A stretch of DNA of 64,000 bases from Bacteroidia bacterium (GTDB lineage: Bacteria; Bacteroidota; Bacteroidia; Bacteroidales; CAJPTX01): positions 2,060 to 66,059 of the forward strand of contig CAJPTC010000013.1 of assembly GCA_905373475.1 (NCBI GenBank). The letters run 5' to 3'. Within the stretch, counting starts at the first letter, position 1. Each line of letters starts with the position of its first letter. Below, piece by piece: positions 1-64,000 of this stretch. The position numbers and the translations under genes were made by a program. Under the pieces are notes generated by a model that did not search any database, was not told the origin of the DNA, and was given only the letters and a program-made list of their open reading frames with translations.

Positions 1-541
1 CAAAATCTTTCCTGCCCGTAGCCGCTATAATTCTGCCAGTACTGGCATCTGCTTTGAGCTGAGGAAGCAGAAGCGCCAACTCTTTACAATCGCGTGCTCG
101 TTTTATTTCTTCAGTCTTAAACGTATAGCTTTTCTTATCGACATCGCTCGTTGTCTTCCCTGTTATAACAATTTCTTCTATCTCCGATTCGGTTGAGCGT
201 TTTTCCAAATTTACGTCGTAGCGTACTGGCGAGTCATTCGTTAACGTATCTGGTGATAGCTTCGCATAAAAAGGCATATAACCGACATAGTGTACTCCCA
301 GATAAAGTGTTTCAGTAGGCTTTGTCTCTAATTCTAAACGATAAAAACCTTCTTGGTCAGTGTAGGTTACCTGCAATGGGGCGCTCAATGTATCTGCATA
401 CAAAACAACAGAAGCAAACCCTGCTCTTTCATCACTGCAAGAAACTACTCCTTCAATTGCTAGTTCCTGCGCGTGTACAAAGGATGCTGTACACAATACA
501 AGCAGGAAAAGAAACCATTTGATTTGTTTAAAGTAACTCAT
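1..541 (-). CDS. Outer-membrane beta-barrel / TonB-dependent-receptor-like protein, N-terminal ~180 aa only (gene runs off the window start)
   Basis: Absent from the ORF track because there is no stop in the window. The reverse complement from ATG at 541..539 reads MSYFKQIKWFLFLLVLCTASFVHA|QELAIEGVVSCSDERAGFASVVLYADTLSAPLQVTYTDQEGFYRLEL...IVITGKTTSDVDKKSYTFK... This is a signal peptide with an A|Q cleavage site followed by a carboxypeptidase-regulatory-like N-domain pattern typical of Bacteroidota OM receptors. The frame stays open to position 1. Confidence 0.6.
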   Translation of the reverse strand, partial: MSYFKQIKWFLFLLVLCTASFVHAQELAIEGVVSCSDERAGFASVVLYADTLSAPLQVTYTDQEGFYRLELETKPTETLYLGVHYVGYMPFYAKLSPDTLTNDSPVRYDVNLEKRSTESEIEEIVITGKTTSDVDKKSYTFKTEEIKRARDCKELALLLPQLKADASTGRIIAATGRKDF

Positions 542-934
542 TTCTGTTTTCTGATTCTAACCAATAAATATTCTGAGGAGTCGGGGCTTTTTGGAATTCC
601 TTGCCTACTCTTCAAACTTTTCGGCTTCCGTTCCTTTTGTCAGTAAGGTCTGTTTCTCACTCCTAAATTAGGTAGAAATTTTTGAAAAAGACATACTGTC
701 TATAATATATATTGTTTCTGTATAGAAATTATTATGCCCCCGTGCTCCTCATTTTGTTTATACCTAAGCGAATAGATATGGCTCTGAAAAGTCTATGTTC
801 TTGTTTGGAGGTTATTTTCTTTTGTCCCATTTGGGTACAATTGAGATATACAACCTACGGCTTATCACTCCCAATTTTCGGATATTGGTAAGTGAAGTAC
901 ATGTATCCGCTCACGGTTTCTGGGGGTTAATAAT

Positions 935-1180
935 ACACACTACCGCCGTATGACTTGGTTCTATGTGCCTTGCGATTATAGATTTAATCAGTGTGGACGA
1001 GGTTTTGTCACGTCGTGCCATGGCGAGCTGCTTTATATCTTGCTTTGCGCATTATCGCCCTGTACTGCGTTACACAATTTTTGATCGTATTGCGCCCGTA
1101 GCATAGCGTCATGGCACGACGTGACCTAGACAAATATTTTTGTCTAGGTCGTAGACCGACGGGTAGAACCCCATACGATG
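935..1180. repeat. Cluster of short palindromic REP-like modules (same family as 10.6-11.3 kb, 20.5-20.7 kb, 30.2-30.5 kb)
   Basis: CGTCGTGCCATGGCGAGCTG lies at 1011-1030 and CGTCATGGCACGACG at 1107-1121. A perfect 10-bp inverted repeat GACCTAGACA-N8-TGTCTAGGTC lies at 1123-1150. Degenerate copies of the CCGCCATACGGCGGGGTTCTAT module lie at ~941-965 and, inverted, at ~1161-1180. Confidence 0.5.
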
Positions 1181-1374
1181 GAGCGAGGTGCCTTTTGCAT
1201 AATATATTCGTGGAAACGCAAACGAGAATATATAATACTCTGATTGACAATGGTATTTTCTCCGAGTATATATTTTTTTGTAAAGAAACAATACTCGTCA
1301 TAGATTTTTCTGCTTTATTTTGATAAAATGCGCTAACTTGGTTATACAGTTTATTAACCAATAATAGAGAACAA
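1181..1374 (+). promoter_or_regulatory. Conserved upstream/leader region of giant subtilase gene copy 1
   Basis: Shares ordered blocks with the regions upstream of copies 2 and 3: ATTCGTGGAAACGCAAAC, TAATACTCTGATT, TTTTGATAAAATGCGCTAACTTGGTTA and ATAGAGAACAAATGAGACGA. No perfect TAnnTTTG -7 box was found, so the exact promoter position is unknown. Confidence 0.45.
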
Positions 1375-4300
1375 ATGAGACGAGGTTTACTTTTGTTATG
1401 CTTCTTGAGCATTGGCTTGCTGCTCCATGCCCAAGAACCGATTCGTTTCGGAGATCGTGAGGTCTACCTAGAGGCGAATGTACACGCCAAGGTACGTGGA
1501 CACAAAACGTCTAGTTTGGAGTTGGGTGTTCCTACTGGCGAAAAGCTCAACGTGCTGGTTCAGTTTGGAGCTGAGGAAATCGCTTACGATGCGTTGAAGC
1601 AAAAAGGCGTAGAACTGGGCGATTACCTTGGAAGCAATGCCTACTATGCTCAAGTATCCCCAGGTAGCCGTCCGAGTGACTTTGTGGGTACAGGGCTTCG
1701 TACAGTAGTACCCATTCGTGGTGAGTGGAAGATGACTAGTAGTCTACTTCATGGAGCGCCCCCAGACTGGGCTTCGGCAGGCAATAAACTGAAAGTAACT
1801 CTTTCGTGGTTCAAAAGTGTAAGTGCTGACCGTATAAAAGCAGATCTAAGTAAGTGCGGCGTGGAGGTCGGAGCGATTTCAGAAATACTGCGCAATGTAG
1901 ATATCGTGGCAACACGCGAACAAATTCTTGCATTGGCAGAACTCGAGTATGTCTCATTGGTGCGATGGATAGAACCTCCTCTTGAGTTAGAGAATAGAGA
2001 AGGCGCGCGTTTAAGTGCAGCTGCCTCTTTGCGCATTCCGATAGCGCTTGGCGGACGCGGTCTCACGGGTAAGGACGTACGTGTTGGCATTTGGGATGCC
2101 AATGTGGGCGATCATGTAGATTATGGCGTGCGTGTACACCGCCAAGAATTTGAGATGGGAGGAAGCACGCATGGTATGCATACCACGGGTACAATTTTAG
2201 GAAGTGGACTGGTAAACGAGCGTGGACGTGGTATGGCTCCAGAGGCTGAGATCTGGACGAACAATTTCAATACGCAGTCCAATAAGAAGAAGGTGGCGCA
2301 AGAGATGTTAGAGACGTATCAGAAAGAACATATTACGCTAACCTCAAACTCTTATGGTTATCGCCTTATCGGGCTTTGTAATTTCGACGCATACCAGAAT
2401 TATACATTCCTAGGGAATACGGATATTGATAAGCTTGCCGCCCTGTACCCTGAGCTGACGCATGTCTATTCGGCAGGTAATTCTCAGGGAGAATGTGGTC
2501 GCTCTTTTTCGCATGCGACAAACTATGCTAAAAATATAATCTCGGTTGCGGCTCTCAATGCCTTGGGAGGTATGACCGAATTCTCGAGTTTCGGACCACT
2601 CTTTGACGGTCGTATGTTCCCCATAATAAGTGCGCGGGGCGAAAAAGTATTTTCTACTGTAGCAGGACAAGGGTATGCATTAAATAGTGGAACGTCTATG
2701 TCTTGCCCAACGGTGACAGGTCATTTGGCATTATTAACACAGCGCTGGATGCAGCTTCATGGCGGAGCGGCTCCCTACAATTATTTTTTGAAGGCGCTAA
2801 TAGCGAATACCGCACGCGATGCAGGAAACCCAGGCCCAGACTACAAGTTCGGCTTTGGAATTTTGGATGCAGAGGCGGCAGTAACGACCATGGAGAATGG
2901 TTGGTACAAACTTTCTGAGATGAAAATAGGAGAGACAGAGCAAGTCGCGACATTTAAGATTCCTGCGGGAGTAAAAGAGCTTCGTGTTATGCTGTGTTGG
3001 AACGACCCTGTCGCTGATAAGGACTATGCAAAAGGCGAGTGCCCACTTGTGAATGACCTAGACTTAAGTGTCAGTTTTGGTGCGCAAGCCTATTTACCGT
3101 TTACGTTGGATCCGTCTAATCCTGATGCAGATGCTGTGAATACAAAACCCAATAGGGTTGATAACATCGAACAAGTTGTGGTGAAAAATCCCGCAGCAGG
3201 CGATGTTGTTGTCAAGGTGTCGGGGGCTGTGAAGCAAGGCGAAAAACAGTCGTATGCGCTTGTATGGTACTGCGATTATAAAACGCCAGAGATATTCTCT
3301 CCGCTCCCGGGCGATACCTATTCGCCCAAAGAAGAGATTTATCTCCGTGCGGAGAACGTGTCGCCTAAAGTGCGCGTAGATCTCTCATCTGATGGCGGAA
3401 AATCATTTGTAACGTTAGGTACATTCGACAGATGCGCGGCTGTGCAACTCCCAGATAATATAGCTCCGACCGATAAAGCTGTGCTTCGTTTGACAGACGA
3501 GAATGGGGTAAGCATCTCTACTAAGGGCTATTTCACAATTCTGTCGCAAGTACACGGCGTTAAGCTGGAGGCTATGAGCTGCTCTACGTCTGGTTGGAAA
3601 CTTACTTGGCGTGAAGCTAAGGGCGCAACCCAATATGAGATCTTGCGCGCTGATATTAACAATGCCACGTACAAGAAGATCGGAGAATCTACGACTACCG
3701 AGTTCTTAATTCCAAAAGAATATGTGACCAATGAGCGCAACATCTATTCCGTGCAAGCTATTGCTGGTGAGATGCGTGCGCGCAGAAGTGTAGCAGTTGT
3801 ATCGGACAAAGTAATGCCAACACTTCTCACAGAAGCCGACTTGCCTTTTGTTGAGACTTTTATAGGTTTTCCTTTAACGCATACGGAGGTCGAGACAGGT
3901 GAGAATTTGGCACTTACTATGCAAGATGCTATTGTCGAGTTGCAACTTCCTTTTATGTCGCACCATGTTGTATGGCAAGCAAAAAATGAGGCGACTGACT
4001 GGCAGCACCCCTTCCAACAAAGAGACAATGTTGGTACACTCAAAGTATGTTCGCTCGATCTCTCAAAAGTGGCTAAAGGGACTCCCTTGCAGTTTTCTAC
4101 TTTTATGCTCATGCAGAAAACAAAGGATAACCCTAAAAATGGTTCTTTACTCCGATTGTTGGTAAACGGTGAGGAAGTGGAAGATGTCCTCGGACGTAAA
4201 CAAATCGTGGGCGATGGGAGTGAACATAATCTTGCTTGGGATTTAACAAGGTTTGCAGGACAAAAAATCTCTTTAACCCTTGAAACGGCATTGCAAAAGG

Positions 4301-7300
4301 ATGGGAATAATGCCATAATTGTTTATTACCAAATTTTTAAAAAAACGACTCAACCCGATGTGCAGATTGCGTGGGTAAATAATCCTGAAGTTGAGGCGAA
4401 GGCACAGATGCAGGAAGAAATCATCAATTTCAAGATTGTAAATAGTTCTTCGCTTGAGCTAAACGATGTACCTGTTTCGATTCAGGTAGATGGTAAGGTC
4501 GTTTATGCGAAGAATATAAAGCAGTTAAAACCATTTGAGGATCAGATTATTGAGTATTTGTACAATTTCGCGAGCGATATACCCCATAAATTTCGAGTTG
4601 ATGTACGTGCCGATCTACAAGATGACATAACACCTGAAGATAACACAGCACATTTTGAAGTCTATAACTTGGGGAATGTTATTGCAATGCCCGAGGTCTC
4701 TTACATAGACTTCTTGGGTGTACCGCTCCCTATAGTACCTCGCATAACCAAGACGCTAACAGGGGCAATTCCATTCACCGATGGTCGTGGTACACTTGCG
4801 CCTTACAATACTAATGAGAAGGCAATTCTAAAGGTTTTGCCTAGCGATCCGTCGCATGCTGTGCAAGTAACCTTTAGCGATATTAAGCTTGCGGCAAATG
4901 ATACTTTGTACGTCATAGCGGGCGATGTAGATAAGGAGTTGCGAGTGAATAGGAAGATGGCTACGAGTTTCCTCACTGGACAGATGGCGGCTCGCTCGTT
5001 CGTCTCCGAAGCGCGCGATGGTGGTATTACGTTTATGATGTTTGGGCATGACGATAATCCTGGCGAGGGGTGGATTGGCGAATTTAGTGAACTCTCAATG
5101 CCCGATTTATGGAAAATGAACTCTTTGCGCGAAGTTGCGGGCGCTGATCCTAATCATGTTAAATTAGAAGCGAAAGTCGAGAATTTGACGACTGTCTCGC
5201 TTCCTCACGTGGGTCTCTGGATAACAGCAAACGCTAAAACACGTCGAATAGAAATTCCTGAACTAAAGGCAAAGACGGAAACAACGTTTGTTATTCCTGA
5301 AGAGATAGATAAAACTGCTCCCGTGTACATAGAAATTGCAGCTGAATTGGCAAAAGATGGAGATCCGTCGAACAATAGGCGCAACCTTGTAATTGCCAAT
5401 GACCCGATTTGGAATGGAGGAGGTACGATTACGAATCCGAAGGCACTCTATCTCTCCGAGGTGCGTCTGGCAGGTGAAGGCGATACGATACAATTCCCCG
5501 CGAATACTCGCATCACCTATATGCCTCAAAAGAAGCTTAAGCTCTATAAGAGTAAAAATGCCCTACAACTAGTACTTTCTAAAGCTCCGACTGCTGCCCA
5601 AGCAGGGGCAAAACTCCGTGTGTGGGTAGATCTGGACGCTAACAATGACTTGGGTACAACTGTGCCTGAATTAGTTACAGCTGCGTTGGAAGAAGGTACA
5701 AAAGAATATTGGGTAGAACTTGATTATACAACTCTTGCCTCACTTACTGCAGGCGAACGTAGATTCCGTTTCATGCTTGCGGATGACGAAAACTACAATA
5801 AGTTCATTAGTGGTAAAGCTATGGCATGGGGAAGTGTAGCAGACGTTACCGCAGACATTAAGGGAGAGCCCAGCCCGAACGATTACGAAGTTGCCTTACT
5901 CTCGGTCGAAGGGGTGAAGAGTGGACGTGCTCTCTCCCATGCGACCGAACTAAAGGTAAAGTTGAAAAATAATGGTCTTGCACAGCTGTCGCAAGTAAAA
6001 TTGTCTTACCAAATAAATAAAAATACACCTGTGACAGAGACGCTTACTACATCTATCGCACCTCGTACCGAGGGGATTGTAACATTCAATACAAAGGCAG
6101 ACTTGAGTGCGATTGGTAAGCACAAGATTACGGTGAAGCTCGAGGAAAAAGATCTTAATGAGAAGGACAACGAGGTTGCGAAAATTGTTTATAAGATAGC
6201 ACCCAAGAATACCGACAAACTTTTCGCATTGAACTTTGAAGGATCTTCCGAAGAGGGCATGCTCTTCCCAAAAGTTGACAAACAAATTGTAAACACTGCT
6301 ACGATCGAGGGGTGGTGGAAACTCGACGGAACACAGTTTGCGCAATATATTAGCGGCGAAGGAATCTTTTTAGTGGCAGTTGCGGGGTATGCACAAATCC
6401 CTGACAATACATTAGCACTCGTGGCAGGGCGATATTCTCAATTCACAAGTACAAAGCCAGTTGTGAAACCTGGACAGTGGCAACACATTGCCGTTACACT
6501 CAATCAAAAGAAGGCTTCACCAAACGACTGGAGTTTTACGACTACCATAGAGGTTTACGTGGACGGCGAAAAGATCGAAATGAAGCGCGAGGGACGTGAC
6601 GGTTTCTTCTTCAAGAATTTTGCACTGAATCATCCGATAAAAGGACAAAATGCGATGTTCCGAATTTGGAACGTAATCCGCACAGAGGATGAAATTAAGG
6701 CAAACATGAGTAAGACTGTACGTACGGGGGCAGATTTGGTTCTACCCTCGGGATGTGTAGGCGAGTATATCTATACGGAGGGACAAGGGAAAGCATCTGA
6801 ATACGGTGATGATGGTGTGTTTACAGCAATAGTGTCTGAGCGCGAAAACGTATGGCAGCCTATTAAAAATACAATTGCGAATATCGAAGTTGAGGGACAA
6901 CTAATCCCCGTTGCCTACAGCTCGGCAGAAGCACAGGTTACTATGCCACAAGACTTTGCCGATTTTGCAAATGTGAAAGTGAAGTTTACGCCAGATTGGC
7001 CAGGTACGAAGATCCAATTCAATGGTTCGGATATTACAGAGGGACAGGTCTTTGATTTCAGTAATGCTGATCACAAACTCACATTCAAGGCAACAAAGTC
7101 AGATCTTTTTGGCTTAACGCTGCAACAGGAGGTTACGGTGAAGCTCGTAAATGACCTATCCAATGCTTGCGATATAGTAAAGCTCTCTGTGCTAAAAAAC
7201 CAAAATAGTGGATTGAAAAAGGATCTTGTCATTCCAAAACCAGAGGAAACGGTTAATCTGGAAGCACAAGATGAATCGGCTACAAGTAAGCTCGATATAA

Positions 7301-10300
7301 CAAATGTGACATTAGTAGTGAACGAGATCTCGCCCAATGCAAAACTTTACAAGGACGATAAGGAGATTGCAGTGGGTAGCGATATAAAGCTCGATCTGAG
7401 TACGTCACAGACGTTGCGAGTAGAAGCACAGAACAAGCGTGATGTGAAGTATTACACCATACGTATGTCAATGTTGCAAGAGCTCACTTGGAGCAGTGAG
7501 AAGATTACGCGACCATTTACTTCTGAGGTATTGCCACTGGATGCCACGGCCTCTTCGGGGTTGAAAGTAAAGTATGTGAGCGAAAACCCATCAGTGGCTA
7601 CTATAGATGCTCATGGTAATTTGTACACCACAGCTGTTGGTACTACCAAGATATTTGCTGTACAGGAAGGCAATATGCAGTATAAAGCAGCAGACAAGCG
7701 TGAGCGTGAAGTAGAAGTGACGCGTGTGCCTCTAACAGTAAAGATGTTACCTACCACGATGGCGGAAGGCGACACATTACCCAATTTCAAGTTTGAGTAT
7801 GACGGTTTGCAGTTTGCAGGTACAGAATACCAGTTTGATACCGAGTATGTGGTGAAAATGGCAGATGGCAATGTTTGGAATCCGACAATGCCGCCGCTAG
7901 CTATAGGCGAGTATACAGTGGTCGCTAAAGGTTATACTGAGCCGTATGAGTTCAACAATTATACAGTAACACGTACAGAGGGGAAACTAACGGTTACAAA
8001 TGCTGAAAAGGCGCGTCGTGTAACACTTACAGTGAAAGATGAACAAGGAGCTGCGCTTAAGGACGTAACGGTGCAGTGTGGGCAGATTACGCAGACAACA
8101 CAAGACGACGGACGCGTTCAGTTCCTCCTATTACCAGGCAAGTATACTGTTATGGCACAGCACGAAGGTTATACAACGGGACAAGAGACCTTTATAGTGA
8201 AAGGACGCTCATTGCAGTTCGATTTACAGCTCCGCAAACTAGTGTATACATTATCTTACAAGGCGGATGCTAACGGTATGATTCAAGGCGCTAAAACACA
8301 AAAGGTGGTTGCTGGAGGCGAAGGCAAACAAGTGGTTGCTGTTCCGCAGAATCTTAAGTATAAGTTCAAACAATGGTCGGATGGAAGCACGCTTGCAGCA
8401 CGCACTGATAAAGATGTAACTAATAATGTAGATGTTACGGCTACCTTTGAACCAGTGCTTTACAAGCTGACTTACGTCATTGGAAAAGGCGGGATAAAGG
8501 TTTCGGGCGACCTTGAGCAGGTTATACAACCTGGTGAAAATGGAACTCCTGTCGAAGTAAAGGCTGCAGAAGGGTACATATTTATGGGTTGGTCGGATGG
8601 GCTGATGTCGGCTACACGAACAGACATGAATATTACCCAAGATATAAAGCTAGAAGCACGCTTCTTCAAAGCGTACCTGATTACGTGGGGCGAAGACTTC
8701 GAGAGTGGCGAAGAGTGTCTCAGCGCTTGGAGCTTTCCCACGCCTAATGAAGGTTTTGGTTGGACATACTCTGAACGTCTTGACATTAGAGAAAATACGG
8801 GAGCGGAAACGGGGCATGCGCTTTTAATCGACTCGGATCGCGATTGGGCGTGGAATGAAGAAACTTCGGCAATTTCGCCGTGGATGACTCTTGCAGGACG
8901 TGTGGCAGGCTCAAAGGTTGTGGTCTCTTTTGCTCGGAATTACATACAGGCTGAAACTACAGATGAGGCTAAAGCGCAGTACTGTTTTGAAGATGGAGAA
9001 TGGCATGATGGCATCGAATTAACACCAGCAGATGACGGCTCATTGATGTCGTTTGAGATAGACGATGCGACACTTGCAACTCATAAGTTCTTACGTCTGA
9101 GATGGTATCTCACGAACCCCGAATCGATGGATGCGCTTGTAGCCATAGATGATATCAAGGTGAAATACTCGCCAGATCCTACTGATGTCGTATTACGATA
9201 CATTGCAGGCGAACACGGTAAACTCCAAAAAGAGGGGAGTGCTGAGCCAGAAAAGGTGCTAGAGTTCACGACAACGGCAGGCACTTTAGGTACAAAAGTG
9301 ACAGCTATGCCTGATGCGGGTTACGTCTTTGACAAATGGTCCGATGATAAAACGACAGAGAATAATCGTCAAGATGATGCTGAGGTTTTGGTATATGCTT
9401 CCTTTAAGCCAGCTCCCAAGACGCTGTATACTGTTTCCTACAGTGCAAGAGCCAATGGTGAGCTACGTGGGTTGTTATATCAACGTGTAGCTGTAGGCGA
9501 GAAGAGCACACCTGTTGTGGCAGTTGCCAATGAAGGTTATCAGTTTGCACAATGGTCTGATGGTTCAAAACAAAATCCGAGAACTGATATAGTAAATGAG
9601 GATGGCAAACTCTATGAGGCGGAATTTTCGGTGAAGCCACCTGTTTATACGCTAACCTACGTGGCAGGCGAACATGGCGAAGTTACGGGCAATCTGTTAC
9701 AAACTGTAGAGGCTGGTAACAATGGTACTGAGGTAATCGCTATTGCCGACGACGGTTACCACTTTGTGAAGTGGGACGATGGTATTACAACTGCCAGACG
9801 TACTGAAACCAATGTACAAGCCAGCAAGGTGTATGCTGCACAGTTTGAAGCCGATGTGAAGACATTCGCCGTAACACTTAAGCATGACGGTGAAGGAGAG
9901 CTGAAGATAACAGGCATAGAAGAAAGTAAACTGAATGCCGTTCCTGAAGGCACTGAACTCACGGCAGTGGCAACGCCTGCAAAGGGTTGGAAGTTGAAGA
10001 GTCTTACGGCGGGTACACAGGACATCTCGGCAGACGGTAAGTTCACGGTAACTGCCAATGTTGAGGTGAAGGCAGTATTTGAAAAAGAAGGTGCTCCGCA
10101 GCCCACAACATTCGCCGTAACACTTAAGCATGACGGTGAAGGAGAGCTGAAGATAACAGGTATTGAAGAAAGTAAACTGAATGCCGTTCCCGAAGGCACC
10201 GAGCTCACAGCAGTAGCAACGCCTGCAAAGGGTTGGAAGTTGAAGAGCCTTACGGCGGGTACACAGGACATCTTGTCAGACGGTAAGTTTACCGTAAACG

Positions 10301-10593
10301 CGGATGTTGAGGTAAAGGCAGTGTTTGAAAAGACTACTTCTGTGGAGGATGCAATGCTTGCTAACGTGTTAGTAGCGCCCAATCCGTTTACAACGCAGCT
10401 CTGTCTGGTATGCAACGGTGCAACAGGTCGTTATGTCTTACTCAATGCACATGGCATAGTAGTACGCAGTGGTAATGTGGATGGTAACGAGGCACTGATT
10501 GAAACAACCGATCTTACTTTTGGTCTTTACCTTTTGCGTCTTACTGCCGAAAATGGTACAACGAAGACAATAACAGTCGTAAAAGAGCGATAA
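1375..10593 (+). CDS. Giant (3,072 aa) multidomain subtilase-family (peptidase S8) surface protein with T9SS C-terminal sorting domain, paralog 1
   Basis: Single uninterrupted 9.2-kb ORF with signal peptide MRRGLLLLCFLSIGLLLHA|QEP. The S8 motifs appear in order: GIWDANVGDHVDYG (Asp241, nt 2095-2097), STHGMHTTGTILGSG (His266, nt 2170-2172), LTSNSYG (oxyanion Asn) and GTSMSCPTVTGHLALL (Ser441, nt 2695-2697). By-eye domain map, approximate nt: P-domain-like ~2940-3290 (LCWNDP..VNDLDL..NRVDNIEQV); FN3-like ~3550-3800; CARDB-like ~4380-4680 and ~5860-6190; LamG/ConA-like ~6235-6700 (WQHIAVT..VYVDGE..FRIWN); Big_2-like ~7480-7740; MBG-like ~7740-8000; CarboxypepD_reg-like ~8020-8240; Listeria-Bacteroides (InlB B-type) repeats ~8245-8680 and ~9185-9850 (WSDG..RTD..A.F); MAM/choice-of-anchor-J-like ~8680-9170; 2 x 82-aa module 9865-10330; T9SS CTD ~10340-10590 (VAPNPF..GLYLLRL..KTITVVKER). 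Confidence 0.9.
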   Translation: MRRGLLLLCFLSIGLLLHAQEPIRFGDREVYLEANVHAKVRGHKTSSLELGVPTGEKLNVLVQFGAEEIAYDALKQKGVELGDYLGSNAYYAQVSPGSRPSDFVGTGLRTVVPIRGEWKMTSSLLHGAPPDWASAGNKLKVTLSWFKSVSADRIKADLSKCGVEVGAISEILRNVDIVATREQILALAELEYVSLVRWIEPPLELENREGARLSAAASLRIPIALGGRGLTGKDVRVGIWDANVGDHVDYGVRVHRQEFEMGGSTHGMHTTGTILGSGLVNERGRGMAPEAEIWTNNFNTQSNKKKVAQEMLETYQKEHITLTSNSYGYRLIGLCNFDAYQNYTFLGNTDIDKLAALYPELTHVYSAGNSQGECGRSFSHATNYAKNIISVAALNALGGMTEFSSFGPLFDGRMFPIISARGEKVFSTVAGQGYALNSGTSMSCPTVTGHLALLTQRWMQLHGGAAPYNYFLKALIANTARDAGNPGPDYKFGFGILDAEAAVTTMENGWYKLSEMKIGETEQVATFKIPAGVKELRVMLCWNDPVADKDYAKGECPLVNDLDLSVSFGAQAYLPFTLDPSNPDADAVNTKPNRVDNIEQVVVKNPAAGDVVVKVSGAVKQGEKQSYALVWYCDYKTPEIFSPLPGDTYSPKEEIYLRAENVSPKVRVDLSSDGGKSFVTLGTFDRCAAVQLPDNIAPTDKAVLRLTDENGVSISTKGYFTILSQVHGVKLEAMSCSTSGWKLTWREAKGATQYEILRADINNATYKKIGESTTTEFLIPKEYVTNERNIYSVQAIAGEMRARRSVAVVSDKVMPTLLTEADLPFVETFIGFPLTHTEVETGENLALTMQDAIVELQLPFMSHHVVWQAKNEATDWQHPFQQRDNVGTLKVCSLDLSKVAKGTPLQFSTFMLMQKTKDNPKNGSLLRLLVNGEEVEDVLGRKQIVGDGSEHNLAWDLTRFAGQKISLTLETALQKDGNNAIIVYYQIFKKTTQPDVQIAWVNNPEVEAKAQMQEEIINFKIVNSSSLELNDVPVSIQVDGKVVYAKNIKQLKPFEDQIIEYLYNFASDIPHKFRVDVRADLQDDITPEDNTAHFEVYNLGNVIAMPEVSYIDFLGVPLPIVPRITKTLTGAIPFTDGRGTLAPYNTNEKAILKVLPSDPSHAVQVTFSDIKLAANDTLYVIAGDVDKELRVNRKMATSFLTGQMAARSFVSEARDGGITFMMFGHDDNPGEGWIGEFSELSMPDLWKMNSLREVAGADPNHVKLEAKVENLTTVSLPHVGLWITANAKTRRIEIPELKAKTETTFVIPEEIDKTAPVYIEIAAELAKDGDPSNNRRNLVIANDPIWNGGGTITNPKALYLSEVRLAGEGDTIQFPANTRITYMPQKKLKLYKSKNALQLVLSKAPTAAQAGAKLRVWVDLDANNDLGTTVPELVTAALEEGTKEYWVELDYTTLASLTAGERRFRFMLADDENYNKFISGKAMAWGSVADVTADIKGEPSPNDYEVALLSVEGVKSGRALSHATELKVKLKNNGLAQLSQVKLSYQINKNTPVTETLTTSIAPRTEGIVTFNTKADLSAIGKHKITVKLEEKDLNEKDNEVAKIVYKIAPKNTDKLFALNFEGSSEEGMLFPKVDKQIVNTATIEGWWKLDGTQFAQYISGEGIFLVAVAGYAQIPDNTLALVAGRYSQFTSTKPVVKPGQWQHIAVTLNQKKASPNDWSFTTTIEVYVDGEKIEMKREGRDGFFFKNFALNHPIKGQNAMFRIWNVIRTEDEIKANMSKTVRTGADLVLPSGCVGEYIYTEGQGKASEYGDDGVFTAIVSERENVWQPIKNTIANIEVEGQLIPVAYSSAEAQVTMPQDFADFANVKVKFTPDWPGTKIQFNGSDITEGQVFDFSNADHKLTFKATKSDLFGLTLQQEVTVKLVNDLSNACDIVKLSVLKNQNSGLKKDLVIPKPEETVNLEAQDESATSKLDITNVTLVVNEISPNAKLYKDDKEIAVGSDIKLDLSTSQTLRVEAQNKRDVKYYTIRMSMLQELTWSSEKITRPFTSEVLPLDATASSGLKVKYVSENPSVATIDAHGNLYTTAVGTTKIFAVQEGNMQYKAADKREREVEVTRVPLTVKMLPTTMAEGDTLPNFKFEYDGLQFAGTEYQFDTEYVVKMADGNVWNPTMPPLAIGEYTVVAKGYTEPYEFNNYTVTRTEGKLTVTNAEKARRVTLTVKDEQGAALKDVTVQCGQITQTTQDDGRVQFLLLPGKYTVMAQHEGYTTGQETFIVKGRSLQFDLQLRKLVYTLSYKADANGMIQGAKTQKVVAGGEGKQVVAVPQNLKYKFKQWSDGSTLAARTDKDVTNNVDVTATFEPVLYKLTYVIGKGGIKVSGDLEQVIQPGENGTPVEVKAAEGYIFMGWSDGLMSATRTDMNITQDIKLEARFFKAYLITWGEDFESGEECLSAWSFPTPNEGFGWTYSERLDIRENTGAETGHALLIDSDRDWAWNEETSAISPWMTLAGRVAGSKVVVSFARNYIQAETTDEAKAQYCFEDGEWHDGIELTPADDGSLMSFEIDDATLATHKFLRLRWYLTNPESMDALVAIDDIKVKYSPDPTDVVLRYIAGEHGKLQKEGSAEPEKVLEFTTTAGTLGTKVTAMPDAGYVFDKWSDDKTTENNRQDDAEVLVYASFKPAPKTLYTVSYSARANGELRGLLYQRVAVGEKSTPVVAVANEGYQFAQWSDGSKQNPRTDIVNEDGKLYEAEFSVKPPVYTLTYVAGEHGEVTGNLLQTVEAGNNGTEVIAIADDGYHFVKWDDGITTARRTETNVQASKVYAAQFEADVKTFAVTLKHDGEGELKITGIEESKLNAVPEGTELTAVATPAKGWKLKSLTAGTQDISADGKFTVTANVEVKAVFEKEGAPQPTTFAVTLKHDGEGELKITGIEESKLNAVPEGTELTAVATPAKGWKLKSLTAGTQDILSDGKFTVNADVEVKAVFEKTTSVEDAMLANVLVAPNPFTTQLCLVCNGATGRYVLLNAHGIVVRSGNVDGNEALIETTDLTFGLYLLRLTAENGTTKTITVVKER
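9865..10330 (+). repeat. In-frame tandem duplication (2 x 246 bp = 82 aa) inside giant gene 1
   Basis: FAVTLKHDGEGELKITGIEESKLNAVPEGTELTAVATPAKGWKLKSLTAGTQDI(S/L)(A/S)DGKFTV(T/N)A(N/D)VEVKAVFEK occurs twice, with copy starts at 9865 and 10111. The copies differ mostly at synonymous third positions. The same module is nearly identical at nucleotide level in genes 2 and 3. Confidence 0.9.
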
Positions 10594-10596
10594 TGA

Positions 10597-11308
10597 GGTT
10601 CGTAGGGGCGAGGTGCGCCTCGCCCGAATAGAAAACATTGATTTCGTCCAACGTTTTACATTGGGCTAAAAATACCCACCACCGCCATACGGCGGGGTTC
10701 AGTTTGAGCCCCTTAATGGGGCGAGTCTTTTTAGCACGGTGGTAAGACCCCGTGCGTATCTCGATACGCCAAGCGCTCATATTCGCCCAACGTCTCACAT
10801 TGGGCTAAAAATACTCACCGCTGCCATTCGGCGGGGTTCTACGCGCATAGCGATTATTTCACGGTGTGACGTGGCGGGCGAGGCATGCTTTGCCCCTACA
10901 GTCGCGCTGCTGGCGCGAATCCGCAATGCGACTTTGTTTTTCGCACTGAAAGTGCAATACAATCTAGCCCAAGGCAGCGCCTTGGGTTACGATACCACAA
11001 GACCGATGCGCCCTGTAGGGGTAGCACATTGAAGCCTAATGTTTTGCATGATGCCGCCCAACGTTTTACATTGGGCTAATGATACCCACCGCCGCCTTTG
11101 GCGGGGTTCTATGACGGCGTGCCAAGGCGCGCCGCTACACGTACCTTGCTTTGCGCATTATTGCCTGTACTTTTCGTCTTGAAAGGGTAACACATTGCAG
11201 CCTAATTTTCACATTGGGTAATAGTCCTCATCTCTGCCGTTTAATGGGGTTTCTATCACGCCGTGTCATGATACGACGTGAAATAGACCAACAGACTTAA
11301 AATTAGTG
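10597..11308. repeat. Patchwork of REP-like palindromic modules filling the gene1-gene2 spacer
   Basis: - GCCCAACGTTTYACATTGGGC hairpins at 10646-10666, 10785-10805, 11056-11076 and (degenerate) 11201-11219.
- CCGCC-loop-GGCGGGGTTCTA modules at 10682-10700, 10818-10840 and 11089-11110.
- ACGGCGTGCCAAGGCGCGCCGCTACACGTA at 11111-11140.
- Post-stop hairpin GGGCGAGG-TGCG-CCTCGCCC at 10606-10625, with an inverted copy at 10876-10900.
- Module TGAAAGTGCAATACAATCTAGCCCAAGGCAGCGCCTTGGG at 10947-10986, whose reverse complement recurs at 30396-30435. Confidence 0.75.
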
Positions 11309-11529
11309 TGTAGAGACGAGGCATGCTTTGTGCAGTTTCCTCGTGCAATTTATTCGTAGAAATGCAAACATCAAAAGATATTAATACTCTGATTTACAAC
11401 TACATTTTAAACCTCGAATACATAAATTTTTGCAGAAAAGCAATACGAATACCGAAAGATTTTACTTTTCTTTTGATAAAAGGCGCTAACTTAGTTAGCA
11501 TAGATATTAACTAATTGTATAGAGAACAG
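11309..11529 (+). promoter_or_regulatory. Conserved upstream/leader region of giant subtilase gene copy 2
   Basis: Near-identical to 20727-20932. It reads TGTAGAGACGAGGCATGCTTTGTGCAGTTTCCTCGTGCAATTTATTCGTAGAAA.GCAAAC ... TAATACTCTGATT ... AATACGAATACCGAAAGATTTTACT.TTCTTTTGA.AAAAGGCGCTAACTTAGTTAGCA ... TAACTAATTGTATAGAGAACAG-ATG. It contains an ACGAGG..CCTCGT inverted repeat. Confidence 0.5.
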
Positions 11530-14500
11530 ATGAGACGATCTTTACTTTTGTTACTCTTTTTGAGCATTGGTTTATTGCTTTATGCACAAGAGCCAGTTCG
11601 TTTTGGAGACCATGAGGTTTACCTAGAGGCGAATGTTCACCCACCACGGCGTAACTATAAGACATCTAGCTTGGAATTAGGCACGCCGGCGGGTGAGAAA
11701 CTCAATGTCTTGGTGCAGTTCAACACCGCTCCGATCTCCCAAGAGGCGCTTGCGAAAAAAGGTGTTGTGTTAGGCGATTATCTGGGAGGTAATGCTTACT
11801 ATGCTCAAGTAACCCCAGGTAGCCGTCCTAGCGATTTTGTGGGTACTGGGCTTCGTACGGTAGTGCCGATACGTTCAGAGTGGAAGGTGGTAACAGCGCT
11901 CTTACAACATAAGATACCAACTTGGGCACGTCAGAATGACAATATTCGTATGCGCCTCTCATGGTTCAATTCGGTTTCGTGGGAACAAGTAAAAATAGAA
12001 CTAGACCGTATTGGTGTTTCTTATCGTGCTAATTCGCTTTTTTTCAAAAATGTAGAAATAGAGGGTTCGTACGAACAGATATTAGCACTTGCCGAGTACG
12101 AGGGCATCGCTTTTATTCAATATTGTAAACCTCCTGAGGTGCTTTCCAACTATCATGGAGCTCGTTTGAGTGGTGGTTCTCTACTTAGTCGCCCTACGTC
12201 GTTATACGGTCGTGGTCTTACGGGTAAAAATGTTCGTATCGGGATTTGGGATGCTAACATAGGCGACCACGTGGATTATGGTACACGTGTACACAATATG
12301 GAGTTCGAAGATCCTATCATAGAAGCAGGCTCGCATGGGATGCATACGTCTGGTACTATTGTAGGAAGTGGTTTGTGCGATGAACGCGGACGCGGTCTTG
12401 CGCCTGCAGCACAACTTTGGGCATATAACTTTGGAAACGGTCTCAATGGTAAATCCTCGGCACTAGAGATGTATGAGACTTATATAAAAGAACACATCTC
12501 GCTTACTTCCAATTCGTATGGTTACGCACTTGCAGCCTTTTGCGAATACGAGTCTTTTTTTACCTACACAGAGCTTGCCAATATAGATGTTGACTACCTC
12601 GCTTATTATATACCAGACCTTACACATGTCTTTGCGGCAGGAAATGATCAAGACGAAACCAGATGTGCACTAGAATGGAGTCATGCTACTAACTATTCCA
12701 AAAATATAATCTCAGTTGGGGCGGTAAATACGGAAGGACGCATAACGAGTTTCTCTAGTTTTGGTCCACTCCGCGATGGACGTTTGTTTCCTATTATAAG
12801 TGCACGCGGCGAAGAGGTATATTCTACCATATATGGGCAGGCATATAAAGCAGAAGATGGAACTTCGATGGCTTGCCCGACTGTTACAGGACACCTAGCA
12901 TTGCTCTCCGAGCGCTGGATGCAGTTACACGGAGGTGCTGCACCTTATAATTATTACCTAAAAGCCTTGGTAGCTAACACGGCACAAGATGTTGGCAATC
13001 CTGGTCCCGACTACAAATACGGTTTTGGGATCTTGGATGCGGAAGCAGCAGTCGTTGCTTTGGAGAATAATTGGCATGCACTTAAAGCGTTAGAGCAGGG
13101 CGGAGCAGAACAAGAAATAAAAATAACAGTTCCTGATGGAGTAAAGGAGTTGCGTGTGGCTTTGTGCTGGAGCGATCCTGTAGTAAACAAGGAATACGCG
13201 TACGGTGAGTGTCCCATAGTCAACGACTTGGATTTAACACTCCATGCGCAAGGGAAAATGTACTATCCGTACACTCTAAACCCAGCAGAACCACATCTTC
13301 CTGCTGTTGCTACGCAACGAAACAAAGTGGACAACATCGAGCAAGTCCGCATACTTGCCCCCACCGCAGGAGAGTGCACAATTAAGGTGGGAGGAACAGT
13401 GCGACAAGGTGCAAAACAACCCTACGCCGTAGTTTGGTACTTTGACTACCAAAAGCCAGAAATTGTCTCTCCACAAATAGCCGATATCAATTCACCAGAT
13501 GAGGAGTTGTATCTCCATACGAAGAATATGATTGCTCCTCTTCGTGTCGAATTGTCTACGGATGGCGGCAAGAGCTACGAAGTTCTTGGTCAGTTTGCGA
13601 ATAATTCGGTGTTTACTCTTCCTAGTCCTATTGTAGCTACCAACAAGGCAAGTTTGCGTGTAATAGATGCGCAGGGGCTGATTGCAACTACAGCAGGCTA
13701 TTTTACCATAATGCCTCGGGTACAAGACTTGCAACTTACTAGTGCACCTTGTTCCACTTTGGGCTGGCAGTTAGCTTGGAATGCTGTCGACGAAGCTGCG
13801 AAATATAAAATACTCCGTGCTGACCTAGAGAAAGAAACCTACAACGAAATTGCAGAGGTGGAGGGTACGACTACTACTTACGCTTTACAGGACAATCAAG
13901 TGAGTGCAGCGCGCAATATGTATGCAGTGCAAGCTATAAGTGCAAGTGGGCTATGTGGTGCACGCAGTCGAGGGGTAATTACGAACCAACCGCAACCAAA
14001 GGTGCTTACCTTAACTGATTTGCCTTATACTGAAACGTTTGTCGGGTGGCCTATGCAGCACGTAGCTGTTATAACAGGGTCTAAACTAGAGTTCAGTGTA
14101 CAAGAACCACATCCGCGTTGGGGCTTCCCACTTAAGTCACAAATGATCGCTTGGGAAGGAAAGAGCGATGCGCCTGATTGGGATAAGCCTTTCGAGCAGC
14201 GCGACCATGTAGGCTCAATTTCTGCCTGTGGAATAGATTTGACAAACATTCCTCTTGGTACGCAGCTACAACTTGTCTCCTACTGTTTGCTAAAGAAACC
14301 TAAAGAGGACGGACAAGTAGGATCATTGCTTCGCGTTCTGGTGGACGGAAAAGAACTAGCAGATGAGCTTGGACGCGAAGTTATCGAGGGGGATGGCGAT
14401 GAGCATCGTATTGCATGGGATATAAGTAAATATGCGGGTGAGAAAATTGCACTGAACTTCGAAGCTGCCTTAGCGAGCGATGAGGACGGAGCAATTATAG

Positions 14501-17500
14501 CTTACTACCAAATTCTACAAAAGACCGACCGCCCCGATGTAGGTATCGCATGGGTAAATGACCCAAAGATTGATGACATGGCAGACATGCATGAGGAGAC
14601 TATTCGGTTCTCTGTGCAGAATTATTCAACGTGTGAGGTAAAAAATGTGCCTGTCTCGGTGCTTGTCGATGATAAGTTGGTTTATACCAATGTTTTTCAA
14701 ACATTAAAGCCCTTTGAAGGGCGGACTGTTTCGTATAAGCACGACTTTACGAGTCAAGAACCTCACAAGTTTAATGTGCGCGTCCGTGCTGAGATAAGTG
14801 GCGACATTGACCCAACGAACAACGAGAAAGAGTTTGAAGTTTACAATATTGGCAATGTCATCGCAATGCCCGAGGTGGTCTATTTTGAATTCTTCGGTCA
14901 GAGCATACGAAAAGTGCCTTATATCTCCCGAAAAATAAATGGTAAACAGCTTTTTGTAGACGGGCGAGGTGCACTCGAACCCTACAAAACCGATCAGGAA
15001 GGTGTATTGCAGATAGTGCCTACGGCATCGAACAGAATAGTGCAGGCTACCTTCCGAGAGTACGATTTGGCAGAAGGAGATACCTTGGCTATTTTCACGG
15101 GGAATGTGCCAACGAACTTAAAAGTAGCACCGCGTAACGCACGAATCAAGCTTACGGGGAAAAGTACAACTCCGCAAGTGTTTGTTTCTGAAGCCGACAA
15201 TGGTGGGCTTACATTCTGTTTTGTGGGTTACAATGAAAGAACTACAGCTGGTGGCTGGATTGCTGAAGTCCAAGAGTTTGAAGCCGAGAATCAGTGGAAA
15301 CTAGAGAGTCTCATAACAGTAGATGGCGAGGAGGTGAACTCCAAAAAGGTGCAAGCAACAATAGAAAATCTATTACCTGTAGATTTGTACAATGTGGGCT
15401 TATATGTTACTGTAAATGGCATGTTTGAGCGTTATACCATCCCAGTTCTGAAGGCTAGTAATCAAACTATTTATACGTTACCGCAACAGTTTAATACAAC
15501 GCCACCTGCACGATACGAAATTGTTGCACAATTGGTAAAAGATGGAGACGTGAGTGATAATGAGAAAAAACTCACTCTCGAATATGATCCGTTGTGGCAC
15601 AACGGAACGATAGCAGCTCCTGAAAAACTGTACATTGCTAGCCTCCGAACCGTAGATAGCAGTACAGTACAAATACAGTCGCAGGCGAAAGTAAATTATA
15701 TGCCTCAACATATTGTACCTCTCTATATGCAGAGCAATAATGTGGTGTGGCTTACGCTCTCGGGCAAACCAACAACGAACGAGCTACCATCGCAGCTCAG
15801 AGTTTGGATAGATGCCAACGACAACAATACTCTCGAAGATGCCGAACTTACAATGGTCGAAGTTGTTGCCAATAAATTGGAGTATCAGATTGCATTTAAC
15901 CTTTCAAATTTCCCAGAAATCAAGGTAGGGAAACATCGGATGCGTCTAATGCTTTCTACCGAAAGCGACTACCAGAAATTTGTAATAGGCGAAACAATTG
16001 TATGGGGGCATGTGGTAGATCTTACGGCAGACGTAAAAGATGGAAACAATCTATATGATTATGAGCTCTCGCTCGTCTCTCTCGTTGCTCCTGTGACAGG
16101 ACACTCTCTAACGGGGGCTGAAAAGGTAACAGTGCGTGTACGCAACAACGGTGTTGCCCCACAAAAGAATGTAGAGCTGGTGCTTACGGTTGATGAACAG
16201 GAAGTGGCTACTGAGAGCATCCCATGTGCACTTGCGGCTGTAGGTGGAGAGGCGGAGTTGTCTTTTTCCAAGCCAATAGATCTGAGTGCGCAGGGCAAAC
16301 ATCTGATAAGTGTAGCACTGAAAAACGCTGATAACAATACTAAGGACAACGAAATAAAAGAGCGCGTCTTTAATATTGCTCCGCAGACAAATACTATTTA
16401 TGGTCTCTCGTTTGTTGGCAATGAGCGCGAGGCAATAGAATTGCCACTGCAGGGGCACAATGTAGATAAGGAATGCACCATTGAGGGGTGGTGGTTGCTT
16501 AATAAACCACAGCGTTGCGAACTCGTAAATGAGGAGGGTATTTGGTTAGCATCGCTTGCTGGCAGTGACCAGTTCCCTGACAATACATTAGTCTTTATGG
16601 CGGGTAACAGCGGGCTACTGCTTAGCAAAACACCTGTACTCAAACCTGGGAAGTGGCAGCATATTGCTGTCTCCATGAAAGTTGCATACGGCTGGAGCGG
16701 CGAAATGACCACTCATCCTACAGTCTATATCGATGGCGAGCTTGTAGAAATGGAACGGTATGGCAATGGTATACTCTCTTTCAAAAACTTATTGCTAAAC
16801 GTCAAGTTTGATGGGCAACTTGCCATGTTCCGACTCTGGAACAAGGAACGTGGTTCAGCTGACCTCCTACAAAATATGACAAAAAGTGTACGTACCGCCG
16901 ATAACAAGTTACCGTCCGACTGTGTAGGTGAATATATTTTTACCGAAGGACAAGGTATAGCATCGGCTTATGGGCAAGGGCGTTATGCTGTAATTCATAG
17001 CCAACGTCCTGATGTTTGGAACCCCATTCAGCGTATTGTAGCAAGTGCACATATGGAAGGCGAGAAAGTGCCTCCGCAATATGTGGAGACCAACAAAATA
17101 AAGATTATAGTTCCCACCGATTTCACAGAGTTCGATAAGGTAAAAGTAACGTTCGATTTGGACTGGCTCGGTGCTACCGTCTCGCATAATGGAACAGTAG
17201 TACTTCCAGAAACGGAGTTAAATTTTGAAACGAGCTCCGATCATACATTACAATTCAAGGCGGAAAAGAAAGATTTCTTCGGTGCCACTCTGGTTCAAGA
17301 GTTCTCTATAAAATTGGAGAATGATGCATCTGGAGCTTGCGACTTGGTAGAACTCGCTATGCAAAAAGCGGACAATCCTGGACTGAAAGATGAAATACTT
17401 TTGACAAACTGCGATCAAACGCTTAAGCTGAATGTAAAACAGGAGGGTGTTACCCCAATAGATGTGCGTAACCTCAAATTGGTAGCTAAACAGCTATCGC

Positions 17501-20500
17501 CTGGTGCAAAGCTCTATTATGAAGGACGCGCTATAGAACCCAATACTCCGTTTGTTGTAGATTTTAGTGTGCCAGTCTACTTACGCGTTGTTGCACAGAA
17601 TGGACGCGACATTAAGTATTATACACTGACCCTCGCAATGGAACAAAACATACAGTGGGGGACGGAAAAAATTACACATGTATTTACTAAAGAGCCCCTT
17701 CTGTTGGATGCTAAAACTACGTCGGGGCTTCCTGTGCAGTACATTTCAGCCAATCCGTCGGTGGTAAGTTTTGATCCCGACGGAAAGTGTATTGTTGCAG
17801 GAGTGGGGACTACTACAATTCGGGCAACGCAAACAGGCAATGCACAGTATCTCGCAGCATCTTCAGTGGAACGCGCAGTAGAGATTACACCAGCTCCGCT
17901 TACAATTAAAATGAAAGATGCGCGTATGGCACAAGGCGACCCGATGCCCGAATTTGAATTCGAGTACGAGGGTTTACAGTTTGAGAATACGCAGTATAAG
18001 TTTGATATCCCTTACGAAATACTGGATGCTAAAGGGCTACCTTGGGAAGGAACAGAGCAGCTTGCGCAAGGTGAATATGTGGTCAGACCGAAGGGTTACA
18101 CCGTACCAGTTCGTCGCGATAACTATCAGGTAACCTACAATAATGGTAAGCTAATAGTAGCGCCCGCAAGCGCTGCACAGAAGGTCACTTTTAAGGTGAT
18201 CGATGAGACAGGGAATGTATTACCCAACATTGCATTGAAATGTGCTCAATATCGTCTACAAACGAATGAAAATGGGATAGCCGAGCTGTATCTAACGCCT
18301 GCTACTTACCAAGTATATGCTCGCAAAACAGATTATGCGACTGCGAAGGTGGAATTTGTTGTGACGAATCAAGTGCAAACGGTACATGTGCAGCTTCGCA
18401 GGCTTGTACATGAACTATCGTACACAGCCGATGCATTTGGCGTAATACAAGGTAAAGCGACACAGCGGGTTGCAAATGGAGGAAATGGTGAGCGAGTAAT
18501 TGCAGTGCCCATTACTCCATCTTATCGCTTCAAGCGGTGGTCGGATGGTTCTACAGAGGCATCTCGTGTCGATATGAACGTTACGAAGGGTATAGCGGTC
18601 AGGGCAGAATTTGAAGAAGCCTCCTACACCCTATCTTACAAGCTTGGAAAAGGGGGAAAATGGGTCGCTGGACAACAAACGCAAACGGTACAACACGGGA
18701 AAAATGGTACATCTGTCGAGGTTGAACCGTTAGATGGTTGGGTTTTCATTGGTTGGTCGGATGGTAATGAAGATGCTATGCGCACGGATACGGATGTTGT
18801 AAAAGACATTGACGTAGAAGCTCAATTCTTCAAACCACATCTGCTTACATGGACTGAGAATTTTGACCTTGGGGATGACGTATTACGATACTGGTTCTTT
18901 GATGTACAAAGCGAAGGCGAAGGTTGGAAACTAGTACCCAGCAAAACTGTGCTAGGGGCTGCAGCTGAAGGTGAAATATTGAAAATTGAACCAGTAGGAC
19001 AAAATCCGTTCTATCACGAATGCTTTGTAGAAACCCCTTGGCTTTCGTTGGCGGGAAGATCTGCTGCGGGCGGTGTAAAGATAAGTTATGACCTCTATTA
19101 TAAGAAGGCGCGTAACACAAGTGCTGTGCTTGAGTATAGTTTTGATGAAGAAGATTGGACTTCGATCGAAGAGCTAGAGGAAGGTTCTGGAACGAGGAAG
19201 ACATCTGTAATTCCTGATGGCAATCTTGCAGGCAATGATTTTATCCGTTTCCGTTGGGTGTTTACAAGCGAGAATTTCAATACCTACCTTGCTATAGACA
19301 ACATTTCGGTATCGCTCGATCCGCAACCTGAGGAGCAAACCATGTTAAGATATTTTGCAGGTGAGCATGGTAAGTTGATGGTAGAAGGCGAAACAGAAAA
19401 GGTAAAGACTGTTGAAGTGCAAACTAAGAAGGGCGTAGACGGAGCAAAGGTTACAGCAGTGCCAGATGCTGGTTACCTCTTCGATAAGTGGAGCGATGGG
19501 AAAATGGAAGCAACACGTCAGGATCAGCAGTTACCTGTTACTGTGGGGGCATTTTTCAGACGTCAACTCAAAATACAGTATACGCTAAGCTACAAAGTGA
19601 AAGGAAATGGAATTCTGGAAGGAGTCTTATACCAGCGCCTTGAAGAAGGTGAGATGGGGACACCAGTGTATGCACGTCCTAGCGAAGGAAACAAATTTGT
19701 CCGTTGGTCGGATGGCGTAACAGACAATCCGCGTTCCGATGTAGCTACTGCTACTACTACGTACGAAGCAGAGTTTGAAGTAGATGCTCCTAAAAGATTC
19801 GTCGTAACGCTTGCGAAAAAAGGAGAGGGCGAGCTGAAGATAACGGGCATAGAAGAAAGTAAACTGAATGCCGTTCCCGAAGGCACCGAGCTCACGGCAG
19901 TGGCAACGCCTGCAAAGGGTTGGAAGTTGAAGAGCCTGATGGCAGGCACGCAGGACATCTCGTCAGACGGCAAGTTCACGGTAACAGCCAATGTTGAGGT
20001 GAAGGCAGTGTTTGAAAAAGAAGGTACTATTCCGCAACCCACAACTTTCGCTGTAACGCTTAAGAAAGACGGTGAAGGAGAGCTGAAGGTAACAGGCATT
20101 GAAGAAAGTAAATTGAATGTCGTCCCTGAAGGCACTGAACTCACGGCAGTGGCAACGCCTGCAAAGGGTTGGAAGTTGAAGAGCCTTACGGCGGGTACGC
20201 AGGACATCTTGTCGGACGGTAAGTTCACGGTAACAGCCAATGTTGAGGTAAAGGCAGTATTTGAAAAGAGCACTTTTGTGGAGGATGCAATGCTTGCTAA
20301 CGTGCTTGTAGCGCCCAATCCGTTCGATAATCAATTACGAATTGTAAACGGTGATTTACGAGGGGAATACGCGCTATTGAATGCACAAGGTGCTGTAGTA
20401 CGTAGTGGCAATATGGCTGGTAACGAGGTACTGATTGAAACAAGCGATCTTACTTCGGGGCTCTACCTCTTGCGTCTTACTGCCGAAAATGGTGCAACGA

Positions 20501-20529
20501 AGACAATAACAGTTGTAAAAGACAGATGA
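11530..20529 (+). CDS. Giant (~2,999 aa) multidomain subtilase-family (S8) surface protein with T9SS C-terminal sorting domain, paralog 2
   Basis: The ORF track starts at TTG 11515. The in-frame ATG at 11530 gives MRRSLLLLLFLSIGLLLYA|QEP, colinear with copy 1, so 11530 is used. The S8 motifs are intact: GIWDANIGDHVDYG, SHGMHTSGTIVGSG, LTSNSYG and GTSMACPTVTGHLALL. Domain order matches copy 1 (LamG-like WQHIAVS..VYIDGE..FRLWN, Big_2/MBG, InlB-type repeats, MAM-like, 2 x 83-aa module, CTD VAPNPF..GLYLLRL..KTITVVKDR). The central region carries many substitutions and indels relative to copies 1 and 3; identity was not computed. Confidence 0.9.
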   Translation: MRRSLLLLLFLSIGLLLYAQEPVRFGDHEVYLEANVHPPRRNYKTSSLELGTPAGEKLNVLVQFNTAPISQEALAKKGVVLGDYLGGNAYYAQVTPGSRPSDFVGTGLRTVVPIRSEWKVVTALLQHKIPTWARQNDNIRMRLSWFNSVSWEQVKIELDRIGVSYRANSLFFKNVEIEGSYEQILALAEYEGIAFIQYCKPPEVLSNYHGARLSGGSLLSRPTSLYGRGLTGKNVRIGIWDANIGDHVDYGTRVHNMEFEDPIIEAGSHGMHTSGTIVGSGLCDERGRGLAPAAQLWAYNFGNGLNGKSSALEMYETYIKEHISLTSNSYGYALAAFCEYESFFTYTELANIDVDYLAYYIPDLTHVFAAGNDQDETRCALEWSHATNYSKNIISVGAVNTEGRITSFSSFGPLRDGRLFPIISARGEEVYSTIYGQAYKAEDGTSMACPTVTGHLALLSERWMQLHGGAAPYNYYLKALVANTAQDVGNPGPDYKYGFGILDAEAAVVALENNWHALKALEQGGAEQEIKITVPDGVKELRVALCWSDPVVNKEYAYGECPIVNDLDLTLHAQGKMYYPYTLNPAEPHLPAVATQRNKVDNIEQVRILAPTAGECTIKVGGTVRQGAKQPYAVVWYFDYQKPEIVSPQIADINSPDEELYLHTKNMIAPLRVELSTDGGKSYEVLGQFANNSVFTLPSPIVATNKASLRVIDAQGLIATTAGYFTIMPRVQDLQLTSAPCSTLGWQLAWNAVDEAAKYKILRADLEKETYNEIAEVEGTTTTYALQDNQVSAARNMYAVQAISASGLCGARSRGVITNQPQPKVLTLTDLPYTETFVGWPMQHVAVITGSKLEFSVQEPHPRWGFPLKSQMIAWEGKSDAPDWDKPFEQRDHVGSISACGIDLTNIPLGTQLQLVSYCLLKKPKEDGQVGSLLRVLVDGKELADELGREVIEGDGDEHRIAWDISKYAGEKIALNFEAALASDEDGAIIAYYQILQKTDRPDVGIAWVNDPKIDDMADMHEETIRFSVQNYSTCEVKNVPVSVLVDDKLVYTNVFQTLKPFEGRTVSYKHDFTSQEPHKFNVRVRAEISGDIDPTNNEKEFEVYNIGNVIAMPEVVYFEFFGQSIRKVPYISRKINGKQLFVDGRGALEPYKTDQEGVLQIVPTASNRIVQATFREYDLAEGDTLAIFTGNVPTNLKVAPRNARIKLTGKSTTPQVFVSEADNGGLTFCFVGYNERTTAGGWIAEVQEFEAENQWKLESLITVDGEEVNSKKVQATIENLLPVDLYNVGLYVTVNGMFERYTIPVLKASNQTIYTLPQQFNTTPPARYEIVAQLVKDGDVSDNEKKLTLEYDPLWHNGTIAAPEKLYIASLRTVDSSTVQIQSQAKVNYMPQHIVPLYMQSNNVVWLTLSGKPTTNELPSQLRVWIDANDNNTLEDAELTMVEVVANKLEYQIAFNLSNFPEIKVGKHRMRLMLSTESDYQKFVIGETIVWGHVVDLTADVKDGNNLYDYELSLVSLVAPVTGHSLTGAEKVTVRVRNNGVAPQKNVELVLTVDEQEVATESIPCALAAVGGEAELSFSKPIDLSAQGKHLISVALKNADNNTKDNEIKERVFNIAPQTNTIYGLSFVGNEREAIELPLQGHNVDKECTIEGWWLLNKPQRCELVNEEGIWLASLAGSDQFPDNTLVFMAGNSGLLLSKTPVLKPGKWQHIAVSMKVAYGWSGEMTTHPTVYIDGELVEMERYGNGILSFKNLLLNVKFDGQLAMFRLWNKERGSADLLQNMTKSVRTADNKLPSDCVGEYIFTEGQGIASAYGQGRYAVIHSQRPDVWNPIQRIVASAHMEGEKVPPQYVETNKIKIIVPTDFTEFDKVKVTFDLDWLGATVSHNGTVVLPETELNFETSSDHTLQFKAEKKDFFGATLVQEFSIKLENDASGACDLVELAMQKADNPGLKDEILLTNCDQTLKLNVKQEGVTPIDVRNLKLVAKQLSPGAKLYYEGRAIEPNTPFVVDFSVPVYLRVVAQNGRDIKYYTLTLAMEQNIQWGTEKITHVFTKEPLLLDAKTTSGLPVQYISANPSVVSFDPDGKCIVAGVGTTTIRATQTGNAQYLAASSVERAVEITPAPLTIKMKDARMAQGDPMPEFEFEYEGLQFENTQYKFDIPYEILDAKGLPWEGTEQLAQGEYVVRPKGYTVPVRRDNYQVTYNNGKLIVAPASAAQKVTFKVIDETGNVLPNIALKCAQYRLQTNENGIAELYLTPATYQVYARKTDYATAKVEFVVTNQVQTVHVQLRRLVHELSYTADAFGVIQGKATQRVANGGNGERVIAVPITPSYRFKRWSDGSTEASRVDMNVTKGIAVRAEFEEASYTLSYKLGKGGKWVAGQQTQTVQHGKNGTSVEVEPLDGWVFIGWSDGNEDAMRTDTDVVKDIDVEAQFFKPHLLTWTENFDLGDDVLRYWFFDVQSEGEGWKLVPSKTVLGAAAEGEILKIEPVGQNPFYHECFVETPWLSLAGRSAAGGVKISYDLYYKKARNTSAVLEYSFDEEDWTSIEELEEGSGTRKTSVIPDGNLAGNDFIRFRWVFTSENFNTYLAIDNISVSLDPQPEEQTMLRYFAGEHGKLMVEGETEKVKTVEVQTKKGVDGAKVTAVPDAGYLFDKWSDGKMEATRQDQQLPVTVGAFFRRQLKIQYTLSYKVKGNGILEGVLYQRLEEGEMGTPVYARPSEGNKFVRWSDGVTDNPRSDVATATTTYEAEFEVDAPKRFVVTLAKKGEGELKITGIEESKLNAVPEGTELTAVATPAKGWKLKSLMAGTQDISSDGKFTVTANVEVKAVFEKEGTIPQPTTFAVTLKKDGEGELKVTGIEESKLNVVPEGTELTAVATPAKGWKLKSLTAGTQDILSDGKFTVTANVEVKAVFEKSTFVEDAMLANVLVAPNPFDNQLRIVNGDLRGEYALLNAQGAVVRSGNMAGNEVLIETSDLTSGLYLLRLTAENGATKTITVVKDR
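19798..20268 (+). repeat. In-frame tandem duplication (2 x ~249 bp = 83 aa) inside giant gene 2
   Basis: Copy starts lie at 19798 and 20047: FVVTLAKKGEGELKITGIEESKLNAVPEGTELTAVATPAKGWKLKSL.. and FAVTLKKDGEGELKVTGIEESKLNVVPEGTELTAVATPAKGWKLKSL... Long stretches are identical to 9865-10330 and 29441-29911. Confidence 0.9.
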
Positions 20530-20532
20530 TTT

Positions 20533-20726
20533 GTAGGGGCAAGGCGTGCCTCGCCCGAATGAACGCATTGATAATCAATGATAACGGGCATGACTTTCGG
20601 GTTGTGCCCGTTTTTGATAGGTTTTCGCCCAACGTTTCACATTGGGCTAAAAACACCCACCACCGCCATACGGCGGGGTTCTATTACGGCGTGCCATGGC
20701 GCGCTGCTACACGTATTAATGTGTTT
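20533..20726. repeat. REP-like palindromic modules in the gene2-gene3 spacer
   Basis: TGTAGGGGCAAGGCGTGCCTCGCCC hairpin at 20533-20556; GCCCAACGTTTCACATTGGGC at 20627-20647; CCGCCATACGGCGGGGTTCTAT at 20663-20684; ACGGCGTGCCATGGCGCGCTGCTACACGTA at 20686-20715. The module order matches 11056-11140. Confidence 0.75.
20585..20615 (+). terminator. Putative intrinsic terminator downstream of giant gene 2
   Basis: CGGGCATGAC-TTTCGG-GTTGTGCCCG stem (with G-U pairs) followed by TTTTT. A homologous hairpin plus T-run lies at 30286-30317 after gene 3. Confidence 0.55.
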
Positions 20727-20932
20727 TGTAGAGACGAGGCATGCTTTGTGCAGTTTCCTCGTGCAATTTATTCGTAGAAACGCAAACGAAAATATATAAT
20801 ACTCTGATTGATAATAATATTTTTCGTTTCATATACATGTTTTCTTAGAAATACGAATACCGAAAGATTTTACTCTTCTTTTGACAAAAGGCGCTAACTT
20901 AGTTAGCAATTAACTAATTGTATAGAGAACAG
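20727..20932 (+). promoter_or_regulatory. Conserved upstream/leader region of giant subtilase gene copy 3
   Basis: Near-identical to 11309-11529 (see that feature) and shares its blocks with 1181-1374. Confidence 0.5.
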
Positions 20933-23900
20933 ATGAGACGATCTTTACTTTTGTTACTCTTTTTGAGCATTGGTTTATTGCTTTATGCACAAGAGCCAGT
21001 TCGTTTTGGAGACCATGAGGTTTACCTAGAGGCGAATGTACACGCCAAGGTACGTGGACACAAAACGTCTAGTTTGGAGTTGGGTATTCCTACTGGCGAA
21101 AAACTCAACGTGCTAGTTCAGTTTGGAACTGAGAAAATCTCTTACGAGGCGTTGAAGCAAAAAGGTGTAAAATTGGGCGATTACCTTGGAAGCAATGCCT
21201 ACTATGCTCAAGTAGATCCAGGTAGCCGTCCGAGCGATTTTGTGGGTACTGGGCTTCGTACAGTAGTACCCATTCGTGGTGAGTGGAAAGTGGTGAACAG
21301 CTTACTCCAGAATACTGCTCCAGATTGGGCAGTAGACGGTGCCCGATTAAAGATGACGCTTTCATGGTTCTCTGGTGTATCGTGGGTAAAGGTAAAGTCG
21401 TTGTTGGAGAAAAAGCAGATTGCCTATCATGCAGCATCTGAGCCTCTACAAACCGTGGAGATTGAGGGGACACGCGATGCCATTCTGGCTCTTGCCAGTG
21501 AGGAGTGCGTATCGTTTATTACTTGGACTGCCCCTCCACAAGAAATAACGAATTATCATGGAGCACGCCTAAGTGGTGCGTCTGTATTAAGTCTTCCTCC
21601 TTTGCAAAATGGGCGCGGACTCACAGGGAAAGGGATTCGGATAGGTATTTGGGATGGTAACGTTGGCGATCACGTCGATTATGGTTCTAGGGTACATCGT
21701 TGTGAATTTGAACAATCGATAACTGGAACAGGTGCTCATGGTATGCATACGACGGGGACAATTGTTGGGAGTGGTCTTCTCGACCCACGGACACAAGGCA
21801 TGGCTCCTGAGGCGCAGATTTGGACCTATAATTTCACGGTAGTGTCTAATGGGAAGCCTATACCTCAAAAAATGTATGAGGCATATATGGCAGAGGATAT
21901 TTCGCTTACTTCCAATTCTTATGGTTTGAAGATCAAGAACATTTGTGGGCGCGACGAGCTTTTCAATTATACCTTGATGGGGAATTCGAATGTTGATTAC
22001 CTCTCGTGTAACATTCCTACTTTAACACATGTCTATGCCGCTGGGAATGATCAATACGCCTGCCAACGTCCATTCTCTCATTCGGGGAATTATTCCAAAA
22101 ACATAATTTCAGTTGGAGCACTTGATGCATTCGGTACGATAACAGATTTCTCTAGTTTTGGTCCGCTACTCGATGGTCGTATTTACCCTATCGTAAGCGC
22201 GTACGGTTATGCCGTTCTTTCCACAGTAGATGGGCAGCGATATGAACGGATGAATGGTACCTCTATGGCTTGTCCTACTGTAACGGGTCATCTGGCGTTA
22301 CTCACGCAACGTTGGAAACAATTGCATGGTGGGGCATTGCCCACGAACTATTTTTTGAAGGCGCTGATAGCTAATACGGCGGACGATGCAGGCAACTTAG
22401 GACCAGACTATAAGTATGGCTTTGGTATTCTGAATGCAGAGGCTGCTGTTACCGTAATAGAAGGCAGAACGTACGAATTAGCACAACTAACAACCGATAC
22501 GCAAAAACGAGACTTGACACTTCAAGTGCCGAATGGGGTACAGGAATTGCGCGTGATGCTGTGTTGGAACGACCCCGTTGCGCGAAAAGAATATCTCACA
22601 GGCGAGAGTCCATTAGTAAATGATCTCAACCTTTCTGTAACTTCTGGTGGTACAACACATCTACCTCTAACTTTAGATTTTAAGCACCCCAGTGCATTAG
22701 CGCAAGAAGCGGTGAATAAGGTAGATAATATTGAGCAGGTAGTAATAAAAAATCCAGCGCAGGGAGAATATATTCTTACAGTGAACGGTGTGTTGAAACA
22801 GGGTGACAAACAACCCTACGCACTCGTTTGGTATTTTGACTATCAGCAGCCGACTATTGTTTCTCCTGCTATGGGTGATATTTTTGCAGCGGGCGATACT
22901 GTTTATCTCCGTACGAGGAATATGCAGTCACCTCTTAGCGTCTCTTTTTCTACTGATGATGGAACAACATTTACAGCACTTGGTAGCTACGATGCAAACG
23001 CTGCTGTAGTACTTCCTAAGTCACTTGCTCCGACCAATAGTGCAATTCTCCGTGCAACAGATGCAAACAACCAAACGCTGGAGGTGGCACAATTGACTAT
23101 TATGGGGCAAGTTAAAGGCGTGAAGTTGACAACGTCGCCTTGTAGTAGTGATGGGTGGAAGTTAGCGTGGGAAGAGGTCGCCGATGCGGCGCATTATGAA
23201 ATCCTAAAGGGAGATATCGAGAAAGGAAGTTACGAGAAAGTTGCCGAAGTAGCTGCCCCAGCATTGGAGTATGTAATATCCAGTAGCGATGTAGTTCTCG
23301 GGCGCAATGTTTATGCCGTTCGCGCCGTAAGTAGTACGGGGATTAAAGGACAGCGGAGCGTAGGCGTATTATCGCAGGCAGCAATGCCTCTAATGTTGAG
23401 TGAACAGCAACTCCCATTTTTCGATTCGTTTGTGGGTACACCTTTCCGTTATGTGACAACTGAGGCTGGTAAAAAAATAAAATTTAGGAAAGAGGAAGCC
23501 TTAGAAAATTATGCACTTCCGTTTGATTCTCATATGCTGGTGTGGCAACCTTCACGCCCAGCAAGCGCTTGGGAGAATCCGTTTGTAACGCAACGCGACA
23601 ATGTCGGTGCTGTAAGCATGTGTGAAATAGATCTTTCGGCAATTTCCGCAGGAACAGCGTTGAAGTTTGTAGCCAACTACTATATGGCTAAGAGTGCAAA
23701 GCCAAAAGGGTCGTTGTTACGCTTATTAGTTGATAATGAGGAGGTCGCCGATGAATTAGGACGCACACAAATCGCAGGCGATTCTGATGAGCATTTTGCC
23801 GCTTGGGACTTCTCAGAGTATGCTGGGAAAAAGATAAGGGTTAAGCTAGAATTTGCACTTGCGACTCCGCAAGATGGTATAGTCCTAATTTCTTATCAGC

Positions 23901-26900
23901 TCATGACTAAAACCCAACAGTCTGATGTCGGAATTGTTTGGGCAAATGTGCCAGAGATTAGCGCGAAAGCCTACATGGAGAACGAAGATATTCGTTTCAA
24001 GGTGCAGAATTTCTCTTCCGTGGAAGCCCAAAATATCCCTGTCTCTGTGCAGGTAGACGGTGAAGTGGTATACTCCTACCTAATTGAGACGCTGAAGCCT
24101 TTTGAGGATAGGATCTTCTCCTATAAGCACAATTTTGCGAGTAGGGAGGCGCGTAAGTATGTTGTAGATATACGTACATCTGTAAAAGATGACGCTAAAC
24201 CTCAGAATAACGAGGCGACTTTTGGTGTCTATAATATGGGAGAGGTGCTTACGATGCCAGAAGTAACCTATGTGGAATTTATGGGGTCGTTATTTCCCCA
24301 GATCCCCTATGAGACGCACCGTTTTTCTGGTCATCGGAAATTTGTGGATGGAAGAGGAGAATTAGGCTCGTATAATCCCGGTGAGTTTGCGGTGCTTAAG
24401 CTCCTACCTACTGCTCCCAATAGTGTGTTGCAAGCTACATTCTTGAAGCAAGAGCTTGCAGTAAGTGATACGTTGTTTGTCTTTACAGGCAATGTTCCAA
24501 GCAATTTGCAAGACATCAGTACGAAGGATGCATCTTACATTCTTACGGGGAGATCCTCTGACCCCAGCACCTTTATCTCGGAGGCAACTGACGGAGCGCT
24601 TACATTTATTCTGATCGGCTATAACAAGATTCCTGGGGAAGGGTGGATTGCTAATCTGAGCGAACTACCAATGCCTAATCAGTGGCAATTACTCAAGATA
24701 AAAGAGGTAGCAGGTTCAGATGCTGTGCATAGTAAGCTAGAACTTACGGTAAATAATTTGCTTCCCGTTCCTTTCTATAATGTAGGCGTTTATCTTTCAG
24801 TAGATGGTGTAACAAAACGTTTGACGATCCCTCAATTGCCTGCTGGCGAATCAGTAGTAGTTCTCGACGAAGAGTTGAGTATTGCACCTCCGATGCGCTC
24901 GGAAGTGCTAGTAACACTTGCTAGCGATGGTGATGTAAGCGACAATAGTCAAAAATGCCTCATACAACATGACCCTATTGGGAAACTGGGGGGGAAGATT
25001 ACCTCGCCGAATGCACTTTATATAGCCGAGGTTGCAGTAGTAGGAGAGAAGGATACTATTCGTCTTTTGCCGTCGGAGTATATTACCTATAAGCCCGAAT
25101 GCAAAATTCCTCTTTATACGAAGAGTGAGAATGCTCTAAGAGTTCGTTTATCGGGTAAACCAACGCAAGAGCAGAGTGTTGCTAAGCTTCGGATCTGGAC
25201 AAATCTTGACGGTAACAACGAACTGAAGGATGAAGCCCCTGAACTTATCGTAGTCCCCTTGCAAAAGGACAAGAGCGGCTATGAGGCTGTGATAAATTTG
25301 TCTGCTGTTACCTCAATAGCCTTGGGAGAACAACGAATGCGTGTAATGCTGGCAACAGATGAAGGATATGCCCTGTTCAAAGAAGGGAAGGAAATGGAAT
25401 GGGGAAGTGTTGTCGATTTTACTGCTTTAATCCGCGAAGGTGTCAGTCCGAATGATTATGAACTTGCCCTATTGCGCTTTCAATCACCCAAAACCGCTCA
25501 TACATTAGGGGTTGCCGAGCCAATATCGCTAAAGGTGCGCAACAATGGTTTGGCAAAACTCACTAGCATAGCGCTCTCATGTATGGTCGATAATTTGACG
25601 TTTGACGAGACGGTGAATTGTGATATTGCTCCGCGCGGTGGTGTGGGGACTGTTACGTTGTCGCATGGGGCAGATTTGAGTCTTGAAGGGAAACACACCA
25701 TCCAGATTGCTCTGAAAAATAAGGATGTTAACCAGGCTGATAACAGCTTAAAGCTTACTGTATTTAATATTCCCGCACGGACTGAAGATTTGTATTCGCT
25801 CTCTTTTGTAGGCGATAAGGAGGAATATGTGAGTTTCCCACGTGTTGCACAGAATATAGAGAATGAGGCAACGGTAGAAGGTTGGTGGTATCTTAATAAG
25901 CCACAGATGAGTGGTCTCGTTTATGGCGGAGAAAACGGAATACAAGTGCTTTCTTTGGCGGGGCATAAAGATTATCCCGACAATTCGTTGGTTGTTTTGA
26001 TCGGTCCCAATGGCGGTTATGTGAGTAAACAACCTGTAATAAAGCCCGAACAGTGGCAGCATATCGCAGTGACGCTAGTTCAAGACGAAGATATGTTTAC
26101 AGGCAATATGCTGACTACTGCGGAAGTATTTATTGATGGGCAAAAAATACAATTAAAACGCTTACGTTATGATGGCTTTAAGCTAGAACACCTCTGGGCA
26201 AATGTGCGTCTTCAAGGGCAAAATGCAATGTTCCGTTTATGGAATACAGTGCGTACGCCTGCCGAGATAAAAGACAATATGTGCAAGAGCGTTCGTATTG
26301 CTGATGGTACATTGCCTACAGGTTGTGAGGCAGAGTTCCTTTATACAGAGGGACGTAGTCAAGCATCGGCATCGGGAGATGAACACTTTGCAATGATTCG
26401 TAGTGAACGCACCGATGTTTGGAAAAAGCTAGAGCGGGTAGTTAGAAGCGTGGAGGTTGCTCAACAAGTGCGTCCGACGGAGCATGAGGGCAGCGCTATG
26501 ACCATAACTTTACCGCAAGACTTTGTTGGCTTTGACAAAGTAAAGTTGCAATTCTTGTCAGATTGGGCAGACGCTGAAATAACCTATAGCAGTGCTGTTA
26601 TAACTTCGGATACGGAGATAGATTTCTCGCAAAATTCCGAGCACAAGTTAGCCTTTAAGGCTGTTAAGAGTGATTTATTTGGCAAGACTCTGACGCAAGA
26701 TTTCACGGTTCAATTAAAGAATGATCTGTCCAACGCTTGTGATATAGAAGAGCTGGCGCTTCTAAAACTTAAAAATAGCGGCTTGAAGGAAGATCTTACC
26801 GTAAATAATCCGAGTACTCTAATTGTTTTGGATACTGGTGATGAAGTACTCTCAGATGAATTTGACGCAAGTCATGTGTGTTTAACGATAAAACGGCTCT

Positions 26901-29900
26901 CGGCAGGGGCGAGGCTGTATTACGGAGCAGATGAAATTGTAATGAGTGCTAGCGGTGCAGAAGTATCGCTTGATCTGACTTCGCCACGTAAATTGCGAGT
27001 TGTGGCACAAAATGGTTACGATGCCAAAACCTATACCGTACGTCTTGCTATGGCGCAGACAATAACTTGGTCGGAAGAAAAAATCGTGCATCCATTCGCT
27101 AGTGTTTCACTTGCTCTTGATGCGACAACTTCGTCGGCATTAGTGGTAAGATACAATAGCCTAGACCCGTCTGTTGCTACCGTGGACGCTGCAGGGAATT
27201 TGATAGCGGCGGGTGTCGGAAAAACGAAACTTTTGGCCTACCAAGAAGGAAACGGACAATACAAACCTGCGCCTATAAAAGAGCGAGAGGTAGAAATAAC
27301 ACGTGCTGATCTCACCATTAAGGTGAAAGATGTTACGATGGCGCAAGGTGATATGTTGCCTCCACTCGAATTTGAATATGAGGGGCTACAGTTTGAAGGA
27401 ACAGAACGCGAGTTTACATGGCCGTATGAAATACAAACCTCTGACGGGCAAGTCTGCAGTACAGACCAACAGTTAGTGCCAGGAGTATACCGCATAGTTC
27501 CGAAGGAATATTCGGGGGCATACGAATCGGGGAATTATAGGGTGACACGTGAGAATGGTAAACTAACAGTTCTTGAGGCTCAGCGTGCTAAGGCTATCAC
27601 TTTCGTAGCGAAAGATCAGAACGATGCACCTTTGGCGGGGGTTGTTGTACAGTGTGATGTATACACATATATAACACAAGCAGATGGGAGAGTTACGCTC
27701 TATTTATTACCCAAACAAAAGAGCTATCGTGTATTGGCAAGTAAACTTGGGTATGTATCTGCCGAGCAATCGTTTGTCGTTTCGGAGGCTGCAGAAGTGA
27801 CTTTGAAATTGTTACAACGCGTTTATAAGCTTACCTATCAGACCGATGTCTTTGGTATAATCTCGGGTAGTTCTGAACAAATGATTGCAGCACAGCACGA
27901 TGGCGAGCAAGTAGTGGCAGTACCGCGAGATAGACAACATCGTTTCAAACAATGGTCGGATGGGGTGACAACTGCCGCACGTACCGATAAGAACGTTACA
28001 GCCGATATAAGTGCAACTGCGGAGTTTGAACCATATTTTTATACGCTTACTTATTCTGTTTCGGAAGGTGGCGAGTTTGTGTCGGCGGAGGATACCCAAG
28101 TGCAAAAGATAGTACCTGGTGCGGACGGACAGGTAGTGACCGTTAAGGCTAAGGCGGGCTATGTCTTCCTCGGCTGGGAGGATGGAGAACGAAATCTGTC
28201 GCGTACAGATCGAGCTGTTTGGGAAGACAAATCGGTAAAAGCTATATTTTTCAAGCCCTATCGTTTATCGTGGACGGAGAATTTTGATAACGATGCGTTT
28301 ACACTACAAGGCTGGGAATATGGTTCGTCTAAATACGGTCGTGGATGGCAAATCTTCCCTGAAAAGACAATCACCAATAAACCTGATGCTGCGGGTAAAG
28401 TTCTTGCCATTGCTCCACGGTTTGAGCCAGCACCTAAACCTATATATGCCGATTGTTGGGTTGCATCGCCGTGGTTAGCACTGGAAGGGGGAAGTGCGGC
28501 TTCCAAAATTCAGTTGACATATACACATCGGATGCTCGTGATTGGACTCACTACGGCGCATGTAGAGTATTGCTTCGAAGATGGTACATGGGTAAAGGCT
28601 CACGATATTCCCGCAGGTGTAGAGGCGCAGGTAGCTACTCTCGAATTGGAGGCTTCGACTTTAGCCACGCATAAATATGTACGTATACGTTGGGTGTTTA
28701 CTACTCCGAGTTCGTTTACCTACCTTGCTATAGATAATATAAAAGTGACTTTTATTCCCGAAGTAGTGCAGCAGACTTTGCGTTATTTTGCTGAGGAGAA
28801 TGGTTTGTTGCAAAAACAAGGCGAGAATGAGAAGGTGGCGTATCTCGAGCTTCAGACCCCTAAAGATATTCCTGCCACAAAGGTGGTAGCAGTACCTAAT
28901 GAGGGCTTTAGCTTCGATCGGTGGTCAGATGGTCTTGAAAGTGCGGAACGCCAGGATGCGCGGGATGTAACGGTGGTTGCCATGTTCCGTGTTAAGCCCA
29001 AGCCGACGTATACAATTACGTATCTGTTAGGCGAGCATGGGGCAGCATTGCTAGGAAGTCCGTATCAGTCGCGTACGGAGGGAGACTATACAGCGCCTGT
29101 TACAGCAGTTGCTCAAACGGGTTTCAGGTTCTTACAGTGGAATGACGGTGTAAAAGTCAATCCGAGAACTGATAAAGTGACTGCTGAGAATAAGACCTAT
29201 ACAGCACAGTTTATGCAAGTCTTTACATTAACCTACGTTGCAGGCGATGGTGGTACAATTGTAGGTACTACTCCGCAAACGGTCGATGCTGGTGGTAGCG
29301 GTACAGAGGTAGAAGCGAAAGCCAATGCAGGTTACCACTTCGTTAAGTGGAACGATGGTATTACAACCGCCAAACGTACCGAAACCAATGTACAAGCCAG
29401 CAAGACGTATACGGCGCAGTTTGAAGCCGATGTGAAGACATTCGCCGTAAAACTCGCTCATGAGGGTGAAGGTACATTAGTTATAACAGGCTATGATGCC
29501 GAGAAGCTTAAGACCGTTCCCGAAGGCACCGAACTCACAGCAGTGGCAACGCCTGCAAAGGGTTGGAAGTTGAAGAGCCTTACGGCGGGTACACAGGACA
29601 TCTCGTCAGACGGCAAGTTCACGGTAACCGCCAATGTTGAGGTGAAGGCAGTATTTGAAGAAGAAGGTAGTGGTCCGCAACCTAAGACGTTCGCTGTAAC
29701 GCTTGCGAAAGAAGGCGAAGGCAAGCTGAAGATAACGGGCATAGAAGAAAGTAAACTGAATGCCGTTCCCGAAGGCACCGAGCTCACGGCAGTGGCAACG
29801 CCTGCAAAGGGTTGGAAGTTGAAGCGCCTTACAGCAGGTACACAGGACATCTCGTCAGACGGTAAGTTCACGGTAACCGCGGATGTTGAGGTAAAGGCAG

Positions 29901-30172
29901 TGTTTGTGAAGAGTACTTCTGTTGACGATGCTGTATTGGCCAATGTGCTTGTAGCGCCTAATCCGTTCGATAATCAATTACGAATTGTAAACGGCGATTT
30001 ACGAGGGGAATATGCGTTATTGAATGCACAAGGTGTTGTAGTACGTAGTGGCAGTATGGCTGGTAACGAGGTACTGATTGAAACTAGCGATCTTATTTCA
30101 GGTCTCTACCTCTTGCGTCTCACTTCCGAAAATGGTGCAACGAGGACAATAACAGTCGTAAAAGAAAGATAA
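20933..30172 (+). CDS. Giant (~3,079 aa) multidomain subtilase-family (S8) surface protein with T9SS C-terminal sorting domain, paralog 3
   Basis: The track starts at TTG 20918; the ATG at 20933 gives MRRSLLLLLFLSIGLLLYA|QEP. The S8 motifs are intact: GIWDGNVGDHVDYG, AHGMHTTGTIVGSG, LTSNSYG and GTSMACPTVTGHLALL. Domain order matches copies 1 and 2 (LamG-like WQHIAVT..VFIDGQ..FRLWN, Big_2/MBG, InlB-type repeats, MAM-like, 2 x 83-aa module, CTD VAPNPF..GLYLLRL..RTITVVKER). Confidence 0.9.
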   Translation: MRRSLLLLLFLSIGLLLYAQEPVRFGDHEVYLEANVHAKVRGHKTSSLELGIPTGEKLNVLVQFGTEKISYEALKQKGVKLGDYLGSNAYYAQVDPGSRPSDFVGTGLRTVVPIRGEWKVVNSLLQNTAPDWAVDGARLKMTLSWFSGVSWVKVKSLLEKKQIAYHAASEPLQTVEIEGTRDAILALASEECVSFITWTAPPQEITNYHGARLSGASVLSLPPLQNGRGLTGKGIRIGIWDGNVGDHVDYGSRVHRCEFEQSITGTGAHGMHTTGTIVGSGLLDPRTQGMAPEAQIWTYNFTVVSNGKPIPQKMYEAYMAEDISLTSNSYGLKIKNICGRDELFNYTLMGNSNVDYLSCNIPTLTHVYAAGNDQYACQRPFSHSGNYSKNIISVGALDAFGTITDFSSFGPLLDGRIYPIVSAYGYAVLSTVDGQRYERMNGTSMACPTVTGHLALLTQRWKQLHGGALPTNYFLKALIANTADDAGNLGPDYKYGFGILNAEAAVTVIEGRTYELAQLTTDTQKRDLTLQVPNGVQELRVMLCWNDPVARKEYLTGESPLVNDLNLSVTSGGTTHLPLTLDFKHPSALAQEAVNKVDNIEQVVIKNPAQGEYILTVNGVLKQGDKQPYALVWYFDYQQPTIVSPAMGDIFAAGDTVYLRTRNMQSPLSVSFSTDDGTTFTALGSYDANAAVVLPKSLAPTNSAILRATDANNQTLEVAQLTIMGQVKGVKLTTSPCSSDGWKLAWEEVADAAHYEILKGDIEKGSYEKVAEVAAPALEYVISSSDVVLGRNVYAVRAVSSTGIKGQRSVGVLSQAAMPLMLSEQQLPFFDSFVGTPFRYVTTEAGKKIKFRKEEALENYALPFDSHMLVWQPSRPASAWENPFVTQRDNVGAVSMCEIDLSAISAGTALKFVANYYMAKSAKPKGSLLRLLVDNEEVADELGRTQIAGDSDEHFAAWDFSEYAGKKIRVKLEFALATPQDGIVLISYQLMTKTQQSDVGIVWANVPEISAKAYMENEDIRFKVQNFSSVEAQNIPVSVQVDGEVVYSYLIETLKPFEDRIFSYKHNFASREARKYVVDIRTSVKDDAKPQNNEATFGVYNMGEVLTMPEVTYVEFMGSLFPQIPYETHRFSGHRKFVDGRGELGSYNPGEFAVLKLLPTAPNSVLQATFLKQELAVSDTLFVFTGNVPSNLQDISTKDASYILTGRSSDPSTFISEATDGALTFILIGYNKIPGEGWIANLSELPMPNQWQLLKIKEVAGSDAVHSKLELTVNNLLPVPFYNVGVYLSVDGVTKRLTIPQLPAGESVVVLDEELSIAPPMRSEVLVTLASDGDVSDNSQKCLIQHDPIGKLGGKITSPNALYIAEVAVVGEKDTIRLLPSEYITYKPECKIPLYTKSENALRVRLSGKPTQEQSVAKLRIWTNLDGNNELKDEAPELIVVPLQKDKSGYEAVINLSAVTSIALGEQRMRVMLATDEGYALFKEGKEMEWGSVVDFTALIREGVSPNDYELALLRFQSPKTAHTLGVAEPISLKVRNNGLAKLTSIALSCMVDNLTFDETVNCDIAPRGGVGTVTLSHGADLSLEGKHTIQIALKNKDVNQADNSLKLTVFNIPARTEDLYSLSFVGDKEEYVSFPRVAQNIENEATVEGWWYLNKPQMSGLVYGGENGIQVLSLAGHKDYPDNSLVVLIGPNGGYVSKQPVIKPEQWQHIAVTLVQDEDMFTGNMLTTAEVFIDGQKIQLKRLRYDGFKLEHLWANVRLQGQNAMFRLWNTVRTPAEIKDNMCKSVRIADGTLPTGCEAEFLYTEGRSQASASGDEHFAMIRSERTDVWKKLERVVRSVEVAQQVRPTEHEGSAMTITLPQDFVGFDKVKLQFLSDWADAEITYSSAVITSDTEIDFSQNSEHKLAFKAVKSDLFGKTLTQDFTVQLKNDLSNACDIEELALLKLKNSGLKEDLTVNNPSTLIVLDTGDEVLSDEFDASHVCLTIKRLSAGARLYYGADEIVMSASGAEVSLDLTSPRKLRVVAQNGYDAKTYTVRLAMAQTITWSEEKIVHPFASVSLALDATTSSALVVRYNSLDPSVATVDAAGNLIAAGVGKTKLLAYQEGNGQYKPAPIKEREVEITRADLTIKVKDVTMAQGDMLPPLEFEYEGLQFEGTEREFTWPYEIQTSDGQVCSTDQQLVPGVYRIVPKEYSGAYESGNYRVTRENGKLTVLEAQRAKAITFVAKDQNDAPLAGVVVQCDVYTYITQADGRVTLYLLPKQKSYRVLASKLGYVSAEQSFVVSEAAEVTLKLLQRVYKLTYQTDVFGIISGSSEQMIAAQHDGEQVVAVPRDRQHRFKQWSDGVTTAARTDKNVTADISATAEFEPYFYTLTYSVSEGGEFVSAEDTQVQKIVPGADGQVVTVKAKAGYVFLGWEDGERNLSRTDRAVWEDKSVKAIFFKPYRLSWTENFDNDAFTLQGWEYGSSKYGRGWQIFPEKTITNKPDAAGKVLAIAPRFEPAPKPIYADCWVASPWLALEGGSAASKIQLTYTHRMLVIGLTTAHVEYCFEDGTWVKAHDIPAGVEAQVATLELEASTLATHKYVRIRWVFTTPSSFTYLAIDNIKVTFIPEVVQQTLRYFAEENGLLQKQGENEKVAYLELQTPKDIPATKVVAVPNEGFSFDRWSDGLESAERQDARDVTVVAMFRVKPKPTYTITYLLGEHGAALLGSPYQSRTEGDYTAPVTAVAQTGFRFLQWNDGVKVNPRTDKVTAENKTYTAQFMQVFTLTYVAGDGGTIVGTTPQTVDAGGSGTEVEAKANAGYHFVKWNDGITTAKRTETNVQASKTYTAQFEADVKTFAVKLAHEGEGTLVITGYDAEKLKTVPEGTELTAVATPAKGWKLKSLTAGTQDISSDGKFTVTANVEVKAVFEEEGSGPQPKTFAVTLAKEGEGKLKITGIEESKLNAVPEGTELTAVATPAKGWKLKRLTAGTQDISSDGKFTVTADVEVKAVFVKSTSVDDAVLANVLVAPNPFDNQLRIVNGDLRGEYALLNAQGVVVRSGSMAGNEVLIETSDLISGLYLLRLTSENGATRTITVVKER
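29441..29911 (+). repeat. In-frame tandem duplication (2 x 249 bp) inside giant gene 3
   Basis: Copy starts lie at 29441 and 29690: FAVKLAHEGEGTLVITGYDAEKLKTVPEGTELTAVATPAKGWKLKSL.. and FAVTLAKEGEGKLKITGIEESKLNAVPEGTELTAVATPAKGWKLKRL... Confidence 0.9.
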
Positions 30173-30184
30173 TGAGATTTGTAG

Positions 30185-30227
30185 GGGGGAGGCGCGCCTC
30201 CCCCGTAAAATGCGCACCGCGCATTTT
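30185..30227 (+). terminator. Double GC-rich hairpin immediately after the giant gene 3 stop (possible terminator)
   Basis: A perfect 10-bp-arm palindrome at 30185-30204 is followed by a 9-bp stem AAAATGCGC/GCGCATTTT at 30207-30227. The U-tract is part of the second stem, so terminator function is uncertain. Confidence 0.4.
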
Positions 30228-30285
30228 CAGACAGCATTGCGATTGTAGCGTCGTGTTATGACGCGACGCCAGTAATTTAGTACAA

Positions 30286-30317
30286 CGGGTATTGCCTTTG
30301 GGCGATGCCCGTTTTTT
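30286..30317 (+). terminator. Putative intrinsic terminator
   Basis: CGGGTATTGCC-TTTG-GGCGATGCCCG stem (with G-U pairs) followed by TTTTTT. Confidence 0.55.
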
Positions 30318-30648
30318 GATAGGTTTTCGCCCAACGTTTTACATTGGGCTGCTGTGTGCTACCTTTACAGGGCACAGATGGCTGGGACATGATCACCCAA
30401 GGCGTTGCCTTGGGCTAGATTGTGCTGCACTTTCAAAACATGGTTTCATATCTAAATGGAAGTAATATACGAAACGGGGTATGTAGCGTCGTGCCATGGC
30501 ACGACGCCAATAAAGATCAATTAGGCGTGCGGGCATTGCCTACGAACTGTTTTTTTACAGCCCCTTATAATGGGTTACCCGTGGTGCTCCGTAGGACACA
30601 TCTAACCTTACAAAAACAAACAGGGGAATTGACCCAAACAAAAAACAG

Positions 30649-30656
30649 TACTTTTG
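30649..30656 (+). promoter_or_regulatory. Candidate Bacteroidota -7 promoter box (TAnnTTTG) for the SusC-like gene
   Basis: TACTTTTG ends 37 nt upstream of ATG 30693. It overlaps the TTG at 30654 that the ORF track used as the start. Confidence 0.45.
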
Positions 30657-30692
30657 TCATACTATTTTACTAATCTTATTAAGGTAGGTTGC

Positions 30693-33600
30693 ATGAAAAA
30701 ATGTTTAATGCTCCTAGCGTTTTTAGCGCTAGGTCTCTCGTTGTTTGCGCAACCGCGCACAGTGACGGGAGTGGTCACTTCTGCCGAAGACAATGAACCT
30801 CTCCTTCAGGTAGTGGTACAGGTCAAAGGCACGCAAACTGCGGTGGTTACCGATGCTGATGGACGTTACTCTATCCGTGTTGCAGATCCGACCGCTGTGC
30901 TCGTTTTCTCTTACACGGGATACGCTACACAAGAAATTACAGTAGCAGAACAAGAAACGATCAATGTCGTAATGGCGGCATCCGTTGAAGAGATAGACGA
31001 AGTTATGGTCGTAGCTTTCGGGAAAGCTAAGAAGAGTGCCTTTACAGGATCGGCTGTCTCAGTAGGCGAAAAGGAGTTGGAACGCAAGCAAGTTTCCAAC
31101 GTGATGAATGCTCTCTCAGGGAAGGTGCCAGGTGTGACAGTTTACTCTTCAAATAACCAGCCTGGTACAGGATCTTCTGTCCGCATTCGTGGTACAGGTT
31201 CTTTTTCGGCGGGTAGCGATCCACTCTACGTAGTAGACGGAGTGCCATACGATGGCGACATCTCCGCTATAAACCCTGCCGATGTAGAGAGTACTGTGTT
31301 GCTGAAAGATGCTGCTTCAGCGGCGTTGTACGGTGCGCGTGCTGCCAACGGCGTAGTAATGATTACGACGAAGAACGGCGCAAATGCTAAACAGACTGGG
31401 GTTGCTAATATCAACCTCGCTGCGAAGGTCGGCTATAACTTCAAGGGAATACCTTCGTATGACCGCATTACAGACCCTAAGAAGTATGTGGAGAAGTATT
31501 ACGAAGCGCTTTACTACTACTATCGCTATTCTTCCGCACGCCATATTGGTTCTACTGAAGAGCAACAGATGTCGGCTGCACAGGATGCTATTCTTAATCG
31601 TGAGTCTGGGCTAGTTTACTTCCCTTTCACTCTTAATGATCCGTCAGCTGATTGGTTTACAAAGAATCCCGACGGGACGTTCTCTATGAATAAGAATGCT
31701 ACGCTCGGCAGATGGCATGTAGACCCGAGTACAGGCAAGAAGTATTGGATGCAGCCAGACGATTGGGACAAGCAAGCATACTTGCCCAACATGCGTCAGG
31801 AGTACAACCTCTCTGTTTCGGGACGTTCTGACAAAGTGAACTATTTCTTCTCGGCAGGCTATCTCAACGACAAAGGTTACTTGCGTGGGTCTAGCTACGA
31901 ACGCTATTCTTCGCGTTTGCGTGTGGACTTTACACCCAAGTCTTGGCTCAAGATGGGTGGTAACGTAGCGTTCTCGGGGAGTTCGATAGATGCGTACTCG
32001 GGAACCAATTCGGGTTCTAGTAGTGACAACATTTTTGCATTGATAAACTACGCGGGGCCTCACTACCCGATTTGGGTACGTGACGAAAATAAGCGCGTTG
32101 CTACGAACAGTCTAGGACTTCCGATTTACGACTTTGGTTCGGGACAGTTCCCAGGTCTATCTAACCGTCCGCTGTTACACTGGTCGAACCCGCTGGCTAC
32201 AAAGATCTACGACCTAAATATAGATGAAGCTTATACGGGAGCGCTACGTGATTATATCGACTTTATTCTCCCCTACGGATTTAAGGTTACGCTCAACATG
32301 GGCTTTGACATCAACCAGAACGGAGCTACTGAAACCTCTAACCCGCTTTATGGACAGAATGCTTCTACGGGCGGCTCTATCGTAAGAAGTGAGTCGCGTT
32401 CTACTTCCTTGAACGTACAGCAGTTGTTGAATTGGTCACATTCGTTTGACGAACACCACATCGATGTTGTGCTCGGACACGAATACTATGCGAGCGAAAA
32501 CAAACTTTTACAAGGGAGTAGGAAGCAACTTTTCCGACTCAAGACGCGCGAGCTTTCAGGTGCAATATCCGATCAGCAGGCAACGTCTTCTAGCCGTCGT
32601 TACCGCGTAGAAGGATACCTTGCACGCGCCTCATACGATTGGAAGGAACGTTACTTCCTTAGTCTCTCTTTCCGTCGCGATGGTTCTTCGCGTTTTGCTA
32701 AGAATGCTCGTTGGGGGAATTTCGGTAGCGTGGGCGCTTCTTGGTTAATACATCAGGAGGCATTCATGGAATCTTTCCGTACTTGGCTTGATATGTTAAA
32801 ATTCAAAGCGAGTTACGGTATTCAGGGGAATGACCAAATCGGGCTACAGTTTGGTTACAAGGATCTTTACTCACTCCGTAACCTGAACAATGAGTTTGGG
32901 GTGGCTTTCTCGGCAAAGGGGAGTGAGAACCTGACATGGGAAACGAGTCACAACCTTAATATAGGTATAGAATATGGTGTACTAGGTAATCGACTCACTG
33001 GGAGTATCGACTTCTTCCGTCGTGCCGTCTCTGACATGTTGTTCGAGGTAACCGTACCTCCGAGTTCGGGGTATTCGTCTTTCTGGTCTAATGTAGGGCA
33101 GATGAACAATACGGGGGTTGACTTTGAGATTCGTGGTGTGCCATATCGTACCCACAAGGTAGAGTGGACGGCTTACATCAATGGTAGCCATGTTACGAAC
33201 CGTATTGTAAAACTCCCAGAAGAGTGGAATAAGAGTTCTAAATGGGGCTATGTAAGTGGCAACTATGTTTACCGTGAGGGCGGTTCGTTGGCAGATTTGT
33301 TTATTCCTAAATATCTCGGATTGAACGATAAGGGGGAAAGCAGATGGCAGACGGCAGATGGTGAGACGACCGACTACTCAGTTGCTTCAAAAAATGAAAA
33401 CCGCGTCATATTCCCAGCTAAGCAAGATATCTTGCGTGGAGGCTTTGGTTCGAATGTAGATTTTTATAACTTCGACTTCGGAGTATCATTTACTTATGCA
33501 TTTGGCGGTCGCGGTATCGACCAGACTTACATGGACTTGATGCACGGTGGTGCACAGAATGGTACAGCAATGCACAAAGACCTCCTGAAGGCTTGGACTC

Positions 33601-33899
33601 CCGAACGTCCCAATACGAATGTACCACGTCTAACTACTTCGGAAGGGGCGCGTCAGAATGGTATCTCCGATCGTTTCTTTATTAGTCGCAGTTATTTGGC
33701 GATTGACAACATAACATTTGGGTATACGCTTCCCCAAAACTGGGCAGACAGACTCTACCTCTCTTCATTGCGCGTATATGCCGTAGCAGACAATGTTTGG
33801 CTCTTCTCGGCACGTAAGGGCTATGACCCGCGTTTTGGAGGCGGAATTGGTTACAAGGCAATGCGTACCATTTCCTTGGGAGTTACTGCCAATTTCTAA
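30693..33899 (+). CDS. SusC/RagA-family TonB-dependent outer-membrane transporter
   Basis: ATG 30693 gives MKKCLMLLAFLALGLSLFA|QPRTVTGVV... The protein has a CarboxypepD_reg-like N-domain (TVTGVVTSAEDNEPLL..DADGRYSI) and plug motifs (DEVMVVAFG, LSGKVPGVTV, PLYVVDGVPY..LKDAASAALYGARAANGVVMITTK). A long barrel ends in ..ISLGVTANF with a C-terminal Phe. Confidence 0.9.
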   Translation: MKKCLMLLAFLALGLSLFAQPRTVTGVVTSAEDNEPLLQVVVQVKGTQTAVVTDADGRYSIRVADPTAVLVFSYTGYATQEITVAEQETINVVMAASVEEIDEVMVVAFGKAKKSAFTGSAVSVGEKELERKQVSNVMNALSGKVPGVTVYSSNNQPGTGSSVRIRGTGSFSAGSDPLYVVDGVPYDGDISAINPADVESTVLLKDAASAALYGARAANGVVMITTKNGANAKQTGVANINLAAKVGYNFKGIPSYDRITDPKKYVEKYYEALYYYYRYSSARHIGSTEEQQMSAAQDAILNRESGLVYFPFTLNDPSADWFTKNPDGTFSMNKNATLGRWHVDPSTGKKYWMQPDDWDKQAYLPNMRQEYNLSVSGRSDKVNYFFSAGYLNDKGYLRGSSYERYSSRLRVDFTPKSWLKMGGNVAFSGSSIDAYSGTNSGSSSDNIFALINYAGPHYPIWVRDENKRVATNSLGLPIYDFGSGQFPGLSNRPLLHWSNPLATKIYDLNIDEAYTGALRDYIDFILPYGFKVTLNMGFDINQNGATETSNPLYGQNASTGGSIVRSESRSTSLNVQQLLNWSHSFDEHHIDVVLGHEYYASENKLLQGSRKQLFRLKTRELSGAISDQQATSSSRRYRVEGYLARASYDWKERYFLSLSFRRDGSSRFAKNARWGNFGSVGASWLIHQEAFMESFRTWLDMLKFKASYGIQGNDQIGLQFGYKDLYSLRNLNNEFGVAFSAKGSENLTWETSHNLNIGIEYGVLGNRLTGSIDFFRRAVSDMLFEVTVPPSSGYSSFWSNVGQMNNTGVDFEIRGVPYRTHKVEWTAYINGSHVTNRIVKLPEEWNKSSKWGYVSGNYVYREGGSLADLFIPKYLGLNDKGESRWQTADGETTDYSVASKNENRVIFPAKQDILRGGFGSNVDFYNFDFGVSFTYAFGGRGIDQTYMDLMHGGAQNGTAMHKDLLKAWTPERPNTNVPRLTTSEGARQNGISDRFFISRSYLAIDNITFGYTLPQNWADRLYLSSLRVYAVADNVWLFSARKGYDPRFGGGIGYKAMRTISLGVTANF

Positions 33900-33926
33900 T
33901 ATCCCATCCTATAATACATTACAGAC

Positions 33927-35606
33927 ATGAAATACAGAATTCTGTTTTTTACAATAGTCCTGTTGCCCGTGCTACTTTTCTTTGCGAGTTGTGCAAAGGA
34001 GTTGGAGTTTGAACCCACGGGGAGTGTGCTTACTCCCGATCAGCTCAAAGAAGCAGGGAAACTTTCGCAGGATCGGGCGAATGTGATCTTCAAAGGGATG
34101 TATGGAGAGTTGAAGCGCTTCAATCGCCTAGGCAATTCACCAGCGTATGCATACGATTTTGGGTATTCATCTTTTGCTTTGATGTTGGATCACCTCTCCG
34201 ATAAAATGTGGTCGGTAGACCATCGTTACAATTGGTATCGCAGTGTATTCAAGTATGTTGCACTCGGCGAGACTTCAGCAATTACGTATCTACTCTACTC
34301 CAGTTATTATGCCTACATCGCAGAGGCAAATAAGGTGCTCAATACCGTTAGTGATGAAACGGATGAGGGGAAGAGCTTCCGTGCACAGGCACGTGCGTTT
34401 CGTGCTTTCGCATACCTGAATCTGATCCAGTCCTACCAGTTCACCTATAAAGGGAATGAGCAGGCATCGGGTGTACCGATCGTGCGTGAAAATATGACAC
34501 GTGCACAGCAGATCGATAATAAGCGTGCCTCCGTTGAAGAAGTTTACAACTATATTCTTGAAGACCTGAACTATGCAAAGGATATCTTACAAGATTCTAT
34601 CCCTAAGCAGAAGTCTACTATAGGGGGCTGCGCGGTGTATGGTCTTTTGGCGCGTACCTATTTACTGATGCAAAACTGGCAAGAGGCTTATACTGCAGCA
34701 CAGAAGGCATTGGAAATTGCGGGGCGTGCAAACATTACTCCGTTGCGTACAGCTGAGGCGAATAGACCAGGTTTCAACGATATCCGAATCCACAATGTGA
34801 TCTGGGGGATTGACTATACTCCTGACGACCTTGTTACCAAGAGCGATATGATGACTTGGGAGTCTATGATGTGCTCTTTGAAGTATGGGCAGAATGCGCC
34901 GCTAACGTACACCGTACGTGGTTTCATTTTGCGTAAGGTAAATCCCGATTTCTATGAGACAATAGATCCCACTGACGTGCGTAAGGCATGGTTCTATACA
35001 CCTGAGTACGACGCAGGATTGCGCCGCTTCTTGAGTGATGCAGGTGCAACCGCAGCAGAATTAGATGATCAGATCAAACTAATTGTCGAGAAGCAGTGGA
35101 AGGGGCAACTCTATGCGAACATTAAGTTTGCACCGTATCAGGGCAATCCAGGCGCTCGTATCAATGCAACCGATTTCCCTCTAATGCGTGTGGAAGAGTT
35201 GTATTACATCCAAGCAGAAGCGATTGCAAGGGACAACGAGGCTAAAGGTATTGAGTATCTAGAGAAATTTATAACGAACTACCGTCAGCCTACCTATAAT
35301 TATGCAAAGAACCAAGCTCGTTTAGGACAAACTTCGTTCACACAAGAAATTTATCGTCAGCGTGCACTTGAGTTCTGGGGTGAGGGAATTACCTTCTATG
35401 ATATGATGCGTCTAGGGCTTCCACTGATGCGCGAGGGTACGCTTGCTAAGCGTGATCCTAGTGCAGGTGGTTATCCGCTCGAGTCTCGTTTCAATATCCC
35501 TGCGGGCGATAACAAGTTCCTATTCCAGTTCCCCCGCGAAGAGATTCTTAACAACCGTGCGGTACAGCAGAATCCTATTGGCGAACAGATTAAGGATACC
35601 TTCTAG
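33927..35606 (+). CDS. SusD/RagB-family outer-membrane lipoprotein
   Basis: Lipoprotein signal LLFFASC|AKE. It starts 27 nt after the SusC stop. The protein is ~540 aa and helical, with the family-typical C-terminal region ..YYIQAEAIA..YRQRALEFWGEGITFYDMMRLGLP. Confidence 0.85.
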   Translation: MKYRILFFTIVLLPVLLFFASCAKELEFEPTGSVLTPDQLKEAGKLSQDRANVIFKGMYGELKRFNRLGNSPAYAYDFGYSSFALMLDHLSDKMWSVDHRYNWYRSVFKYVALGETSAITYLLYSSYYAYIAEANKVLNTVSDETDEGKSFRAQARAFRAFAYLNLIQSYQFTYKGNEQASGVPIVRENMTRAQQIDNKRASVEEVYNYILEDLNYAKDILQDSIPKQKSTIGGCAVYGLLARTYLLMQNWQEAYTAAQKALEIAGRANITPLRTAEANRPGFNDIRIHNVIWGIDYTPDDLVTKSDMMTWESMMCSLKYGQNAPLTYTVRGFILRKVNPDFYETIDPTDVRKAWFYTPEYDAGLRRFLSDAGATAAELDDQIKLIVEKQWKGQLYANIKFAPYQGNPGARINATDFPLMRVEELYYIQAEAIARDNEAKGIEYLEKFITNYRQPTYNYAKNQARLGQTSFTQEIYRQRALEFWGEGITFYDMMRLGLPLMREGTLAKRDPSAGGYPLESRFNIPAGDNKFLFQFPREEILNNRAVQQNPIGEQIKDTF

Positions 35607-35637
35607 AGGATTCGCTTAGGAACAGTTACAACAAAAA

Positions 35638-38292
35638 ATGATTCTGGCGATGAGACGATTATTGTTTTTCGGTTACTTGTTCTTGTCCTTGCTACTCGCC
35701 AAGTCGCTCTGTGGTGCGCCCATTGACTTGCAGCGGGCACAAGAATTAGCACAGCAGCAGTTGCAAAGCGTACAACCGCTTCGTGGGAAAGGGTACACAC
35801 TTGCGCTCTCCTATACAAGTTCGGGTGTGCCTGTACGTGGCGACGTATCTGTTAAGGACTACTACATCTTTGATGTGAAAGGGCGCGATGGCTTTGTCAT
35901 TGTCGCGGGTGATGATAATTTAGGTCAATCCATTATTGGCTATTCTCTCGAGAATAAGTTTCAGGTTGAGGGGATGCCAGCACACATTAAGAACTGGCTT
36001 GACATTAAGGCGGCATGGGTGCAAAAAGCACGTCTTCGTGGTACTGAAAAACCTGGAGAACTCCTAGATGTATACAAAAATAAGACGACGCCCATTGCGC
36101 CGATTATAAATGACATCAAGTGGGATCAGGAAGACCCATACAACATGCTAACCCCGCAGAATGCGCCTACAGGCTGTTTGGCTACTGCTATGGCACAAGT
36201 GATGCGTTATCATTGTTGGCCGATTGAGTCGCGTGGTAAGATTCGCTATACTGATGCTAGTGGTAGATCTCGTAAATACGATTTCGGTCACAGGTTTGAT
36301 TGGGCGAATATGACCAACCTCTACAATGCGCGTTCGACCGACGAAGAACGTGCTGCGGTTGCTTTGCTTATGGTAGAGTGTGGTTATGCTGCACAGATGC
36401 GTTGGACTAAGTATGGTAGCGGCGCTTATCTGTCCAATGCATTCCTAGGGTTACGTAAGTATTTCGACTACGGTCCGCGCCTCAAATATGTGCAGCAAAT
36501 TCACTATACGATAGAGGAGTGGGTAGATATTATTATGAAAGAACTCTCCGAGGGACGTCCTGTTCTTTACGGTGGTGCGGCTTTTGGTGTAGGGCATGCT
36601 TTTGTTTGCGATGGTTACGATGGTAAAGGGCTTTTCCATTTCAATTGGGGGTGGAGCGGTTTGAGTAATGGCTGGTATTCGCTCTCCGATATGTTGCCAC
36701 GAAGTCAGAGTACGGGTGGTGGAGGAGAAGGCGGATACAATATGACCGCGGATATAATAATTGGTTGGGAGCCCATGCCGAAGTCTACTGTTGTAAAGGA
36801 AGACCCGAATATTAGCGTCTATGAGCTTATGACGAACACGTCGGCTACATATTCGAAGAATACAGTTTTGGAAGGCGAAAGTGCTCTGAAACTACGCGGT
36901 CTAGCGAACTATGGCTATGATGTCGTAGAATTCCGTCCAGGCTTGCGTCTTGTGGATAATAAGGGCAAAGAGGTTAAGATCTTTTGGGCTACTGATGAGG
37001 AAATTCAGAATATGGAAGGGGGAACATTCTCGTCACGGCGAGTACCTATTCCGACAATATATTCTGACATTCCTAATGGCACCTATCAGATCGAGGTGGT
37101 ATACAAAGTCGCTGGCGAGGAGACGTTCCGCAAAATGCCAATCATGCCGCGTTATGGCAAGAATATGGTGACTATAAGCGATGATAAGGTAAACTTCTCT
37201 ACTACTGAAAATACACCTCGTTTAGAGCTTACTTGGAAGACACCAGTATTGCGCAAAGACAGTTACAATTACGTGGATTTTGAAATAAAGAACGTCGGAA
37301 ACACTGCTTATACCAGTGTTTTTGGAGCAGGCTGGTCAGACAAGAAAACAACAACGGAGCGCCCATCAAGTACGCAATTCTTCGTCTTTGTTCAATCTTT
37401 GCGACTAGAAGTTGGCGAGACGCAGGTCTTCCACGAGCTGCTCCCGACATTCCCAGAAGAGATAGATGCTAACTACCTCCACTTCTATTGGGATTCGTCG
37501 AATGGAACAAGCCAAGATCTCATGCTAGAGGTCGGCGGGCGCTACTATCCTGTTGAACCTTTTGCGGTTGCAGAGTTTGAGAAGAAGCCTGCTTATAATT
37601 ACAGCGAAGAGTATAAAGCCGAACTAGAGAATGTGCCTAGTGAGGTTGTACAAGGCAACTTCCTTGAGTTCGATATCAAAATAGGGAATGAGGAGAAGAA
37701 TATGGGTGTCGATACAGGGCTTAAGGTCTTGTTCTTTAATGACAACACGATAGACACTATTGCGTCGCACCGTATTGGGACATGTTATTTACCCCCGAAC
37801 CATACTGAAACCTTCCATGTCCGTTATCCTGTCACTTGGGCACCGCGTGACGGCTATTCGTTCCACGTTGTCTATCAGGTCGTGGAACTAGAGGCAGATC
37901 TTGAGAACCCAGGGAAGACGAAGAAGGTGTATCAGTATATCGATTTCGAGCCCGAATTGGTAGGACGTTTCAAGGTAACGAAACCCGAGTCATCTGCTAT
38001 GCCAGTGCCTAACTATGGTACGACGGGTATTGAGGAGGCGAAAGCGTTAGAGGCTTTTGTCGCATCGCCGAACCCTTTCCGCGATGTGCTGCGCATTCTT
38101 GCGCCTGATTCTTACAACGTACAGGGTACTTGCTACGAGTTGGTGAGCGCACAAGGCATTGTTGTGCGAAAAGGGCTATTACAGGATAGAGAAACTCTCC
38201 TTAATACAAAGGGGTTGCCTGCTGGTCTTTATATGTTGCGTTTGGCAACAAAGACGGGCGAGCAACGAACACATAGAGTAGTGAAACACTAA
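35638..38292 (+). CDS. Peptidase C10 (streptopain/PrtT-like cysteine protease) with T9SS C-terminal sorting domain
   Basis: Starts 31 nt after the SusD stop. It has a signal peptide and a Spi/I69-like pro-region (YYIFDVKGRDGFVIVAGDDNLGQSIIGYS). The catalytic Cys motif is QNAPTGCLATAMAQVMRYHCWP, the His motif is FGVGHAFVCDGYD, and FHFNWGWSG follows. The CTD reads VASPNPF..GLYMLRL..RTHRVVKH. Confidence 0.85.
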   Translation: MILAMRRLLFFGYLFLSLLLAKSLCGAPIDLQRAQELAQQQLQSVQPLRGKGYTLALSYTSSGVPVRGDVSVKDYYIFDVKGRDGFVIVAGDDNLGQSIIGYSLENKFQVEGMPAHIKNWLDIKAAWVQKARLRGTEKPGELLDVYKNKTTPIAPIINDIKWDQEDPYNMLTPQNAPTGCLATAMAQVMRYHCWPIESRGKIRYTDASGRSRKYDFGHRFDWANMTNLYNARSTDEERAAVALLMVECGYAAQMRWTKYGSGAYLSNAFLGLRKYFDYGPRLKYVQQIHYTIEEWVDIIMKELSEGRPVLYGGAAFGVGHAFVCDGYDGKGLFHFNWGWSGLSNGWYSLSDMLPRSQSTGGGGEGGYNMTADIIIGWEPMPKSTVVKEDPNISVYELMTNTSATYSKNTVLEGESALKLRGLANYGYDVVEFRPGLRLVDNKGKEVKIFWATDEEIQNMEGGTFSSRRVPIPTIYSDIPNGTYQIEVVYKVAGEETFRKMPIMPRYGKNMVTISDDKVNFSTTENTPRLELTWKTPVLRKDSYNYVDFEIKNVGNTAYTSVFGAGWSDKKTTTERPSSTQFFVFVQSLRLEVGETQVFHELLPTFPEEIDANYLHFYWDSSNGTSQDLMLEVGGRYYPVEPFAVAEFEKKPAYNYSEEYKAELENVPSEVVQGNFLEFDIKIGNEEKNMGVDTGLKVLFFNDNTIDTIASHRIGTCYLPPNHTETFHVRYPVTWAPRDGYSFHVVYQVVELEADLENPGKTKKVYQYIDFEPELVGRFKVTKPESSAMPVPNYGTTGIEEAKALEAFVASPNPFRDVLRILAPDSYNVQGTCYELVSAQGIVVRKGLLQDRETLLNTKGLPAGLYMLRLATKTGEQRTHRVVKH

Positions 38293-38308
38293 ATACTATT
38301 CCATGACA

Positions 38309-38343
38309 GACCTCGACACGTCCTATGGCGTGCCGAGGTCTTT
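38309..38343 (+). terminator. Putative intrinsic terminator after the C10 protease gene
   Basis: GACCTCGACACG-TCCTATGG-CGTGCCGAGGTC (12-bp stem, one mismatch) followed by TTT. Confidence 0.55.
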
Positions 38344-38390
38344 GAATAGTTCATTGAATTGATTGATTTTAATCCTTTGTAGATTTCAAT

Positions 38391-41300
38391 ATGAAAAGGA
38401 TACTAACCTATTTTGTGTCAGCGCTCTTCCTGCTGACTCTCTTCGTATCGGCTACTGTCCGAGCAGAAGATAAACCGTTCATTACGGTGTGGAAGGTGGA
38501 TGATGCTAACAAGAGTATTACCTTCCCTGGCTTAGGGAAGTTTACTCTCAAATACAAGCTCGTTGGCTCTGCAGGTACTCCTACCGATCTCGGAGAAGTA
38601 AATGTAACCGATGAAAGCAAAAGAAAGGTTATTGAATTCCCCGCAGCGGGAGAATATGAGGTGGAGGCATCGCATCAAATTACAGGGCTTTATGCTCGTG
38701 GAGCTACGAACCGCGATGCGCTAATACTTGTTAAGCAGTGGGGGACAGCGAAATGGGAAAAACTAGCGAACGCATTTGAAGGCTGTGGGAATGTAGATAT
38801 CGCCGCTACCGCTGGAATACCGACGCTGACAACAGTGAAATCGCTGTCGCGTACATTTGGGCAGTGTAAAAAGTTGACTGCCGACCTGAAGGATTGGGAT
38901 GTGAGCAACGTAGAAGACTTCACGGCGATGTTCGTGTCGTGTACCCTCTTTAATAGCGATTTGTCGGCTTGGAATGTTGCCAAAGCGAAAAGTATGACCA
39001 ATATGTTCTCGGGGGCTGCGAAGTTTAACCAAGACTTGAGTGCATGGAAGGACAAACTCACGGCTTGTACTAAGATGAGCCGCATGTTCTATGGGTGCAC
39101 AGACTTTGAAGGTACGTCGCTGAAAGACTGGGATGTAAGTCATGTAACCGACATGTCGCATATGTTTGAGGGCTGTACTGTATTCAACGGAGATCTCGCG
39201 ACTTGGAATGTGTCAGCAGTAACTGATATGAATGCGATGTTTGCAGGTTGTAGCGTTTTTGCGGCGAACCTTGCAACGTGGAATGTGGCGAAGGTGACCG
39301 ACATGAGTGCGATGTTCAAAGGTTGCCGTCTCTTTAATAGCGATCTGAAAACGTGGGATGTCTCCAAGGTCAAGAACATGGAGAATATCTTTTCCAATTG
39401 TTACAGTTTTAGTTTTTCGATAAAAGATTGGCAACTGACGGCGCTTTTGACGGGCGATAAGAAAATTAGCATTGAGAATGTCGCTTATAACGAAGCTGTG
39501 GTAGACGAACTCCTTACGACGTGGAAAGCAAGGAACTACAAGCGACTAGAAATAGTTGCCAATGGTTTGTACTATTCCAGTAGTATGGGAGCAACGGTGG
39601 CAGAGTTGAGAGACAATGCAGGGCAGTATAAGTGGCGTCTGACGGGCTTTAATGAAGCAAAAGCTGGTCAGTTTAAGTTTGCAGAACGTATTGTCACCAT
39701 GAAGCGCGGAGAGCGTAAGGAAATGCCCGCATTTGAGGGGAAATTCCTTTCACACCGAGTTCTGGTCATAGAGCGCGATCCAGAGGTAGTAGCGCAGACG
39801 TGGAAGACAACGGACGTAACAGATAAAGCAAAATCAGGTGAGTATGTTGAACTAAAAGAGAATCGTGACATTGAACTCGTCGCTATTTTCCAAAAAGAAG
39901 GGCGTACTGCTGGTGCGGGCAAGCACTTTGTTCAGCTCAACGTGTATGGTAGTGGACAAGGGACTGTTACGGGTAATCTAGGTGCTACGGCGATACAACA
40001 GGGCGATAACCTAGTTGATAATACTACGAACGAAAGTGAATTGACGTTAGCGCCTGCGGCGGGGTGCAAGTTTACCAGCGTTATGGTACGTAGCGAAGGC
40101 GAAGATGCCAATGATAATCCAACGGGCTACTATCGTTTTGGAGGCGATAATCTTACTGTGAAAGTGCCAAAGAGTGACCGAAATTTGGTAATTGACGTAG
40201 TTTTTGATAAAACAGATGTAACCGAATTCAGTGCGCCAGATTATAAACTTTATGTAAGTACTGTTGGTTCTGGGAAGGGCAAGATTCAGGGTAAGATTGC
40301 AGAAACAGCGTTTACGGCGGGTGAAAATACTGTGCGCAAAACAGATGAAGTAAGCTATACCATCGTACCTGAGGCGGGCTCTAAGTTGGAAAAACTGTTT
40401 ATTGTAGAGAAAGACACCCGAATTTTTGCCACTTCGGTCGGCGAGACAAATTGGTCGTTGAAATACGAAGACCGCAAGATAGAGCAGGGGGGAAGGATGA
40501 TCTCTGACCCTGTAAAAGCTCCAGAATCGCGTAAACTCCTCGTAACGGTACAGCCTTCGCTTTTGAAGAATATGGAGTTGCAAGGGCTTGCGCCAGGTGA
40601 TACGTATGAATGGTATGTGGGCAAGACGCTTACTGCCGATTTCGGAAAGCCTGGGCATCCCAAAATTGTTTACACGCCTGAGAATGCGACCAACAAGAGC
40701 ATTTCATGGTCATTCGAGCCGAACAACAATGAAGAATATGTAGATGTTGCTTCGCAACGTGCAAAGAAGGGCACGCCTGCAGGGGTAAAGATTCATTGCG
40801 TGGGTACATCTAATGCTGACCCTTCCTTGAAAATTGAGTTTGACGCTGTGATTAAGGAGAAGTTGGTAACAAAGGTTCTTGTAGGCTCGAACCCTGGAAA
40901 AATTTGGACTGCAAAGCCAGGTACTCCAGATGAGGTGAAGGGCGAAGGGATTGAACTAGGGGCAGAATTTTTACTTCTTGTTCAGATTGAACCAGAGGAT
41001 GCCTCTAATCAAGAGTACGACGTAGTTTTTGCTCCAGATGGTATCATCAAGCCGCTTGGTAAGAACATGTTCCGAGCTATGAAAGTCGCTGATGAGGTGA
41101 CGATGACCGTTACAAGCAAGTCTAGTTCGCATGTGGCGAATACCAAGAAGTTTAAGGTATGGAAGGAAGCGGTAACGGGAATTGAGATCCGTAAAGCGCC
41201 TGAAAAGATTGAGCTTAAGAAGAATACACTGCGCTTAAAGTGGCGTGTACTGCCCGTGGCGGATGAAGAGAAGGGTATAAGGGGTGCAACGGTAAAAACA

Positions 41301-41714
41301 GTTCGTTTTGAAGTAAGCGATACATCTGTTATGAAGCCGAAAGTACATCCTGGGAACTTTAAGCTCCTGAAGGCTGGCAAGAGCGATATTACAGTGATTA
41401 GCGTTGACGACGAGACGAAGCGTGCGACAGTCACGATTGAAGTTGTTGCGCCCACTACGGGAATTGAAGAAGAGGCATTGGCAAAAGCCGCCGTAATGCC
41501 TAACCCTTTTGCGGAGAAGTTCTATGTCTCAGGCTATGAGCTCTGGGCGGGTCGCTATGAACTAATCAATGCACAAGGTGTGGTGGTACTAGGTGGGCAA
41601 CTAATGCCTAGCACAACCGAGATTGCCACTACGGGCATCCCGTCTGGCGTTTATGTGCTACGTCTTACTGCGCCAGAAGGCACAACGCGAACAATAAAAG
41701 TTGTGAAGCATTAA
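38391..41714 (+). CDS. BspA-family leucine-rich-repeat (DUF285) surface protein with Big_2-like domains and T9SS C-terminal sorting domain
   Basis: Signal peptide ..VSATVRA|EDK. It carries about 8 DUF285-type repeats (WDVSNVEDFTAMF..FNSDLSAWNVAKAKSMTNMF..FNQDLSAWK..WDVSHVTDMSHMFEGCTVFNGDLATWNVSAVTDMNAMF..). InlB-B-like and Big_2-like modules follow. The CTD reads VMPNPF..GVYVLRL..RTIKVVKH. Confidence 0.85.
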   Translation: MKRILTYFVSALFLLTLFVSATVRAEDKPFITVWKVDDANKSITFPGLGKFTLKYKLVGSAGTPTDLGEVNVTDESKRKVIEFPAAGEYEVEASHQITGLYARGATNRDALILVKQWGTAKWEKLANAFEGCGNVDIAATAGIPTLTTVKSLSRTFGQCKKLTADLKDWDVSNVEDFTAMFVSCTLFNSDLSAWNVAKAKSMTNMFSGAAKFNQDLSAWKDKLTACTKMSRMFYGCTDFEGTSLKDWDVSHVTDMSHMFEGCTVFNGDLATWNVSAVTDMNAMFAGCSVFAANLATWNVAKVTDMSAMFKGCRLFNSDLKTWDVSKVKNMENIFSNCYSFSFSIKDWQLTALLTGDKKISIENVAYNEAVVDELLTTWKARNYKRLEIVANGLYYSSSMGATVAELRDNAGQYKWRLTGFNEAKAGQFKFAERIVTMKRGERKEMPAFEGKFLSHRVLVIERDPEVVAQTWKTTDVTDKAKSGEYVELKENRDIELVAIFQKEGRTAGAGKHFVQLNVYGSGQGTVTGNLGATAIQQGDNLVDNTTNESELTLAPAAGCKFTSVMVRSEGEDANDNPTGYYRFGGDNLTVKVPKSDRNLVIDVVFDKTDVTEFSAPDYKLYVSTVGSGKGKIQGKIAETAFTAGENTVRKTDEVSYTIVPEAGSKLEKLFIVEKDTRIFATSVGETNWSLKYEDRKIEQGGRMISDPVKAPESRKLLVTVQPSLLKNMELQGLAPGDTYEWYVGKTLTADFGKPGHPKIVYTPENATNKSISWSFEPNNNEEYVDVASQRAKKGTPAGVKIHCVGTSNADPSLKIEFDAVIKEKLVTKVLVGSNPGKIWTAKPGTPDEVKGEGIELGAEFLLLVQIEPEDASNQEYDVVFAPDGIIKPLGKNMFRAMKVADEVTMTVTSKSSSHVANTKKFKVWKEAVTGIEIRKAPEKIELKKNTLRLKWRVLPVADEEKGIRGATVKTVRFEVSDTSVMKPKVHPGNFKLLKAGKSDITVISVDDETKRATVTIEVVAPTTGIEEEALAKAAVMPNPFAEKFYVSGYELWAGRYELINAQGVVVLGGQLMPSTTEIATTGIPSGVYVLRLTAPEGTTRTIKVVKH

Positions 41715-41740
41715 GTGTCGAACACGTTTTACGTATACAA

Positions 41741-41771
41741 GGGGAGTCTCTCGTCGAGGCTTCCCTTTTTT
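41741..41771 (+). terminator. Putative intrinsic terminator
   Basis: Imperfect hairpin GGGGAGTCTC-TCGTC-GAGGCTTCCC followed by TTTTTT. Confidence 0.5.
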
Positions 41772-41997
41772 CATGATAATTGATGTGAAGATAATTATTG
41801 TTGGAGTCTCTGCTTTTGTGATGTCACAAGTCAACTCGCTTTTATTTGCTACTGTTCTAAATTACGAAAGATGAAATGTTTCTTTTATTTGACTAATTGT
41901 AACGAAAGAGCACTGTAATACGTGAGTGACGTGGCGAACTCTAAATACAAGACTTCGATTAGTACATTAGTCAGGTAGTTAAGAGCTTGCGAGGCGC

Positions 41998-42005
41998 TAT
42001 ATTTG
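41998..42005 (+). promoter_or_regulatory. Candidate -7 promoter box (TAnnTTTG)
   Basis: TATATTTG lies 42 nt upstream of ATG 42047 and downstream of the track's alternative start at 41987. Confidence 0.4.
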
Positions 42006-42046
42006 TGGTGAGAACTATTTGTATAACCAATAAAGGAGACAGAATA

Positions 42047-44308
42047 ATGATGAGTATACGGAATATTTCGAGGGTAGCCCTCGTGTTGCTCTTACCCCTA
42101 CTGCTGGGCTGGAGTACAGATGCTAGCGCAGCTATGCGTACGATATTAAAGTTCGAGAAAGCACCCACTGGAGGAACTGTAAAGGTTGAGTGGCGAGGCT
42201 CTGAAAAAGACTCTTGGAAAGAGAAGCAACCAGGTGAAGATGTCCTGACAGCTGTTGAACTTAAAATTACGGCAACGGCTACTTCGGGTAAAGAATTTGA
42301 GAGCTTATTGGTGAACGGAAAGGATGTGACGAACAAAGTTACAACAACAGGAGCTGAAACTGTTTATGAATGCAAAGCTACGGGCGAAAAAGGTAAAGAC
42401 GAAGGAGGTAAAGGCGTTATGACCATCGTCGTCGCATTCAAGACGCCGGGGCAGGTAAATAAGCATAAGCTCACTTTTACAAACCCAGAGGGGGCAACGG
42501 TTAAGGTAACAGTGGATGGACAAGACAAACCGTCTGACTCTGAGATTGAGGCTGGTAAAGACCTCGTGATCTCCGTTGAGGTAACGGATAATACGCAACA
42601 AGTAAAATCCGTAAAACTGAATACGACAGAAGTTGCGAAAGATGGTGACAACTGGAAAGCTAAGATGCCTAATGAGGCGGCTACGCTTGTTGTAACATTA
42701 GAAGAAAAGCCAGCTGCTCAAAGCATGATTATGCTGGATGTACCCGAAGGTGTTGAACTGAAAATTGAAGATGTCTCTGAGGCTACGCCTAAGCCAGTTA
42801 TCCCAAATCAAACGAAGGTAATGGAAGGCACTGCACTCGAAATTACTGTAACGAAAAAACCTGAAGGCAAGCTCATCGATAAAGTTTTATTTGATAACGA
42901 GGAACTTGAGGAAGAAGGCGGTAAATATAAAGCCGACATGGAGGATCACGATGTAACGATAAAGGTTACATTGAAGCAGGATCCCGCAGCTCCAAAATAT
43001 GCCTTTACTTTTGCAGGTACAGCAGATTTCGATGTTACCGCTAAGAAAGGGACTGAGACTTTGACTTCGCCCGCTCAAGTTGCTGTAGGTGAAGATGTAA
43101 CTTTAACGATTACGCTCAAGGCAGGAGTTACGAAGAGCATTAAGAGTGTAAAGGTTGGCGATGTTGTTGCTAAGAAGGGTACAGCTGCTAACGAGTGGAT
43201 GTTTACAATGCCAGGTAAGGCTGCTGAGCTTGCTGTAGAACTTGTTGAGGCTGAGAAAACGCACAAAGTAACTTTCGCTGACGGAGAAGGATATACAATT
43301 GGTGTTACTAATATAAGTGGCGGTGCTCAATCTATTAACACTGGCGACAAGGTTGCAGAAGGAACTGAACTTTTGGCAGAGATCACAGTAACCAATCCCA
43401 AGAAAGAAGTTAAGGTAGTAAAGGCGAACACAACTGATGCTACTAAGGGGGCAGATGCCAACCACTGGACATTCACAATGGGCACGGAAGATATCACGCT
43501 AACGGTAGAGTTGCAAGATAAAACAACGCCTCAGCCAAGCGAAGGTAATGTGCTGACGATTGTTGCTAACGGCACGACCGTAAAAGTAATGAATGGTGCA
43601 ACCGAAATAAAGAGTGGCGACAAGGTGGCTAAGGATGTGAAGTTGACAGTTGAGGTGAGCAATATCCCTGCCGACAAAGAGATCGAAAAGGTTACGCTTA
43701 ACGAAGTCGAAATGACGTTGGTAGAGGGTAAGTATGAAGGTAATATGCCCGATGCAGCTGCTACATTGAAGGTTGTTTTGAAGGAAAAAGGAGCTCCTCA
43801 GCCAGGTGAAGGTAACCTGATTAAGGTAACAGCCAATGGTGCTACGGTTAAGATTATGGCAGGTACAACCGAAGTAAAGGCAGATACGAAAGTAAAAGCA
43901 GGTACAGATCTCGTGATTACGGTAACTGCTCCTGCAGGTAAGGTGATAGACAACGTTTCGTTCAATAATACGGTGGTCAAGCCCGAAGCCGACAAGAGCT
44001 ATAAGGTAAAAATGTCGGCTACTGAGGCTACGCTTGTTGTGAACCTGAAGAAAGCTGCTGCAGTAGAAGATGCTGTATTGGCAGGGGTAGTTGCTTACCC
44101 GAACCCAATGGTTCGCGAGTTGGTAGTAAGCAATCTCGCTGAAGTAGAAAACGTGGCATTGGTGGATGCACAGGGTGTTGTTGTACGCACTGTAAAACCC
44201 AATGGTGCAAGTGAGTTGCGTCTTGCAGTAGAAGACCTCTCTGCAGGTGTCTATATGCTCGTGGTAGAGCGTAATGGTGTTCGCAAAGCGATTCGTATCG
44301 TGAAGTAA
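42047..44308 (+). CDS. Repetitive surface protein (7 x ~85-90-aa divergent InlB-B-like modules) with T9SS C-terminal sorting domain
   Basis: ATG 42047 gives MMSIRNISRVALVLLLPLLLGWSTDASA. Seven modules share the pattern (K/N)hTF/V..G..V.V......I..G.KV..G..L.I.V......I..V.hN...h......Y...M....ATL.V.L. Some modules are joined by PQP(S/G)EGN linkers. The CTD reads VAYPNPM..GVYMLVV..KAIRIVK. Confidence 0.8.
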   Translation: MMSIRNISRVALVLLLPLLLGWSTDASAAMRTILKFEKAPTGGTVKVEWRGSEKDSWKEKQPGEDVLTAVELKITATATSGKEFESLLVNGKDVTNKVTTTGAETVYECKATGEKGKDEGGKGVMTIVVAFKTPGQVNKHKLTFTNPEGATVKVTVDGQDKPSDSEIEAGKDLVISVEVTDNTQQVKSVKLNTTEVAKDGDNWKAKMPNEAATLVVTLEEKPAAQSMIMLDVPEGVELKIEDVSEATPKPVIPNQTKVMEGTALEITVTKKPEGKLIDKVLFDNEELEEEGGKYKADMEDHDVTIKVTLKQDPAAPKYAFTFAGTADFDVTAKKGTETLTSPAQVAVGEDVTLTITLKAGVTKSIKSVKVGDVVAKKGTAANEWMFTMPGKAAELAVELVEAEKTHKVTFADGEGYTIGVTNISGGAQSINTGDKVAEGTELLAEITVTNPKKEVKVVKANTTDATKGADANHWTFTMGTEDITLTVELQDKTTPQPSEGNVLTIVANGTTVKVMNGATEIKSGDKVAKDVKLTVEVSNIPADKEIEKVTLNEVEMTLVEGKYEGNMPDAAATLKVVLKEKGAPQPGEGNLIKVTANGATVKIMAGTTEVKADTKVKAGTDLVITVTAPAGKVIDNVSFNNTVVKPEADKSYKVKMSATEATLVVNLKKAAAVEDAVLAGVVAYPNPMVRELVVSNLAEVENVALVDAQGVVVRTVKPNGASELRLAVEDLSAGVYMLVVERNGVRKAIRIVK

Positions 44309-44334
44309 GGTTGTAGTTCTCTGATCGAATTGAT

Positions 44335-44365
44335 AGGAGCGTCCTAAATAGGGCGCTCCTTTTTT
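44335..44365 (+). terminator. Putative intrinsic terminator
   Basis: AGGAGCG-TCCTAAATAGGG-CGCTCCT hairpin followed by TTTTT. Confidence 0.6.
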
Positions 44366-44408
44366 GTACAGACTCATTTCTTCAATTCGGCTAGGGCTTT
44401 TTTATTCC

Positions 44409-44416
44409 TACTTTTG
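44409..44416 (+). promoter_or_regulatory. Candidate -7 promoter box (TAnnTTTG) for glyQS
   Basis: TACTTTTG lies 22 nt upstream of ATG 44438 and overlaps the TTG at 44414 used by the ORF track. Confidence 0.45.
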
Positions 44417-44437
44417 CAACGTAAAAACACGAAGAAT

Positions 44438-45988
44438 ATGGCACAAGAGGAGCTGTTCAAGAGCCTAGTGGCTCATTGCAAAGAATATGGTTTTATCTTC
44501 CAGAGTAGCGAAATATACGACGGTCTGGGTGCTGTTTATGACTATGGGCAGTATGGCACTGAGCTGAAACTGAACGTGCGTCGTTACTGGTGGGAGGCTA
44601 TGACCCGACTGCACGAGAATATAGTGGGTCTTGATTCTGCAATTTTTATGCATCCAAAGGTATGGGAGGCATCTGGTCACCTCAGTGCTTTCAATGACCC
44701 GTTGATTGATAATCGCGATAGCAAGAAACGCTACCGTGCCGATGTCTTGGTGGAAGACTGGATGGCGAAGCAGGAAGAAAAGATTGAGAAAGAGGTGGCT
44801 AAAGCTGCAAAACGTTTTGGCGAAGCCTTTGACCGTAAGCAGTTTGTAACTACCAATGCTCGTGTCGTAGAATGGCAAAAAGCTATCGACACGGCTCGTG
44901 CTCGCATGATAGATGCTATGGAGCGTAACGATCTGGCAGCGTTTGGAAAACTGATAGAAGACCTCGAGATTGCATGCCCCATCTCTGGTACTCGCAATTG
45001 GACCGAGGTGCGTCAGTTCAATCTTATGTTTGCAACAAAACTGGGTTCAGTGAGCGACGATACAAGTGAACTCTACTTACGCCCTGAGACGGCACAGGGG
45101 ATATTTGTGAACTTCTTAAATGTGCAGAAGACGGGACGCATGCGTATACCGTTTGGGATTGCACAGGTGGGAAAAGCTTTTCGCAATGAGATTGTTGCGC
45201 GCCAGTTTACTTTCCGTATGCGTGAGTTTGAGCAAATGGAAATGCAGTATTTCGTAGCGCCTGGTACGGAAATGGAGTGGTTCGAGTATTGGAAACAGCA
45301 CAGATTGCGTTGGCATTTGGCGCTTGGACTGGGGCAGGACAATTATCGTTATCATCCGCACGACAAACTAGCTCATTACGCGAATGCAGCTTGCGATATA
45401 GAATACAAATTCCCGTTTGGTTTTAAGGAGGTTGAAGGTATTCATTCGCGCACAGACTTCGATCTGTCGAACCACCAACGAGTATCAGGTAAAAAGATCC
45501 AGTACTTTGACCCTGAAAAGAACGAGAGTTATGTCCCCTACGTGGTAGAGACTTCCATAGGTCTCGATCGTGCCGTTCTAACGCTTCTATCGGGCTCGTA
45601 CGAAGAGGAAAGAATTGCGGGCGAAGGTGGGAAAGAAGATCTCCGAAAAGTATTGCACCTTCCTGCGACCATGGCACCCATAAAAGTGGCAGTCCTACCG
45701 CTTGTCCGTAAAGATGGAATGCCTGAGTACGCTCAAAAGATTGTAGAAGACCTGAAGTGGCGTATGGCGTGCTACTACGAGGAAAAGGATACGGTCGGTA
45801 AGCGCTATCGTCGTCAAGATGCCATTGGTACGCCTTTCTGCGTAACAGTAGACAACCAAACGCTGACAGATGGTACTGTAACAGTACGCGAACGTGATAC
45901 TATGCGGCAAGAAAGGGTAGACGCGTCGCGGCTAGGAGAACTATTAGAACCCAAGGTGGCACTGGAACCTCTTCTTCGTTCGTTGTAG
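44438..45988 (+). CDS. glyQS: Glycine--tRNA ligase (class II, alpha2 type)
   Basis: MAQEELFKSLVAHCKEYGFIFQSSEIYDGLGAVYDYG.., RPETAQGIFVNF and GKAFRNEIVARQFTFRMREFEQMEMQYF. The anticodon-binding domain reads KVAVLPL..RRQDAIGTPFCVTVD. Confidence 0.9.
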   Translation: MAQEELFKSLVAHCKEYGFIFQSSEIYDGLGAVYDYGQYGTELKLNVRRYWWEAMTRLHENIVGLDSAIFMHPKVWEASGHLSAFNDPLIDNRDSKKRYRADVLVEDWMAKQEEKIEKEVAKAAKRFGEAFDRKQFVTTNARVVEWQKAIDTARARMIDAMERNDLAAFGKLIEDLEIACPISGTRNWTEVRQFNLMFATKLGSVSDDTSELYLRPETAQGIFVNFLNVQKTGRMRIPFGIAQVGKAFRNEIVARQFTFRMREFEQMEMQYFVAPGTEMEWFEYWKQHRLRWHLALGLGQDNYRYHPHDKLAHYANAACDIEYKFPFGFKEVEGIHSRTDFDLSNHQRVSGKKIQYFDPEKNESYVPYVVETSIGLDRAVLTLLSGSYEEERIAGEGGKEDLRKVLHLPATMAPIKVAVLPLVRKDGMPEYAQKIVEDLKWRMACYYEEKDTVGKRYRRQDAIGTPFCVTVDNQTLTDGTVTVRERDTMRQERVDASRLGELLEPKVALEPLLRSL

Positions 45989-46009
45989 ATTGTAGAGCAT
46001 TTCAAAAGT

Positions 46010-46042
46010 CGTATTCGTTGGTAAGACGGATGCGGCTTTTTT
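46010..46042. terminator. Putative terminator between convergent genes
   Basis: CGTATTCGT-TGGTAAG-ACGGATGCG (9 bp including 2 G-U pairs) followed by GCTTTTTT. It sits between the glyQS stop and the stop of the minus-strand gene at 46045. Confidence 0.5.
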
Positions 46043-46044
46043 GT

Positions 46045-46986
46045 TTATAGTCCAAACAGTTTGTTACCCCAATCTACCCACCGAAAGGGACGATAAAAAC
46101 GGAATATCCGATACGTATATGCAATTTCGGCGGTTGTAGTACTTACAAAATAGCGCTGCGTTTCGTTCTGTCCGAACCCTAAGGCGTGATAGTAGAGTAC
46201 AAAAGCCAAGCTCCACTCTCGCCGTGTATACCCTATTGCGGTACGTACCTCGAGCGAATAGCTGGGCTTGAAGAGAGATTCGCGATTAAGTGCTTGCGTA
46301 AGCCCGAATATCCCTTCGCCTGCTGCGAAATAGTATTTTGCCCAAGGTACTATAAAAGCTACGCCTCCGTAGATTTCGCACAGATAACTATTCTTTTGCT
46401 GTATCTCGATACGAGGTTGGGTAGACAGTACATTCTGGTAGTAAAAACCTAGCCCTACGGGGAAACAAAAGGCTGTTTGCGCTTGTTGTTCGCTCTGTTC
46501 AAAAGCGGCAGCATAAGATAAATTCTCGCCCATTGCAGGGTAGGAGGCGCGTACACCTACGCGAGTAATATGAGAATTGGAGTGAAAAACGACAGTCCCC
46601 TCCTCATTACGACTATAGAGCCCTTTGTAGGTAAAGGCATAGAGGTCGCCTACCAGATATTGACCATAGTAGTGATACTGGAAATCTAGAAACTGACTCG
46701 GAGCCGCCTCCTTCAATTCTGTATGTGGAATTCCGATCGAGAACCCAAGTCCAAATTTTCGCCACCATATACCTAACCCTACAGAGAGTGGCGTATTAGA
46801 GCGGTAGGAGTTGCTCGAAAGATCATTCTTGTTTTGTACCTCCAACGCTGTAAAATTGCTACGAAGGTAAGGGTGAATAGTAAGGCGTTCGCCGTAGTTG
46901 TATACGAACGAAGAATCGCGTTCTATTGCATACGAGAGCAAGTTCGCTCCGCCCAACAGCAGTATGCAAAGAATAACTAAACGCAT
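46045..46986 (-). CDS. Hypothetical exported protein, beta-strand-rich (possible small outer-membrane barrel)
   Basis: 313-aa ORF with signal-like N-terminus MRLVILCILLLGGANLLSYA. It shows alternating aromatic/Gly-rich segments (GLGIWWRKFGLGFSIG, FLDFQYHYYGQYLVGDLYAFTYKGLY, VGLGFYYQN). It lies 5 nt downstream of the symporter gene, so the two are probably an operon. No family was confidently recognised. Confidence 0.6.
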   Translation of the reverse strand: MRLVILCILLLGGANLLSYAIERDSSFVYNYGERLTIHPYLRSNFTALEVQNKNDLSSNSYRSNTPLSVGLGIWWRKFGLGFSIGIPHTELKEAAPSQFLDFQYHYYGQYLVGDLYAFTYKGLYSRNEEGTVVFHSNSHITRVGVRASYPAMGENLSYAAAFEQSEQQAQTAFCFPVGLGFYYQNVLSTQPRIEIQQKNSYLCEIYGGVAFIVPWAKYYFAAGEGIFGLTQALNRESLFKPSYSLEVRTAIGYTRREWSLAFVLYYHALGFGQNETQRYFVSTTTAEIAYTYRIFRFYRPFRWVDWGNKLFGL

Positions 46987-46991
46987 CTGTT

Positions 46992-48440
46992 TTACGCTAT
47001 GTGAACCGGCTTACGCAGCAGAAGCAGTACTGCAAAAGTGAGTACTGCATTCGCGATGAGCAATTCGTAGCCCATGGTATATCCCCATTGCATTAACATA
47101 AACCGACTGAGGGCATAGCTGAGCAATGGACCGCAGATGGCTGCTAGAGGGGCAAGCTGATCGCGGATTCGCCAGCGTGTGAAAAGTCCGAAGACAAAGA
47201 AGCCTAAAAGTGGTCCATAGAGATAGCCTACGGCGGTAAACAGTGCACCAATGATACTCCCTTCGTTCAACCAGCGGAAGCCAAGAATAAGAAGCAGGAT
47301 CAGGAAAGAAAGACTCAGATGTACAATGTGCCGTATGCGTACAGCGTGCTTTGCATTGCTTGGAATGTTCAGTATATCGATGGTAAACGAAGTGGTGAGC
47401 GCAGTGAGCGCCGAATCGGCAGAAGAAAAGGTGGCGGCAATAATTCCTAAGGTGAAAAGTACGCCGACAATAGGGGGCAGCATGCCGCCTGTTGCTAGGT
47501 TCGGATATAGCTCATCGCCTTTTGTAGGGAGTGGCAAACCTTGTTTTTGGAGAAAAAGCGCTAGGAGTACTCCTAAAGCTAAAAGAATAAGATTAATAGG
47601 GATAAACCCATAGCCATAGACAATCATGTTCTTTTGGGCATCTCTAAGCGTTTTACAGCCTAAATTCTTTTGCATCATATCTTGGTCAAGTCCTGTCATT
47701 ACAATTGGGATAAATGCCCCCGCAACGAACATCTTCAAAAAATGAGAAGGACTTTTCCAGTCGCTCCACTCAAAGATTTCGGAAAAGGGACTCGCTGTAA
47801 TTTGTGTAACCATATCGCTAAAACTAAAATCAAGCGCCTGTGCTACATAAAAGACGGTGAGAATGAGGACTAGAATCATTACGCTCGTTTGAAAAATATC
47901 TGTCCATATAATAGTTTGTATTCCCGCACGATAAGTGTAGAGCCATATTAAGAAAAGAGTAATAACGATGGTAAGAGTGAAGGGAATACCCCACTGCTCG
48001 AAAATAAGCGCATGAAGCACTGAGGCTACTACGTAAAGACGTAGAGAAGCAATAACGGTACGGTTTATGAGAAAGAGTGCAGCACTCGTTTTATAGCTCA
48101 CCCGCCCCAAACGTTCCTGAAGATAGCTATAGATGCTTGGGCGTTTAAGACGATAGTATACGGGTAGGAGGATATAAGCAATGGCATAGTACCCCAAAAC
48201 ATAGCCCAGTACCATCTGCATGTAGTGAAATTGCGTAGTAAGTACCCAACCTGGAACCGAAATAACCGAGATACCAGAAAGCGATACCCCTAGCATGCCA
48301 AAAGCGATCATTGGCCACGAGGCTGTACGTTTGCCGAGAAAGAAGGCGTCTGGGGTGGTTCGCCTACTGGTTATGTAGGCAATGAGTAGGAGAATTGCGA
48401 AATAAATGAATAGTAGAATTGCTGTGACCGTAGGGCTCAT
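46992..48440 (-). CDS. Sodium:solute symporter (SSS) family transporter
   Basis: 482 aa and highly hydrophobic, with ~12-13 TM segments. The N-terminal SSS pattern reads DAFFLGKRTASWPMIAFGMLGVSLSGISVISVPG. Confidence 0.8.
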   Translation of the reverse strand: MSPTVTAILLFIYFAILLLIAYITSRRTTPDAFFLGKRTASWPMIAFGMLGVSLSGISVISVPGWVLTTQFHYMQMVLGYVLGYYAIAYILLPVYYRLKRPSIYSYLQERLGRVSYKTSAALFLINRTVIASLRLYVVASVLHALIFEQWGIPFTLTIVITLFLIWLYTYRAGIQTIIWTDIFQTSVMILVLILTVFYVAQALDFSFSDMVTQITASPFSEIFEWSDWKSPSHFLKMFVAGAFIPIVMTGLDQDMMQKNLGCKTLRDAQKNMIVYGYGFIPINLILLALGVLLALFLQKQGLPLPTKGDELYPNLATGGMLPPIVGVLFTLGIIAATFSSADSALTALTTSFTIDILNIPSNAKHAVRIRHIVHLSLSFLILLLILGFRWLNEGSIIGALFTAVGYLYGPLLGFFVFGLFTRWRIRDQLAPLAAICGPLLSYALSRFMLMQWGYTMGYELLIANAVLTFAVLLLLRKPVHIA

Positions 48441-48459
48441 GAGCTTCGTTTTTGCTTGG

Positions 48460-48467
48460 CAAAATTA
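48460..48467 (-). promoter_or_regulatory. Candidate -7 promoter box (TAnnTTTG) for the symporter operon
   Basis: The minus strand reads TAATTTTG, ~20 nt upstream of ATG 48440. Confidence 0.4.
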
Positions 48468-48744
48468 GAAATTCGATGTGGGCGGTGTGAGCTGCAGAAG
48501 CAGAAAATGCTTAAATCGAATGCCGAACGGGAATGAAGTCTAGCTTCTTGTGTCAAGCGTTAGGATATGAATGCTGTATTGTTCTTATGTATAACAACCT
48601 CGCATAAAGCTTTAAGTGGAAGCTAGGAATCATTTTTTTAGGGCTGAACCCTTAACATTCGTTGATGAGAATACGTATACACACACAGCAGCATAAGAAG
48701 AGAATATAGATGCCCGATGGCTCGTTTTAATAGTCATATACAGA

Positions 48745-50859
48745 ATGAAACAAAAAATCTTTCTTGCAATGCTCTCGGCAACCGCCTTGCTTGGTAGTGC
48801 CTGTAGTAGCGGTTTGCAGTATCCTGAGACTGTACGCGAGGACGTAAAGGACTCGTATTTTGGGGTTGAAGTTGCAGACCCTTATCGTTGGCTCGAGAAT
48901 GATACTACAAAGCGTGTTGCACAGTGGGTAGAGGCAGAGAACGCCTTAACGAACGCTTATTTGGCAAAAATCCCGTTTCGTGGACAGTTGCAGCAGCGCA
49001 TCAGCGAATTGTTCAACTTCGATGTAGAGTCAGTGCCCTCCTATTCGGGGCGCTATTATACCTACTTCCGCAAAGAGGGACTGAGCAACCAAAGTGTGCT
49101 CTATGTTAAGGATTCGCTCAACGGAGAAGAACGCGTTTTGCTAGACCCCAATAAGTTATCTACGGATGGGACAGTGGCGCTTTCCTCAACATCGATATCT
49201 AACGATTCGAAGTATCTGGCGTATGCCATCGCCGATGCTGGTTCTGATTGGAATACAATTTATGTGCTAGATATAGCAACGGGAGAAAAACTGGCAGACG
49301 AGCTGCGTTGGGTAAAATTCTCATCCATTGCATGGCGCGGCGACGGCTTCTACTATAGCCGATACAATGCGCCCGAAGCAGGTAAAGAGTTGAGTAATAT
49401 CAATGAGTTTCATAGGCTTTACTTCCATAAGCTCGGCGACACGCAGGACAAGGATGTGCTCGTCTATGAAAATAAGCAAGCACCCTTACGCAACGTATTT
49501 GGCGTTACTACAGACGATGAGAATTACCTCTTCATCGGTGAAACCGAATCTACCGAAGGGAATACGCTCTATGTGAAAGATTTGCGTTCTAATGATGCGC
49601 TGACCCAGTTGGTAGATGGATTTGAATATTCCTATTCGCTTGTAGGCAATGTGGGGGCAGATGCATACTTCATTACCAACGACCAAGCGCCCCGTTACCG
49701 CCTTATCAAGATTAACCTGAAGAATCCGAGCAGGGAGAATTGGGTGGATGTAATTCCAGAGCAAGAGTCTGTGCTGACGTCTGTGACTATGGCAGGTGGC
49801 AAACTTGCCGCCACATTTATGGTAGATGCTGCTTCGCGCCTAGCTATATACTCCCTTGAAGGGACAAAAGTTCGCGATATTGATTTGGGAGTATTCGGTA
49901 CTGTAGGCGGTGTTTCTGGGCGTATGCAAGACTCGGTTATGTTCTACAACTTCTCTTCTTTTACCGTCCCTTCAGTTGTTTATTCCTGCAATGTAAATAC
50001 TGGGGCTACCGAAGAATTTTTCCGCCCGAAGTTCGATTTCGATTTTTCAAAGTATACAGTAGAGCAACAGTTCTATGCAAGCAAGGATGGCACGAAGATC
50101 CCCATCTTTATAGTACATAGAGCAGATTTGCAAAAGGATGGTAAGAATCCGACGCTCTTGTACGGATATGGAGGATTTAATATTAGTCTTACCCCTTGGT
50201 TTAGTACTTCGCGTCTTGCATGGCTAGAGCAGGGCGGGGTTTATGCCATAGCTAATTTGCGAGGTGGTGGCGAATACGGCGAGAGCTGGCATCAGGCGGG
50301 TACGAAGTTGAATAAACAGAACGTGTTTGATGACTTTATTGCGGCAGCAGAATACTTGATTGCCGAAAAGTATACTTCCTCCAAAATGCTCGCAATTCAA
50401 GGTGGGTCTAATGGAGGCTTGCTAATAGGCGCAGTAACCAACCAGCGCCCAGACCTCTTTCGTGTAGCAGTTCCGCAAGTTGGTGTAATGGATATGCTTC
50501 GTTATCAAAAGTTCACGATCGGTTGGGCTTGGGCTGGCGACTATGGGACTAGCGAAGACTCCGAGGAGAGCTTCAAGTATCTGTATGCCTATTCGCCACT
50601 CCACAATATCCGCACAGACGTTCAGTATCCTGCCGTCTTGGTAATGACTGGCGACCACGATGATCGTGTAGTGCCTGCCCACTCGTTCAAGTATATAGCC
50701 GAGTTGCAGTACAAGCAACCGAAAGGTGCTCCTAAGTTGGTGCGTATTGAAACGCGTGCTGGGCATGGCGCAGGTAAGCCTACGTCATTAGCAATCGCCG
50801 AGTTGGCAGACATGTACGCCTTCATGTTCTACAACATGGATTTTACTCCTAAATTTTAG
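48745..50859 (+). CDS. Prolyl oligopeptidase (peptidase S9A)
   Basis: Lipoprotein-type signal (LLGSAC). The N-terminal region has DPYRWLEND and a propeller segment. The catalytic motifs are GGSNGGLLIGAV (Ser), TGDHDDRVVPAHS (Asp) and RAGHGAGKP (His). Confidence 0.9.
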   Translation: MKQKIFLAMLSATALLGSACSSGLQYPETVREDVKDSYFGVEVADPYRWLENDTTKRVAQWVEAENALTNAYLAKIPFRGQLQQRISELFNFDVESVPSYSGRYYTYFRKEGLSNQSVLYVKDSLNGEERVLLDPNKLSTDGTVALSSTSISNDSKYLAYAIADAGSDWNTIYVLDIATGEKLADELRWVKFSSIAWRGDGFYYSRYNAPEAGKELSNINEFHRLYFHKLGDTQDKDVLVYENKQAPLRNVFGVTTDDENYLFIGETESTEGNTLYVKDLRSNDALTQLVDGFEYSYSLVGNVGADAYFITNDQAPRYRLIKINLKNPSRENWVDVIPEQESVLTSVTMAGGKLAATFMVDAASRLAIYSLEGTKVRDIDLGVFGTVGGVSGRMQDSVMFYNFSSFTVPSVVYSCNVNTGATEEFFRPKFDFDFSKYTVEQQFYASKDGTKIPIFIVHRADLQKDGKNPTLLYGYGGFNISLTPWFSTSRLAWLEQGGVYAIANLRGGGEYGESWHQAGTKLNKQNVFDDFIAAAEYLIAEKYTSSKMLAIQGGSNGGLLIGAVTNQRPDLFRVAVPQVGVMDMLRYQKFTIGWAWAGDYGTSEDSEESFKYLYAYSPLHNIRTDVQYPAVLVMTGDHDDRVVPAHSFKYIAELQYKQPKGAPKLVRIETRAGHGAGKPTSLAIAELADMYAFMFYNMDFTPKF

Positions 50860-50933
50860 ATAGAAAGGCGTAGAGATTATATCTCTTAACGACCTGAAAA
50901 ATAAGACCAAAGGCATAGGATTGTACGGAAACT

Positions 50934-50952
50934 TAAATTTGTATTAGATTTG
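50934..50952 (+). promoter_or_regulatory. Two adjacent candidate -7 boxes (TAAATTTG, TAGATTTG)
   Basis: TAAATTTG lies at 50934-50941 and TAGATTTG at 50945-50952, 40-52 nt upstream of ATG 50993. Confidence 0.4.
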
Positions 50953-50992
50953 CAATTGTTTACGATTGTTGGTTGAATGCATAAACCCAAAG

Positions 50993-52708
50993 ATGATGAG
51001 TAGATTTGGTTTGGTTGCGGCAGCATTGGCGTTGAGCATGTCTGTAGTGCTCGTAGGGTGCGACAACCCAGAAAAGATGAAGAATGTGCCTCAAGAGGCA
51101 CTACCCAAGATGGATCCGAACCCGCTCGTGCTGAAAGGCAAGACGGTAGAAGGTAAAATCAAGGGGACATTCCCTCCCAAGTACTTCAATAAGAAGGCTA
51201 AACTTGAACTTACCCCCGTTTTGAAATACGATGGTGGCGAGTTGGTACTCCCTTCAAAGATGTATCAAGGGGAGGATGTAACTGAGAACAACACGGTGAT
51301 AAATTCAGACCTCGGTGGTGTTTACTCGCACGATTTCAAGTTCGAGTATAAGCCAGAGATGATGAAGTCCGAGATGGAACTCCGTCTTACCCTTTACTAC
51401 AAGGATAAGAAAATTCCCTTTGACGCAGCATTGAAATTGGGTGTTGGAGTAAATGAAACGCAGCAGTTGGTTGACCTTCTCTCGTCGCCCACTTGGATGC
51501 CGAGTAACTACGTGCGCACGCACGACGTACAGAAGGCTGCGCAACTTATGTATGATATCCAGAAAGCAGATGTTCGCCCAGGGGCTTTAACGACCGACGA
51601 TATCAAGGCTTTGCAACAAGCTATTCAAGACATGAATGCTGACGAACGCGCTGAATTGCAAGGCTTCTCTATCAAGGCGTATGCTTCGCCAGATGGTCCT
51701 GTTGCTTTGAACAACGATCTTTCTAAGGGTCGTGGTAAGAGCGCACAGAACTGGTTGCAAGGACAGATGAAGAAGAACAAGATCGCCAAGAAAGATGCTA
51801 TCTCGATTGACGAAATGGCAACTGACTGGGATGGCTTCAAGAGTATGATGGAAAATTCCGACATAGAAGACAAGGATTTGATCTTGCGTGTGCTTTCAAT
51901 GTACTCTGACCCTGACGTACGTAATCGCGAAATGCATAACTTAGGCAAGGTCTTCCAAGTTGTGGCTGAAAAGATTCTACCTAAGCTTCGTCGTTCACAA
52001 ATGGTGGCAAACTACAAAGTTGTAGGACGCACGGATGAAGAAATTTTGAATATGGTTGCTGATGGCAAGTTGCTCGAGCTTCAAGAAAATGAGGCTTTCT
52101 ATGCTTGCGAAGTAGAGAAAGATATGGCAAAGCGCGAGAGTATGTACAAGCAGATGGCTGAGAAGTATCAGAGCATACGTGCTTACAACAATCTTGCTTG
52201 CATCTACCTCATGGAAGGTAAGTTCAACGATGCTCGCGAACAGCTCAACAAGGCGCAAGCTATCAATGACAAGGATCCACACGTATTGAACAACCTTGGA
52301 GTATTGGCGATGGTCGAGGGCAATGCTGAAGAAGCTGAAAAGTACTTTGTACGCGCTACCGAGGCAGGTCCTGCAGTACGTGCTAACCTCGGTGCATGCG
52401 CAATCCTTCGTGGCGAATATCAGGCTGCTGTAGATTATCTCACAGGCACGAACGTATTTAACCAAGGTTTGGCTCTCTTGTTGACCGACCGCAACGAGGC
52501 TGCTAAGAATGTATTCTCAGACCTCAAGACGGCGAAGTCCTACTACGGTTTGGCTATCATTGGTGCGCGTACGCAGGATGAAAAGATGCTGCTTGACAAC
52601 TTGCGCACCGCTATCCAAATGGATGCAACTTACAAAACTCGCGCAGCTAAGGATGTTGAGTTCATTAAGTTTGCGCAGAATGATGTCTTCAAAGGTCTTT
52701 TGAAGTAA
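50993..52708 (+). CDS. Lipoprotein with OmpA-like segment and C-terminal TPR repeats
   Basis: The track starts at TTG 50966; ATG 50993 gives MMSRFGLVAAALALSMSVVLVGC|DN (lipobox). The OmpA-C-like motif is IKAYASPDGPVALNNDLSKGRGKSAQNWL. The TPR-like repeats read YNNLACIYLMEGKFNDAREQLNKAQ..LNNLGVLAMVEGNAEEAEKYFVRA.. Confidence 0.6.
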   Translation: MMSRFGLVAAALALSMSVVLVGCDNPEKMKNVPQEALPKMDPNPLVLKGKTVEGKIKGTFPPKYFNKKAKLELTPVLKYDGGELVLPSKMYQGEDVTENNTVINSDLGGVYSHDFKFEYKPEMMKSEMELRLTLYYKDKKIPFDAALKLGVGVNETQQLVDLLSSPTWMPSNYVRTHDVQKAAQLMYDIQKADVRPGALTTDDIKALQQAIQDMNADERAELQGFSIKAYASPDGPVALNNDLSKGRGKSAQNWLQGQMKKNKIAKKDAISIDEMATDWDGFKSMMENSDIEDKDLILRVLSMYSDPDVRNREMHNLGKVFQVVAEKILPKLRRSQMVANYKVVGRTDEEILNMVADGKLLELQENEAFYACEVEKDMAKRESMYKQMAEKYQSIRAYNNLACIYLMEGKFNDAREQLNKAQAINDKDPHVLNNLGVLAMVEGNAEEAEKYFVRATEAGPAVRANLGACAILRGEYQAAVDYLTGTNVFNQGLALLLTDRNEAAKNVFSDLKTAKSYYGLAIIGARTQDEKMLLDNLRTAIQMDATYKTRAAKDVEFIKFAQNDVFKGLLK

Positions 52709-52736
52709 CATAGCTGCCAGATAATTGATTTTGAAA

Positions 52737-52769
52737 GGGGCAGACCTTTTGGTCTTGCCTCTTTTTTTT
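52737..52769 (+). terminator. Putative intrinsic terminator
   Basis: Imperfect hairpin AGGGGCAGACC-TTTT-GGTCTTGCCTC followed by TTTTTTTT. Confidence 0.55.
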
Positions 52770-52809
52770 ACACTTACAATGAAATGACGAACCTAAATAG
52801 TAGTTTGAA

Positions 52810-53685
52810 ATGAGACAACAAGTGGCATGGGTCGTAGCTGTTATGCTTGCTTTGTTTTTCGTAGAGGGTTGTACAAGCACTACTAATCCTGAGCTAGAAA
52901 AACGGGAAGCACAGGTCGAGAAATTTATGACGTTTTACGAAACGGGCGACGAGTCGGCGAAAGACGCTATAATGGAGCAGCAGTCGTTTTATGAGGATTA
53001 TCCTTCATGTGAGGTAGCAGGCTTTTGTTCAGAATTGGTAGGACAGTGCAAGGTGGAAGTGCTGCGTATTATTGGAGATGATAAGGCGGTCTTTGCGCAA
53101 ACGCTTCTTAGAGGAAGAGAGGCGAACTATGTATCGTACGATCTTTTTGTCTTTGCAGAGGGAGGTGTTTTGCAGCACTGGTACTGTATGGAACGCCTTA
53201 CTCCCACAGATCCTGAAGGCAAATTCGCTCTGGGTGGAGATACTCAGGTAAAAGACCTTGATAAAACTGAGGCAAATAAGGCGCTCGTCAGCGAGTTTGC
53301 ACAATTGCTGTACGAAGATTTCAAACATAGCACTCTCGGACGTTTTTTCGATAATGGGAAACTAATACGCCATCAATACCCGCCTGAAAATAATTTTGAG
53401 GCTTATATGGCAGAGCAGCTTATTCCCTACAATCCGACAGACTCGCCAGAGGAAGTCCCTGCGGGACTCAAAGTAAAAGTTTTACAAGTCATAGGCGAGG
53501 GAAATTTTGTAATGGTAGCGCATACGATATCGTATCTATTCTCCAATCCGTATGAGACACTCGGGCTCGAACTGTTTCGAGTAGAAAATGGGAAAATTGT
53601 TGAGGTTTGGAGTACGCAGCAAGAATTAGCTTCTGAAGAAGGGGATTATGAAGAAGACTATGAGGAAGAGATGGAGGAATATTAG
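52810..53685 (+). CDS. Lipoprotein with two tandem NTF2/SnoaL-like halves and a poly-acidic tail
   Basis: Lipobox LFFVEGC|TS. There is an internal duplication: KVEVLRIIGDDKAVFAQ..DLFVFAEGGVLQHW versus KVKVLQVIGEGNFVMVA..ELFRVENGKIVEVW. The C-terminus is EEGDYEEDYEEEMEEY. Confidence 0.6.
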   Translation: MRQQVAWVVAVMLALFFVEGCTSTTNPELEKREAQVEKFMTFYETGDESAKDAIMEQQSFYEDYPSCEVAGFCSELVGQCKVEVLRIIGDDKAVFAQTLLRGREANYVSYDLFVFAEGGVLQHWYCMERLTPTDPEGKFALGGDTQVKDLDKTEANKALVSEFAQLLYEDFKHSTLGRFFDNGKLIRHQYPPENNFEAYMAEQLIPYNPTDSPEEVPAGLKVKVLQVIGEGNFVMVAHTISYLFSNPYETLGLELFRVENGKIVEVWSTQQELASEEGDYEEDYEEEMEEY

Positions 53686-53714
53686 GCATTTGTGCTTCTC
53701 TTCTTAACGCTATT

Positions 53715-53746
53715 CTAGCCGTTGCAGCAATGTGGCGGCTAGTTTT
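53715..53746 (+). terminator. Putative intrinsic terminator
   Basis: CTAGCCG-loop-CGGCTAG hairpin followed by TTTT. Confidence 0.45.
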
Positions 53747-53876
53747 GTTCCCTGCTATGTGTGCTAGCGTTTTTAAGTCTTATTCCTGTGGGGAAACGTG
53801 GGCATATTGATTACTCCTACAAAATAATACCCTAGCTTTGTATAAAGAATAATTATCGAACGTACTACGGTTAATC

Positions 53877-55931
53877 ATGGTAACAAAAGAACTTATTGCA
53901 CCGCAGAGTATCGTGGTTGTAGGTGCCTCAGATGACGTTTACAAGCCAGGGGGACGTGTGCTAGAGAACCTAATTCAGTACAAATATGCGGGGAAACTTT
54001 ACGCGGTTAATCCAAAAGCGGAGACAGTGCAGGGAATTAAGGCGCATAAAGCCGTGGAAGACCTACCACAGGTAGATTTAGCTATCATTGCGGTGGCTGC
54101 AAAATTCTGTCCTCATATAGTAGAAGTACTTGCTAAGCAGAAGGGTACAAAGGCTTTTATCATACTCTCAGCGGGATTCCACGAAGAGAATGAAGAGGGG
54201 GCAAAACTAGAGCGACAGGTGGTTGATATCATCAACAGTGTCAATGGGTCGTTGATTGGTCCGAATTGCATCGGGATGATGAACTCGAACTATACGGGAG
54301 TATTTAGTCGTCCTATCCCCAAATTTGACCCTAAGGGAGTTGATTTTATCACAGGATCGGGAGCAACGGCAGTATTTATTCTCGAACTCGGGATGCAGCA
54401 AGGACTACAGTTTTCGTCGGTCTTCTCGGTAGGGAATAGTGCACAGCTCGGAGTAGAAGAAATACTCGAATATCTCGACGAATCATTTGATCCTAAGAGT
54501 AGTTCGCGCGTAAAGCTTCTTTACGTGGAAAGCATTAGCAAGCCTGAAAAGTTGCTGAAACACGCTCGTTCGCTCATAAGCAAAGGGTGCAAAATAGCTG
54601 CTATTAAAGCAGGCTCGTCTGAAGCAGGTAGTCGTGCTGCGAGTTCGCATACAGGCGCAATGGCAAGTAGCGACGTGGCAGTAGACGCGCTTTTCCGTAA
54701 AGCGGGGATTGTACGTTGCCGCGGTCGCCAAGAGCTACTAACGTGCGCAAGTATCTTTACGCTGCCCGAACTTACTGGTAAACGTATCGCAATTATTACA
54801 CACGCGGGTGGACCAGCAGTGATGCTTACCGATTCGCTCTCCAATGGTAAAATGGAAGTGCCACATATTAGTGGTCCTAAGGCTGAGGAACTGCTTACCA
54901 AGCTCTTCCCAGGTTCGTCTGTGGCAAACCCGATAGACTTCCTTGCTACGGGTACTGCCGAGCAACTCGGTTACATCATAGATGCATGCGAAAAGGATTT
55001 TGATGTGGATGGCATGGCGGTAATTTTCGGAAGCCCAGGTTTGTTCCCTGTTTATGATGTCTATGACCTCCTCTCTGAGCGCATGCGCAGTTGCAAGAAG
55101 CCTATTTACCCGATTCTGCCTTCTGTGGTCAACGTAGCTGACGAGATCTCTAAGTTTGTTGCAAAGGGGAATGTATACTTCCCCGAGGAAGTGGTATTTG
55201 GCGACGCTCTCTGTCGCATCATGCAAACGCCCGCTCCGCAACCAGAAGACGCCAAATTCCCCTCAATAGACACAAAGAAGATACGTGAGATAGTGGATAG
55301 TGCAAAAGAGGGTTATTTGACCCCTGAAAACGTACAAGCGCTTTTAGATGCGGCAGGCATAGTTCGTGCAGGCGAAGCTGTTGTGTCTGACGAGGCTGAG
55401 GCTGTTAAGGCAGCAGAGAAGTTAGGCTATCCTGTAGTAATGAAGGTGGTAGGACCTGTACACAAGTCGGATGTAGGTGGTGTGAAACTCAATGTGCGAG
55501 ATGCCGAGACGGTGCGAGCAGAGTTTGAGCGCATGATGAAGATAAAGGACACTACGGCAATACTCTTACAACCCATGTTGAGCGGTTCAGAACTCTTTGT
55601 GGGTGGTAAGCGCGACGAGCGTTTCGGAGCAATGGTGTTGTGTGGTATGGGGGGCATCTTCATTGAGGTGTTGAAGGACGTTCAGGCAGGATTAGCGCCT
55701 ATTGCAGTGCCCGAGGCGATGGATATGATAGCGCGCCTACGAAGTGTGAAGATTTTGGACGGTGTGCGCGGACAAGCGCCAATTCCTCGTGAGAAGTTCG
55801 CAGAAGTCGTTACACGTGTCTCGCTGTTAATGGATGCGGCGCCTGAGATCTTTGAAATGGATTTAAATCCGTTGCTCGGCACAGAAAAAGGGGTTGTTGC
55901 GGTAGATGCTCGTATACGCATTGTCCGTTAG
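53877..55931 (+). CDS. ADP-forming acetyl/acyl-CoA synthetase (fused alpha/beta, NDP-forming family)
   Basis: N-terminal CoA-binding domain (PQSIVVVGASDDVYKPGGRVLENL). The ligase-CoA domain carries the phospho-His region ASSHTGAMASS. The C-terminal ATP-grasp region reads GYPVVMKVVGPVHKSDVGGVKLNV.. Confidence 0.85.
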   Translation: MVTKELIAPQSIVVVGASDDVYKPGGRVLENLIQYKYAGKLYAVNPKAETVQGIKAHKAVEDLPQVDLAIIAVAAKFCPHIVEVLAKQKGTKAFIILSAGFHEENEEGAKLERQVVDIINSVNGSLIGPNCIGMMNSNYTGVFSRPIPKFDPKGVDFITGSGATAVFILELGMQQGLQFSSVFSVGNSAQLGVEEILEYLDESFDPKSSSRVKLLYVESISKPEKLLKHARSLISKGCKIAAIKAGSSEAGSRAASSHTGAMASSDVAVDALFRKAGIVRCRGRQELLTCASIFTLPELTGKRIAIITHAGGPAVMLTDSLSNGKMEVPHISGPKAEELLTKLFPGSSVANPIDFLATGTAEQLGYIIDACEKDFDVDGMAVIFGSPGLFPVYDVYDLLSERMRSCKKPIYPILPSVVNVADEISKFVAKGNVYFPEEVVFGDALCRIMQTPAPQPEDAKFPSIDTKKIREIVDSAKEGYLTPENVQALLDAAGIVRAGEAVVSDEAEAVKAAEKLGYPVVMKVVGPVHKSDVGGVKLNVRDAETVRAEFERMMKIKDTTAILLQPMLSGSELFVGGKRDERFGAMVLCGMGGIFIEVLKDVQAGLAPIAVPEAMDMIARLRSVKILDGVRGQAPIPREKFAEVVTRVSLLMDAAPEIFEMDLNPLLGTEKGVVAVDARIRIVR

Positions 55932-55934
55932 CCG

Positions 55935-56078
55935 ATGGAAGGAAAGACCAAACGCAAAATTACGCGTCATGAGTGGCTACTTATCGCTATGGTTTTGGTA
56001 GGAGTACTTTTGGTGTTGATGCGATGGGAGGCTATAAGTAAGGCGGTAGTGGCAGCTTTCAGCGCCTATTTTGAGTAG
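55935..56078 (+). CDS. Candidate small membrane protein (47 aa), below the ORF-track size cutoff
   Basis: The ATG lies 3 nt after the acyl-CoA synthetase stop. The product is MEGKTKRKITRHEWLLIAMVLVGVLLVLMRWEAISKAVVAAFSAYFE: a basic N-terminus, one clear TM helix and a short tail. It is followed by the terminator hairpin at 56105-56138. Confidence 0.45.
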   Translation: MEGKTKRKITRHEWLLIAMVLVGVLLVLMRWEAISKAVVAAFSAYFE

Positions 56079-56104
56079 GGCGTAATCTTTAAGAACGATC
56101 GTAA

Positions 56105-56138
56105 GCGGGTGTTGTCGTAAATAGGCAATGCCCGTTTT
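56105..56138 (+). terminator. Putative intrinsic terminator
   Basis: CGGGTGTTG-loop-CAATGCCCG (9 bp including 2 G-U pairs) followed by TTTTT. Confidence 0.55.
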
Positions 56139-56388
56139 TCTTTGCTCAAGGTTACACTAGTAGAATCGTATATCGCCTTTGCCTGTTTGTCGCAACTTTT
56201 CAAATCTCCAAGCGTTGTTATTTAGTTAGTGTGTCATTATGCAAACGGTTGTATTGCCTGAAAGCCTCGCGCGGACGGCGTTTTACAGCGCAATGCGCGT
56301 ATGAAAAAGCATTTACGGATTCTGAATACGCCCGAAAGGGGGCAAATTTCTATCTTGGCACATTGCCATAACAAGCACGGATGTTTTC

Positions 56389-57486
56389 ATGCACTTACAG
56401 GGGTTGCAAGCATTTAATTTCAAGAGCTACGAGTTCCTTTCGGCTGAGTTTCATCCCCGTATCAACATCCTAGTTGGCGATAACGGTCAGGGCAAGACGA
56501 ATGTCTTGGATATGATTTACTACCTCAGCCTCTGTAAATCACCGCAACGTTTTCCTGACTCGGCAGCCATACGTCATGAGGCAACCAATGCCACGCTTCG
56601 CGCCTCTTATGCCGATGCTTCACAGCTGTTTACGGTGGCTCTGTCGCTTAGGCGGAATGCACCCAAAGAGGTGCTGCTTAACGATACTGCCTACTCGCGT
56701 ATTGCCGATCACATAGGGCGTGTGCCCATAGTTGCCATTTACCCACAAGATGTGGATCTGACTGCCGACGGAGGTGATCTCAAGCGTCGCTTCATGAATG
56801 CCACCATTTCGCAGTACGAGAAGGAATATCTGACCTCTTTGCAGCTATACGATTTGGCGCTGTCGCAACGAAATGCCTTATTGAAAACACAAGGATACCT
56901 AGACCCCGTATTTCTCGAAACACTTGAGAACCAGTTAGTGGAGACGGCGACACCTATCTATCGTGAACGCAAGTTGCTTTGCGAAAGGCTACTACCCTTA
57001 TTCCAACAATACTACGCCCTAATTGCGCAGAACGAAGAGAAGCCCGATTTGCAATATCGCTCCCAACTCAGTTCAGGCGATTACCATGAACTACTCCTAG
57101 CAGCACGTGCTACCGACAGGAGCTTAGGACATACAAGCATCGGGGTGCATCGCGACGGAATAGAGTTCTTTTTAGATGGTTACCCCCTCAGGCGAGAAGG
57201 GTCGCAAGGGCAGCAGAAAACATTTGTGGTAGCGCTACGTCTCGCACAGTATAGTTATATCGCAGAGATCTTGCGCGAGAAACCCATTTTGTTGCTAGAC
57301 GACATCTTCGACCGATTCGACAATCGACGTATCCAACAAATGCTTAAACTGTTTGCAACGTCCGAGTTTGGGCAGGTCTTCATAACAGATACTTCCACAG
57401 CTCATATCGCATCTGAGGATCTAGCGCCCGATTTGGCGCTTTTCTCAGTAGCGAACAATACTCTTACCCCCATTGAGCATGTTTGA
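56389..57486 (+). CDS. recF: DNA replication and repair protein RecF
   Basis: N-terminal Walker A motif LVGDNGQGKTNVLD, SMC-like signature region GSQGQQKTFVVALRLAQ and Walker B motif ILLLDDIFDRFD. Confidence 0.9.
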   Translation: MHLQGLQAFNFKSYEFLSAEFHPRINILVGDNGQGKTNVLDMIYYLSLCKSPQRFPDSAAIRHEATNATLRASYADASQLFTVALSLRRNAPKEVLLNDTAYSRIADHIGRVPIVAIYPQDVDLTADGGDLKRRFMNATISQYEKEYLTSLQLYDLALSQRNALLKTQGYLDPVFLETLENQLVETATPIYRERKLLCERLLPLFQQYYALIAQNEEKPDLQYRSQLSSGDYHELLLAARATDRSLGHTSIGVHRDGIEFFLDGYPLRREGSQGQQKTFVVALRLAQYSYIAEILREKPILLLDDIFDRFDNRRIQQMLKLFATSEFGQVFITDTSTAHIASEDLAPDLALFSVANNTLTPIEHV

Positions 57487-57799
57487 CGAAGACCAAGAGC
57501 TTTACCTCTCCTACAATGCGCCCAAATCGTTGGGAGATGCCATAGCATCTATGTTGCGTTCTAATCCCGAATTTGCCGAAGCTTTTACTTTGGCAGTTGC
57601 TAAGGATTTGTGGCTAAAATCTAACACAGCGCCCATTGTAAACGCTACGGGGGAGGTCTCATTCCGCAGTGGAGTTCTTTTCATACAAATTTTTAACCCC
57701 TCGTTGCGCGCCAATCTGAATGCTATGCGCCAGAAGATTTGCAACCAACTTAATGAGCGAATGGAGCTGGTAAAACTACGAGAAGTGAAATTTGTCTGA
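57479..57799 (+). CDS. DUF721-family protein (RecF-associated)
   Basis: The track starts at TTG 57473. The ATG at 57479 overlaps the recF stop within ATGTTTGA. A ~106-aa protein in the conserved position directly after recF is typical of DUF721. Confidence 0.7.
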   Translation: MFDEDQELYLSYNAPKSLGDAIASMLRSNPEFAEAFTLAVAKDLWLKSNTAPIVNATGEVSFRSGVLFIQIFNPSLRANLNAMRQKICNQLNERMELVKLREVKFV

Positions 57800-57801
57800 C
57801 C

Positions 57802-58884
57802 ATGTCTATGCAGAACCGTGTCTCCGAGGTGGTAAATCCTTTTTCTTTAGCGCGTCTCAACCAGCTGCTTCAGGGCATAAAGCGTATCGCAATCTGTTGT
57901 CATGCTCGCCCCGACGGCGACGCAATAGGTTCGTCGTTAGGTTTAGGCAACTTGCTCACTACCTTGGGGTATGAGGTGCTATGTGTTGCTCCGAACCGAG
58001 CGCCTGCCCATATTGCTTGGCCAGAGGGGGCTAAAGATTTGTTGTATAATTTTGAAGAGGAAGGTGTCGATGTGAAGCCTTTTCTCGCCTCTTGCGACCT
58101 CCTCTTCTGTTTGGATTTCAATGCCCTTTCTCGTCTAGATGAACCGATGATGCTCTTTGTGGAGTCACTCGCTGTGCCACGAGTTATGATAGACCATCAC
58201 CCGCATCCCGCTTCGCAATTTGACCTCTATTTCTCCATGCCCGAATCGAGCTCTACGTGCGAACTGCTAACCGAGCTCCTTTTAGCCAACTGGGGGCAAG
58301 TTGCCATCTCGCAGAAGGTTGCAATCCCCCTTTACATGGGGCTGATGACCGATACGGGGTCGTTTAGCTATTCGTGCTCTCGCAAACGGACGTTTGAGAT
58401 TGCAGGGATTCTTGTGGAGCAGGGCGTAGATGTCCCCGAAGTGCAAGCTAAGGTGTACAACAGTCGTACGTTGGATAGCCTCATGCTTCAGTCGGCGCTG
58501 ATTTTACAATATACCACGTTTTTTGCAGGGAAGGCGGGTAAGGAGAAGGCGGCGATAGTGCAACTCTCGCAACCCGTACAAGAGCAATATCAATACCAGC
58601 CAGGTGATGCAGAGGGATTGGCAAATCTGCCACTATGTGTTGGCTCGGTGCAGGTGTCGGTACTACTTACCGAGCGTTCCAACGGAACTGTAAGAGTGTC
58701 TGCGCGCAGTACAAAGCGTTATACGATCAATAAACTTCTTGCGCAGTTCTTCAATGGTGGAGGACATCCGCAAGCTTCGGGTGGAACGCTCCGTATGCCA
58801 CTTCACGAGGCGTATGAATACACGCGTAGAGTTCTTTCGCAATTTTTAGAGAAAGCAACGCAACGGGAAGAAGAGGTGTTATAG
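57802..58884 (+). CDS. nrnA: DHH/DHHA1 phosphoesterase (NrnA-like oligoribonuclease/pAp phosphatase)
   Basis: Motifs HARPDGDAIGS, MIDHHPH and the DHHA1 motif GGGHPQASGG. It starts 2 nt after the DUF721 stop. Confidence 0.8.
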   Translation: MSMQNRVSEVVNPFSLARLNQLLQGIKRIAICCHARPDGDAIGSSLGLGNLLTTLGYEVLCVAPNRAPAHIAWPEGAKDLLYNFEEEGVDVKPFLASCDLLFCLDFNALSRLDEPMMLFVESLAVPRVMIDHHPHPASQFDLYFSMPESSSTCELLTELLLANWGQVAISQKVAIPLYMGLMTDTGSFSYSCSRKRTFEIAGILVEQGVDVPEVQAKVYNSRTLDSLMLQSALILQYTTFFAGKAGKEKAAIVQLSQPVQEQYQYQPGDAEGLANLPLCVGSVQVSVLLTERSNGTVRVSARSTKRYTINKLLAQFFNGGGHPQASGGTLRMPLHEAYEYTRRVLSQFLEKATQREEEVL

Positions 58885-60033
58885 GTTCAGCGTTTTCCAC
58901 GCGTGCACGTGCCCTTCGGTCGTTGTAAGATCCATTTCTCCGTCGTAGATAACATGGCACTGTTCTGGGGTAGCCCCAGAGAGTTTTGCCCATTTCGATA
59001 GGTTTCTGAAAAAATCGGAAGAATAGGTTGCGCTCGACTTGATCTCATAAACCTCGGTCTCCTCTCCGCAATAGCGCATAAGGTCTATTTCTAACCCCGT
59101 TTTATCGCGCCAGAAGCTTAGTATGGGCTCTTGTCCACGGTGTAACGACGTCTTTACAAATTCATTGATTACCAGATTTTCAAATAGCGCACCCCTTAGA
59201 TAGTGTGTATTTACCTGCATAGCAGAGCGGATACCGAGGAGGGCGCATGCGAGCCCCGTATCGTAAAAATAGAGTTTTGGTGTTTTGATGAGGCGTTTTG
59301 TATAATTTCTATGATCGGGGCGCAGGGTGTAGCAGATATAGCTTGTTTCAAGAATGCTGAGCCATGCAGAGGCGGTCGAGACCGAGATACTACAATCATT
59401 CGCAAGAGACGAGAGGTTGAGAAGTTGTCCTATACGCCCAGCGCAGAGTTGCGTAAAACGGAGAAAATCGGTCATATTTCCGATGTTCTTGAGTGTACGG
59501 ACATCTCTTTCCAAGTAAGTCTGTATGTAGGGCGGATAATAGTCAGTAGGTGCGATTGATTTGTCGAAAATGCGCGGATAACCTCCATAGAAGATCTCTT
59601 CATCGGTAGTTTTAGGGAGGATAGATGCTCTTCGCATCTCACTATGAGAAAAAGGGAGAAGCTTCAGAATAGCAGTTCTACCTGCCAAAGACTGCGAGAT
59701 ATTTTCCATTAAAAGAAAGTTATGCGAACCTGCCAGACAGTACATCCCCTTGCCCCCCGCAAGATCCGTGTGTGTCTGCAAGTAGGAAAAGAGAGCGGGT
59801 ACGCGTTGTGCCTCGTCAATGATGGTTTTGTCGGCGTAGGTTCGAATAAACGAACGGGGATCGTCGCGAGCAAAAGCCATTAGGTCTGGATCTTCTAGCG
59901 ACACGTAGTGGTAGTCTGTTAAAATATTCTTCAACAGGGTAGATTTACCCGATTGTCGCGGTCCTGTAAGGGTTACTATGGGGAATTTCTCAATGAGGAA
60001 TAGCAATCGCCCCGCAATGTCTCGTTCTATCAT
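58879..60033 (-). CDS. AAA-family ATPase with DUF4143 C-terminal domain
   Basis: Walker A motif LTGPRQSGKSTLLKN, Walker B-like motif TIIDEAQ, and a C-terminal region typical of AAA_14/DUF4143 proteins. Its stop codon abuts the nrnA stop (TTATAG). Confidence 0.8.
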   Translation of the reverse strand: MIERDIAGRLLFLIEKFPIVTLTGPRQSGKSTLLKNILTDYHYVSLEDPDLMAFARDDPRSFIRTYADKTIIDEAQRVPALFSYLQTHTDLAGGKGMYCLAGSHNFLLMENISQSLAGRTAILKLLPFSHSEMRRASILPKTTDEEIFYGGYPRIFDKSIAPTDYYPPYIQTYLERDVRTLKNIGNMTDFLRFTQLCAGRIGQLLNLSSLANDCSISVSTASAWLSILETSYICYTLRPDHRNYTKRLIKTPKLYFYDTGLACALLGIRSAMQVNTHYLRGALFENLVINEFVKTSLHRGQEPILSFWRDKTGLEIDLMRYCGEETEVYEIKSSATYSSDFFRNLSKWAKLSGATPEQCHVIYDGEMDLTTTEGHVHAWKTLNL

Positions 60034-60050
60034 TCTGCTTGGAATTCAGT

Positions 60051-60058
60051 CAAATATA
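60051..60058 (-). promoter_or_regulatory. Candidate -7 promoter box (TAnnTTTG) for the ATPase gene
   Basis: The minus strand reads TATATTTG, 18 nt upstream of ATG 60033. Confidence 0.45.
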
Positions 60059-60074
60059 CACAAAATAGAAAATC

Positions 60075-60091
60075 TGTCCATTCTATGGACA
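60075..60091. promoter_or_regulatory. Perfect palindrome TGTCCAT-TCT-ATGGACA over the expected -33 region (candidate operator)
   Basis: 7-bp arms and a 3-nt spacer, lying 17-33 nt upstream of the -7 box. A related TGTCCA half-site lies at 60115-60120. Confidence 0.35.
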
Positions 60092-60232
60092 AATTTCCAA
60101 TCAGAAAGTAAAATTGTCCAGTTTGACAGTTTGCCGAGTCTACGCTTGTTCTCGAGGCAAGCAGAATGGTATGCGCTAATTAGCTCGCCTTTTTATCTAT
60201 TTTGCGGGTAGCTCGCACTTCAGAATTCTCCT

Positions 60233-60269
60233 CAAAAAAAATACCGCCGTGGAATTCCCGCGGCGGTAT
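60233..60269 (-). terminator. Intrinsic terminator after the DUF4374-like gene
   Basis: The minus strand reads ATACCGCCGCGGGAATTCCACGGCGGTAT followed by TTTTTTTT. The stem is 9-11 bp with an 8-U tract, starting 18 nt after the stop. Confidence 0.75.
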
Positions 60270-60286
60270 CTGTTAAACTCTGATTA

Positions 60287-61504
60287 CTAGTTGAATGCGT
60301 GTATTTTACCAATGTCTGCGGTTGTGTTCAATACCTGCTTTACTTCTTCTGTTGTTGGGTCATATTGCCAGATGCCCGCAGCGTGCTCGCCGCCTGCAGT
60401 GAAAAACATTTTGTTCTTCCAGCGTAAGAGAGCACCACTGTGTCCGTTCGACATCGGTATATCGCTAAGCCGCTTTATCGTTTTATTGTTGAGGTCTATG
60501 ACGCAAGCTGCCGAGTTCCGTGCGGTAAGCGGATCGCCGCTCAATTCCGCAATTCCTACCAATGCAGCCACTTTGCCGTTACCAATGTATTCTACGTTGT
60601 AAAGTGCCGCCGCTTTGTAGGGCGTCCCTTCTATTGTGGTCGTGCTGATATCCCACGATTTCGCCTCATCAAAATCCTGAGAACCATTCGGTATGCACAA
60701 GAAGCCGTTTTTGAGATAGTCGGGGTTGTAAGCAAAGTAACCCGCGCATGCAATCCAAATATCCTTAGCTTCGTTCATGAACATTAAGCCGTTAAACAAC
60801 GGACGTGTGGGGAAGCATAACCCCGTCTTCTTTTCCGAGATCATCTTCAGCACCTTGTCGGTTGCCACATCAATAACGAGTACGTCGCTCTGACGGTAGT
60901 CATCGTAGGGCATATAGTTAGCACCGCCTTGGTTGAGTGGTAAGTAGTAAATGCCGTCGCGTACCATACCCATTGAAGGTTCTGGATTCGTATCGCCATG
61001 TGCATATTCTGCTAAACTCATCTCGCCTGTTTTGCTCATCATTTTCAAATCGATAATCCAGATGATCCCGATTTGATAGAATGTGATGTATGCTTTATCT
61101 GTACTCACAGGAACGAGAAGTCCCGTGCTGTTAGCTACGAGCGGCAATTCGCCCACCTTGTTTAGTTGCTGTCCGTCGCGGTGGTACTTCGTCATGTTAT
61201 GTGTCGTCGCATAAAAACCTGGCATTGTGTACACATCGTCGCCAATTACCGTAACAGGAGCAGCCATATCCAATTGTATAGAGGTACTCAGGTCTAGTTC
61301 TCCACTGATGTTGGGTACCATCTGGATGTACGACGACCCAGATTTCCCGTCAGGGTTCTTTACCGTTGTTTCGAGAAGGTAATTGCCCGCCAACTCATCG
61401 AGCACGGGGAATTTGCTCTCCTCCTTTTTCTCCTTCTCGCACGATGCTCCAAGGAGCATTAGTGCGCTCATGGCTATAAGTAACCAACTTTTCGTTCTGA
61501 TCAT
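60287..61504 (-). CDS. Surface lipoprotein, DUF4374-like (partner of the upstream TonB-dependent receptor)
   Basis: Lipobox LLGASC|EKE, 405 aa, beta-propeller-like composition. It starts 31 nt after the TBDR stop. Size and synteny match the TBDR+DUF4374 pairs of Bacteroidales. The family call comes from context and memory, not a search. Confidence 0.55.
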   Translation of the reverse strand: MIRTKSWLLIAMSALMLLGASCEKEKKEESKFPVLDELAGNYLLETTVKNPDGKSGSSYIQMVPNISGELDLSTSIQLDMAAPVTVIGDDVYTMPGFYATTHNMTKYHRDGQQLNKVGELPLVANSTGLLVPVSTDKAYITFYQIGIIWIIDLKMMSKTGEMSLAEYAHGDTNPEPSMGMVRDGIYYLPLNQGGANYMPYDDYRQSDVLVIDVATDKVLKMISEKKTGLCFPTRPLFNGLMFMNEAKDIWIACAGYFAYNPDYLKNGFLCIPNGSQDFDEAKSWDISTTTIEGTPYKAAALYNVEYIGNGKVAALVGIAELSGDPLTARNSAACVIDLNNKTIKRLSDIPMSNGHSGALLRWKNKMFFTAGGEHAAGIWQYDPTTEEVKQVLNTTADIGKIHAFN

Positions 61505-61535
61505 CTAATATTTTGGTTTTACAGATTGATTCTCT

Positions 61536-63881
61536 TTACTTGAGGATGTAGCGTACTTTGACGCCAAAACTACGACCTGGTAGCGGGCGGTTGAATTCCG
61601 ATAGGAGCTCGGCATTGGCAATGTTCTTTATGCTCCCCGAGATGAAAAGCCTTTGATTGAAAAAACTATGTTCAAGTCCCAGATCGAAGGTCAAACTGCG
61701 AGGAATACGCCGCTGTTGTAATTTCGTAATCTCAAAGTCGTAGAGATACTCTTCGGTGAACGCTATATCGGTATAAAGACGGGTATTTTGCCCTTGTCCG
61801 CCAAAAAGATTTTCGCGGTGGAACTCCAGTCCCGCATTCCCCATAAGCCAAGGTATGTTGGGCATTCGCTTCCCCTTTGTTGGGTTTGGAAGAGTACTTG
61901 CTTCCATGTGTTCTCGTACGTCGCGCAAATCCTGATAAGTGGCATTGACGTAGGCGTAAAGGAAGGAGAACACATCCGCCTTTATTTCAACCTCCGCACC
62001 GATAGAGCGCATCTCGCCGAAATTGACGTATTGCGCGCCAAGGTATCCCTTTTCGTAGCGGATCATGTCTTGTAGGTACATGTAAAAACCGCTGACTTCG
62101 ATCTGAAGGTTGGAATTGTGTAGCCCCGTTAGATCGTAGAGTAGCCCTGCGTTTAGACTTGCATTGCGTTCTGGAAGCAGGCTTTGTGCTGGGGTAATGT
62201 TTATGCCGTCTCCCAATAGTTCCGATTCTGCGGGGATGCGTACATCATAGCCTGCCGAGAGTTTGGCGAGCAACGATGGCGTGATGCGGAAACGTATGGC
62301 ATTGCTTAGCCCCCAGCTCTTGCGCTCCTGTGCAATCTCTTTACGCTCTGTGGTATAGATGTCGCGCAATTGGGTGTTCATAGAGTACAGATAGAATTTG
62401 GCAGTAAGGGAATTAAGGAAACGGTCGGAAGGCGAATGCAAGTCGTAGGTTAGTCCCGATACAATACTATGCATGCGCGAGTTGAAATCCATCTGCATCT
62501 TGAAGGTTTCCTCCTTGAGCGGATCGCGAGGGTAGCCATTGGCAAGAGTATATACCGTATTCCAGTTGAAAACATGCTGTGCGGTAAGGAGGTATTCCAG
62601 ATTGAGCTTACTAAGCAGCGTAAACTTTCTGTTGTCCGATTTTGAAGGCCAACGATTCTCAGTCAATTCGCCGCCTTTTGCTGCATTGGAGGGGTAATGC
62701 CGCCCGTGCCAGTCGTACCACCCTTGTGCGGTATCTATAAGGCTAAATTGTGTGTAACCCGCAACGACGGAAGCTTCGAAGTCCAGACCAGGTGCAAAGA
62801 AATCGGTTTTCTCAAGTTTGCTGGCCAGAACCGCTAAACGGGACACAGTTTCCGCTTTTCGGATGTCGTATTCAATGCCTTGGAGTTCGCGCCGTGTCTC
62901 CGAAAAGGCAGGTTCTATCTCAATTTCATCGAACCACCATTTGTGTGCCTTTATCGAACCACCAAACAAGAGCTTTTGAAAAGCATCATGGTTGCGTCGT
63001 ACCTTCAGGGTTCTTTCTGTGGGGATGCGCATTTCGTAATTATTGGATGCGTAGGTATAGCCACCACCAAGTCCCCAAACAAGACCGAGGTCGCGAACAT
63101 TTCGTTTGAATACCGTTTGCGCCCTGTTCGTATTGAACGATTCGTGCGAATAGCTAAAATCGGCATAGTGGTCGGGGTACTCTTTCAGAACCAAGTTCAC
63201 TGCTCCGCCCATAGACGATCCGCCAAGCTTGGCAGGTACAACACCTTTGTAAACCTCAATGCGGTCTATCATGTCTACAGGGATGTCGTTGAGAGTTAAG
63301 AAGTCGCTCTGGTCGCTCAACGAAGTACCATCGATGAAATAACCGATACGTTTTCCTTCTAGCCCGCGTAACGAGATGCGCGAAGCACTCCCTACGCCGC
63401 CCGATTGACGAATTGCGATACCTACGGTTTTAGAGAGTATGCCTTCCATATCGCTCACTTGCCCCTGAAGCTGTTTCATGCTGATGACCGATATAGGCAT
63501 TGCCTGTTCGCGTATCTTTCGAGCTTCACTCTTTGCCACAATCATTACTTGTTCCAGAGTCTGACTCTCCTCGTGCAGTGCTATCTCTAGCCGTTTGCTT
63601 TCGCCAGCTGCTAGTACTACGTTTTCTGTATGTTGCTCATAACCAATATAGGAGAACTGCACCGTATAGGCTCCCGACGCTAATCCGTCAATGTGAAAAT
63701 CCCCTTTCCTGTCGGTTACCACACCGCGTTTCACTTGTTCTACGTATATGCTTGCGCCAACGAGCGCTTCGCCATTGCGAGCATCTATAATCCGCCCTCT
63801 GATTTGCGTTGTGGGGGCTGCCATTGCACTTGTTACAATCGCTACGATAGAAATGAAGAGTATGAGTACGTTCTGCTTCAT
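61536..63881 (-). CDS. TonB-dependent receptor with CarboxypepD_reg-like N-domain
   Basis: Signal peptide ..TSAMA|APT. The N-domain reads IRGRIIDARNGEALVGASIYVEQ..DRKGDFHIDGLASGAYTVQFSYIGY. The plug reads LEQVMIVAK..VGIAIRQSGGVGSASRISLRGLEGKRIGYFIDG..IDRIEVYKGVVPAKLGGSSMGGAVNL. A ~550-aa barrel follows. Confidence 0.85.
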   Translation of the reverse strand: MKQNVLILFISIVAIVTSAMAAPTTQIRGRIIDARNGEALVGASIYVEQVKRGVVTDRKGDFHIDGLASGAYTVQFSYIGYEQHTENVVLAAGESKRLEIALHEESQTLEQVMIVAKSEARKIREQAMPISVISMKQLQGQVSDMEGILSKTVGIAIRQSGGVGSASRISLRGLEGKRIGYFIDGTSLSDQSDFLTLNDIPVDMIDRIEVYKGVVPAKLGGSSMGGAVNLVLKEYPDHYADFSYSHESFNTNRAQTVFKRNVRDLGLVWGLGGGYTYASNNYEMRIPTERTLKVRRNHDAFQKLLFGGSIKAHKWWFDEIEIEPAFSETRRELQGIEYDIRKAETVSRLAVLASKLEKTDFFAPGLDFEASVVAGYTQFSLIDTAQGWYDWHGRHYPSNAAKGGELTENRWPSKSDNRKFTLLSKLNLEYLLTAQHVFNWNTVYTLANGYPRDPLKEETFKMQMDFNSRMHSIVSGLTYDLHSPSDRFLNSLTAKFYLYSMNTQLRDIYTTERKEIAQERKSWGLSNAIRFRITPSLLAKLSAGYDVRIPAESELLGDGINITPAQSLLPERNASLNAGLLYDLTGLHNSNLQIEVSGFYMYLQDMIRYEKGYLGAQYVNFGEMRSIGAEVEIKADVFSFLYAYVNATYQDLRDVREHMEASTLPNPTKGKRMPNIPWLMGNAGLEFHRENLFGGQGQNTRLYTDIAFTEEYLYDFEITKLQQRRIPRSLTFDLGLEHSFFNQRLFISGSIKNIANAELLSEFNRPLPGRSFGVKVRYILK

Positions 63882-64000
63882 CGAAGTACGTCGTCAGAAT
63901 TCAGCGTTTAGTCAATAAATATTTTTGGAAAACAGCGCAAAGATTGCATTTTTGTTATTAAAAACCAATACATATAAGTGAGAATTCGGCTATTTAGAAA

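Follow-up and report, generated by a model that had tools for sequence, protein, structure and literature searches.

The window (the whole 64-kb stretch of DNA analysed here) contains three very large genes, which we call A, B, and C, arranged head to tail behind the edge of a reverse-strand gene and followed by a SusC/SusD-type pair and a peptidase gene. The genes and the hairpins that separate them are as follows:

1..541, reverse strand: 5' end of a gene for a 790-aa protein, cut by the window edge, with no Pfam match; beyond it, a close relative has two more giant S8 genes
1375..10593, forward strand: gene A, a 3072-aa, 338 kDa S8 subtilase with a domain train and a T9SS C-terminal sorting domain (CTD), from the ORF and Pfam and NCBIfam matches
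10708..10732, forward strand: terminator-like hairpin and T run after A
11530..20529, forward strand: gene B, a 2999-aa paralog with one InlB-type repeat fewer than A and C
20598-20620, forward strand: the corresponding hairpin after B
20933..30172, forward strand: gene C, a 3079-aa paralog
30284-30323, forward strand: the corresponding hairpin after C
30654-33899, forward strand: SusC-like gene (downstream context)
33927-35606, forward strand: SusD-like gene (downstream context)
35638-38292, forward strand: C10 cysteine peptidase with an I69 inhibitor domain and a T9SS CTD

The original prediction described three uninterrupted ORFs of ~ 330 kDa each, none of them decaying, and all of this was borne out. 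The forward-strand ORFs encode proteins of 3072, 2999, and 3079 aa (338, 332, and 338 kDa), with no internal stops or frameshifts and with the catalytic residues intact. The ATGs at 11530 (B) and 20933 (C) yield a conserved MRR(S/G)LLLL start; mechanical ORF calling begins B and C 15 nt further 5', at a TTG. The count of three copies holds within the window, but the array is larger, as a close relative carries two additional giant genes just upstream of the position matching the window's left edge, and sister genomes have 6–10 loci. Given that A, B, and C each have their own conserved ~ 210-bp 5' region and their own terminator-like hairpin, they appear to be independent transcription units.

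Tandem repeats of 9 kb are prone to mis-assembly, and related MAGs fragment exactly at the giant genes, with many contigs of ~ 9 kb, so we considered whether the array could be an assembly artifact, with repeats collapsed or expanded, or a set of pseudogene duplicates. We regard this as having next to no chance of being correct. The copies are ~ 51% identical in protein and 45–65% in the DNA of their middles (they differ by ~ 45% at the DNA level), and the absence of stops and frameshifts speaks against decay. An independent assembly (L084) repeats the gene order, with lengths of 3072-2998-3079 aa, and three more similar places were reported there; a close relative (L002) has the 3072-aa gene A at the same position behind the 790-aa gene, after which the locus ends. 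The exact proteins fall in clusters of 58, 99, and 136 members, and that of A also sits on a 66,393-bp contig in public collections. As far as sequence data permit, the artifact is refuted, and the array appears to be real.

Each protein begins with a protease head, whose features in A are:

1375..1434, forward strand: signal peptide (MRRGLLLLCFLSIGLLLHA, then Q), from the sequence and an AlphaFold2 helix at aa 2-18
1435..2004, forward strand: prodomain-like region, aa 21-210, from AlphaFold2 secondary structure and pLDDT and from Foldseek
2017..2889, forward strand: S8 catalytic domain (PF00082, 106 bits, and alignments)
2095-2097, 2170-2172, 2479-2481, and 2695-2697, forward strand: catalytic codons D241, H266, N369, and S441
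2902..3279, forward strand: KP-43-type beta jelly roll (the "P-domain-like" unit), aa 510-635, from phmmer and Foldseek

Peptidase_S8 (PF00082) was matched in A, B, and C with 106.1, 113.8, and 117.8 bits (cut-off 21.8). The complete catalytic set that had been claimed for each gene was found in all three: D241 (IWDAN), H266 (HGMHTTGT), N369 (AGN), and S441 (GTSMxCP), so that the triad runs Asp-His-Ser and the oxyanion-hole Asn is there as well, all in canonical motifs. These four residues are invariant in 117 of the 117 aligned family members, and the catalytic head is the best-conserved part of the family. The top matches in both phmmer and Foldseek were KP-43 (1wmd) and SubHal (5fax), with the catalytic and jelly-roll domains both covered. 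In phmmer, aa 264-616 of A align contiguously to residues 66-417 of 1wmd; in Foldseek, 1wmd and 5fax lead over 475–479 aligned columns, 1wmd with an E-value of 9e-28 and a target-normalised TM of 0.77. The AlphaFold2 model of the head (pLDDT 84) has a subtilisin alpha/beta fold, and its target-normalised TM against subtilisins is 0.75–0.81. The P-domain-like unit of the original prediction is thereby identified as a KP-43-type jelly roll. Judged by sequence and predicted structure, the head is a KP-43-type S8 subtilase, in which the catalytic domain is followed directly by the jelly roll, and proteolysis is predicted. We also considered the head as an orphan and rejected this, as T9SS cargo of the KP-43 subfamily has been characterised in Bergeyella cardium (PMC11982257).

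Upstream of the catalytic domain, AlphaFold2 places two beta-alpha-beta-beta-(alpha)-beta units in A (aa 58-113 and 138-198), followed by a low-confidence linker at aa 203-208. This region had no Pfam match, while Foldseek matched it to the pro-subtilases 3afg, 2e1p, and 3whi. In the model, it is the linker that suggests removal of the prodomain and the site of the cut. By inspection, the signal peptides of A, B, and C follow the pattern MRR(G/S)LLLL(C/L)FLSIGLLL(H/Y)A and then Q, in which a charged start leads into a hydrophobic core and an A-Q site. Cleavage is predicted at this near-invariant Ala-Gln, A19 and Q20 being at least 90% conserved across the family.

Behind the head runs a long train of domains, which in A consists of:

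3289..6195, forward strand: family-specific train of ~ 8 beta-sandwich domains, aa 639-1607, from AlphaFold2, Foldseek, and weak Pfam matches
6268..6699, forward strand: Laminin_G_3 (concanavalin-like lectin fold), aa 1632-1775, from HMM
6712..8244, forward strand: cadherin-like (weak), Big_2, MBG_2, and CarboxypepD_reg domains, aa 1780-2290, from HMM
8245..9864, forward strand: InlB-type B repeats (Flg_new_2/Flg_new), flanking a choice-of-anchor-J-like jelly roll, from HMM
8668-9174, forward strand: the choice-of-anchor-J-like jelly roll, aa 2432-2600, from NF038128
9865-10098 and 10111-10344, forward strand: two tandem 82-aa modules, 90% identical in protein and 88% in DNA (counterparts at 19798-20280 in B and 29441-29923 in C, forward strand)

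HMM searches backed CARDB, Laminin_G_3, Big_2, MBG_2, CarboxypepD_reg, and Flg_new_2 (5–6 copies), as had been proposed from the sequence by eye, with several near cut-off and not in every copy. An FN3-like unit had also been proposed; no HMM matched it, but this part of A does contain ~ 8 beta-sandwich domains, and AlphaFold2 models aa 615-1640 as an all-beta chain of beta sandwiches (pLDDT 86). The aa 639-1607 train includes CARDB-like, CUB-like, and GEVED-like units (weak Pfam matches) and gave generic Ig-chain matches only in Foldseek; full-span matches to it were found only at the same position in proteins of ~ 2300–3800 aa. For the unit called MAM/choice-of-anchor-J, the latter name stands (8 of 13 family members match NF038128, best E-value 2e-8) and "MAM-like" is less fitting; the profile also matches reelin repeats. 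The duplicated 82–83-aa module was found in each protein with 78–90% internal identity, and Pfam scores it as Flg_new_2. The label "mosaic" proved misleading, since the architecture is fixed: the ~ 2750-aa train is collinear across the family, and even when sequences as low as 27% in identity are included, alignment occupancy over aa 1-2750 stays above 0.9. Domain order is conserved across orders of Bacteroidota, and a Flavobacterium homolog has its Laminin_G_3 at aa 1636-1794, nearly the same position as in A. By HMM matches and predicted structure, the stalk is a series of ~ 25 domains in fixed order, and non-catalytic domains (beta-sandwich, lectin-like, and InlB-repeat) account for ~ 80% of the protein. 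The LamG, choice-of-anchor J, CUB-like, and cadherin-like folds found among these domains are typical binding modules.

The proteins end in a sorting domain:

10372..10590, forward strand: type A T9SS CTD of A (PF18962, TIGR04183), with counterparts in the last ~ 72 aa of B and C

The T9SS assignment of the original prediction holds above the curated cut-offs (27 bits for PF18962, 23 for TIGR04183) in B (32.5/31.9) and C (27.8/29.1), while A falls just below them (20.8–24/21.7) and aligns colinearly with B and C at 71–77% identity. The C-termini read TITVVKER or TITVVKDR. With a signal peptide and a type A CTD in all three, A, B, and C are predicted T9SS type A cargo, for which the documented fate is cleavage of the CTD and attachment of a glycan or LPS (PMC11969387, PMC8545088). 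Three other CTD-bearing proteins are encoded in the same window. None of the T9SS machinery genes (Sov/SprA, PorK-N, PorU, PorV) was found in the 64 kb, and we therefore infer the T9SS competence of the organism, which only metagenomes have revealed so far, from the several CTD proteins alone.

The ends and middles of the three genes have different histories. The homogenised tracts are:

1178..1735, forward strand: 5' tract of A, ~ 200 bp upstream plus the first ~ 120 codons, from direct repeats, synonymous differences, and upstream alignment
11309-11890 and 20727-21293, forward strand: counterparts in B and C (direct repeats D2, D9, D10)
9907..10626, forward strand: 3' tract of A, covering the last ~ 230 codons and a further ~ 33 bp past the stop (repeats D1, D3)
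19840-20562 and 29483-30205, forward strand: counterparts in B and C

The impression of diverged middles and homogenised ends was confirmed by measurement. Overall identity among A, B, and C is 51–52%, rising to 76–88% in the first 100 aa and ~ 90% in the last ~ 200 aa. Synonymous differences between paralogs are 0.75–0.9 (saturated) in the middle and 0.2–0.35 at the ends, with 0.19–0.28 for the A-C pair in the 5' tract and 0.2–0.35 for all pairs in the 3' tract. In the first ~ 120 and last ~ 230 codons, within-genome paralogs are more alike than orthologs (80–87% versus 50–66% identical in the 3' tract), and strain variants equal a paralog residue in 70–79% of cases at the ends versus 28–33% in the middle. 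Since the ends are paralog-like within a genome and strain variants copy paralog residues, these patterns indicate gene conversion that continues and is confined at one end to the promoter, signal peptide, and first pro-unit and at the other to the last two modules and the CTD.

Orthologs in other species, which had been suggested as a check, were found as 1:1 pairs: B is 87–90% identical to L018 (with L014 in the same range for the middle), P0018 is 91–93% identical to L012, A is 73–80% identical to L010b, and the C ortholog L009 is 64–75% identical in the middle. Ortholog dN/dS is 0.03–0.25 along almost the full length, with no window above 0.5, and the middle of gene A has 0–3 variable sites per 100 aa among strains. 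A, B, and C are ancient collinear paralogs, each with 1:1 orthologs under purifying selection. One further protein, P0002, is 82% identical to A overall yet 99–100% over aa 2500-2800 only, and this limited near-identity points to some recombination between diverged alleles. A transposase was observed inside the array of a relative.

The family is rare overall: a set of 1.84 billion representative proteins contains ~ 100 of its clusters at 50% identity. In uncultured oral Bacteroidia lineages, by contrast, it has multiplied many times over. Sister MAGs hold 6–10 loci each, including "Candidatus Bacteroides periocalifornicus", which is periodontitis-associated. That the architecture had not been recognised as a characterised family agrees with our searches, as the only label in public databases is "S8 family serine peptidase", and a full-text literature search found no paper on this giant S8 family.

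The closest characterised relatives are in the KP-43 subfamily (KP-43, SubHal, and SpBcA-C), with which the giants share the S8 catalytic domain, the beta jelly roll directly behind it, and, putatively, an N-terminal propeptide region of inhibitory type. SpBcA, SpBcB, and SpBcC of Bergeyella cardium are active, self-activating T9SS cargo of this subfamily, the SpBcA propeptide occupying the active site until removed by self-cleavage, and such peptidases degrade the external proteins fibrinogen, LL-37, and gelatin (PMC11982257). Further likenesses are the T9SS CTD, the choice-of-anchor-J domain (SpBcB, SpBcC), and the presence of several paralogs (PMC11982257). In the published domain diagram of the Bergeyella proteins, the CTD is preceded by only 1–3 accessory domains, of PKD, cleaved-adhesin, or choice-of-anchor-J type (PMC11982257), whereas the giants have ~ 2400 aa and ~ 25 domains in fixed order between jelly roll and CTD. 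The giants also differ from KP-43 relatives in their two prodomain-like units and in their tandem arrays, with ends evolving in concert.

In layout, the giants resemble the Gram-positive cell-envelope proteinases. Lactocepin PrtP, the C5a peptidases ScpA/ScpB, and SpyCEP have an N-terminal S8 head, an Fn3/Ig-like stalk, and a C-terminal covalent anchor added by sortase; the catalytic domain carries a PA-domain insertion and the LPXTG anchor binds peptidoglycan. The shared function would be that of an S8 head on a stalk with a C-terminal surface anchor, which in the giants is predicted, and this layout implies that the protease is displayed away from the cell. C5a peptidase chains were among the PDB matches of the giant head. 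No PA domain was found in the giants at E-values up to 1 in fragment scans, the catalytic domain being contiguous with that of KP-43. The giants have a T9SS CTD (PorU, LPS) instead of an LPXTG or S-layer-type wall anchor, a stalk 2–3 times longer and made of other domains, and a Gram-negative Bacteroidota host.

Two further groups show parallels at their C-terminal ends. The KLIKK proteases of the oral species Tannerella forsythia are secreted, T9SS-sorted, and absent from a health-associated relative; like the giants, they are clustered, with C-terminal regions near-identical between paralogs and the rest differing, but they are small enzymes, some of serine and some of metallo type, with a terminal KLIKK motif (PMC4404884). 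In the giants, the last residues are VVKER or VVKDR, a single 3000-aa architecture is common to all, and homogenisation is seen at the 5' end too. In the oral anaerobe Porphyromonas gingivalis, the gingipains RgpA and Kgp, along with HagA, are major virulence factors that travel through the T9SS as type A cargo and are anchored to A-LPS, and their genes have near-identical adhesin and C-terminal segments common to paralogs via recombination. They likewise fuse a protease to adhesin-type domains. However, gingipains are C25 cysteine proteases of ~ 1700 aa with cleaved-adhesin (HA) domains, the giants are S8, and there is no sequence relationship beyond the CTD.

The most economical reading is that of a surface protease carrying binding domains. 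We consider it reasonably probable that A, B, and C are surface-anchored proteases on stalks that cleave extracellular proteins; their secretion, anchoring, activation, extended geometry, substrates, and role in nutrition or virulence are inferred from the features above. The Sec signal peptide would bring the protein into the periplasm, and the type A CTD would route it through the T9SS. If the giants behave like other type A cargo, PorU would be the sortase that cuts off the CTD and joins the new C-terminus to surface lipopolysaccharide. Removal of the two-unit N-terminal prodomain would activate the KP-43-type S8 domain with its jelly roll. With the anchor at the C-terminus, the protease would sit at the far end of the ~ 25-domain stalk, which, if extended, could span on the order of 100 nm (AlphaFold2 is mute on whether it is extended or folded back). 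Extracellular proteins could then be cleaved at or away from the cell surface, and a stalk and head specific to each paralog would give differing binding or substrate preferences.

The neighbourhood raises the question of a peptide-harvesting locus, in which the giant proteases and the C10 peptidase make oligopeptides that the adjacent SusC/SusD-type (RagAB-like) transporter imports. This refines the surface-protease reading and is not exclusive of it. The SusC and SusD genes lie right after C, followed by the C10 peptidase and, 18 kb on, a prolyl oligopeptidase, and the top solved structure for the SusC-like protein is RagA of P. gingivalis (E-value 3e-93). A SusC-like gene also lies beside giant genes in L018, L037, L032, and L075, and a C10 peptidase near them in L018 and L056. 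But RagA is only marginally ahead of glycan SusC homologs, and the SusD-like protein matches glycan-type SusD structures, with no RagB match among solved structures. The pair is not a conserved partner: only 4 of 83 loci have it next to a giant gene, and distant single-copy homologs of the giants sit among unrelated genes. The terminator-like hairpin of each giant gene further implies that they form no operon with SusC. We therefore hold import of the products by this transporter to be somewhat unlikely. A structural adhesin or fibril is less probable still, and we judge it unlikely. Under it, the train would serve attachment to host, matrix, or partner bacteria and the S8 head would act in maturation only, as some subtilisin-like proteases are known to do. 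The large non-catalytic share of the protein, its purifying selection, and its typical binding modules fit such a role, but the head is the best-conserved part, its catalytic set is invariant, and the characterised KP-43-type T9SS peptidases degrade external proteins (PMC11982257). Adhesion and proteolysis may both apply, and the present data do not separate them.

The original prediction had also raised an antigenic-variation reservoir. In this reading, which we widened to phase variation, the homogenised ends would be recombination handles for swapping diverged central cassettes, altering the displayed antigen. The ongoing conversion of the ends, the P0002 pattern, and the transposase in a relative's array could all be taken in its favour. 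However, the centres have been stably maintained in different species as 1:1 orthologs (up to 90–94% identical), with the low dN/dS and the few within-species variants given above, and every copy is full length, catalytically intact, and equipped with a 5' region and a terminator of its own. The 64-kb window yielded no silent cassette, invertible segment, or recombinase gene, and its inverted repeats are short and of hairpin type only. No inversion was seen between assemblies, and the region upstream of the array is collinear in two other assemblies. We consequently set this claim aside as very improbable, and return to surface-anchored proteases.

Oral Bacteroidota rely mainly on T9SS-secreted proteases for virulence and feeding, but nearly all work on these enzymes has been done in cultured species. 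It is possible, though we offer it tentatively, that the giants are an unrecognised T9SS class for virulence or foraging with a role like that of gingipains: protease-tipped surface fibrils of ~ 335 kDa, at 6–10 or more loci per genome in an uncultured oral clade, with each paralog keeping its own target specificity and conversion keeping both ends interchangeable and matched to the export and anchoring machinery. If so, the family may take up several per cent of the clade's coding capacity, and the conversion-matched ends would be the promoter, signal peptide, and first pro-unit on one side and the membrane-proximal modules and CTD on the other.

The giants are a defined target family (~ 3000 aa, over 25 domains in fixed order, invariant catalytic set) that is multiplied in periodontitis-linked uncultured oral lineages, and they are concrete candidates for the degradation of host or microbial proteins by those lineages. 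The head (aa 21-640) should express easily. They also present a clean case of region-restricted concerted evolution, with converted ends and orthologous centres under purifying selection, which bears on the co-evolution of secretion signals with their machinery. Finally, for metagenomics, as MAGs of the clade break exactly at these genes, giant-gene copy number is underestimated in them.

Three adjacent, uninterrupted open reading frames lie head to tail on the + strand, as the original prediction had it, each encoding a giant S8 subtilase with a long domain train and a C-terminal type A T9SS sorting domain (CTD):

1375-10593, + strand, gene A, 3072 aa, 338 kDa
11530-20529 (ORF from 11515), + strand, gene B, 2999 aa, 332 kDa
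20933-30172 (ORF from 20918), + strand, gene C, 3079 aa, 338 kDa

The computed masses agree with the ~330 kDa expected, and the proposed ATG starts yield a conserved N-terminus, MRR(G/S)LLLL...AQEP. Mis-assembly of the array was set aside because the three proteins share just 51-52% pairwise identity, their order is repeated elsewhere, and the exact A, B and C proteins fall in public clusters of 58, 99 and 136 near-identical sequences. The order 3072-2998-3079 aa recurs in an independent assembly (locus L084), and look-up gives three further similar places. In a close relative (locus L002, on a 331-kb contig), a 3072-aa gene occupies the same position behind a 790-aa gene, after which the locus ends. 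An array of three is correct for the window but not for the array as a whole. The left edge of the window (1-541) cuts a minus-strand gene of 790 aa without a Pfam match, and L002, which is 97% identical in DNA over the upstream region, has two further giant S8 genes (3239 and 3214 aa) beyond this gene. A PD-(D/E)XK/AAA-ATPase-like gene sits between these two giants and a DDE transposase adjoins the 790-aa gene; the extra giants and their neighbours occupy L002 1-9616 and 20090-21442.

The protease heads appear intact. Peptidase_S8 scored 106-118 bits in all three proteins against a cut-off of 21.8, and the predicted complete catalytic set was found as D241, H266, N369 and S441, in canonical motifs in A, B and C and invariant across a 117-sequence family alignment. 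For aa 1-640, AlphaFold2 with an alignment of 25 relatives gave a model (pLDDT 84) that has a helix at the signal peptide, a subtilisin fold and a beta jelly roll. It also has two beta-alpha-beta-beta-(alpha)-beta units (aa 58-113 and 138-198) like those of subtilase prodomains, and aa 203-208 form a disordered linker. The best structural match of the head in Foldseek was the KP-43 protease 1wmd (E 9e-28, TM 0.77 on target), with SubHal 5fax also among the best matches and Pro-Tk-SP and other pro-subtilisins next. The phmmer search agrees, aligning aa 264-616 with residues 66-417 of 1wmd.

Behind the head, HMM searches matched several parts of the predicted domain train: CARDB, Laminin_G_3, Big_2, MBG_2, CarboxypepD_reg, the T9SS sorting domain, and InlB B-repeats (Flg_new_2), of which each protein has five or six. 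In the AlphaFold2 model of aa 615-1640 (pLDDT 86) the secondary structure is entirely beta and forms about eight sandwich domains. No specific fold could be assigned to this segment: Foldseek returned only generic multi-Ig chains at TM 0.1 (for example alpha-2-macroglobulin, complement and thick-filament proteins), which say no more than "a chain of beta-sandwiches". For the unit at aa 2432-2600, described as MAM/choice-of-anchor-J-like, the choice-of-anchor-J part stood: the unit is a jelly roll of that type, NF038128 matches in 8 of 13 family members, and the family profile matches reelin repeats. The duplicated 82-83-aa module is present within the last 240 aa as two copies with 78-90% mutual identity, followed by the CTD. 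The CTD of A falls just short of the curated cut-offs, yet its homology is clear. The label "mosaic" did not hold. Alignment occupancy exceeds 0.9 over aa 1-2750 in the 117 sequences and variation is limited to how many B-repeats lie around aa 2750-2950, so the architecture is fixed and collinear.

A word-seeded search placed the giants in a family of at least 195 clusters at 90% identity, most of them 2900-3800 aa long, with 90-100% coverage of A and identity down to 27%; where members are named at all, it is as "S8 family serine peptidase" only. With the Pfam-poor segment aa 641-1420 as query, an exhaustive HMMER scan of 1.84 billion representatives gave 117 matches at E <= 1e-10. Full-span matches always lay at ~640-1440 of ~2300-3800-aa proteins and the other matches were to repeated generic domains, so the family is rare and sharply bounded. 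Taxonomic spread was evaluated by scanning one genome per species, a set in which the window's own species is absent and the best match is 75% identical. Several uncultured "Bacteroidia" MAGs are rich in family loci: CAJPTS01 has 10, CAUTNK01 8 and CBDEMG01 6, and CAUVMY01 has 7 fragments of family loci. Six loci, several with two tandem genes, were found in "Candidatus Bacteroides periocalifornicus" (LIIK01), an oral organism associated with periodontitis (PMC4691655, PMC6275135). The family also occurs in human oral and rumen MAGs and, among cultured bacteria, in Balneicella halophila (DSM 28579) and many Flavobacterium species (among loci L058-L080). In the latter genus the homologs are ~2300 aa long and in register with A over their first ~1800 aa, with LamG at aa 1636-1794 compared to 1632-1775 in A. 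More distant homologs are single-copy with unrelated neighbour genes. The related MAGs CAJPTS01 (loci L005-L016) and CAUVMY01 (L015-L059) contain many contigs of 3-9 kb on which a single giant gene, or part of one, takes up nearly all the sequence. The homogenised ends of the genes seem to be where short-read assemblies break, so MAGs probably understate the family's copy number.

The expectation of diverged centres and homogenised ends was confirmed by synonymous differences. Between A, B and C these are saturated (0.75-0.9) through the whole middle, including the catalytic core, which has few non-synonymous differences. The synonymous values drop to 0.19-0.35 over the first ~120 codons (most strongly for A-C) and the last ~230 (all pairs), and paralog similarity extends ~210 bp upstream of the genes and ~33 bp past the stop codon. 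Identities by region were compared between orthologs in different species and paralogs within a genome:

Protein identity by region (L009, L010b, L011, L012, L018 and L033, family loci in other assemblies; P0018, a family protein)
aa 121-620/700-1400, orthologs: B-L018 90/87%; P0018-L012 93/91%; A-L010b 80/73%; C-L009 75/64%
aa 121-620 and 700-1400, paralogs within a genome: 36-62%
first 120 aa: orthologs 74-83%; paralogs 78-91% (window's species); CAUTNK01 tandem pair 93%
last 230 aa: orthologs 50-66%; paralogs A/B/C 80-87%; CAUTNK01 tandem pair 91%; dispersed CAUTNK01 pair L011/L033, within-genome paralogs, 97%

By these identities, the centres are in clean 1:1 orthology and the pattern is reversed at both ends, consistent with an ortholog dS that is greater at the ends than in the middle. 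Among strains, variable sites concentrate at the ends: per 100 aa of A there are 13 and 13 in the opening segments, 0-3 over most of the central part, and 12, 27 and 29 in the closing ones. Counting sites where a paralog differs from the reference, the end variants carry the paralog residue in 46/58, 32/46 and 35/50 cases, and the middle variants in only 10/30, 33/106 and 42/153. The synonymous drop, the ortholog-paralog reversal and the strain variants together show that inter-paralog gene conversion is continuing and is confined to the two ends. Paralog dN/dS was unusable because synonymous sites are saturated, and dN/dS was taken from ortholog pairs. The ratio is 0.03-0.25 over nearly the whole length and never above 0.5, so the non-catalytic train is functionally constrained rather than diversifying. 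The homogenised ends are the parts that deal with shared machinery (promoter, Sec signal, first pro-unit, membrane-proximal modules and CTD); conversion there may be tolerated or even advantageous, while in the centres, which differ in function, selection may act against it. Separately, P0002, a family protein 82% identical to A, is 99-100% identical over aa 2500-2800 only (window ~8872-9774) and 70-90% elsewhere, a pattern that points to recent recombination between diverged alleles in the choice-of-anchor-J/B-repeat region.

For secretion, anchoring, activation, geometry and substrates we infer the following. The giants would be exported via Sec and then T9SS, after which the CTD would be cut off and the new C-terminus joined to surface glycan or LPS; type A cargo is documented to lose its CTD and be attached to glycan/LPS in this way (PMC11969387, PMC8545088). 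Prodomain removal would come next, as shown in KP-43-type T9SS peptidases (PMC11982257), leaving an active subtilase at the distal tip of a long multi-domain stalk.

The closest characterised relative of the head is the KP-43 subfamily of S8, which includes the T9SS cargo SpBcA-C. The closest functional analogues of the giants are the cell-envelope proteinases of Gram-positive bacteria. The giants lie outside that family and, unlike its members, have no PA insert and no LPXTG anchor. The gingipain/HagA genes are a second evolutionary parallel to the family, the closest being the KLIKK proteases. KLIKK genes have near-identical CTDs in clustered protease genes (PMC4404884). As far as our searches could show, the family is present in public databases yet undescribed; the literature found consisted of the KP-43/T9SS paper and general T9SS work, and description elsewhere is possible. 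A large multi-domain T9SS protease as such will be of little surprise to specialists. Three things stand out: the 3000-aa architecture is rigidly conserved, uncultured oral lineages tied to periodontitis carry the family in many-fold expansion, and concerted evolution is sharply restricted by region.

Downstream of C follow a SusC/SusD pair, a C10 peptidase, a DUF285 protein, a further CTD protein and then housekeeping genes (ProRS, RecF-like, ADP-forming acetyl-CoA synthetase-like). A conserved partnership of the SusC/SusD pair with the giants is a weak alternative: RagA is the best solved relative of the SusC-like protein, by a small margin, but the SusD-like protein had no RagB match, and a tblastn search with the window's neighbours found that only 4 of 83 related loci have SusC adjoining a giant. 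A plasmid or mobile origin was rejected, given that tblastn against plasmids returned distant generic S8 matches only and that the downstream genes are housekeeping. An invertible promoter or phase variation was likewise rejected: the four spacers contain inverted repeats only as short palindromes of hairpin type, apart from one long pair (699-728 / 1275-1304) with AT-rich arms of 73% complementarity. The upstream region is collinear in two other assemblies (loci L001 and L002), and no invertible segment or recombinase was found in the window. The region at 35638-44308 holds further clustered T9SS cargo: the C10 cysteine peptidase, which is of streptopain type and has an I69 inhibitor domain at its N-terminus as well as a CTD; the 1107-aa DUF285 protein, whose C-terminus resembles those of the giants; and a CTD protein of 773 aa that matches nothing else in Pfam.

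Each giant gene has a homologous 5' region with conserved blocks, ~210 bp of it common to all three, and is followed by a GC-rich hairpin and a T run, so A, B and C appear to be separate transcription units, probably co-regulated. No known RNA elements or tRNAs were found in the spacers, which contain two recurrent elements:

~1345-1360, imperfect counterpart of the palindrome GCTAAC-TTA-GTTAGC, before A
11484-11500, palindrome GCTAAC-TTA-GTTAGC, ~35 nt before the ATG of B
20892-20908, the same palindrome, ~35 nt before the ATG of C
10643-10702, 10782-10841 and 11053-11112, + strand, two-hairpin element of ~60 nt (GCCCAACGTTTYACATTGGGC then CCACCGCCATACGGCGGGG), after A
20624-20683, + strand, two-hairpin element, after B
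30326-30349, + strand, first hairpin of the element only, after C

The palindrome, which lies within the shared ~210-bp 5' region, is a candidate operator or 5'-UTR hairpin. The two-hairpin element, for which 0 copies are expected by chance, occurs five times, solely in spacers just 3' of giants, and its copies account for the longer A-B spacer (936 bp vs 403 bp). It has no Rfam match; a REP/MITE-like repeat and a 3'-UTR element are both possible readings. GC-rich palindromes of type GCGTCGTGCCATGGCACGACGC were also observed at 30486-30507, with related arms at 1007-1032/1100-1125, 20689-20704 and 30248-30269; they are dispersed in the spacers around the giants, and neither their length nor their spacing is enough for them to bracket an invertible promoter. 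Finally, four ORFs of 150-242 aa run antisense (- strand) inside the giants, at 3744-4316, 9756-10415, 19590-20318 and 29491-29943. Three of them fall in the homogenised 3' tracts, and they are most likely artefacts of repeated, compositionally biased sequence.

Follow-up and report, generated by a model that had tools for sequence, protein, structure and literature searches.

What are the long spacers between the giant genes of this locus made of, and how could such sequence have arisen? The window analyzed here is a 64,000-nt stretch (G000:C13:2060-66059) of the source genome G000, an assembly of 54 contigs (2.5 Mb, 46.6% GC) from an uncultured Bacteroidales bacterium. It contains three head-to-tail giant genes of approximately 3,000 codons each (1375-10593, 11515-20529, and 20918-30172). 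These are protease genes, the first with a subtilase head and, at the other end, a T9SS sorting tail. A first-pass annotation, made from the sequence alone, described the spacers as concatenations of about five short palindromic modules and proposed a dispersed REP- or MITE-like family. We assign a probability of roughly 0.8 to a reading in which the spacers represent BIME-like mosaics, built from a REP family whose own transposase is encoded in the same genome.

All five modules named in the first-pass annotation were located at the places given there (Table 1), and none of them is expected there by chance; shuffled sequence is expected to contain 0 copies of modules A, B, D, and E. Module D occurs in both orientations, with plus-strand copies at 10602 and 20533, a minus-strand copy at 10876, and an additional plus-strand copy at 30181 that carries a compensatory change. 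Module E lies at 10947-10986 on the plus strand and, inverted, at 30396-30435 on the minus strand, with 0 mismatches to the annotated pattern in both cases, and the C palindromes are present as described. Six copies of A had been counted: five are clear (two mismatches or fewer; 10646, 10785, 11056, 20627, and 30329), but the sixth, near 11207, is degenerate. Module B was said to lie always 3' of A, and each of its five copies indeed follows A or a decayed A, although the A copy at 30329 has no B. A and B together form a single 60-nt unit (A+B). The estimate of about five modules was too low, as at least 13 types were found.

Recurring hairpin modules make up approximately 90% of three spacers (10594-11142, 20530-20714, and 30173-30510), and nhmmer module models cover approximately 89% of the first and 88% of the second. 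The description of the spacers as almost entirely modular is thus correct for these three, but not for 935-1180, which holds decayed copies only (B with three mismatches and an inverted C-like pair at 85%) and has no BLAST match elsewhere. The island in the first spacer reads D> AB> M7> AB> D< F> E> AB> C>. The distal parts of the spacers, such as 11300-11514, are a 5' leader common to the giant-gene paralogues, and this leader starts with a decayed D.

Table 1 Modules and related features in the spacers of the giant genes.
Feature	Position	Strand	Remark
Decayed set	924-1150		Degenerate B 943-963; inverted C-like pair 1007-1032/1100-1125; 12-bp palindrome 1123-1150
D, GTAG-tagged REP hairpin, GTAG + GGGCGAGGT/GCCTCGCCC	10602-10625	+	8 nt 3' of giant gene 1 stop
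A+B copy 1, two hairpins, ~60 nt	10644-10701	+	nhmmer
M7, three small hairpins; T-rich tail on the first (10708-10722)	10704-10782	+	
A+B copy 2	10783-10841	+	nhmmer
D, inverted	10876-10900	-	Outward-tagged REPIN-like doublet with 10602-10625, spacing 250 nt
F, right-hairpin (hpR) type, TCGCGCnnnnnGCGCGA	10900-10936	+	3' of D-CTAC genome-wide
E	10937-11053	+	Core 10942-10986, minus strand, matches Rfam RF01687 Acido-Lenti-1 at 29.7 bits
A+B copy 3	11055-11112	+	nhmmer
C, second GTAG-tagged REP type, minus-strand tag GTAG + CGGCGCGCC...GGCACGCCG	11114-11142	-	
Decayed E and A+B	11175-11251	+	nhmmer, 16-19 bits
Decayed D, 19/26 positions, without right arm	11306-11331	+	Opens the shared 5' leader; likewise 20724-20750
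D	20532-20556	+	3 nt 3' of giant gene 2 stop
T, intrinsic-terminator hairpin (predicted), 11-bp stem and T run	20576-20620	+	Sense orientation
A+B	20624-20684	+	nhmmer
C, minus-strand GTAG	20685-20714	-	
D variant GGGGGGAGGCG/CGCCTCCCCC, compensatory C-G to G-C	30181-30204	+	8 nt 3' of giant gene 3 stop
C-type GTAG hairpin (TGTAGCGTCGTG..CGCGACGCC)	30244-30275	+	
T, terminator hairpin (predicted)	30280-30322	+	
A without B after it	30329-30349	+	
E, inverted, truncated	30341-30436	-	E pattern of the first-pass annotation at 30396-30435
C-type GTAG hairpin, perfect palindrome CGTCGTGCCATGGCACGACG	30480-30507	+	

The nature of the modules became apparent from the sequences flanking perfect hairpins (stem of at least 8 bp) in the whole genome. 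GTAG is the top tetramer 5' of these hairpins, occurring in 67 of approximately 1000 flanks where about 4 are expected, an estimate that assumes all 256 tetramers to be equally frequent. Nearly all of the 67 hairpins are module D, TTGTAGGGGCGAGGCRYGCCTCGCCC. The genome has 102 D cores (two substitutions or fewer), approximately 60 of which are perfect and 77 of which carry GTAG on one side; "double-foot" copies (GTAG...CTAC) are occasional, as at C1:205002. Thirteen neighboring D pairs are inverted with the tags facing outward and 63-391 nt between them, a REPIN-like arrangement. Two other types carry the same tag: C (approximately 33 copies), whose hairpin is 91% paired with two pairs altered on both sides, and H (approximately 42 copies), which was found outside the window. 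D, C, and H are GTAG-tagged GC-rich palindromes, that is, short, multi-copy, and with an unpaired 5' GTAG, and they are REPs, as the first-pass annotation had surmised.

Module T differs from these REPs in kind. It consists of an 11-bp stem and a T run, is 96.6% paired with four compensatory pairs, and has its G-U pairs on the sense strand; every copy beside a gene is oriented in the sense direction. By its sequence, T is predicted to be an ordinary intrinsic terminator and not a mobile module, which supports one of the roles suggested earlier for these spacers. The core of module E resembles the candidate sRNA Acido-Lenti-1 (Rfam RF01687). This likeness surfaced only with a permissive Rfam search, and the whole window has no Rfam match at the gathering threshold: the window copy and others (30.9-31.6 bits) are below the gathering score of 37, and one sister copy (G000:C12:58400-58444) reaches 39.9 bits. 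In Tannerella, the Acido-Lenti-1 motif is reported to lie downstream of T9SS KLIKK proteases (preprint 10.64898/2026.02.09.704811).

The resemblance of E to an sRNA candidate found after proteases, together with the pairing that is kept through compensatory changes, would fit modules that are functional or cis-regulatory RNAs (sRNAs, stabilizers, or processing sites) under RNA selection, with repetition being secondary. Elements composed of a left hairpin, D, J, D, and a right hairpin are also co-oriented with the flanking genes wherever they were inspected by eye. However, the two strands of 10594-11145 fold equally well, both far more stably than shuffled sequence (z scores of -6.9 and -6.7), modules lie on either strand relative to neighboring genes and also inside ORFs, and their copy content varies between 97%-identical strains. 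Moreover, recognition of single-stranded DNA by a Y1 transposase predicts the conservation of hairpins equally. We therefore regard an origin in RNA function as improbable. Integron attC, CRISPR-like, and tRNA-like readings were also rejected, as the core motifs and the layout do not match; the formal search for these was that of Rfam. No publication on the D sequence turned up in the literature.

The REP family extends far beyond the window. Searched with thirteen module profiles, the 2.5-Mb genome yields 355 copies without overlap, which total 14.3 kb and group into 96 islands; both strands carry copies. The first-pass annotation had held that its idea of a dispersed family would fail if the modules occurred nowhere else, and both the dispersal and the use of both orientations are borne out. 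Nine of the 96 islands are inside ORFs, while the others are intergenic or at contig ends, and the largest are 1.1 kb. REPs in alternating orientation form clusters separated by conserved motifs, which is the defining arrangement of BIMEs. Since 35 of the 108 contig ends are within 300 nt of a module, the module repeats account for the fragmentation of this metagenome-assembled genome (MAG) at a third of its contig ends. Outside this genome, the 547-nt spacer core has matches in 5 of 13 congeneric genomes and in 0 of 27 other families of the order, exact module A is present in one other species-level MAG, and a search of 300 other Bacteroidales genomes for D gave no match.

Part of this repetition follows the giant genes themselves. 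The genome has approximately 22 genes of at least 2,900 codons, and approximately 16 T9SS paralogues have a common 3' layout, in which the stop codon is followed after 3-11 nt by a GTAG hairpin of type D, H, or C, in some cases by further hairpins, and then by T and A+B. These 3' flanks hold 17-18 of the 33 A+B copies and most T copies, and a paralogous locus on contig C1 is 84% identical to 10594-11140 (BLAST, query positions 49-547). For the A+B and T copies in these flanks, the best explanation is that a cassette spread by duplication and gene conversion, and because approximately 16 paralogues share it, transposition is not needed for all copies. The earlier preference for a dispersed element "rather than simple duplication" goes too far in the case of A/B, T, and the hairpins that follow stop codons. 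Taken further, the shared cassette and the shared 5' leader opened by a decayed D would suggest that no mobile family exists and that the modules are simply conserved 3' and 5' flanks of giant T9SS genes, spread by duplication and gene conversion only. Such an account has little probability in our view. D, C, H, J, and I are also found far from giant T9SS genes, in phage-like contigs, inside unrelated ORFs, around the transposase gene described below, and in divergent and convergent spacers; D lies beside different neighbor genes in other species; and an in-frame insert in a primase gene, also described below, argues otherwise.

The first-pass annotation had advised looking for a cognate transposase, and one was found in G000 by reading the ORFs beside D-dense islands. 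This candidate RAYT (G000:C20:45692-46233, 180 residues) matches the NCBIfam model NF047646, "REP-associated tyrosine transposase" (E = 2.8e-19; 69.4 bits, below the 80-bit equivalog cut-off), and Escherichia coli TnpA-REP 4ER8 (E = 6e-5), with the HUH and catalytic Tyr (YI..NP) motifs aligned. The Pfam Y1_Tnp search of the genome returned nothing at the cut-off, a false negative, since the protein scores 18.6 bits where 23 are required. An idea that this was an orphan REP family was dropped when the RAYT turned up. An in-frame D copy, translated as VGARHASP, is located inside the gene between the HUH and Tyr motifs, and it is probably this insert, by which the REP splits the domain of its own transposase, that brings the scores under the curated cut-offs. 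The gene is separated by 45 nt from a D-bearing island on its upstream side and by 27 nt from one on its downstream side. A second RAYT copy is cut by the end of contig C2. The contig that carries the complete copy looks chromosomal, with T9SS and housekeeping genes as neighbors.

The motifs of the RAYT are PNHIH, AWQ, and YIRMNP, the last being one residue off the YIxNNP consensus. TnpA-REP subclass 2.4 is characterized by NH[IFV]H, WQ, and YIxNNP, by REPs inserted in frame in the stretch that separates the HUH motif from the Tyr motif, and by REPs that are either long, the foot consisting of three G-C pairs, or "double-foot", and it abounds in Cyanobacteria and in Bacteroidetes (Quentin et al. 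2018, PMC6006769). Judged by its motifs and its in-gene REP, the protein would be a class-2 Y1/HUH transposase that fits this subclass, and it is the probable mobilizing enzyme of the D, C, and H REPs. A Y1 protein of subclass 1.2 in the genome G003, which is flanked by M7- and B-like hairpins, was considered as an enzyme for A+B and rejected because the two do not occur together: modules are lacking in G010 despite a similar Y1, and no such Y1 is present in G000 despite its modules. A tblastn search of G000 with a congener's subclass-1.2 Y1 protein likewise gave no match.

D and the RAYT co-occur across the genus. Counted with two mismatches or fewer, D has 90 copies in G000, 23 in G005, 15 in G011, 3 in G008, and 0 in nine other congeners. 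G000 and G008 have a subclass-2.4-like RAYT, G011 has fragments of it, and the search of G005, a 64% complete genome, gave none. All three D copies of G008 are at its RAYT, two flanking the gene and one inside it. Over the 664-nt RAYT unit, G000 and G008 share 96.8% identity, while their chromosomal genes are 65-84% identical, and this difference points to a recent horizontal transfer of the unit. A+B is present in G003, a genome with neither D nor a subclass-2.4-like RAYT, so A+B is not tied to the RAYT.

Comparison of strains and species revealed that the islands turn over, and the presence/absence polymorphism that had been proposed as a check is real at both levels. At an orthologous site upstream of susC, G005 (a 92-94%-identical species) has a different neighbor gene and modules I, J, and D with the right-flank hairpin, while G008 and G003 have no modules there. 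In one metagenome contig with 97% identity to G000, approximately 560 nt of the C20 island are missing, with the same genes on either side. In another contig of 97% identity, the left flank of the C20 island is continuous with that of its inverted homologue, the C2 island; this junction is probably an inversion by recombination between two 1-kb islands, or else an assembly error in one of the assemblies. Such rearrangements support the earlier suggestion that the modules could serve as recombination sites. Alignments of sister islands show that entire modules come and go where short direct repeats bound them; the E core is bounded by a pair of similar small hairpins, and A by a pair of half-copies. 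This pattern indicates slippage or recombination. For single D elements, no clean pair of empty and filled sites and no target-site rule were found. Solitary D copies on contigs C5, C31, and C18 were considered as clean insertions and discarded, since all of them are at the same codon of a multi-copy methylase-like gene that has D at this codon in all of its at least six copies, and they do not represent independent insertions.

Insertion by a different type of enzyme was also considered. The D-J-D units are 100-180 nt long and bounded by inverted repeats, and they could thus be classical MITEs, that is, deletion derivatives of an IS moved by a DDE transposase via 25-nt terminal inverted repeats. 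We consider this the least probable of the explanations examined. The supposed terminal repeats are themselves GTAG-tagged hairpins, and single hairpins are common; instead of a full-length IS, a RAYT with D hairpins around and inside it was observed. No IS with D-type ends was present among the ORFs inspected around D-dense regions, and no target-site duplications were visible at the flanks of D-J-D units.

Phages hold the highest density of D. Several small contigs and the end of contig C25 are phage-like, encoding a terminase, a head protease, and a tape-measure-like protein, with a primase on C25, and D occurs at 1.24 copies per kb in the phage-like contigs, compared with 0.028 per kb elsewhere. 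In the co-assembled phage, D is located between nearly all genes, and there are in-frame copies in addition. The typical phage unit consists of the left hairpin, D, J, D', and the right hairpin, and by eye it is co-oriented with the genes. In the DnaG-type primase, a D-centered palindrome with heptamer arms adds approximately 55 residues just before PKYxNSP, a site at which solved primases have 0-3 residues. Furthermore, the exact 24-nt D sequence is present in 27 unrelated IMG/VR viral contigs with 54-71% GC. Each of these contigs has 1-7 GTAG hairpins, and none has a RAYT within the stretches fetched.

The density of D in phage-like contigs and its exact presence in viral contigs might mean that the family is phage-borne, a set of regulatory cassettes like the T4-type promoter/stem-loop cassettes, with the chromosomal copies being secondary. 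Several findings make this very unlikely. The RAYT is on a chromosomal-looking contig, whereas the fetched viral stretches have no RAYT and only a few GTAG hairpins per contig; G008 has the RAYT and only three local D copies; and the in-frame copies in phage proteins resemble insertions, not regulators. The same phage data, along with the 96.8% identity of the RAYT unit, raise another idea: that the REP-RAYT unit of this genus is spreading actively and horizontally and was not domesticated long ago, with phages as a main sink for its REPs and perhaps also as their carrier. We offer this idea with considerable doubt, although it is less improbable than the alternatives weighed above.

We propose the following pathway for the formation of the spacers as BIME-like mosaics of a REP family with its own RAYT. 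By analogy with E. coli TnpA-REP (PMC3479197, PMC8266576), the RAYT would bind a folded single-stranded hairpin with its GTAG, cut and rejoin single-stranded DNA, and thereby seed new copies. The flanking hairpins, together with A+B, M7, E, F, I, and J, would be accessory hairpin motifs that accompany the REPs, comparable to the non-REP motifs of E. coli BIMEs. Islands seeded in this manner would then change mainly via slippage, deletion, and homologous recombination between short repeats, and would themselves be substrates for gene conversion and large rearrangements. The 3' cassette of the T9SS proteases would be copied along with the genes, and T would end transcription.

A REP located between the stop codon and T would sit in the 3' UTR and could act as REPs do in E. 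coli. In that species, REPs in the 3' UTR protect mRNA from 3' exonucleases or damp translation, and those near stop codons reportedly affect translation. One idea, drawn from this analogy, is that the post-stop REP hairpins of the approximately 16 giant T9SS genes might constitute a shared post-transcriptional brake and, at the same time, a handle for gene conversion.

These results link anonymous intergenic "filler" in an uncultured Bacteroidales bacterium to a defined mechanism, that of subclass-2.4 REPs and their RAYT. They locate differences between strains and species at the repeats, in the form of module gain and loss, changes of neighbor genes, and a probable inversion. They also suggest that Acido-Lenti-1, instead of standing alone as an sRNA, can be a building block of such a repeat mosaic. 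For annotation, two warnings follow: the Pfam Y1_Tnp model misses this RAYT, and the spurious peptides GARHASP and GEACLAPT derive from hairpins.

Among known systems, subclass 2.4 (PMC6006769; Bertels group 4) is the closest in its features. It has in common with the present family a long GTAG REP with a foot of three G-C pairs, "double-foot" copies, a Y1 protein of approximately 180 residues with NHIH, WQ, and YI..NP, an in-frame REP, and REPs flanking the gene. G000 differs in having two gene copies, behavior suggestive of horizontal mobility, and unusually rich mosaics. The BIMEs of E. coli (PMC2817692, PMC8266576) similarly alternate REPs with conserved non-REP motifs, are intergenic and often follow genes, and vary in content, whereas the accessory motifs in G000 number at least 10 and are mostly hairpins, the islands extend to 1.1 kb, and the RAYT is of another class. 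The GTAG REP super-family of Di Nocera et al. (2013, PMC3733652) shares the tag, dimers in opposite orientation, a preference for sites downstream of ORFs, and the presence of in-frame copies in replication genes. In that survey, GTAG repeats were listed for Proteobacteria, Cyanobacteria, Chloroflexi, and the PVC group, and Bacteroidetes had CGTC repeats only, whereas the family in G000 is of the GTAG type in Bacteroidales. With RF01687 (Weinberg et al. 2010, PMC2864571), the core of E shares two hairpins and the GGCUA..UU linker; in contrast to it, the motif here is part of a repeat mosaic, occurs in both orientations, is sometimes truncated, and is below the threshold in the window. As with Rickettsia palindromic elements and other in-frame REPs, D palindromes are read through in the phage primase, RAYT, and methylase-like genes, but the hosts and the element sequence differ from the Rickettsia case, and the in-frame D copies are outside the window. 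Seen against these systems, the side features of the family are interesting yet have precedents, and the family itself is a genuine, well-structured REP/BIME-type family with a RAYT; its kind was already known from Bacteroidetes at the level of the transposase.

The REP-associated tyrosine transposase (RAYT, Y1/HUH), the putative mobilising enzyme of the 24-nt GTAG-tagged palindromic hairpin D, is encoded on contig C20 of the Bacteroidales genome under study, where Pfam Y1_Tnp misses it (18.6 bits vs. a cut-off of 23). The 664-nt RAYT unit on C20 (L056) shares 96.8% identity with its counterpart in a congeneric species, G008 (L057), whereas chromosomal genes of the two genomes are only 65–84% identical; the unit therefore looks like the product of recent horizontal transfer. 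All three copies of D in G008 are located at the RAYT. A multi-copy family of ~830-aa proteins in the genome under study, which has no Pfam match, resembles N6-adenine methyltransferases (DCAAGTGNLL and NPPY motifs). All copies carry D in frame at one common codon (HVIAGEACLAPTEGRE), two are immediately downstream of a RAYT, and divergence is found in the C-terminal halves.

D is also present in almost every intergenic gap of the phage-like contigs of this genome, at 1.24 per kb. Repeat-derived peptides such as GARHASP and VTSDELRVTSE are encoded in frame in these contigs, with one example being an insertion of 55 residues into the catalytic domain of the primase. An exact match to the 24-nt D sequence is found in 27 viral contigs in IMG/VR (L029–L055; 54–71% GC) from many samples, where it often adjoins other GTAG hairpins; no RAYT was present in the stretches of these contigs that were fetched.

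The mosaic islands on C2 and C20 are inverted relative to each other. In metagenome contig ERZ1033933 NODE-119 (L064 and L065), from a 94–98%-identical strain, one island connects the left flanks of both, the arrangement expected from an inversion between the two.

The whole 2.5-Mb genome contains ~22 genes of at least 2,900 codons, amounting to ~8% of its DNA, and those inspected end with a T9SS-type C-terminal tail. In the window, the 5′ leader conserved among the giant protease genes opens with a decayed D, so that D-type sequence brackets each copy. The core of module E, an accessory hairpin motif, resembles the Rfam motif Acido-Lenti-1 (RF01687), whose gathering score is exceeded by one copy. 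Because Acido-Lenti-1 has been reported downstream of T9SS KLIKK proteases in Tannerella (10.64898/2026.02.09.704811), this "sRNA" may be a brick of repeat mosaics in Bacteroidales.

Coordinates of repeat-associated features (C, contig of the genome under study unless stated)
Feature	Position	Remarks
RAYT, class 2	C20:45692-46233	outside window; own D in frame between HUH and Tyr motifs
RAYT, second copy	C2:165227-165283	cut off by contig end
RAYT locus	G008:C1:70177-70716	
Methyltransferase-like copies	C20:46721-49189; C2:162339-164858; C12:55650-58205	
Methyltransferase-like N-termini	C5:~31700; C31:~8700; C18:~32300	
Inverted islands, ~1 kb each	C2:27322-28375; C20:40491-41592	88–90% identical
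Phage-like contigs	C49; C51-C54; C25:34900-40221	terminase, head protease, tape-measure-like protein, primase, DUF3310-like protein (sequence inspection)
Decayed D	window 11306-11331; 20724-20750	right arm lost
Module E core	window 10942-10986 (-); C12:58400-58444	
Y1 protein, subclass 1.2, 152 aa	G003:C20:22600-23461 (L018)	motifs DHVH, WQ, YIEKQEEHH

The congeneric genome G003 encodes a Y1 protein whose gene is flanked by hairpins resembling the accessory modules M7 and B, and a 43-nt hairpin unit forms a direct repeat on either side of it. Y1 proteins of subclass 1.2 have been described as being without typical end structures.

Follow-up and report, generated by a model that had tools for sequence, protein, structure and literature searches.

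The third of three giant protease genes in this stretch of DNA raises the question of whether its 5' end was pieced together from its two neighbours and, if so, by what process. The window, the whole 64,000-nt stretch that we analysed, covers positions 2,060-66,059 (forward) of contig CAJPTC010000013.1 in assembly GCA_905373475.1, from an uncultured Bacteroidia bacterium (Bacteroidales; CAJPTX01). Genes 1, 2 and 3 (g1, g2 and g3) are tandem, same-strand paralogs, each encoding an S8 serine peptidase of about 3000 aa (Table 1). A sequence-only reading had proposed that g3 begins as a copy of g2, switches abruptly to g1, and so records gene conversion or crossover among the paralogs.

The three products are predicted to be catalytic members of the S8 (subtilase) family: Peptidase_S8 (PF00082) scores 106-118 bits in g1, g2 and g3 against a cutoff of 21.8, and the alignment shows the S8 motifs WD[AG]N, HGMHT, and GTSM[SA]CP. 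Each of the three copies is a complete ORF (2999-3079 aa) that has its own leader, start codon, signal peptide, and sorting domain. The layout of g1 runs from the signal peptide through a prodomain-like N-terminus, Peptidase_S8, and repeats (CARDB / Laminin_G_3 / Big_2 / MBG_2 / Flg_new_2 in Pfam) to the C-terminal sorting domain. The proteases are also predicted cargo of the type IX secretion system (T9SS), with a type A sorting domain: the T9SS sorting domain TIGR04183 scores 29.1 bits in g3 (cutoff 23), and PF18962 scores 32.5 in g2 and 27.8 in g3 (both above 27); g1 falls under that cutoff at 20.8, and its tail still aligns with the others. Assignment of the N-terminal region as a prodomain is tentative; the single-domain matches of its model to subtilisin propeptides have high probability, and the E-values of the fold search are weak. 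An exact-protein look-up with g3 returned no match from a database that apparently has no family members longer than ~1000 aa. No known RNA was found in an Rfam search of the window, and a sigma-70 promoter scan of the leader, using a model that excludes Bacteroidetes promoters, found none.

Table 1 Features of the protease array, in window coordinates.
Feature	Position	Strand	Evidence and remarks
Gene 1 (g1)	1375..10593	+	ORF and Pfam; 3072 aa
g1 counterpart of the junction and g1-type tract	1465..1734	+	Same sequence in g1 of L061; candidate donor or co-converted partner
3' homology module of g1	9862..10626	+	Flg_new_2 repeats, sorting domain, start of the spacer
g2 counterpart of the g2-type tract	11506..11636	+	131 nt identical to g3
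Gene 2 (g2)	11530..20529	+	ORF and Pfam; 2999 aa; paralog of g1
Leader block identical to the g2 leader	20727..20780	+	54/54 to g2 11309-11362, 0.42 to g1; repeat D11
Leader block nearer g1	20781..20851	+	0.75 to g1, 0.59 to g2
g2-type tract of g3	20852..21039	+	37 informative sites g2-like, 0 g1-like
Gene 3 (g3)	20933..30172	+	ORF and Pfam; 3079 aa; mosaic 5' and 3' ends
Junction interval TACCTAGAGGCGAATGT	21023..21039	+	17 nt, identical in g1 1465-1481 and g2 11620-11636
g1-type tract of g3	21040..21292	+	Codons 37-120: linker and first ferredoxin-like / prodomain-like subdomain
g1-like shoulder, 3' side of g3	29173..29470	+	Informative sites: 94 g1-like, 22 g2-like
3' breakpoint interval of g3	29919..29948	+	Maximum chi-square 61.7, p<5e-5
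g2-like tract, sorting-domain region of g3	29948..30072	+	Informative sites: 39 g2-like, 4 g1-like

The beginning of g3 is indeed that of g2. As the sequence-only reading had it, the first 107 nt (20933-21039) match g2 11530-11636 at 107/107 positions and g1 at 89/107; the exact match to g2 starts upstream of the gene and spans 131 nt (20909-21039 = 11506-11636). The g2-type tract as a whole takes in the proximal leader and codons 1-36, which encode the signal peptide and the first mature residues. The switch was said to come right after the shared CTAGAGGCGAATGT, and CTAGAGGCGAATGT does lie in the stretch that is identical in all three genes, 21023-21039, which encodes part of the family-wide motif VYLEANV. 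Counted from 21026, the following 60 nt are identical to g1 (60/60); the full exact match to g1 is 63 nt long (21023-21085) and overlaps the exact match to g2 by 17 nt. The claim that g3 stays gene-1-like for ~250 nt is likewise accurate, with 235/253 positions (92.9%) identical to g1 over 21040-21292 as against 181/253 (71.5%) to g2, which is very different in this region, and the peptides quoted earlier are correct. The g1-type tract ends at ~21292, at a module boundary where identity among all the paralogs collapses.

This pattern is far beyond chance. Informative sites to the left of the junction are g2-like by 37:0, whereas to the right 11 are g2-like and 65 g1-like (Fisher p=2.6e-20). 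The maximum chi-square, 66.3, falls between informative sites 21022 and 21040 (p<5e-5), a value reached in 0/20000 permutations (highest permuted value 21.9), and maximum descent is 57 (p<5e-5). The change of nearest paralog that had been placed at 21026-21039 is therefore borne out, with the break at 21022|21040. The leader had been described as mostly g2-like, which holds as an overall figure (82% identical to g2) but not along its length: it is itself a mosaic, with a middle block nearer to g1 that forms the upstream bound of the g2-like tract (20781-20851). Between that block and the start codon (20852-20932) there are 79 matches to g2, 2 mismatches, and one 5-nt indel, a TAGAT insertion that g3 lacks. 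Repeat D14 pairs 1201-1259 with 20765-20823 at 90% identity.

Synonymous sites switch at the same place. In codons 1-36 (segment A), dS is 0 between g2 and g3 and 0.70 between g1 and g3; in codons 37-120 (segment B), it is 0.17 between g1 and g3 and 1.7 between g2 and g3. Synonymous sites in the gene bodies are saturated (pS ~0.78), the body of g2 being ~57% identical in nucleotides and ~51% in amino acids to those of g1 and g3. Neighbour-joining trees change in step with the segments: codons 1-35 join g2 with g3 (100% bootstrap), and codons 37-120 join g3 with g1 and M2, a further paralog of the same species on contig L001 (100%), leaving g2 with L011 and L014 (100%). Codons 130-300 give cross-species orthologue groups (99-100) and no within-genome groups. 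The nearest neighbours of the bodies are orthologues in other species (0.64-0.86); those of g1 are L005 (79% aa) and L004b (75% aa), and those of g2 are L011 and L014 (86% aa). In segment B, by comparison, the nearest neighbours are paralogs of the same species at 0.90-0.93, exceeding the orthologue level of 0.76-0.79. Orthologues do not name the donor of the g1-like tract, as segment B of g1, g3, and M2 stands at ~0.78 from all foreign copies.

The 5' module is conserved across the family to some degree in any case: unrelated copies have a baseline nucleotide identity of ~0.70 there and ~0.60 in the body, VYLEANV and other motifs are nearly invariant, and plain purifying selection accounts for part of the raised identity. 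The top seven paralog pairs by excess of module over body identity all lie within one genome or species. Across pairs generally, 5' module similarity does not differ significantly within and between genomes (Mann-Whitney p=0.33). Homogenisation occurs sporadically, pair by pair, and does not extend to whole genomes; the within-genome signal is confined to the extreme outliers. The module boundary at codon ~120 is sharp, and within-genome pairs in three species share it.

The 3' end of g3 is a mosaic as well. The 3' module is ~85-95% identical among g1, g2, and g3. In the g1-like shoulder, identity between g1 and g3 reaches 0.89, with g2 at ~0.5; g3 changes from g1-like or shared sequence to g2-like sequence at the 3' breakpoint, and in the tract that follows g2-g3 identity is 0.86-0.95, with g1 at 0.62-0.66. 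From 9988 onward, g1 is identical to the 3' end of M2. The outer g2-like tracts of g3 are 100% identical to g2 at the 5' end and ~93-95% at the 3' end. We considered one double-crossover that replaced the whole g3 body inside a g2-type frame; this is less likely, since the two outer tracts differ in age.

To describe the 5' ends in other assemblies, we denote the g1- and g2-type first segments A1 and A2 and the corresponding types of codons 37-120 B1 and B2. Four assemblies have unbroken 5' ends of the g2 type and two have those of the g1 type; g2 is A2+B2 in L001, L060, and L061, and g1 is A1+B1 in L061, which is another strain. Two other samples contain the A2+B1 combination again, in M2 and L002; there the tract stops ~20-30 nt upstream of its end in g3, with g1 states at 21007 and 21015. 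The g2 of L060 has a separate g1/g3-type patch at 21184-21232 (6/6 differing sites). Site 11534, in codon 2, is G in the g2 of the window, in g3, and in all non-g2 copies, and A in g2 of L001, L060, and L061. The order of the array is different in every assembly examined: g1-g2-g3 in the window; g2, a PDDEXK_9 gene, and g1 in L061; and X1, PDDEXK_9, M2, and g2 in L001. When metagenomes were scanned for an exact copy of the g3 junction, with either His or Arg accepted at codon 28, there was no match, and a looser junction pattern returned g1 and g2 orthologues only. Members of the same species are present in samples ERZ27319407, ERZ27320036, and ERZ1033933. We found no g3 orthologue from another strain; the nearest sequence is L042 (67% aa). 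Comparator metagenome contigs could be misjoined at the repeated modules. We have downgraded L001 as proof of a strain-level swap of gene bodies, given that MEGAHIT (k=141) may have switched path in the exactly repeated 3' module; what can safely be concluded is limited to a long exact 3' stretch common to M2 and g1.

No reading but recombination among the paralogs fits these data. We consider it probable, at roughly 85%, that the mosaic arose by repeated ectopic, non-reciprocal gene conversion between resident copies, within the end modules. Of the two processes first put forward, gene conversion fits the short, bounded patches; a single crossover does not, because the g1-like piece is bounded on both sides and the rest of g3, beyond 21292, is only ~57% identical to g1. 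In this scheme the gene bodies would have diverged before the related species split, leaving two modules similar enough to recombine, a 5' module (~205 nt of leader and codons 1-120) and a 3' module (the last 700-900 nt). An older event would have turned codons 37-120 of g3 gene-1-like (93% identity, dS 0.17). In a very recent event, gene-2 sequence would have been laid over the proximal leader and codons 1-36 (131 nt exact), the 3' end of this tract probably falling within the 17-nt invariant stretch 21023-21039. Recombined tracts lie only in regions with long exact matches, and the longest exact match among the bodies is ≤20 nt; we infer an intragenomic exchange with g3 as the recipient, in which a RecA-type homology search would confine the tracts to the modules.

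With only three copies, incongruence alone does not name the recipient. Parsimony favours g3, because one breakpoint then suffices and the alternative needs two coincident ones. Both g1 (A1+B1) and g2 (A2+B2) are intact and the same in other assemblies, as donors would be. The codon-2 G shared by g2 and g3 of the window, where other copies of g2 have A, would speak for the resident g2 as the partner, and this G in g2 could be a small transfer from g3 to g2. The exchanged pieces appear to encode nearly equivalent signal-peptide and prodomain sequence, and for this reason the event is most likely a near-neutral by-product of homology. Because such exchange would keep the ends alike, the array would stay able to recombine.

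The polarity might be reversed, with g2 as the recipient, its leader and codons 1-36 overwritten from g3, and with g3 and M2 carrying the standing module of the species; in that case 11620-11636 would mark where a tract in g2 stops. The A segment of g2 is 0.78 identical to its orthologue L011 and 0.81 to the g1 orthologues, and the codon-2 G, which the g2 of the window has in common with g3 and the non-g2 copies, is what a g3-to-g2 transfer would leave. We nevertheless regard reversed polarity as unlikely: two breakpoints, the A2/B1 junction of g3 itself and the tract end in g2, would have had to arise independently within one 17-nt interval, A2 is already joined to B2 in g2 of three other assemblies, so that this combination is older than any event in the strain of the window, and no more than a very small back-conversion at codon 2 is required for the G. 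That G also bears on a possible origin of the tracts in a different cell of the species, from which they would have been acquired through natural transformation and allelic exchange. Array order and content vary among strains (the window, L061, and L001), and P. gingivalis, an oral Bacteroidetes, has documented allelic exchange of surface virulence genes (PMC5266723). Such an origin is quite improbable here, given that g3 matches the resident g2 at 131/131 positions, including the strain-specific codon-2 G missing from three other assemblies, and that the resident donor and recipient, 9.4 kb apart in direct orientation, are the simplest substrate. It is very unlikely that the perfect identity to g2, or the junction itself, is an artefact of assembly or polishing in which reads of one paralog built or corrected another. 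Across a tract of only 131 nt, short reads could be assigned to the wrong copy, short-read MAGs of relatives break exactly at the modules (with many CAJPTS contigs spanning a single gene), and an artefact might also put the same codon-2 G, absent from g2 elsewhere, in both copies. Yet variants specific to the g3 leader (20875, 20885, and the 5-nt indel) lie within ~50 nt to the left of the tract and the sequence to its right differs from both g1 and g2, so a single read or read pair can span the whole mosaic. With 18 differences from g1, the g1-like tract was not copied from g1 reads, A2+B1 recurs in two other samples (M2 and L002), and the window is contiguous through three 9-kb paralogs.

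Segment-specific selection with no recombination at all, combining a constrained signal peptide and prodomain with fast divergence of g2 codons 37-120, would draw on the greater conservation of the 5' module over the body across the family (~0.70 vs 0.60) and on the near-invariance of VYLEANV. Selection alone is ruled out for practical purposes because synonymous divergence switches across the junction (dS 0 vs 0.70, then 0.17 vs 1.7); the non-coding leader is also mosaic, and codons 37-120 of g2 are not fast-evolving but group with the g2 orthologues at 100% bootstrap. In favour of programmed variation through silent cassettes, an invertase shufflon, or a diversity-generating retroelement are the conserved ends and hypervariable middle of the family, a module boundary at codon ~120 that is sharp in three species, and the many family copies per genome. 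In Neisseria pilE/pilS, Borrelia vlsE, and Treponema tprK, a single expression site receives variable regions copied from promoterless donor cassettes. In common with those systems, tracts in g3 would have been copied non-reciprocally between paralogous surface-protein genes; unlike them, g1-g3 are all complete genes and exchange their conserved ends. Since every copy is full-length and has a leader and start codon of its own, there are no promoterless cassettes, and the array does not have the arrangement of one expressed locus plus cassettes. Tract ends vary between copies, Pfam scans of all large ORFs in the window found no recombinase or reverse transcriptase gene, and the only inverted repeats near the leader are weak ones of 13-14 nt, with no convincing pair flanking it. 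The array is thus not of the site-specific or retroelement-driven kind, and we hold programmed variation to be highly improbable.

Gene conversion between resident copies has close parallels elsewhere. The bab genes of Helicobacter pylori have an N-terminal homology region, a variable middle, and, at the C-terminus, a second homology region with >90% identity; chimeric genes arise among babA, babB, and babC through intragenomic homologous recombination, with 5' junctions ~60-240 bp from the start codon, and the gene that occupies each locus varies by strain (PMC4552749). The array studied here is similar in its homologous ends, divergent middle, and polymorphic order, and the g3 junction lies 91-107 nt from the ATG. 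The resemblance is one of recombination architecture, not ancestry: the bab products are Hop-family outer-membrane adhesins, whereas ours are 3000-aa T9SS S8 peptidases in which Pfam finds S8 peptidase and Ig-like or lectin-like domains only, with no Hop-family homology. The bab loci are dispersed and g1-g3 are tandem, and chimeras there alter phase-variable CT repeats, and hence expression, a type of repeat that g1-g3 do not have.

Two oral Bacteroidetes provide parallels among T9SS cargo proteases. In P. gingivalis these proteases undergo domain rearrangement, homologous recombination, and gene conversion, leaving mosaics unrelated to strain phylogeny, among them the adhesin-domain mosaics of kgp/rgpA/hagA, and Tpr, PrtT, and RagAB are subject to allelic exchange (PMC5266723). 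Recombination mosaics in T9SS cargo proteases are common to both organisms; the gingipains, however, are cysteine proteases, and exchange there is mostly between strains and in adhesin domains, in contrast to the ends of tandem giant S8 serine peptidases. The KLIKK proteases of Tannerella forsythia are likewise arrayed T9SS-secreted enzymes with near-identical terminal modules on different bodies, proposed to have arisen by fusion of modules to pre-existing protease genes, with no conversion breakpoints documented (PMC4404884). Unlike g1-g3, the KLIKK bodies belong to different catalytic classes, and the shared part is a C-terminal extension with the sorting domain.

A broader role for the modules is doubtful but worth stating: they may act as portable homology arms for population-level cassette exchange of the hypervariable bodies of ~8.5 kb, with conversion keeping the arms alike. 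As proposed, such exchange would take place between array positions and between strains in this uncultured oral Bacteroidales lineage. Observations that point in this direction are the equally sharp boundary at codon ~120 in three species, the position of M2, with the exact 3' end of g1, upstream of g2 in L001, and the differing array orders.

The breakpoint in g3 is real, but the process behind it is well known, the case is an ordinary one, and no new mechanism is revealed. The locus adds an example of ectopic gene conversion in an unstudied gene family and bacterial lineage, in which two nested events of different age can be told apart, the breakpoints are resolved to 17 and 30 nt, and other strains corroborate the pattern. 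There is a practical side to it: within a genome, these giant protease genes have almost exactly repeated ends, so that short-read MAGs break at the modules, and neither the first 350 nt nor the last 800 nt can distinguish the paralogs. For the family, conserved secretion and prodomain modules are combined with bodies older than the species, in arrays that vary among strains. Surface proteins under diversifying or frequency-dependent selection in a host-associated niche would be expected to show such a pattern.

The three tandem paralogous S8 protease genes g1, g2 and g3 (table) occupy 1375-30172 on one strand. All three encode a signal peptide, a Peptidase_S8 domain (106-118 bits), a long series of CARDB, Laminin_G_3, Big_2, MBG_2, CarboxypepD_reg and Flg_new_2 domains after it, and a terminal type IX secretion (T9SS) C-terminal sorting domain. 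In a codon alignment they share 57-58% nucleotide and 51-52% amino acid identity overall, and far more at both gene ends. We call the ~205-nt leader plus codons 1-120 the 5' module, the last 700-900 nt the 3' module, and the rest the body.

Coordinates of the array and associated features in the window
Feature	Position	Strand	Description
g1	1375-10593	same as g2, g3	ORF, 3072 aa
g2	11530-20529	same as g1, g3	ORF, 2999 aa
g3	20933-30172	same as g1, g2	ORF, 3079 aa
Tandem Flg_new_2 units	9907-10452; 19840-20388; 29483-30031		one pair per gene
Repeat CCCAACGTTTTACATTGGGCTAAAAATACCCACCACCGCCATACGGCGGGGTTC	10642-10700; 10781-10839; 11052-11110		g1-g2 spacer
Repeat CCCAACGTTTTACATTGGGCTAAAAATACCCACCACCGCCATACGGCGGGGTTC	20623-20681		g2-g3 spacer
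Palindrome GCGCTAACTTAGTTAGCA	11484-11501; 20891-20908		g2; g3
Three more T9SS cargo genes	35638-44308		downstream of the array

The 5' end of g3 is confirmed to be a chimera of g2 and g1, as the sequence-only reading had claimed. The first 107 nt match g2 at 107 of 107 positions, within an exact match extending to 131 nt (20909-21039), and a 63-nt exact match to g1 starts at 21023. Common to both matches is TACCTAGAGGCGAATGT (21023-21039), a stretch that g1, g2 and g3 share without a difference, and the switch lies inside it. Thereafter g3 stays g1-like for ~250 nt: 21040-21292 matches g1 at 235 and g2 at 181 of 253 positions. Informative sites divide accordingly, 37 g2-like to 0 g1-like over 20852-21039 and 65 g1-like to 11 g2-like over 21040-21290 (Fisher p 2.6e-20). 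A recombination test gave a maximum chi-square of 66.3 exactly between 21022 and 21040, compared to a highest value of 21.9 in 20000 permutations. The leader's proposed match to g2 holds for 20727-20780 (54/54) and again for 20852-20932, but not for 20781-20851, which is closer to g1. The near-perfect palindrome GCGCTAACTTAGTTAGCA, 25-40 nt 5' of the start codons of g2 and g3, is retained only partly in g1; possible roles for it are operator and 5'-UTR hairpin. Searches of the leaders against Rfam gave no match.

The 3' end of g3 is also mosaic. It is g1-like over 29173-29470 (informative sites 94:22), resembles both g1 and g2 over ~29480-29900, and is g2-like over 29948-30072 (39:4), with a break between 29919 and 29948 (maximum chi-square 61.7, p<5e-5). 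Two tandem 246-249-nt units (Flg_new_2 / InlB B-repeat, ~82 aa) close each gene; the two units of g1 encode almost the same amino acid sequence, which points to homogenisation within genes on top of that between genes. The spacers carry a 59-nt repeat, CCCAACGTTTTACATTGGGCTAAAAATACCCACCACCGCCATACGGCGGGGTTC, with two small hairpins and copies 76-95% identical; it resembles a small element of the REP or MITE type.

Constraint at the protein level was considered as a cause and rejected by region-by-region dS (Nei-Gojobori). In codons 1-35, dS is 0 for g2-g3 (0/24 synonymous sites) and 0.70 for g1-g3; in codons 37-119, the values are 1.7 and 0.17; in the bodies, both pairs are saturated (pS ~0.78). 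Constraint cannot yield dS that switches in this way. Scanning species-representative genomes yielded 56 family loci, with many copies in some MAGs. These include orthologues of g1 (L005 and L004b, 75-79% aa), of g2 (L011 and L014, 86% aa), and of M2 (L010); M2 is a further paralog from the same species, on contig L001. In bootstrapped neighbour-joining trees built per segment, codons 1-35 group g2 with g3 (100); codons 37-120 group g1, g3 and M2 (100) apart from g2, L011 and L014 (100); and codons 130-300 give orthologue groupings only (99-100), with no within-genome grouping. The bodies thus predate the species, and pieces of the 5' module were copied between paralogs inside it.

Past 21292, g3 is equally distant from g1 and g2, and its g2-like piece is limited on the upstream side too. 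Because both pieces are bounded patches, a single unequal crossover is excluded; of the two routes originally proposed, gene conversion in short non-reciprocal tracts is the one that fits. RecA-type recombination has a homology requirement, and the longest exact match between bodies is no more than 20 nt, which would restrict exchange to the gene ends. Two events of unlike age are required: an older one would have homogenised codons 37-120 of g1, g3 and M2, now 7-10% diverged, and a very recent g2/g3 exchange would account for the tract with 0% divergence. The recent transfer probably ran from g2 to g3. The opposite direction is unlikely, since the A2/B1 junction of g3 (g2-type proximal leader and codons 1-36, A, joined to g1-type codons 37-120, B) and the end of the g2 tract would both have to hit the same 17 nt, whereas with g2 as donor a single breakpoint is enough. 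One site complicates this picture of direction: codon 2 carries G in g2 and g3 of the window and A in g2 of three other assemblies. The common G would identify the resident g2 copy as the partner of g3, and it may have arisen by mutation before the event or through a small transfer in reverse.

Independent copies came from a second metagenome scan and from contigs reached via P0005. Comparison with these other strains, a step the sequence-only reading had suggested, found the parental 5' types stable, with chimeras in g3 and M2, in support of that reading's account. The A2+B2 end of window g2 recurs on g2 of L001, L060 and L061, and A1+B1 is on g1 of L061. The A2+B1 chimera is also present on M2 and on L002, from two samples, with a switch ~20-30 nt further upstream than in g3 (g1 states at 21007 and 21015). 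The g2 of L060 has a g1/g3-type patch at 21184-21232 (6/6 differing sites); on this contig (reverse complement) the patch contains a 10-nt deletion, equivalent to 21209-21218 in g3, which, if real, would shift the frame; the choice is between a pseudogene and an assembly error.

Assembly or polishing cross-talk between copies is improbable: assemblies made independently show the same combination of modules, the entire mosaic spans <250 nt with g3-specific variants on its flanks, and 18 sites separate the g1-like tract from g1. A programmed variation mechanism is likewise unsupported, as every copy is a complete gene and tract ends differ; we found no recombinase or reverse transcriptase gene near the array in the window, and no convincing inverted repeats at the locus.

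L001 equals the window over 9988-11673 except for repeat-associated changes and two SNPs, and 5' of 9988 it carries the M2 body in place of that of g1. The differences lie mainly at CCCAACGTTTTACATTGGGCTAAAAATACCCACCACCGCCATACGGCGGGGTTC copies (a 50-nt insertion at 10641; 13 clustered mismatches, 10794-10886). M2 (L001 10001-19887) is called as two ORFs of 338 and 2963 aa, with a frameshift near codon 330; the 338-aa product is identical in two samples (L001 and L002). This may mark a true pseudogene or a gene switched to a phase-off state. A 540-aa AAA-ATPase-like / PDDEXK_9 gene lies between X1 and M2 (L001 7983-9605, minus strand); tblastn found no trace of it in the window. In L061, another assembly of the species, the equivalent gene follows g2 and precedes g1. 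Each assembly seen has its own array content and order, which is only suggestive of rearrangement through the modules because metagenome assemblers can switch paths in exact repeats.

Similar exchange is visible elsewhere in the family. L004a/L004b and L006/L029 are 0.92-0.93 identical in the 5' module versus 0.61-0.63 in the body, against a selection baseline of ~0.70 versus ~0.60 for unrelated copies, and the top seven pairs for module-over-body identity all come from one genome or species. Within-genome pairs overall do not have significantly more similar 5' modules than others (p=0.33), indicating that conversion is sporadic and pairwise. In all converted pairs identity drops at codon ~120, from ~0.9 to ~0.45. 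The adjoining stretch, 21293-21620 (g3 codons ~121-230) with its g1/g2 equivalents, is the most divergent part of the gene (0.3-0.5 nt identity) and corresponds to the second ferredoxin-like / prodomain-like unit; the fall in identity is as sharp in paralog pairs from two other species. The predicted structure of g3 residues 1-235 (mean pLDDT 71) contains a signal helix, a badly predicted linker and two ferredoxin-like units, which individually resemble subtilisin propeptides with weak E-values (3cnq_P, TM 0.81; 3whi_B, rmsd 1.4 Å). The short-read MAG CAJPTS (loci L006, L025, L029, L039, L042) comprises many ~9-kb contigs, each with one paralog and beginning 90-350 nt 5' of the ATG; the repeated leader and 3' modules are evidently where this assembly fragments, which suggests gene ends homogenised to an equal degree in that species.

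The DNA 3' of the array encodes a SusC/SusD pair, a C10 peptidase and more T9SS cargo, along with GlyRS and further housekeeping functions. The three cargo genes in the table encode an Inhibitor_I69 + Peptidase_C10 protease, a 1107-aa DUF285 protein and a 773-aa protein; their sorting-domain regions are 68-76% identical (nt) to those of g1-g3 across a 41-nt core (repeat D6). GlyRS is ~72% identical to its best named relatives (Tenuifilaceae and other Bacteroidales) and 93% to the best metagenome match, which places the host in a lineage of uncultured Bacteroidales; for some related MAGs the sample label is oral.

In architecture and behaviour, g1-g3 match the H. pylori bab paralogs: there, homology regions at the N and C termini enclose a variable middle, chimeric genes have their junctions 60-240 bp from the start codon, and strains differ in which gene sits at a given locus (PMC4552749). 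The nearest case in biology is P. gingivalis, where surface proteins, T9SS cargo proteases among them, vary through rearrangement of domains, gene conversion and exchange of alleles (PMC5266723); the KLIKK proteases of T. forsythia have terminal modules in common and different bodies (PMC4404884). A full-text search combining gene conversion, T9SS and paralogs returned no paper on this giant protease family. These data support recombination among the paralogs as the origin of the g3 chimera: the type of event is well known, and it occurs here in giant secreted proteases of a so far unstudied family.
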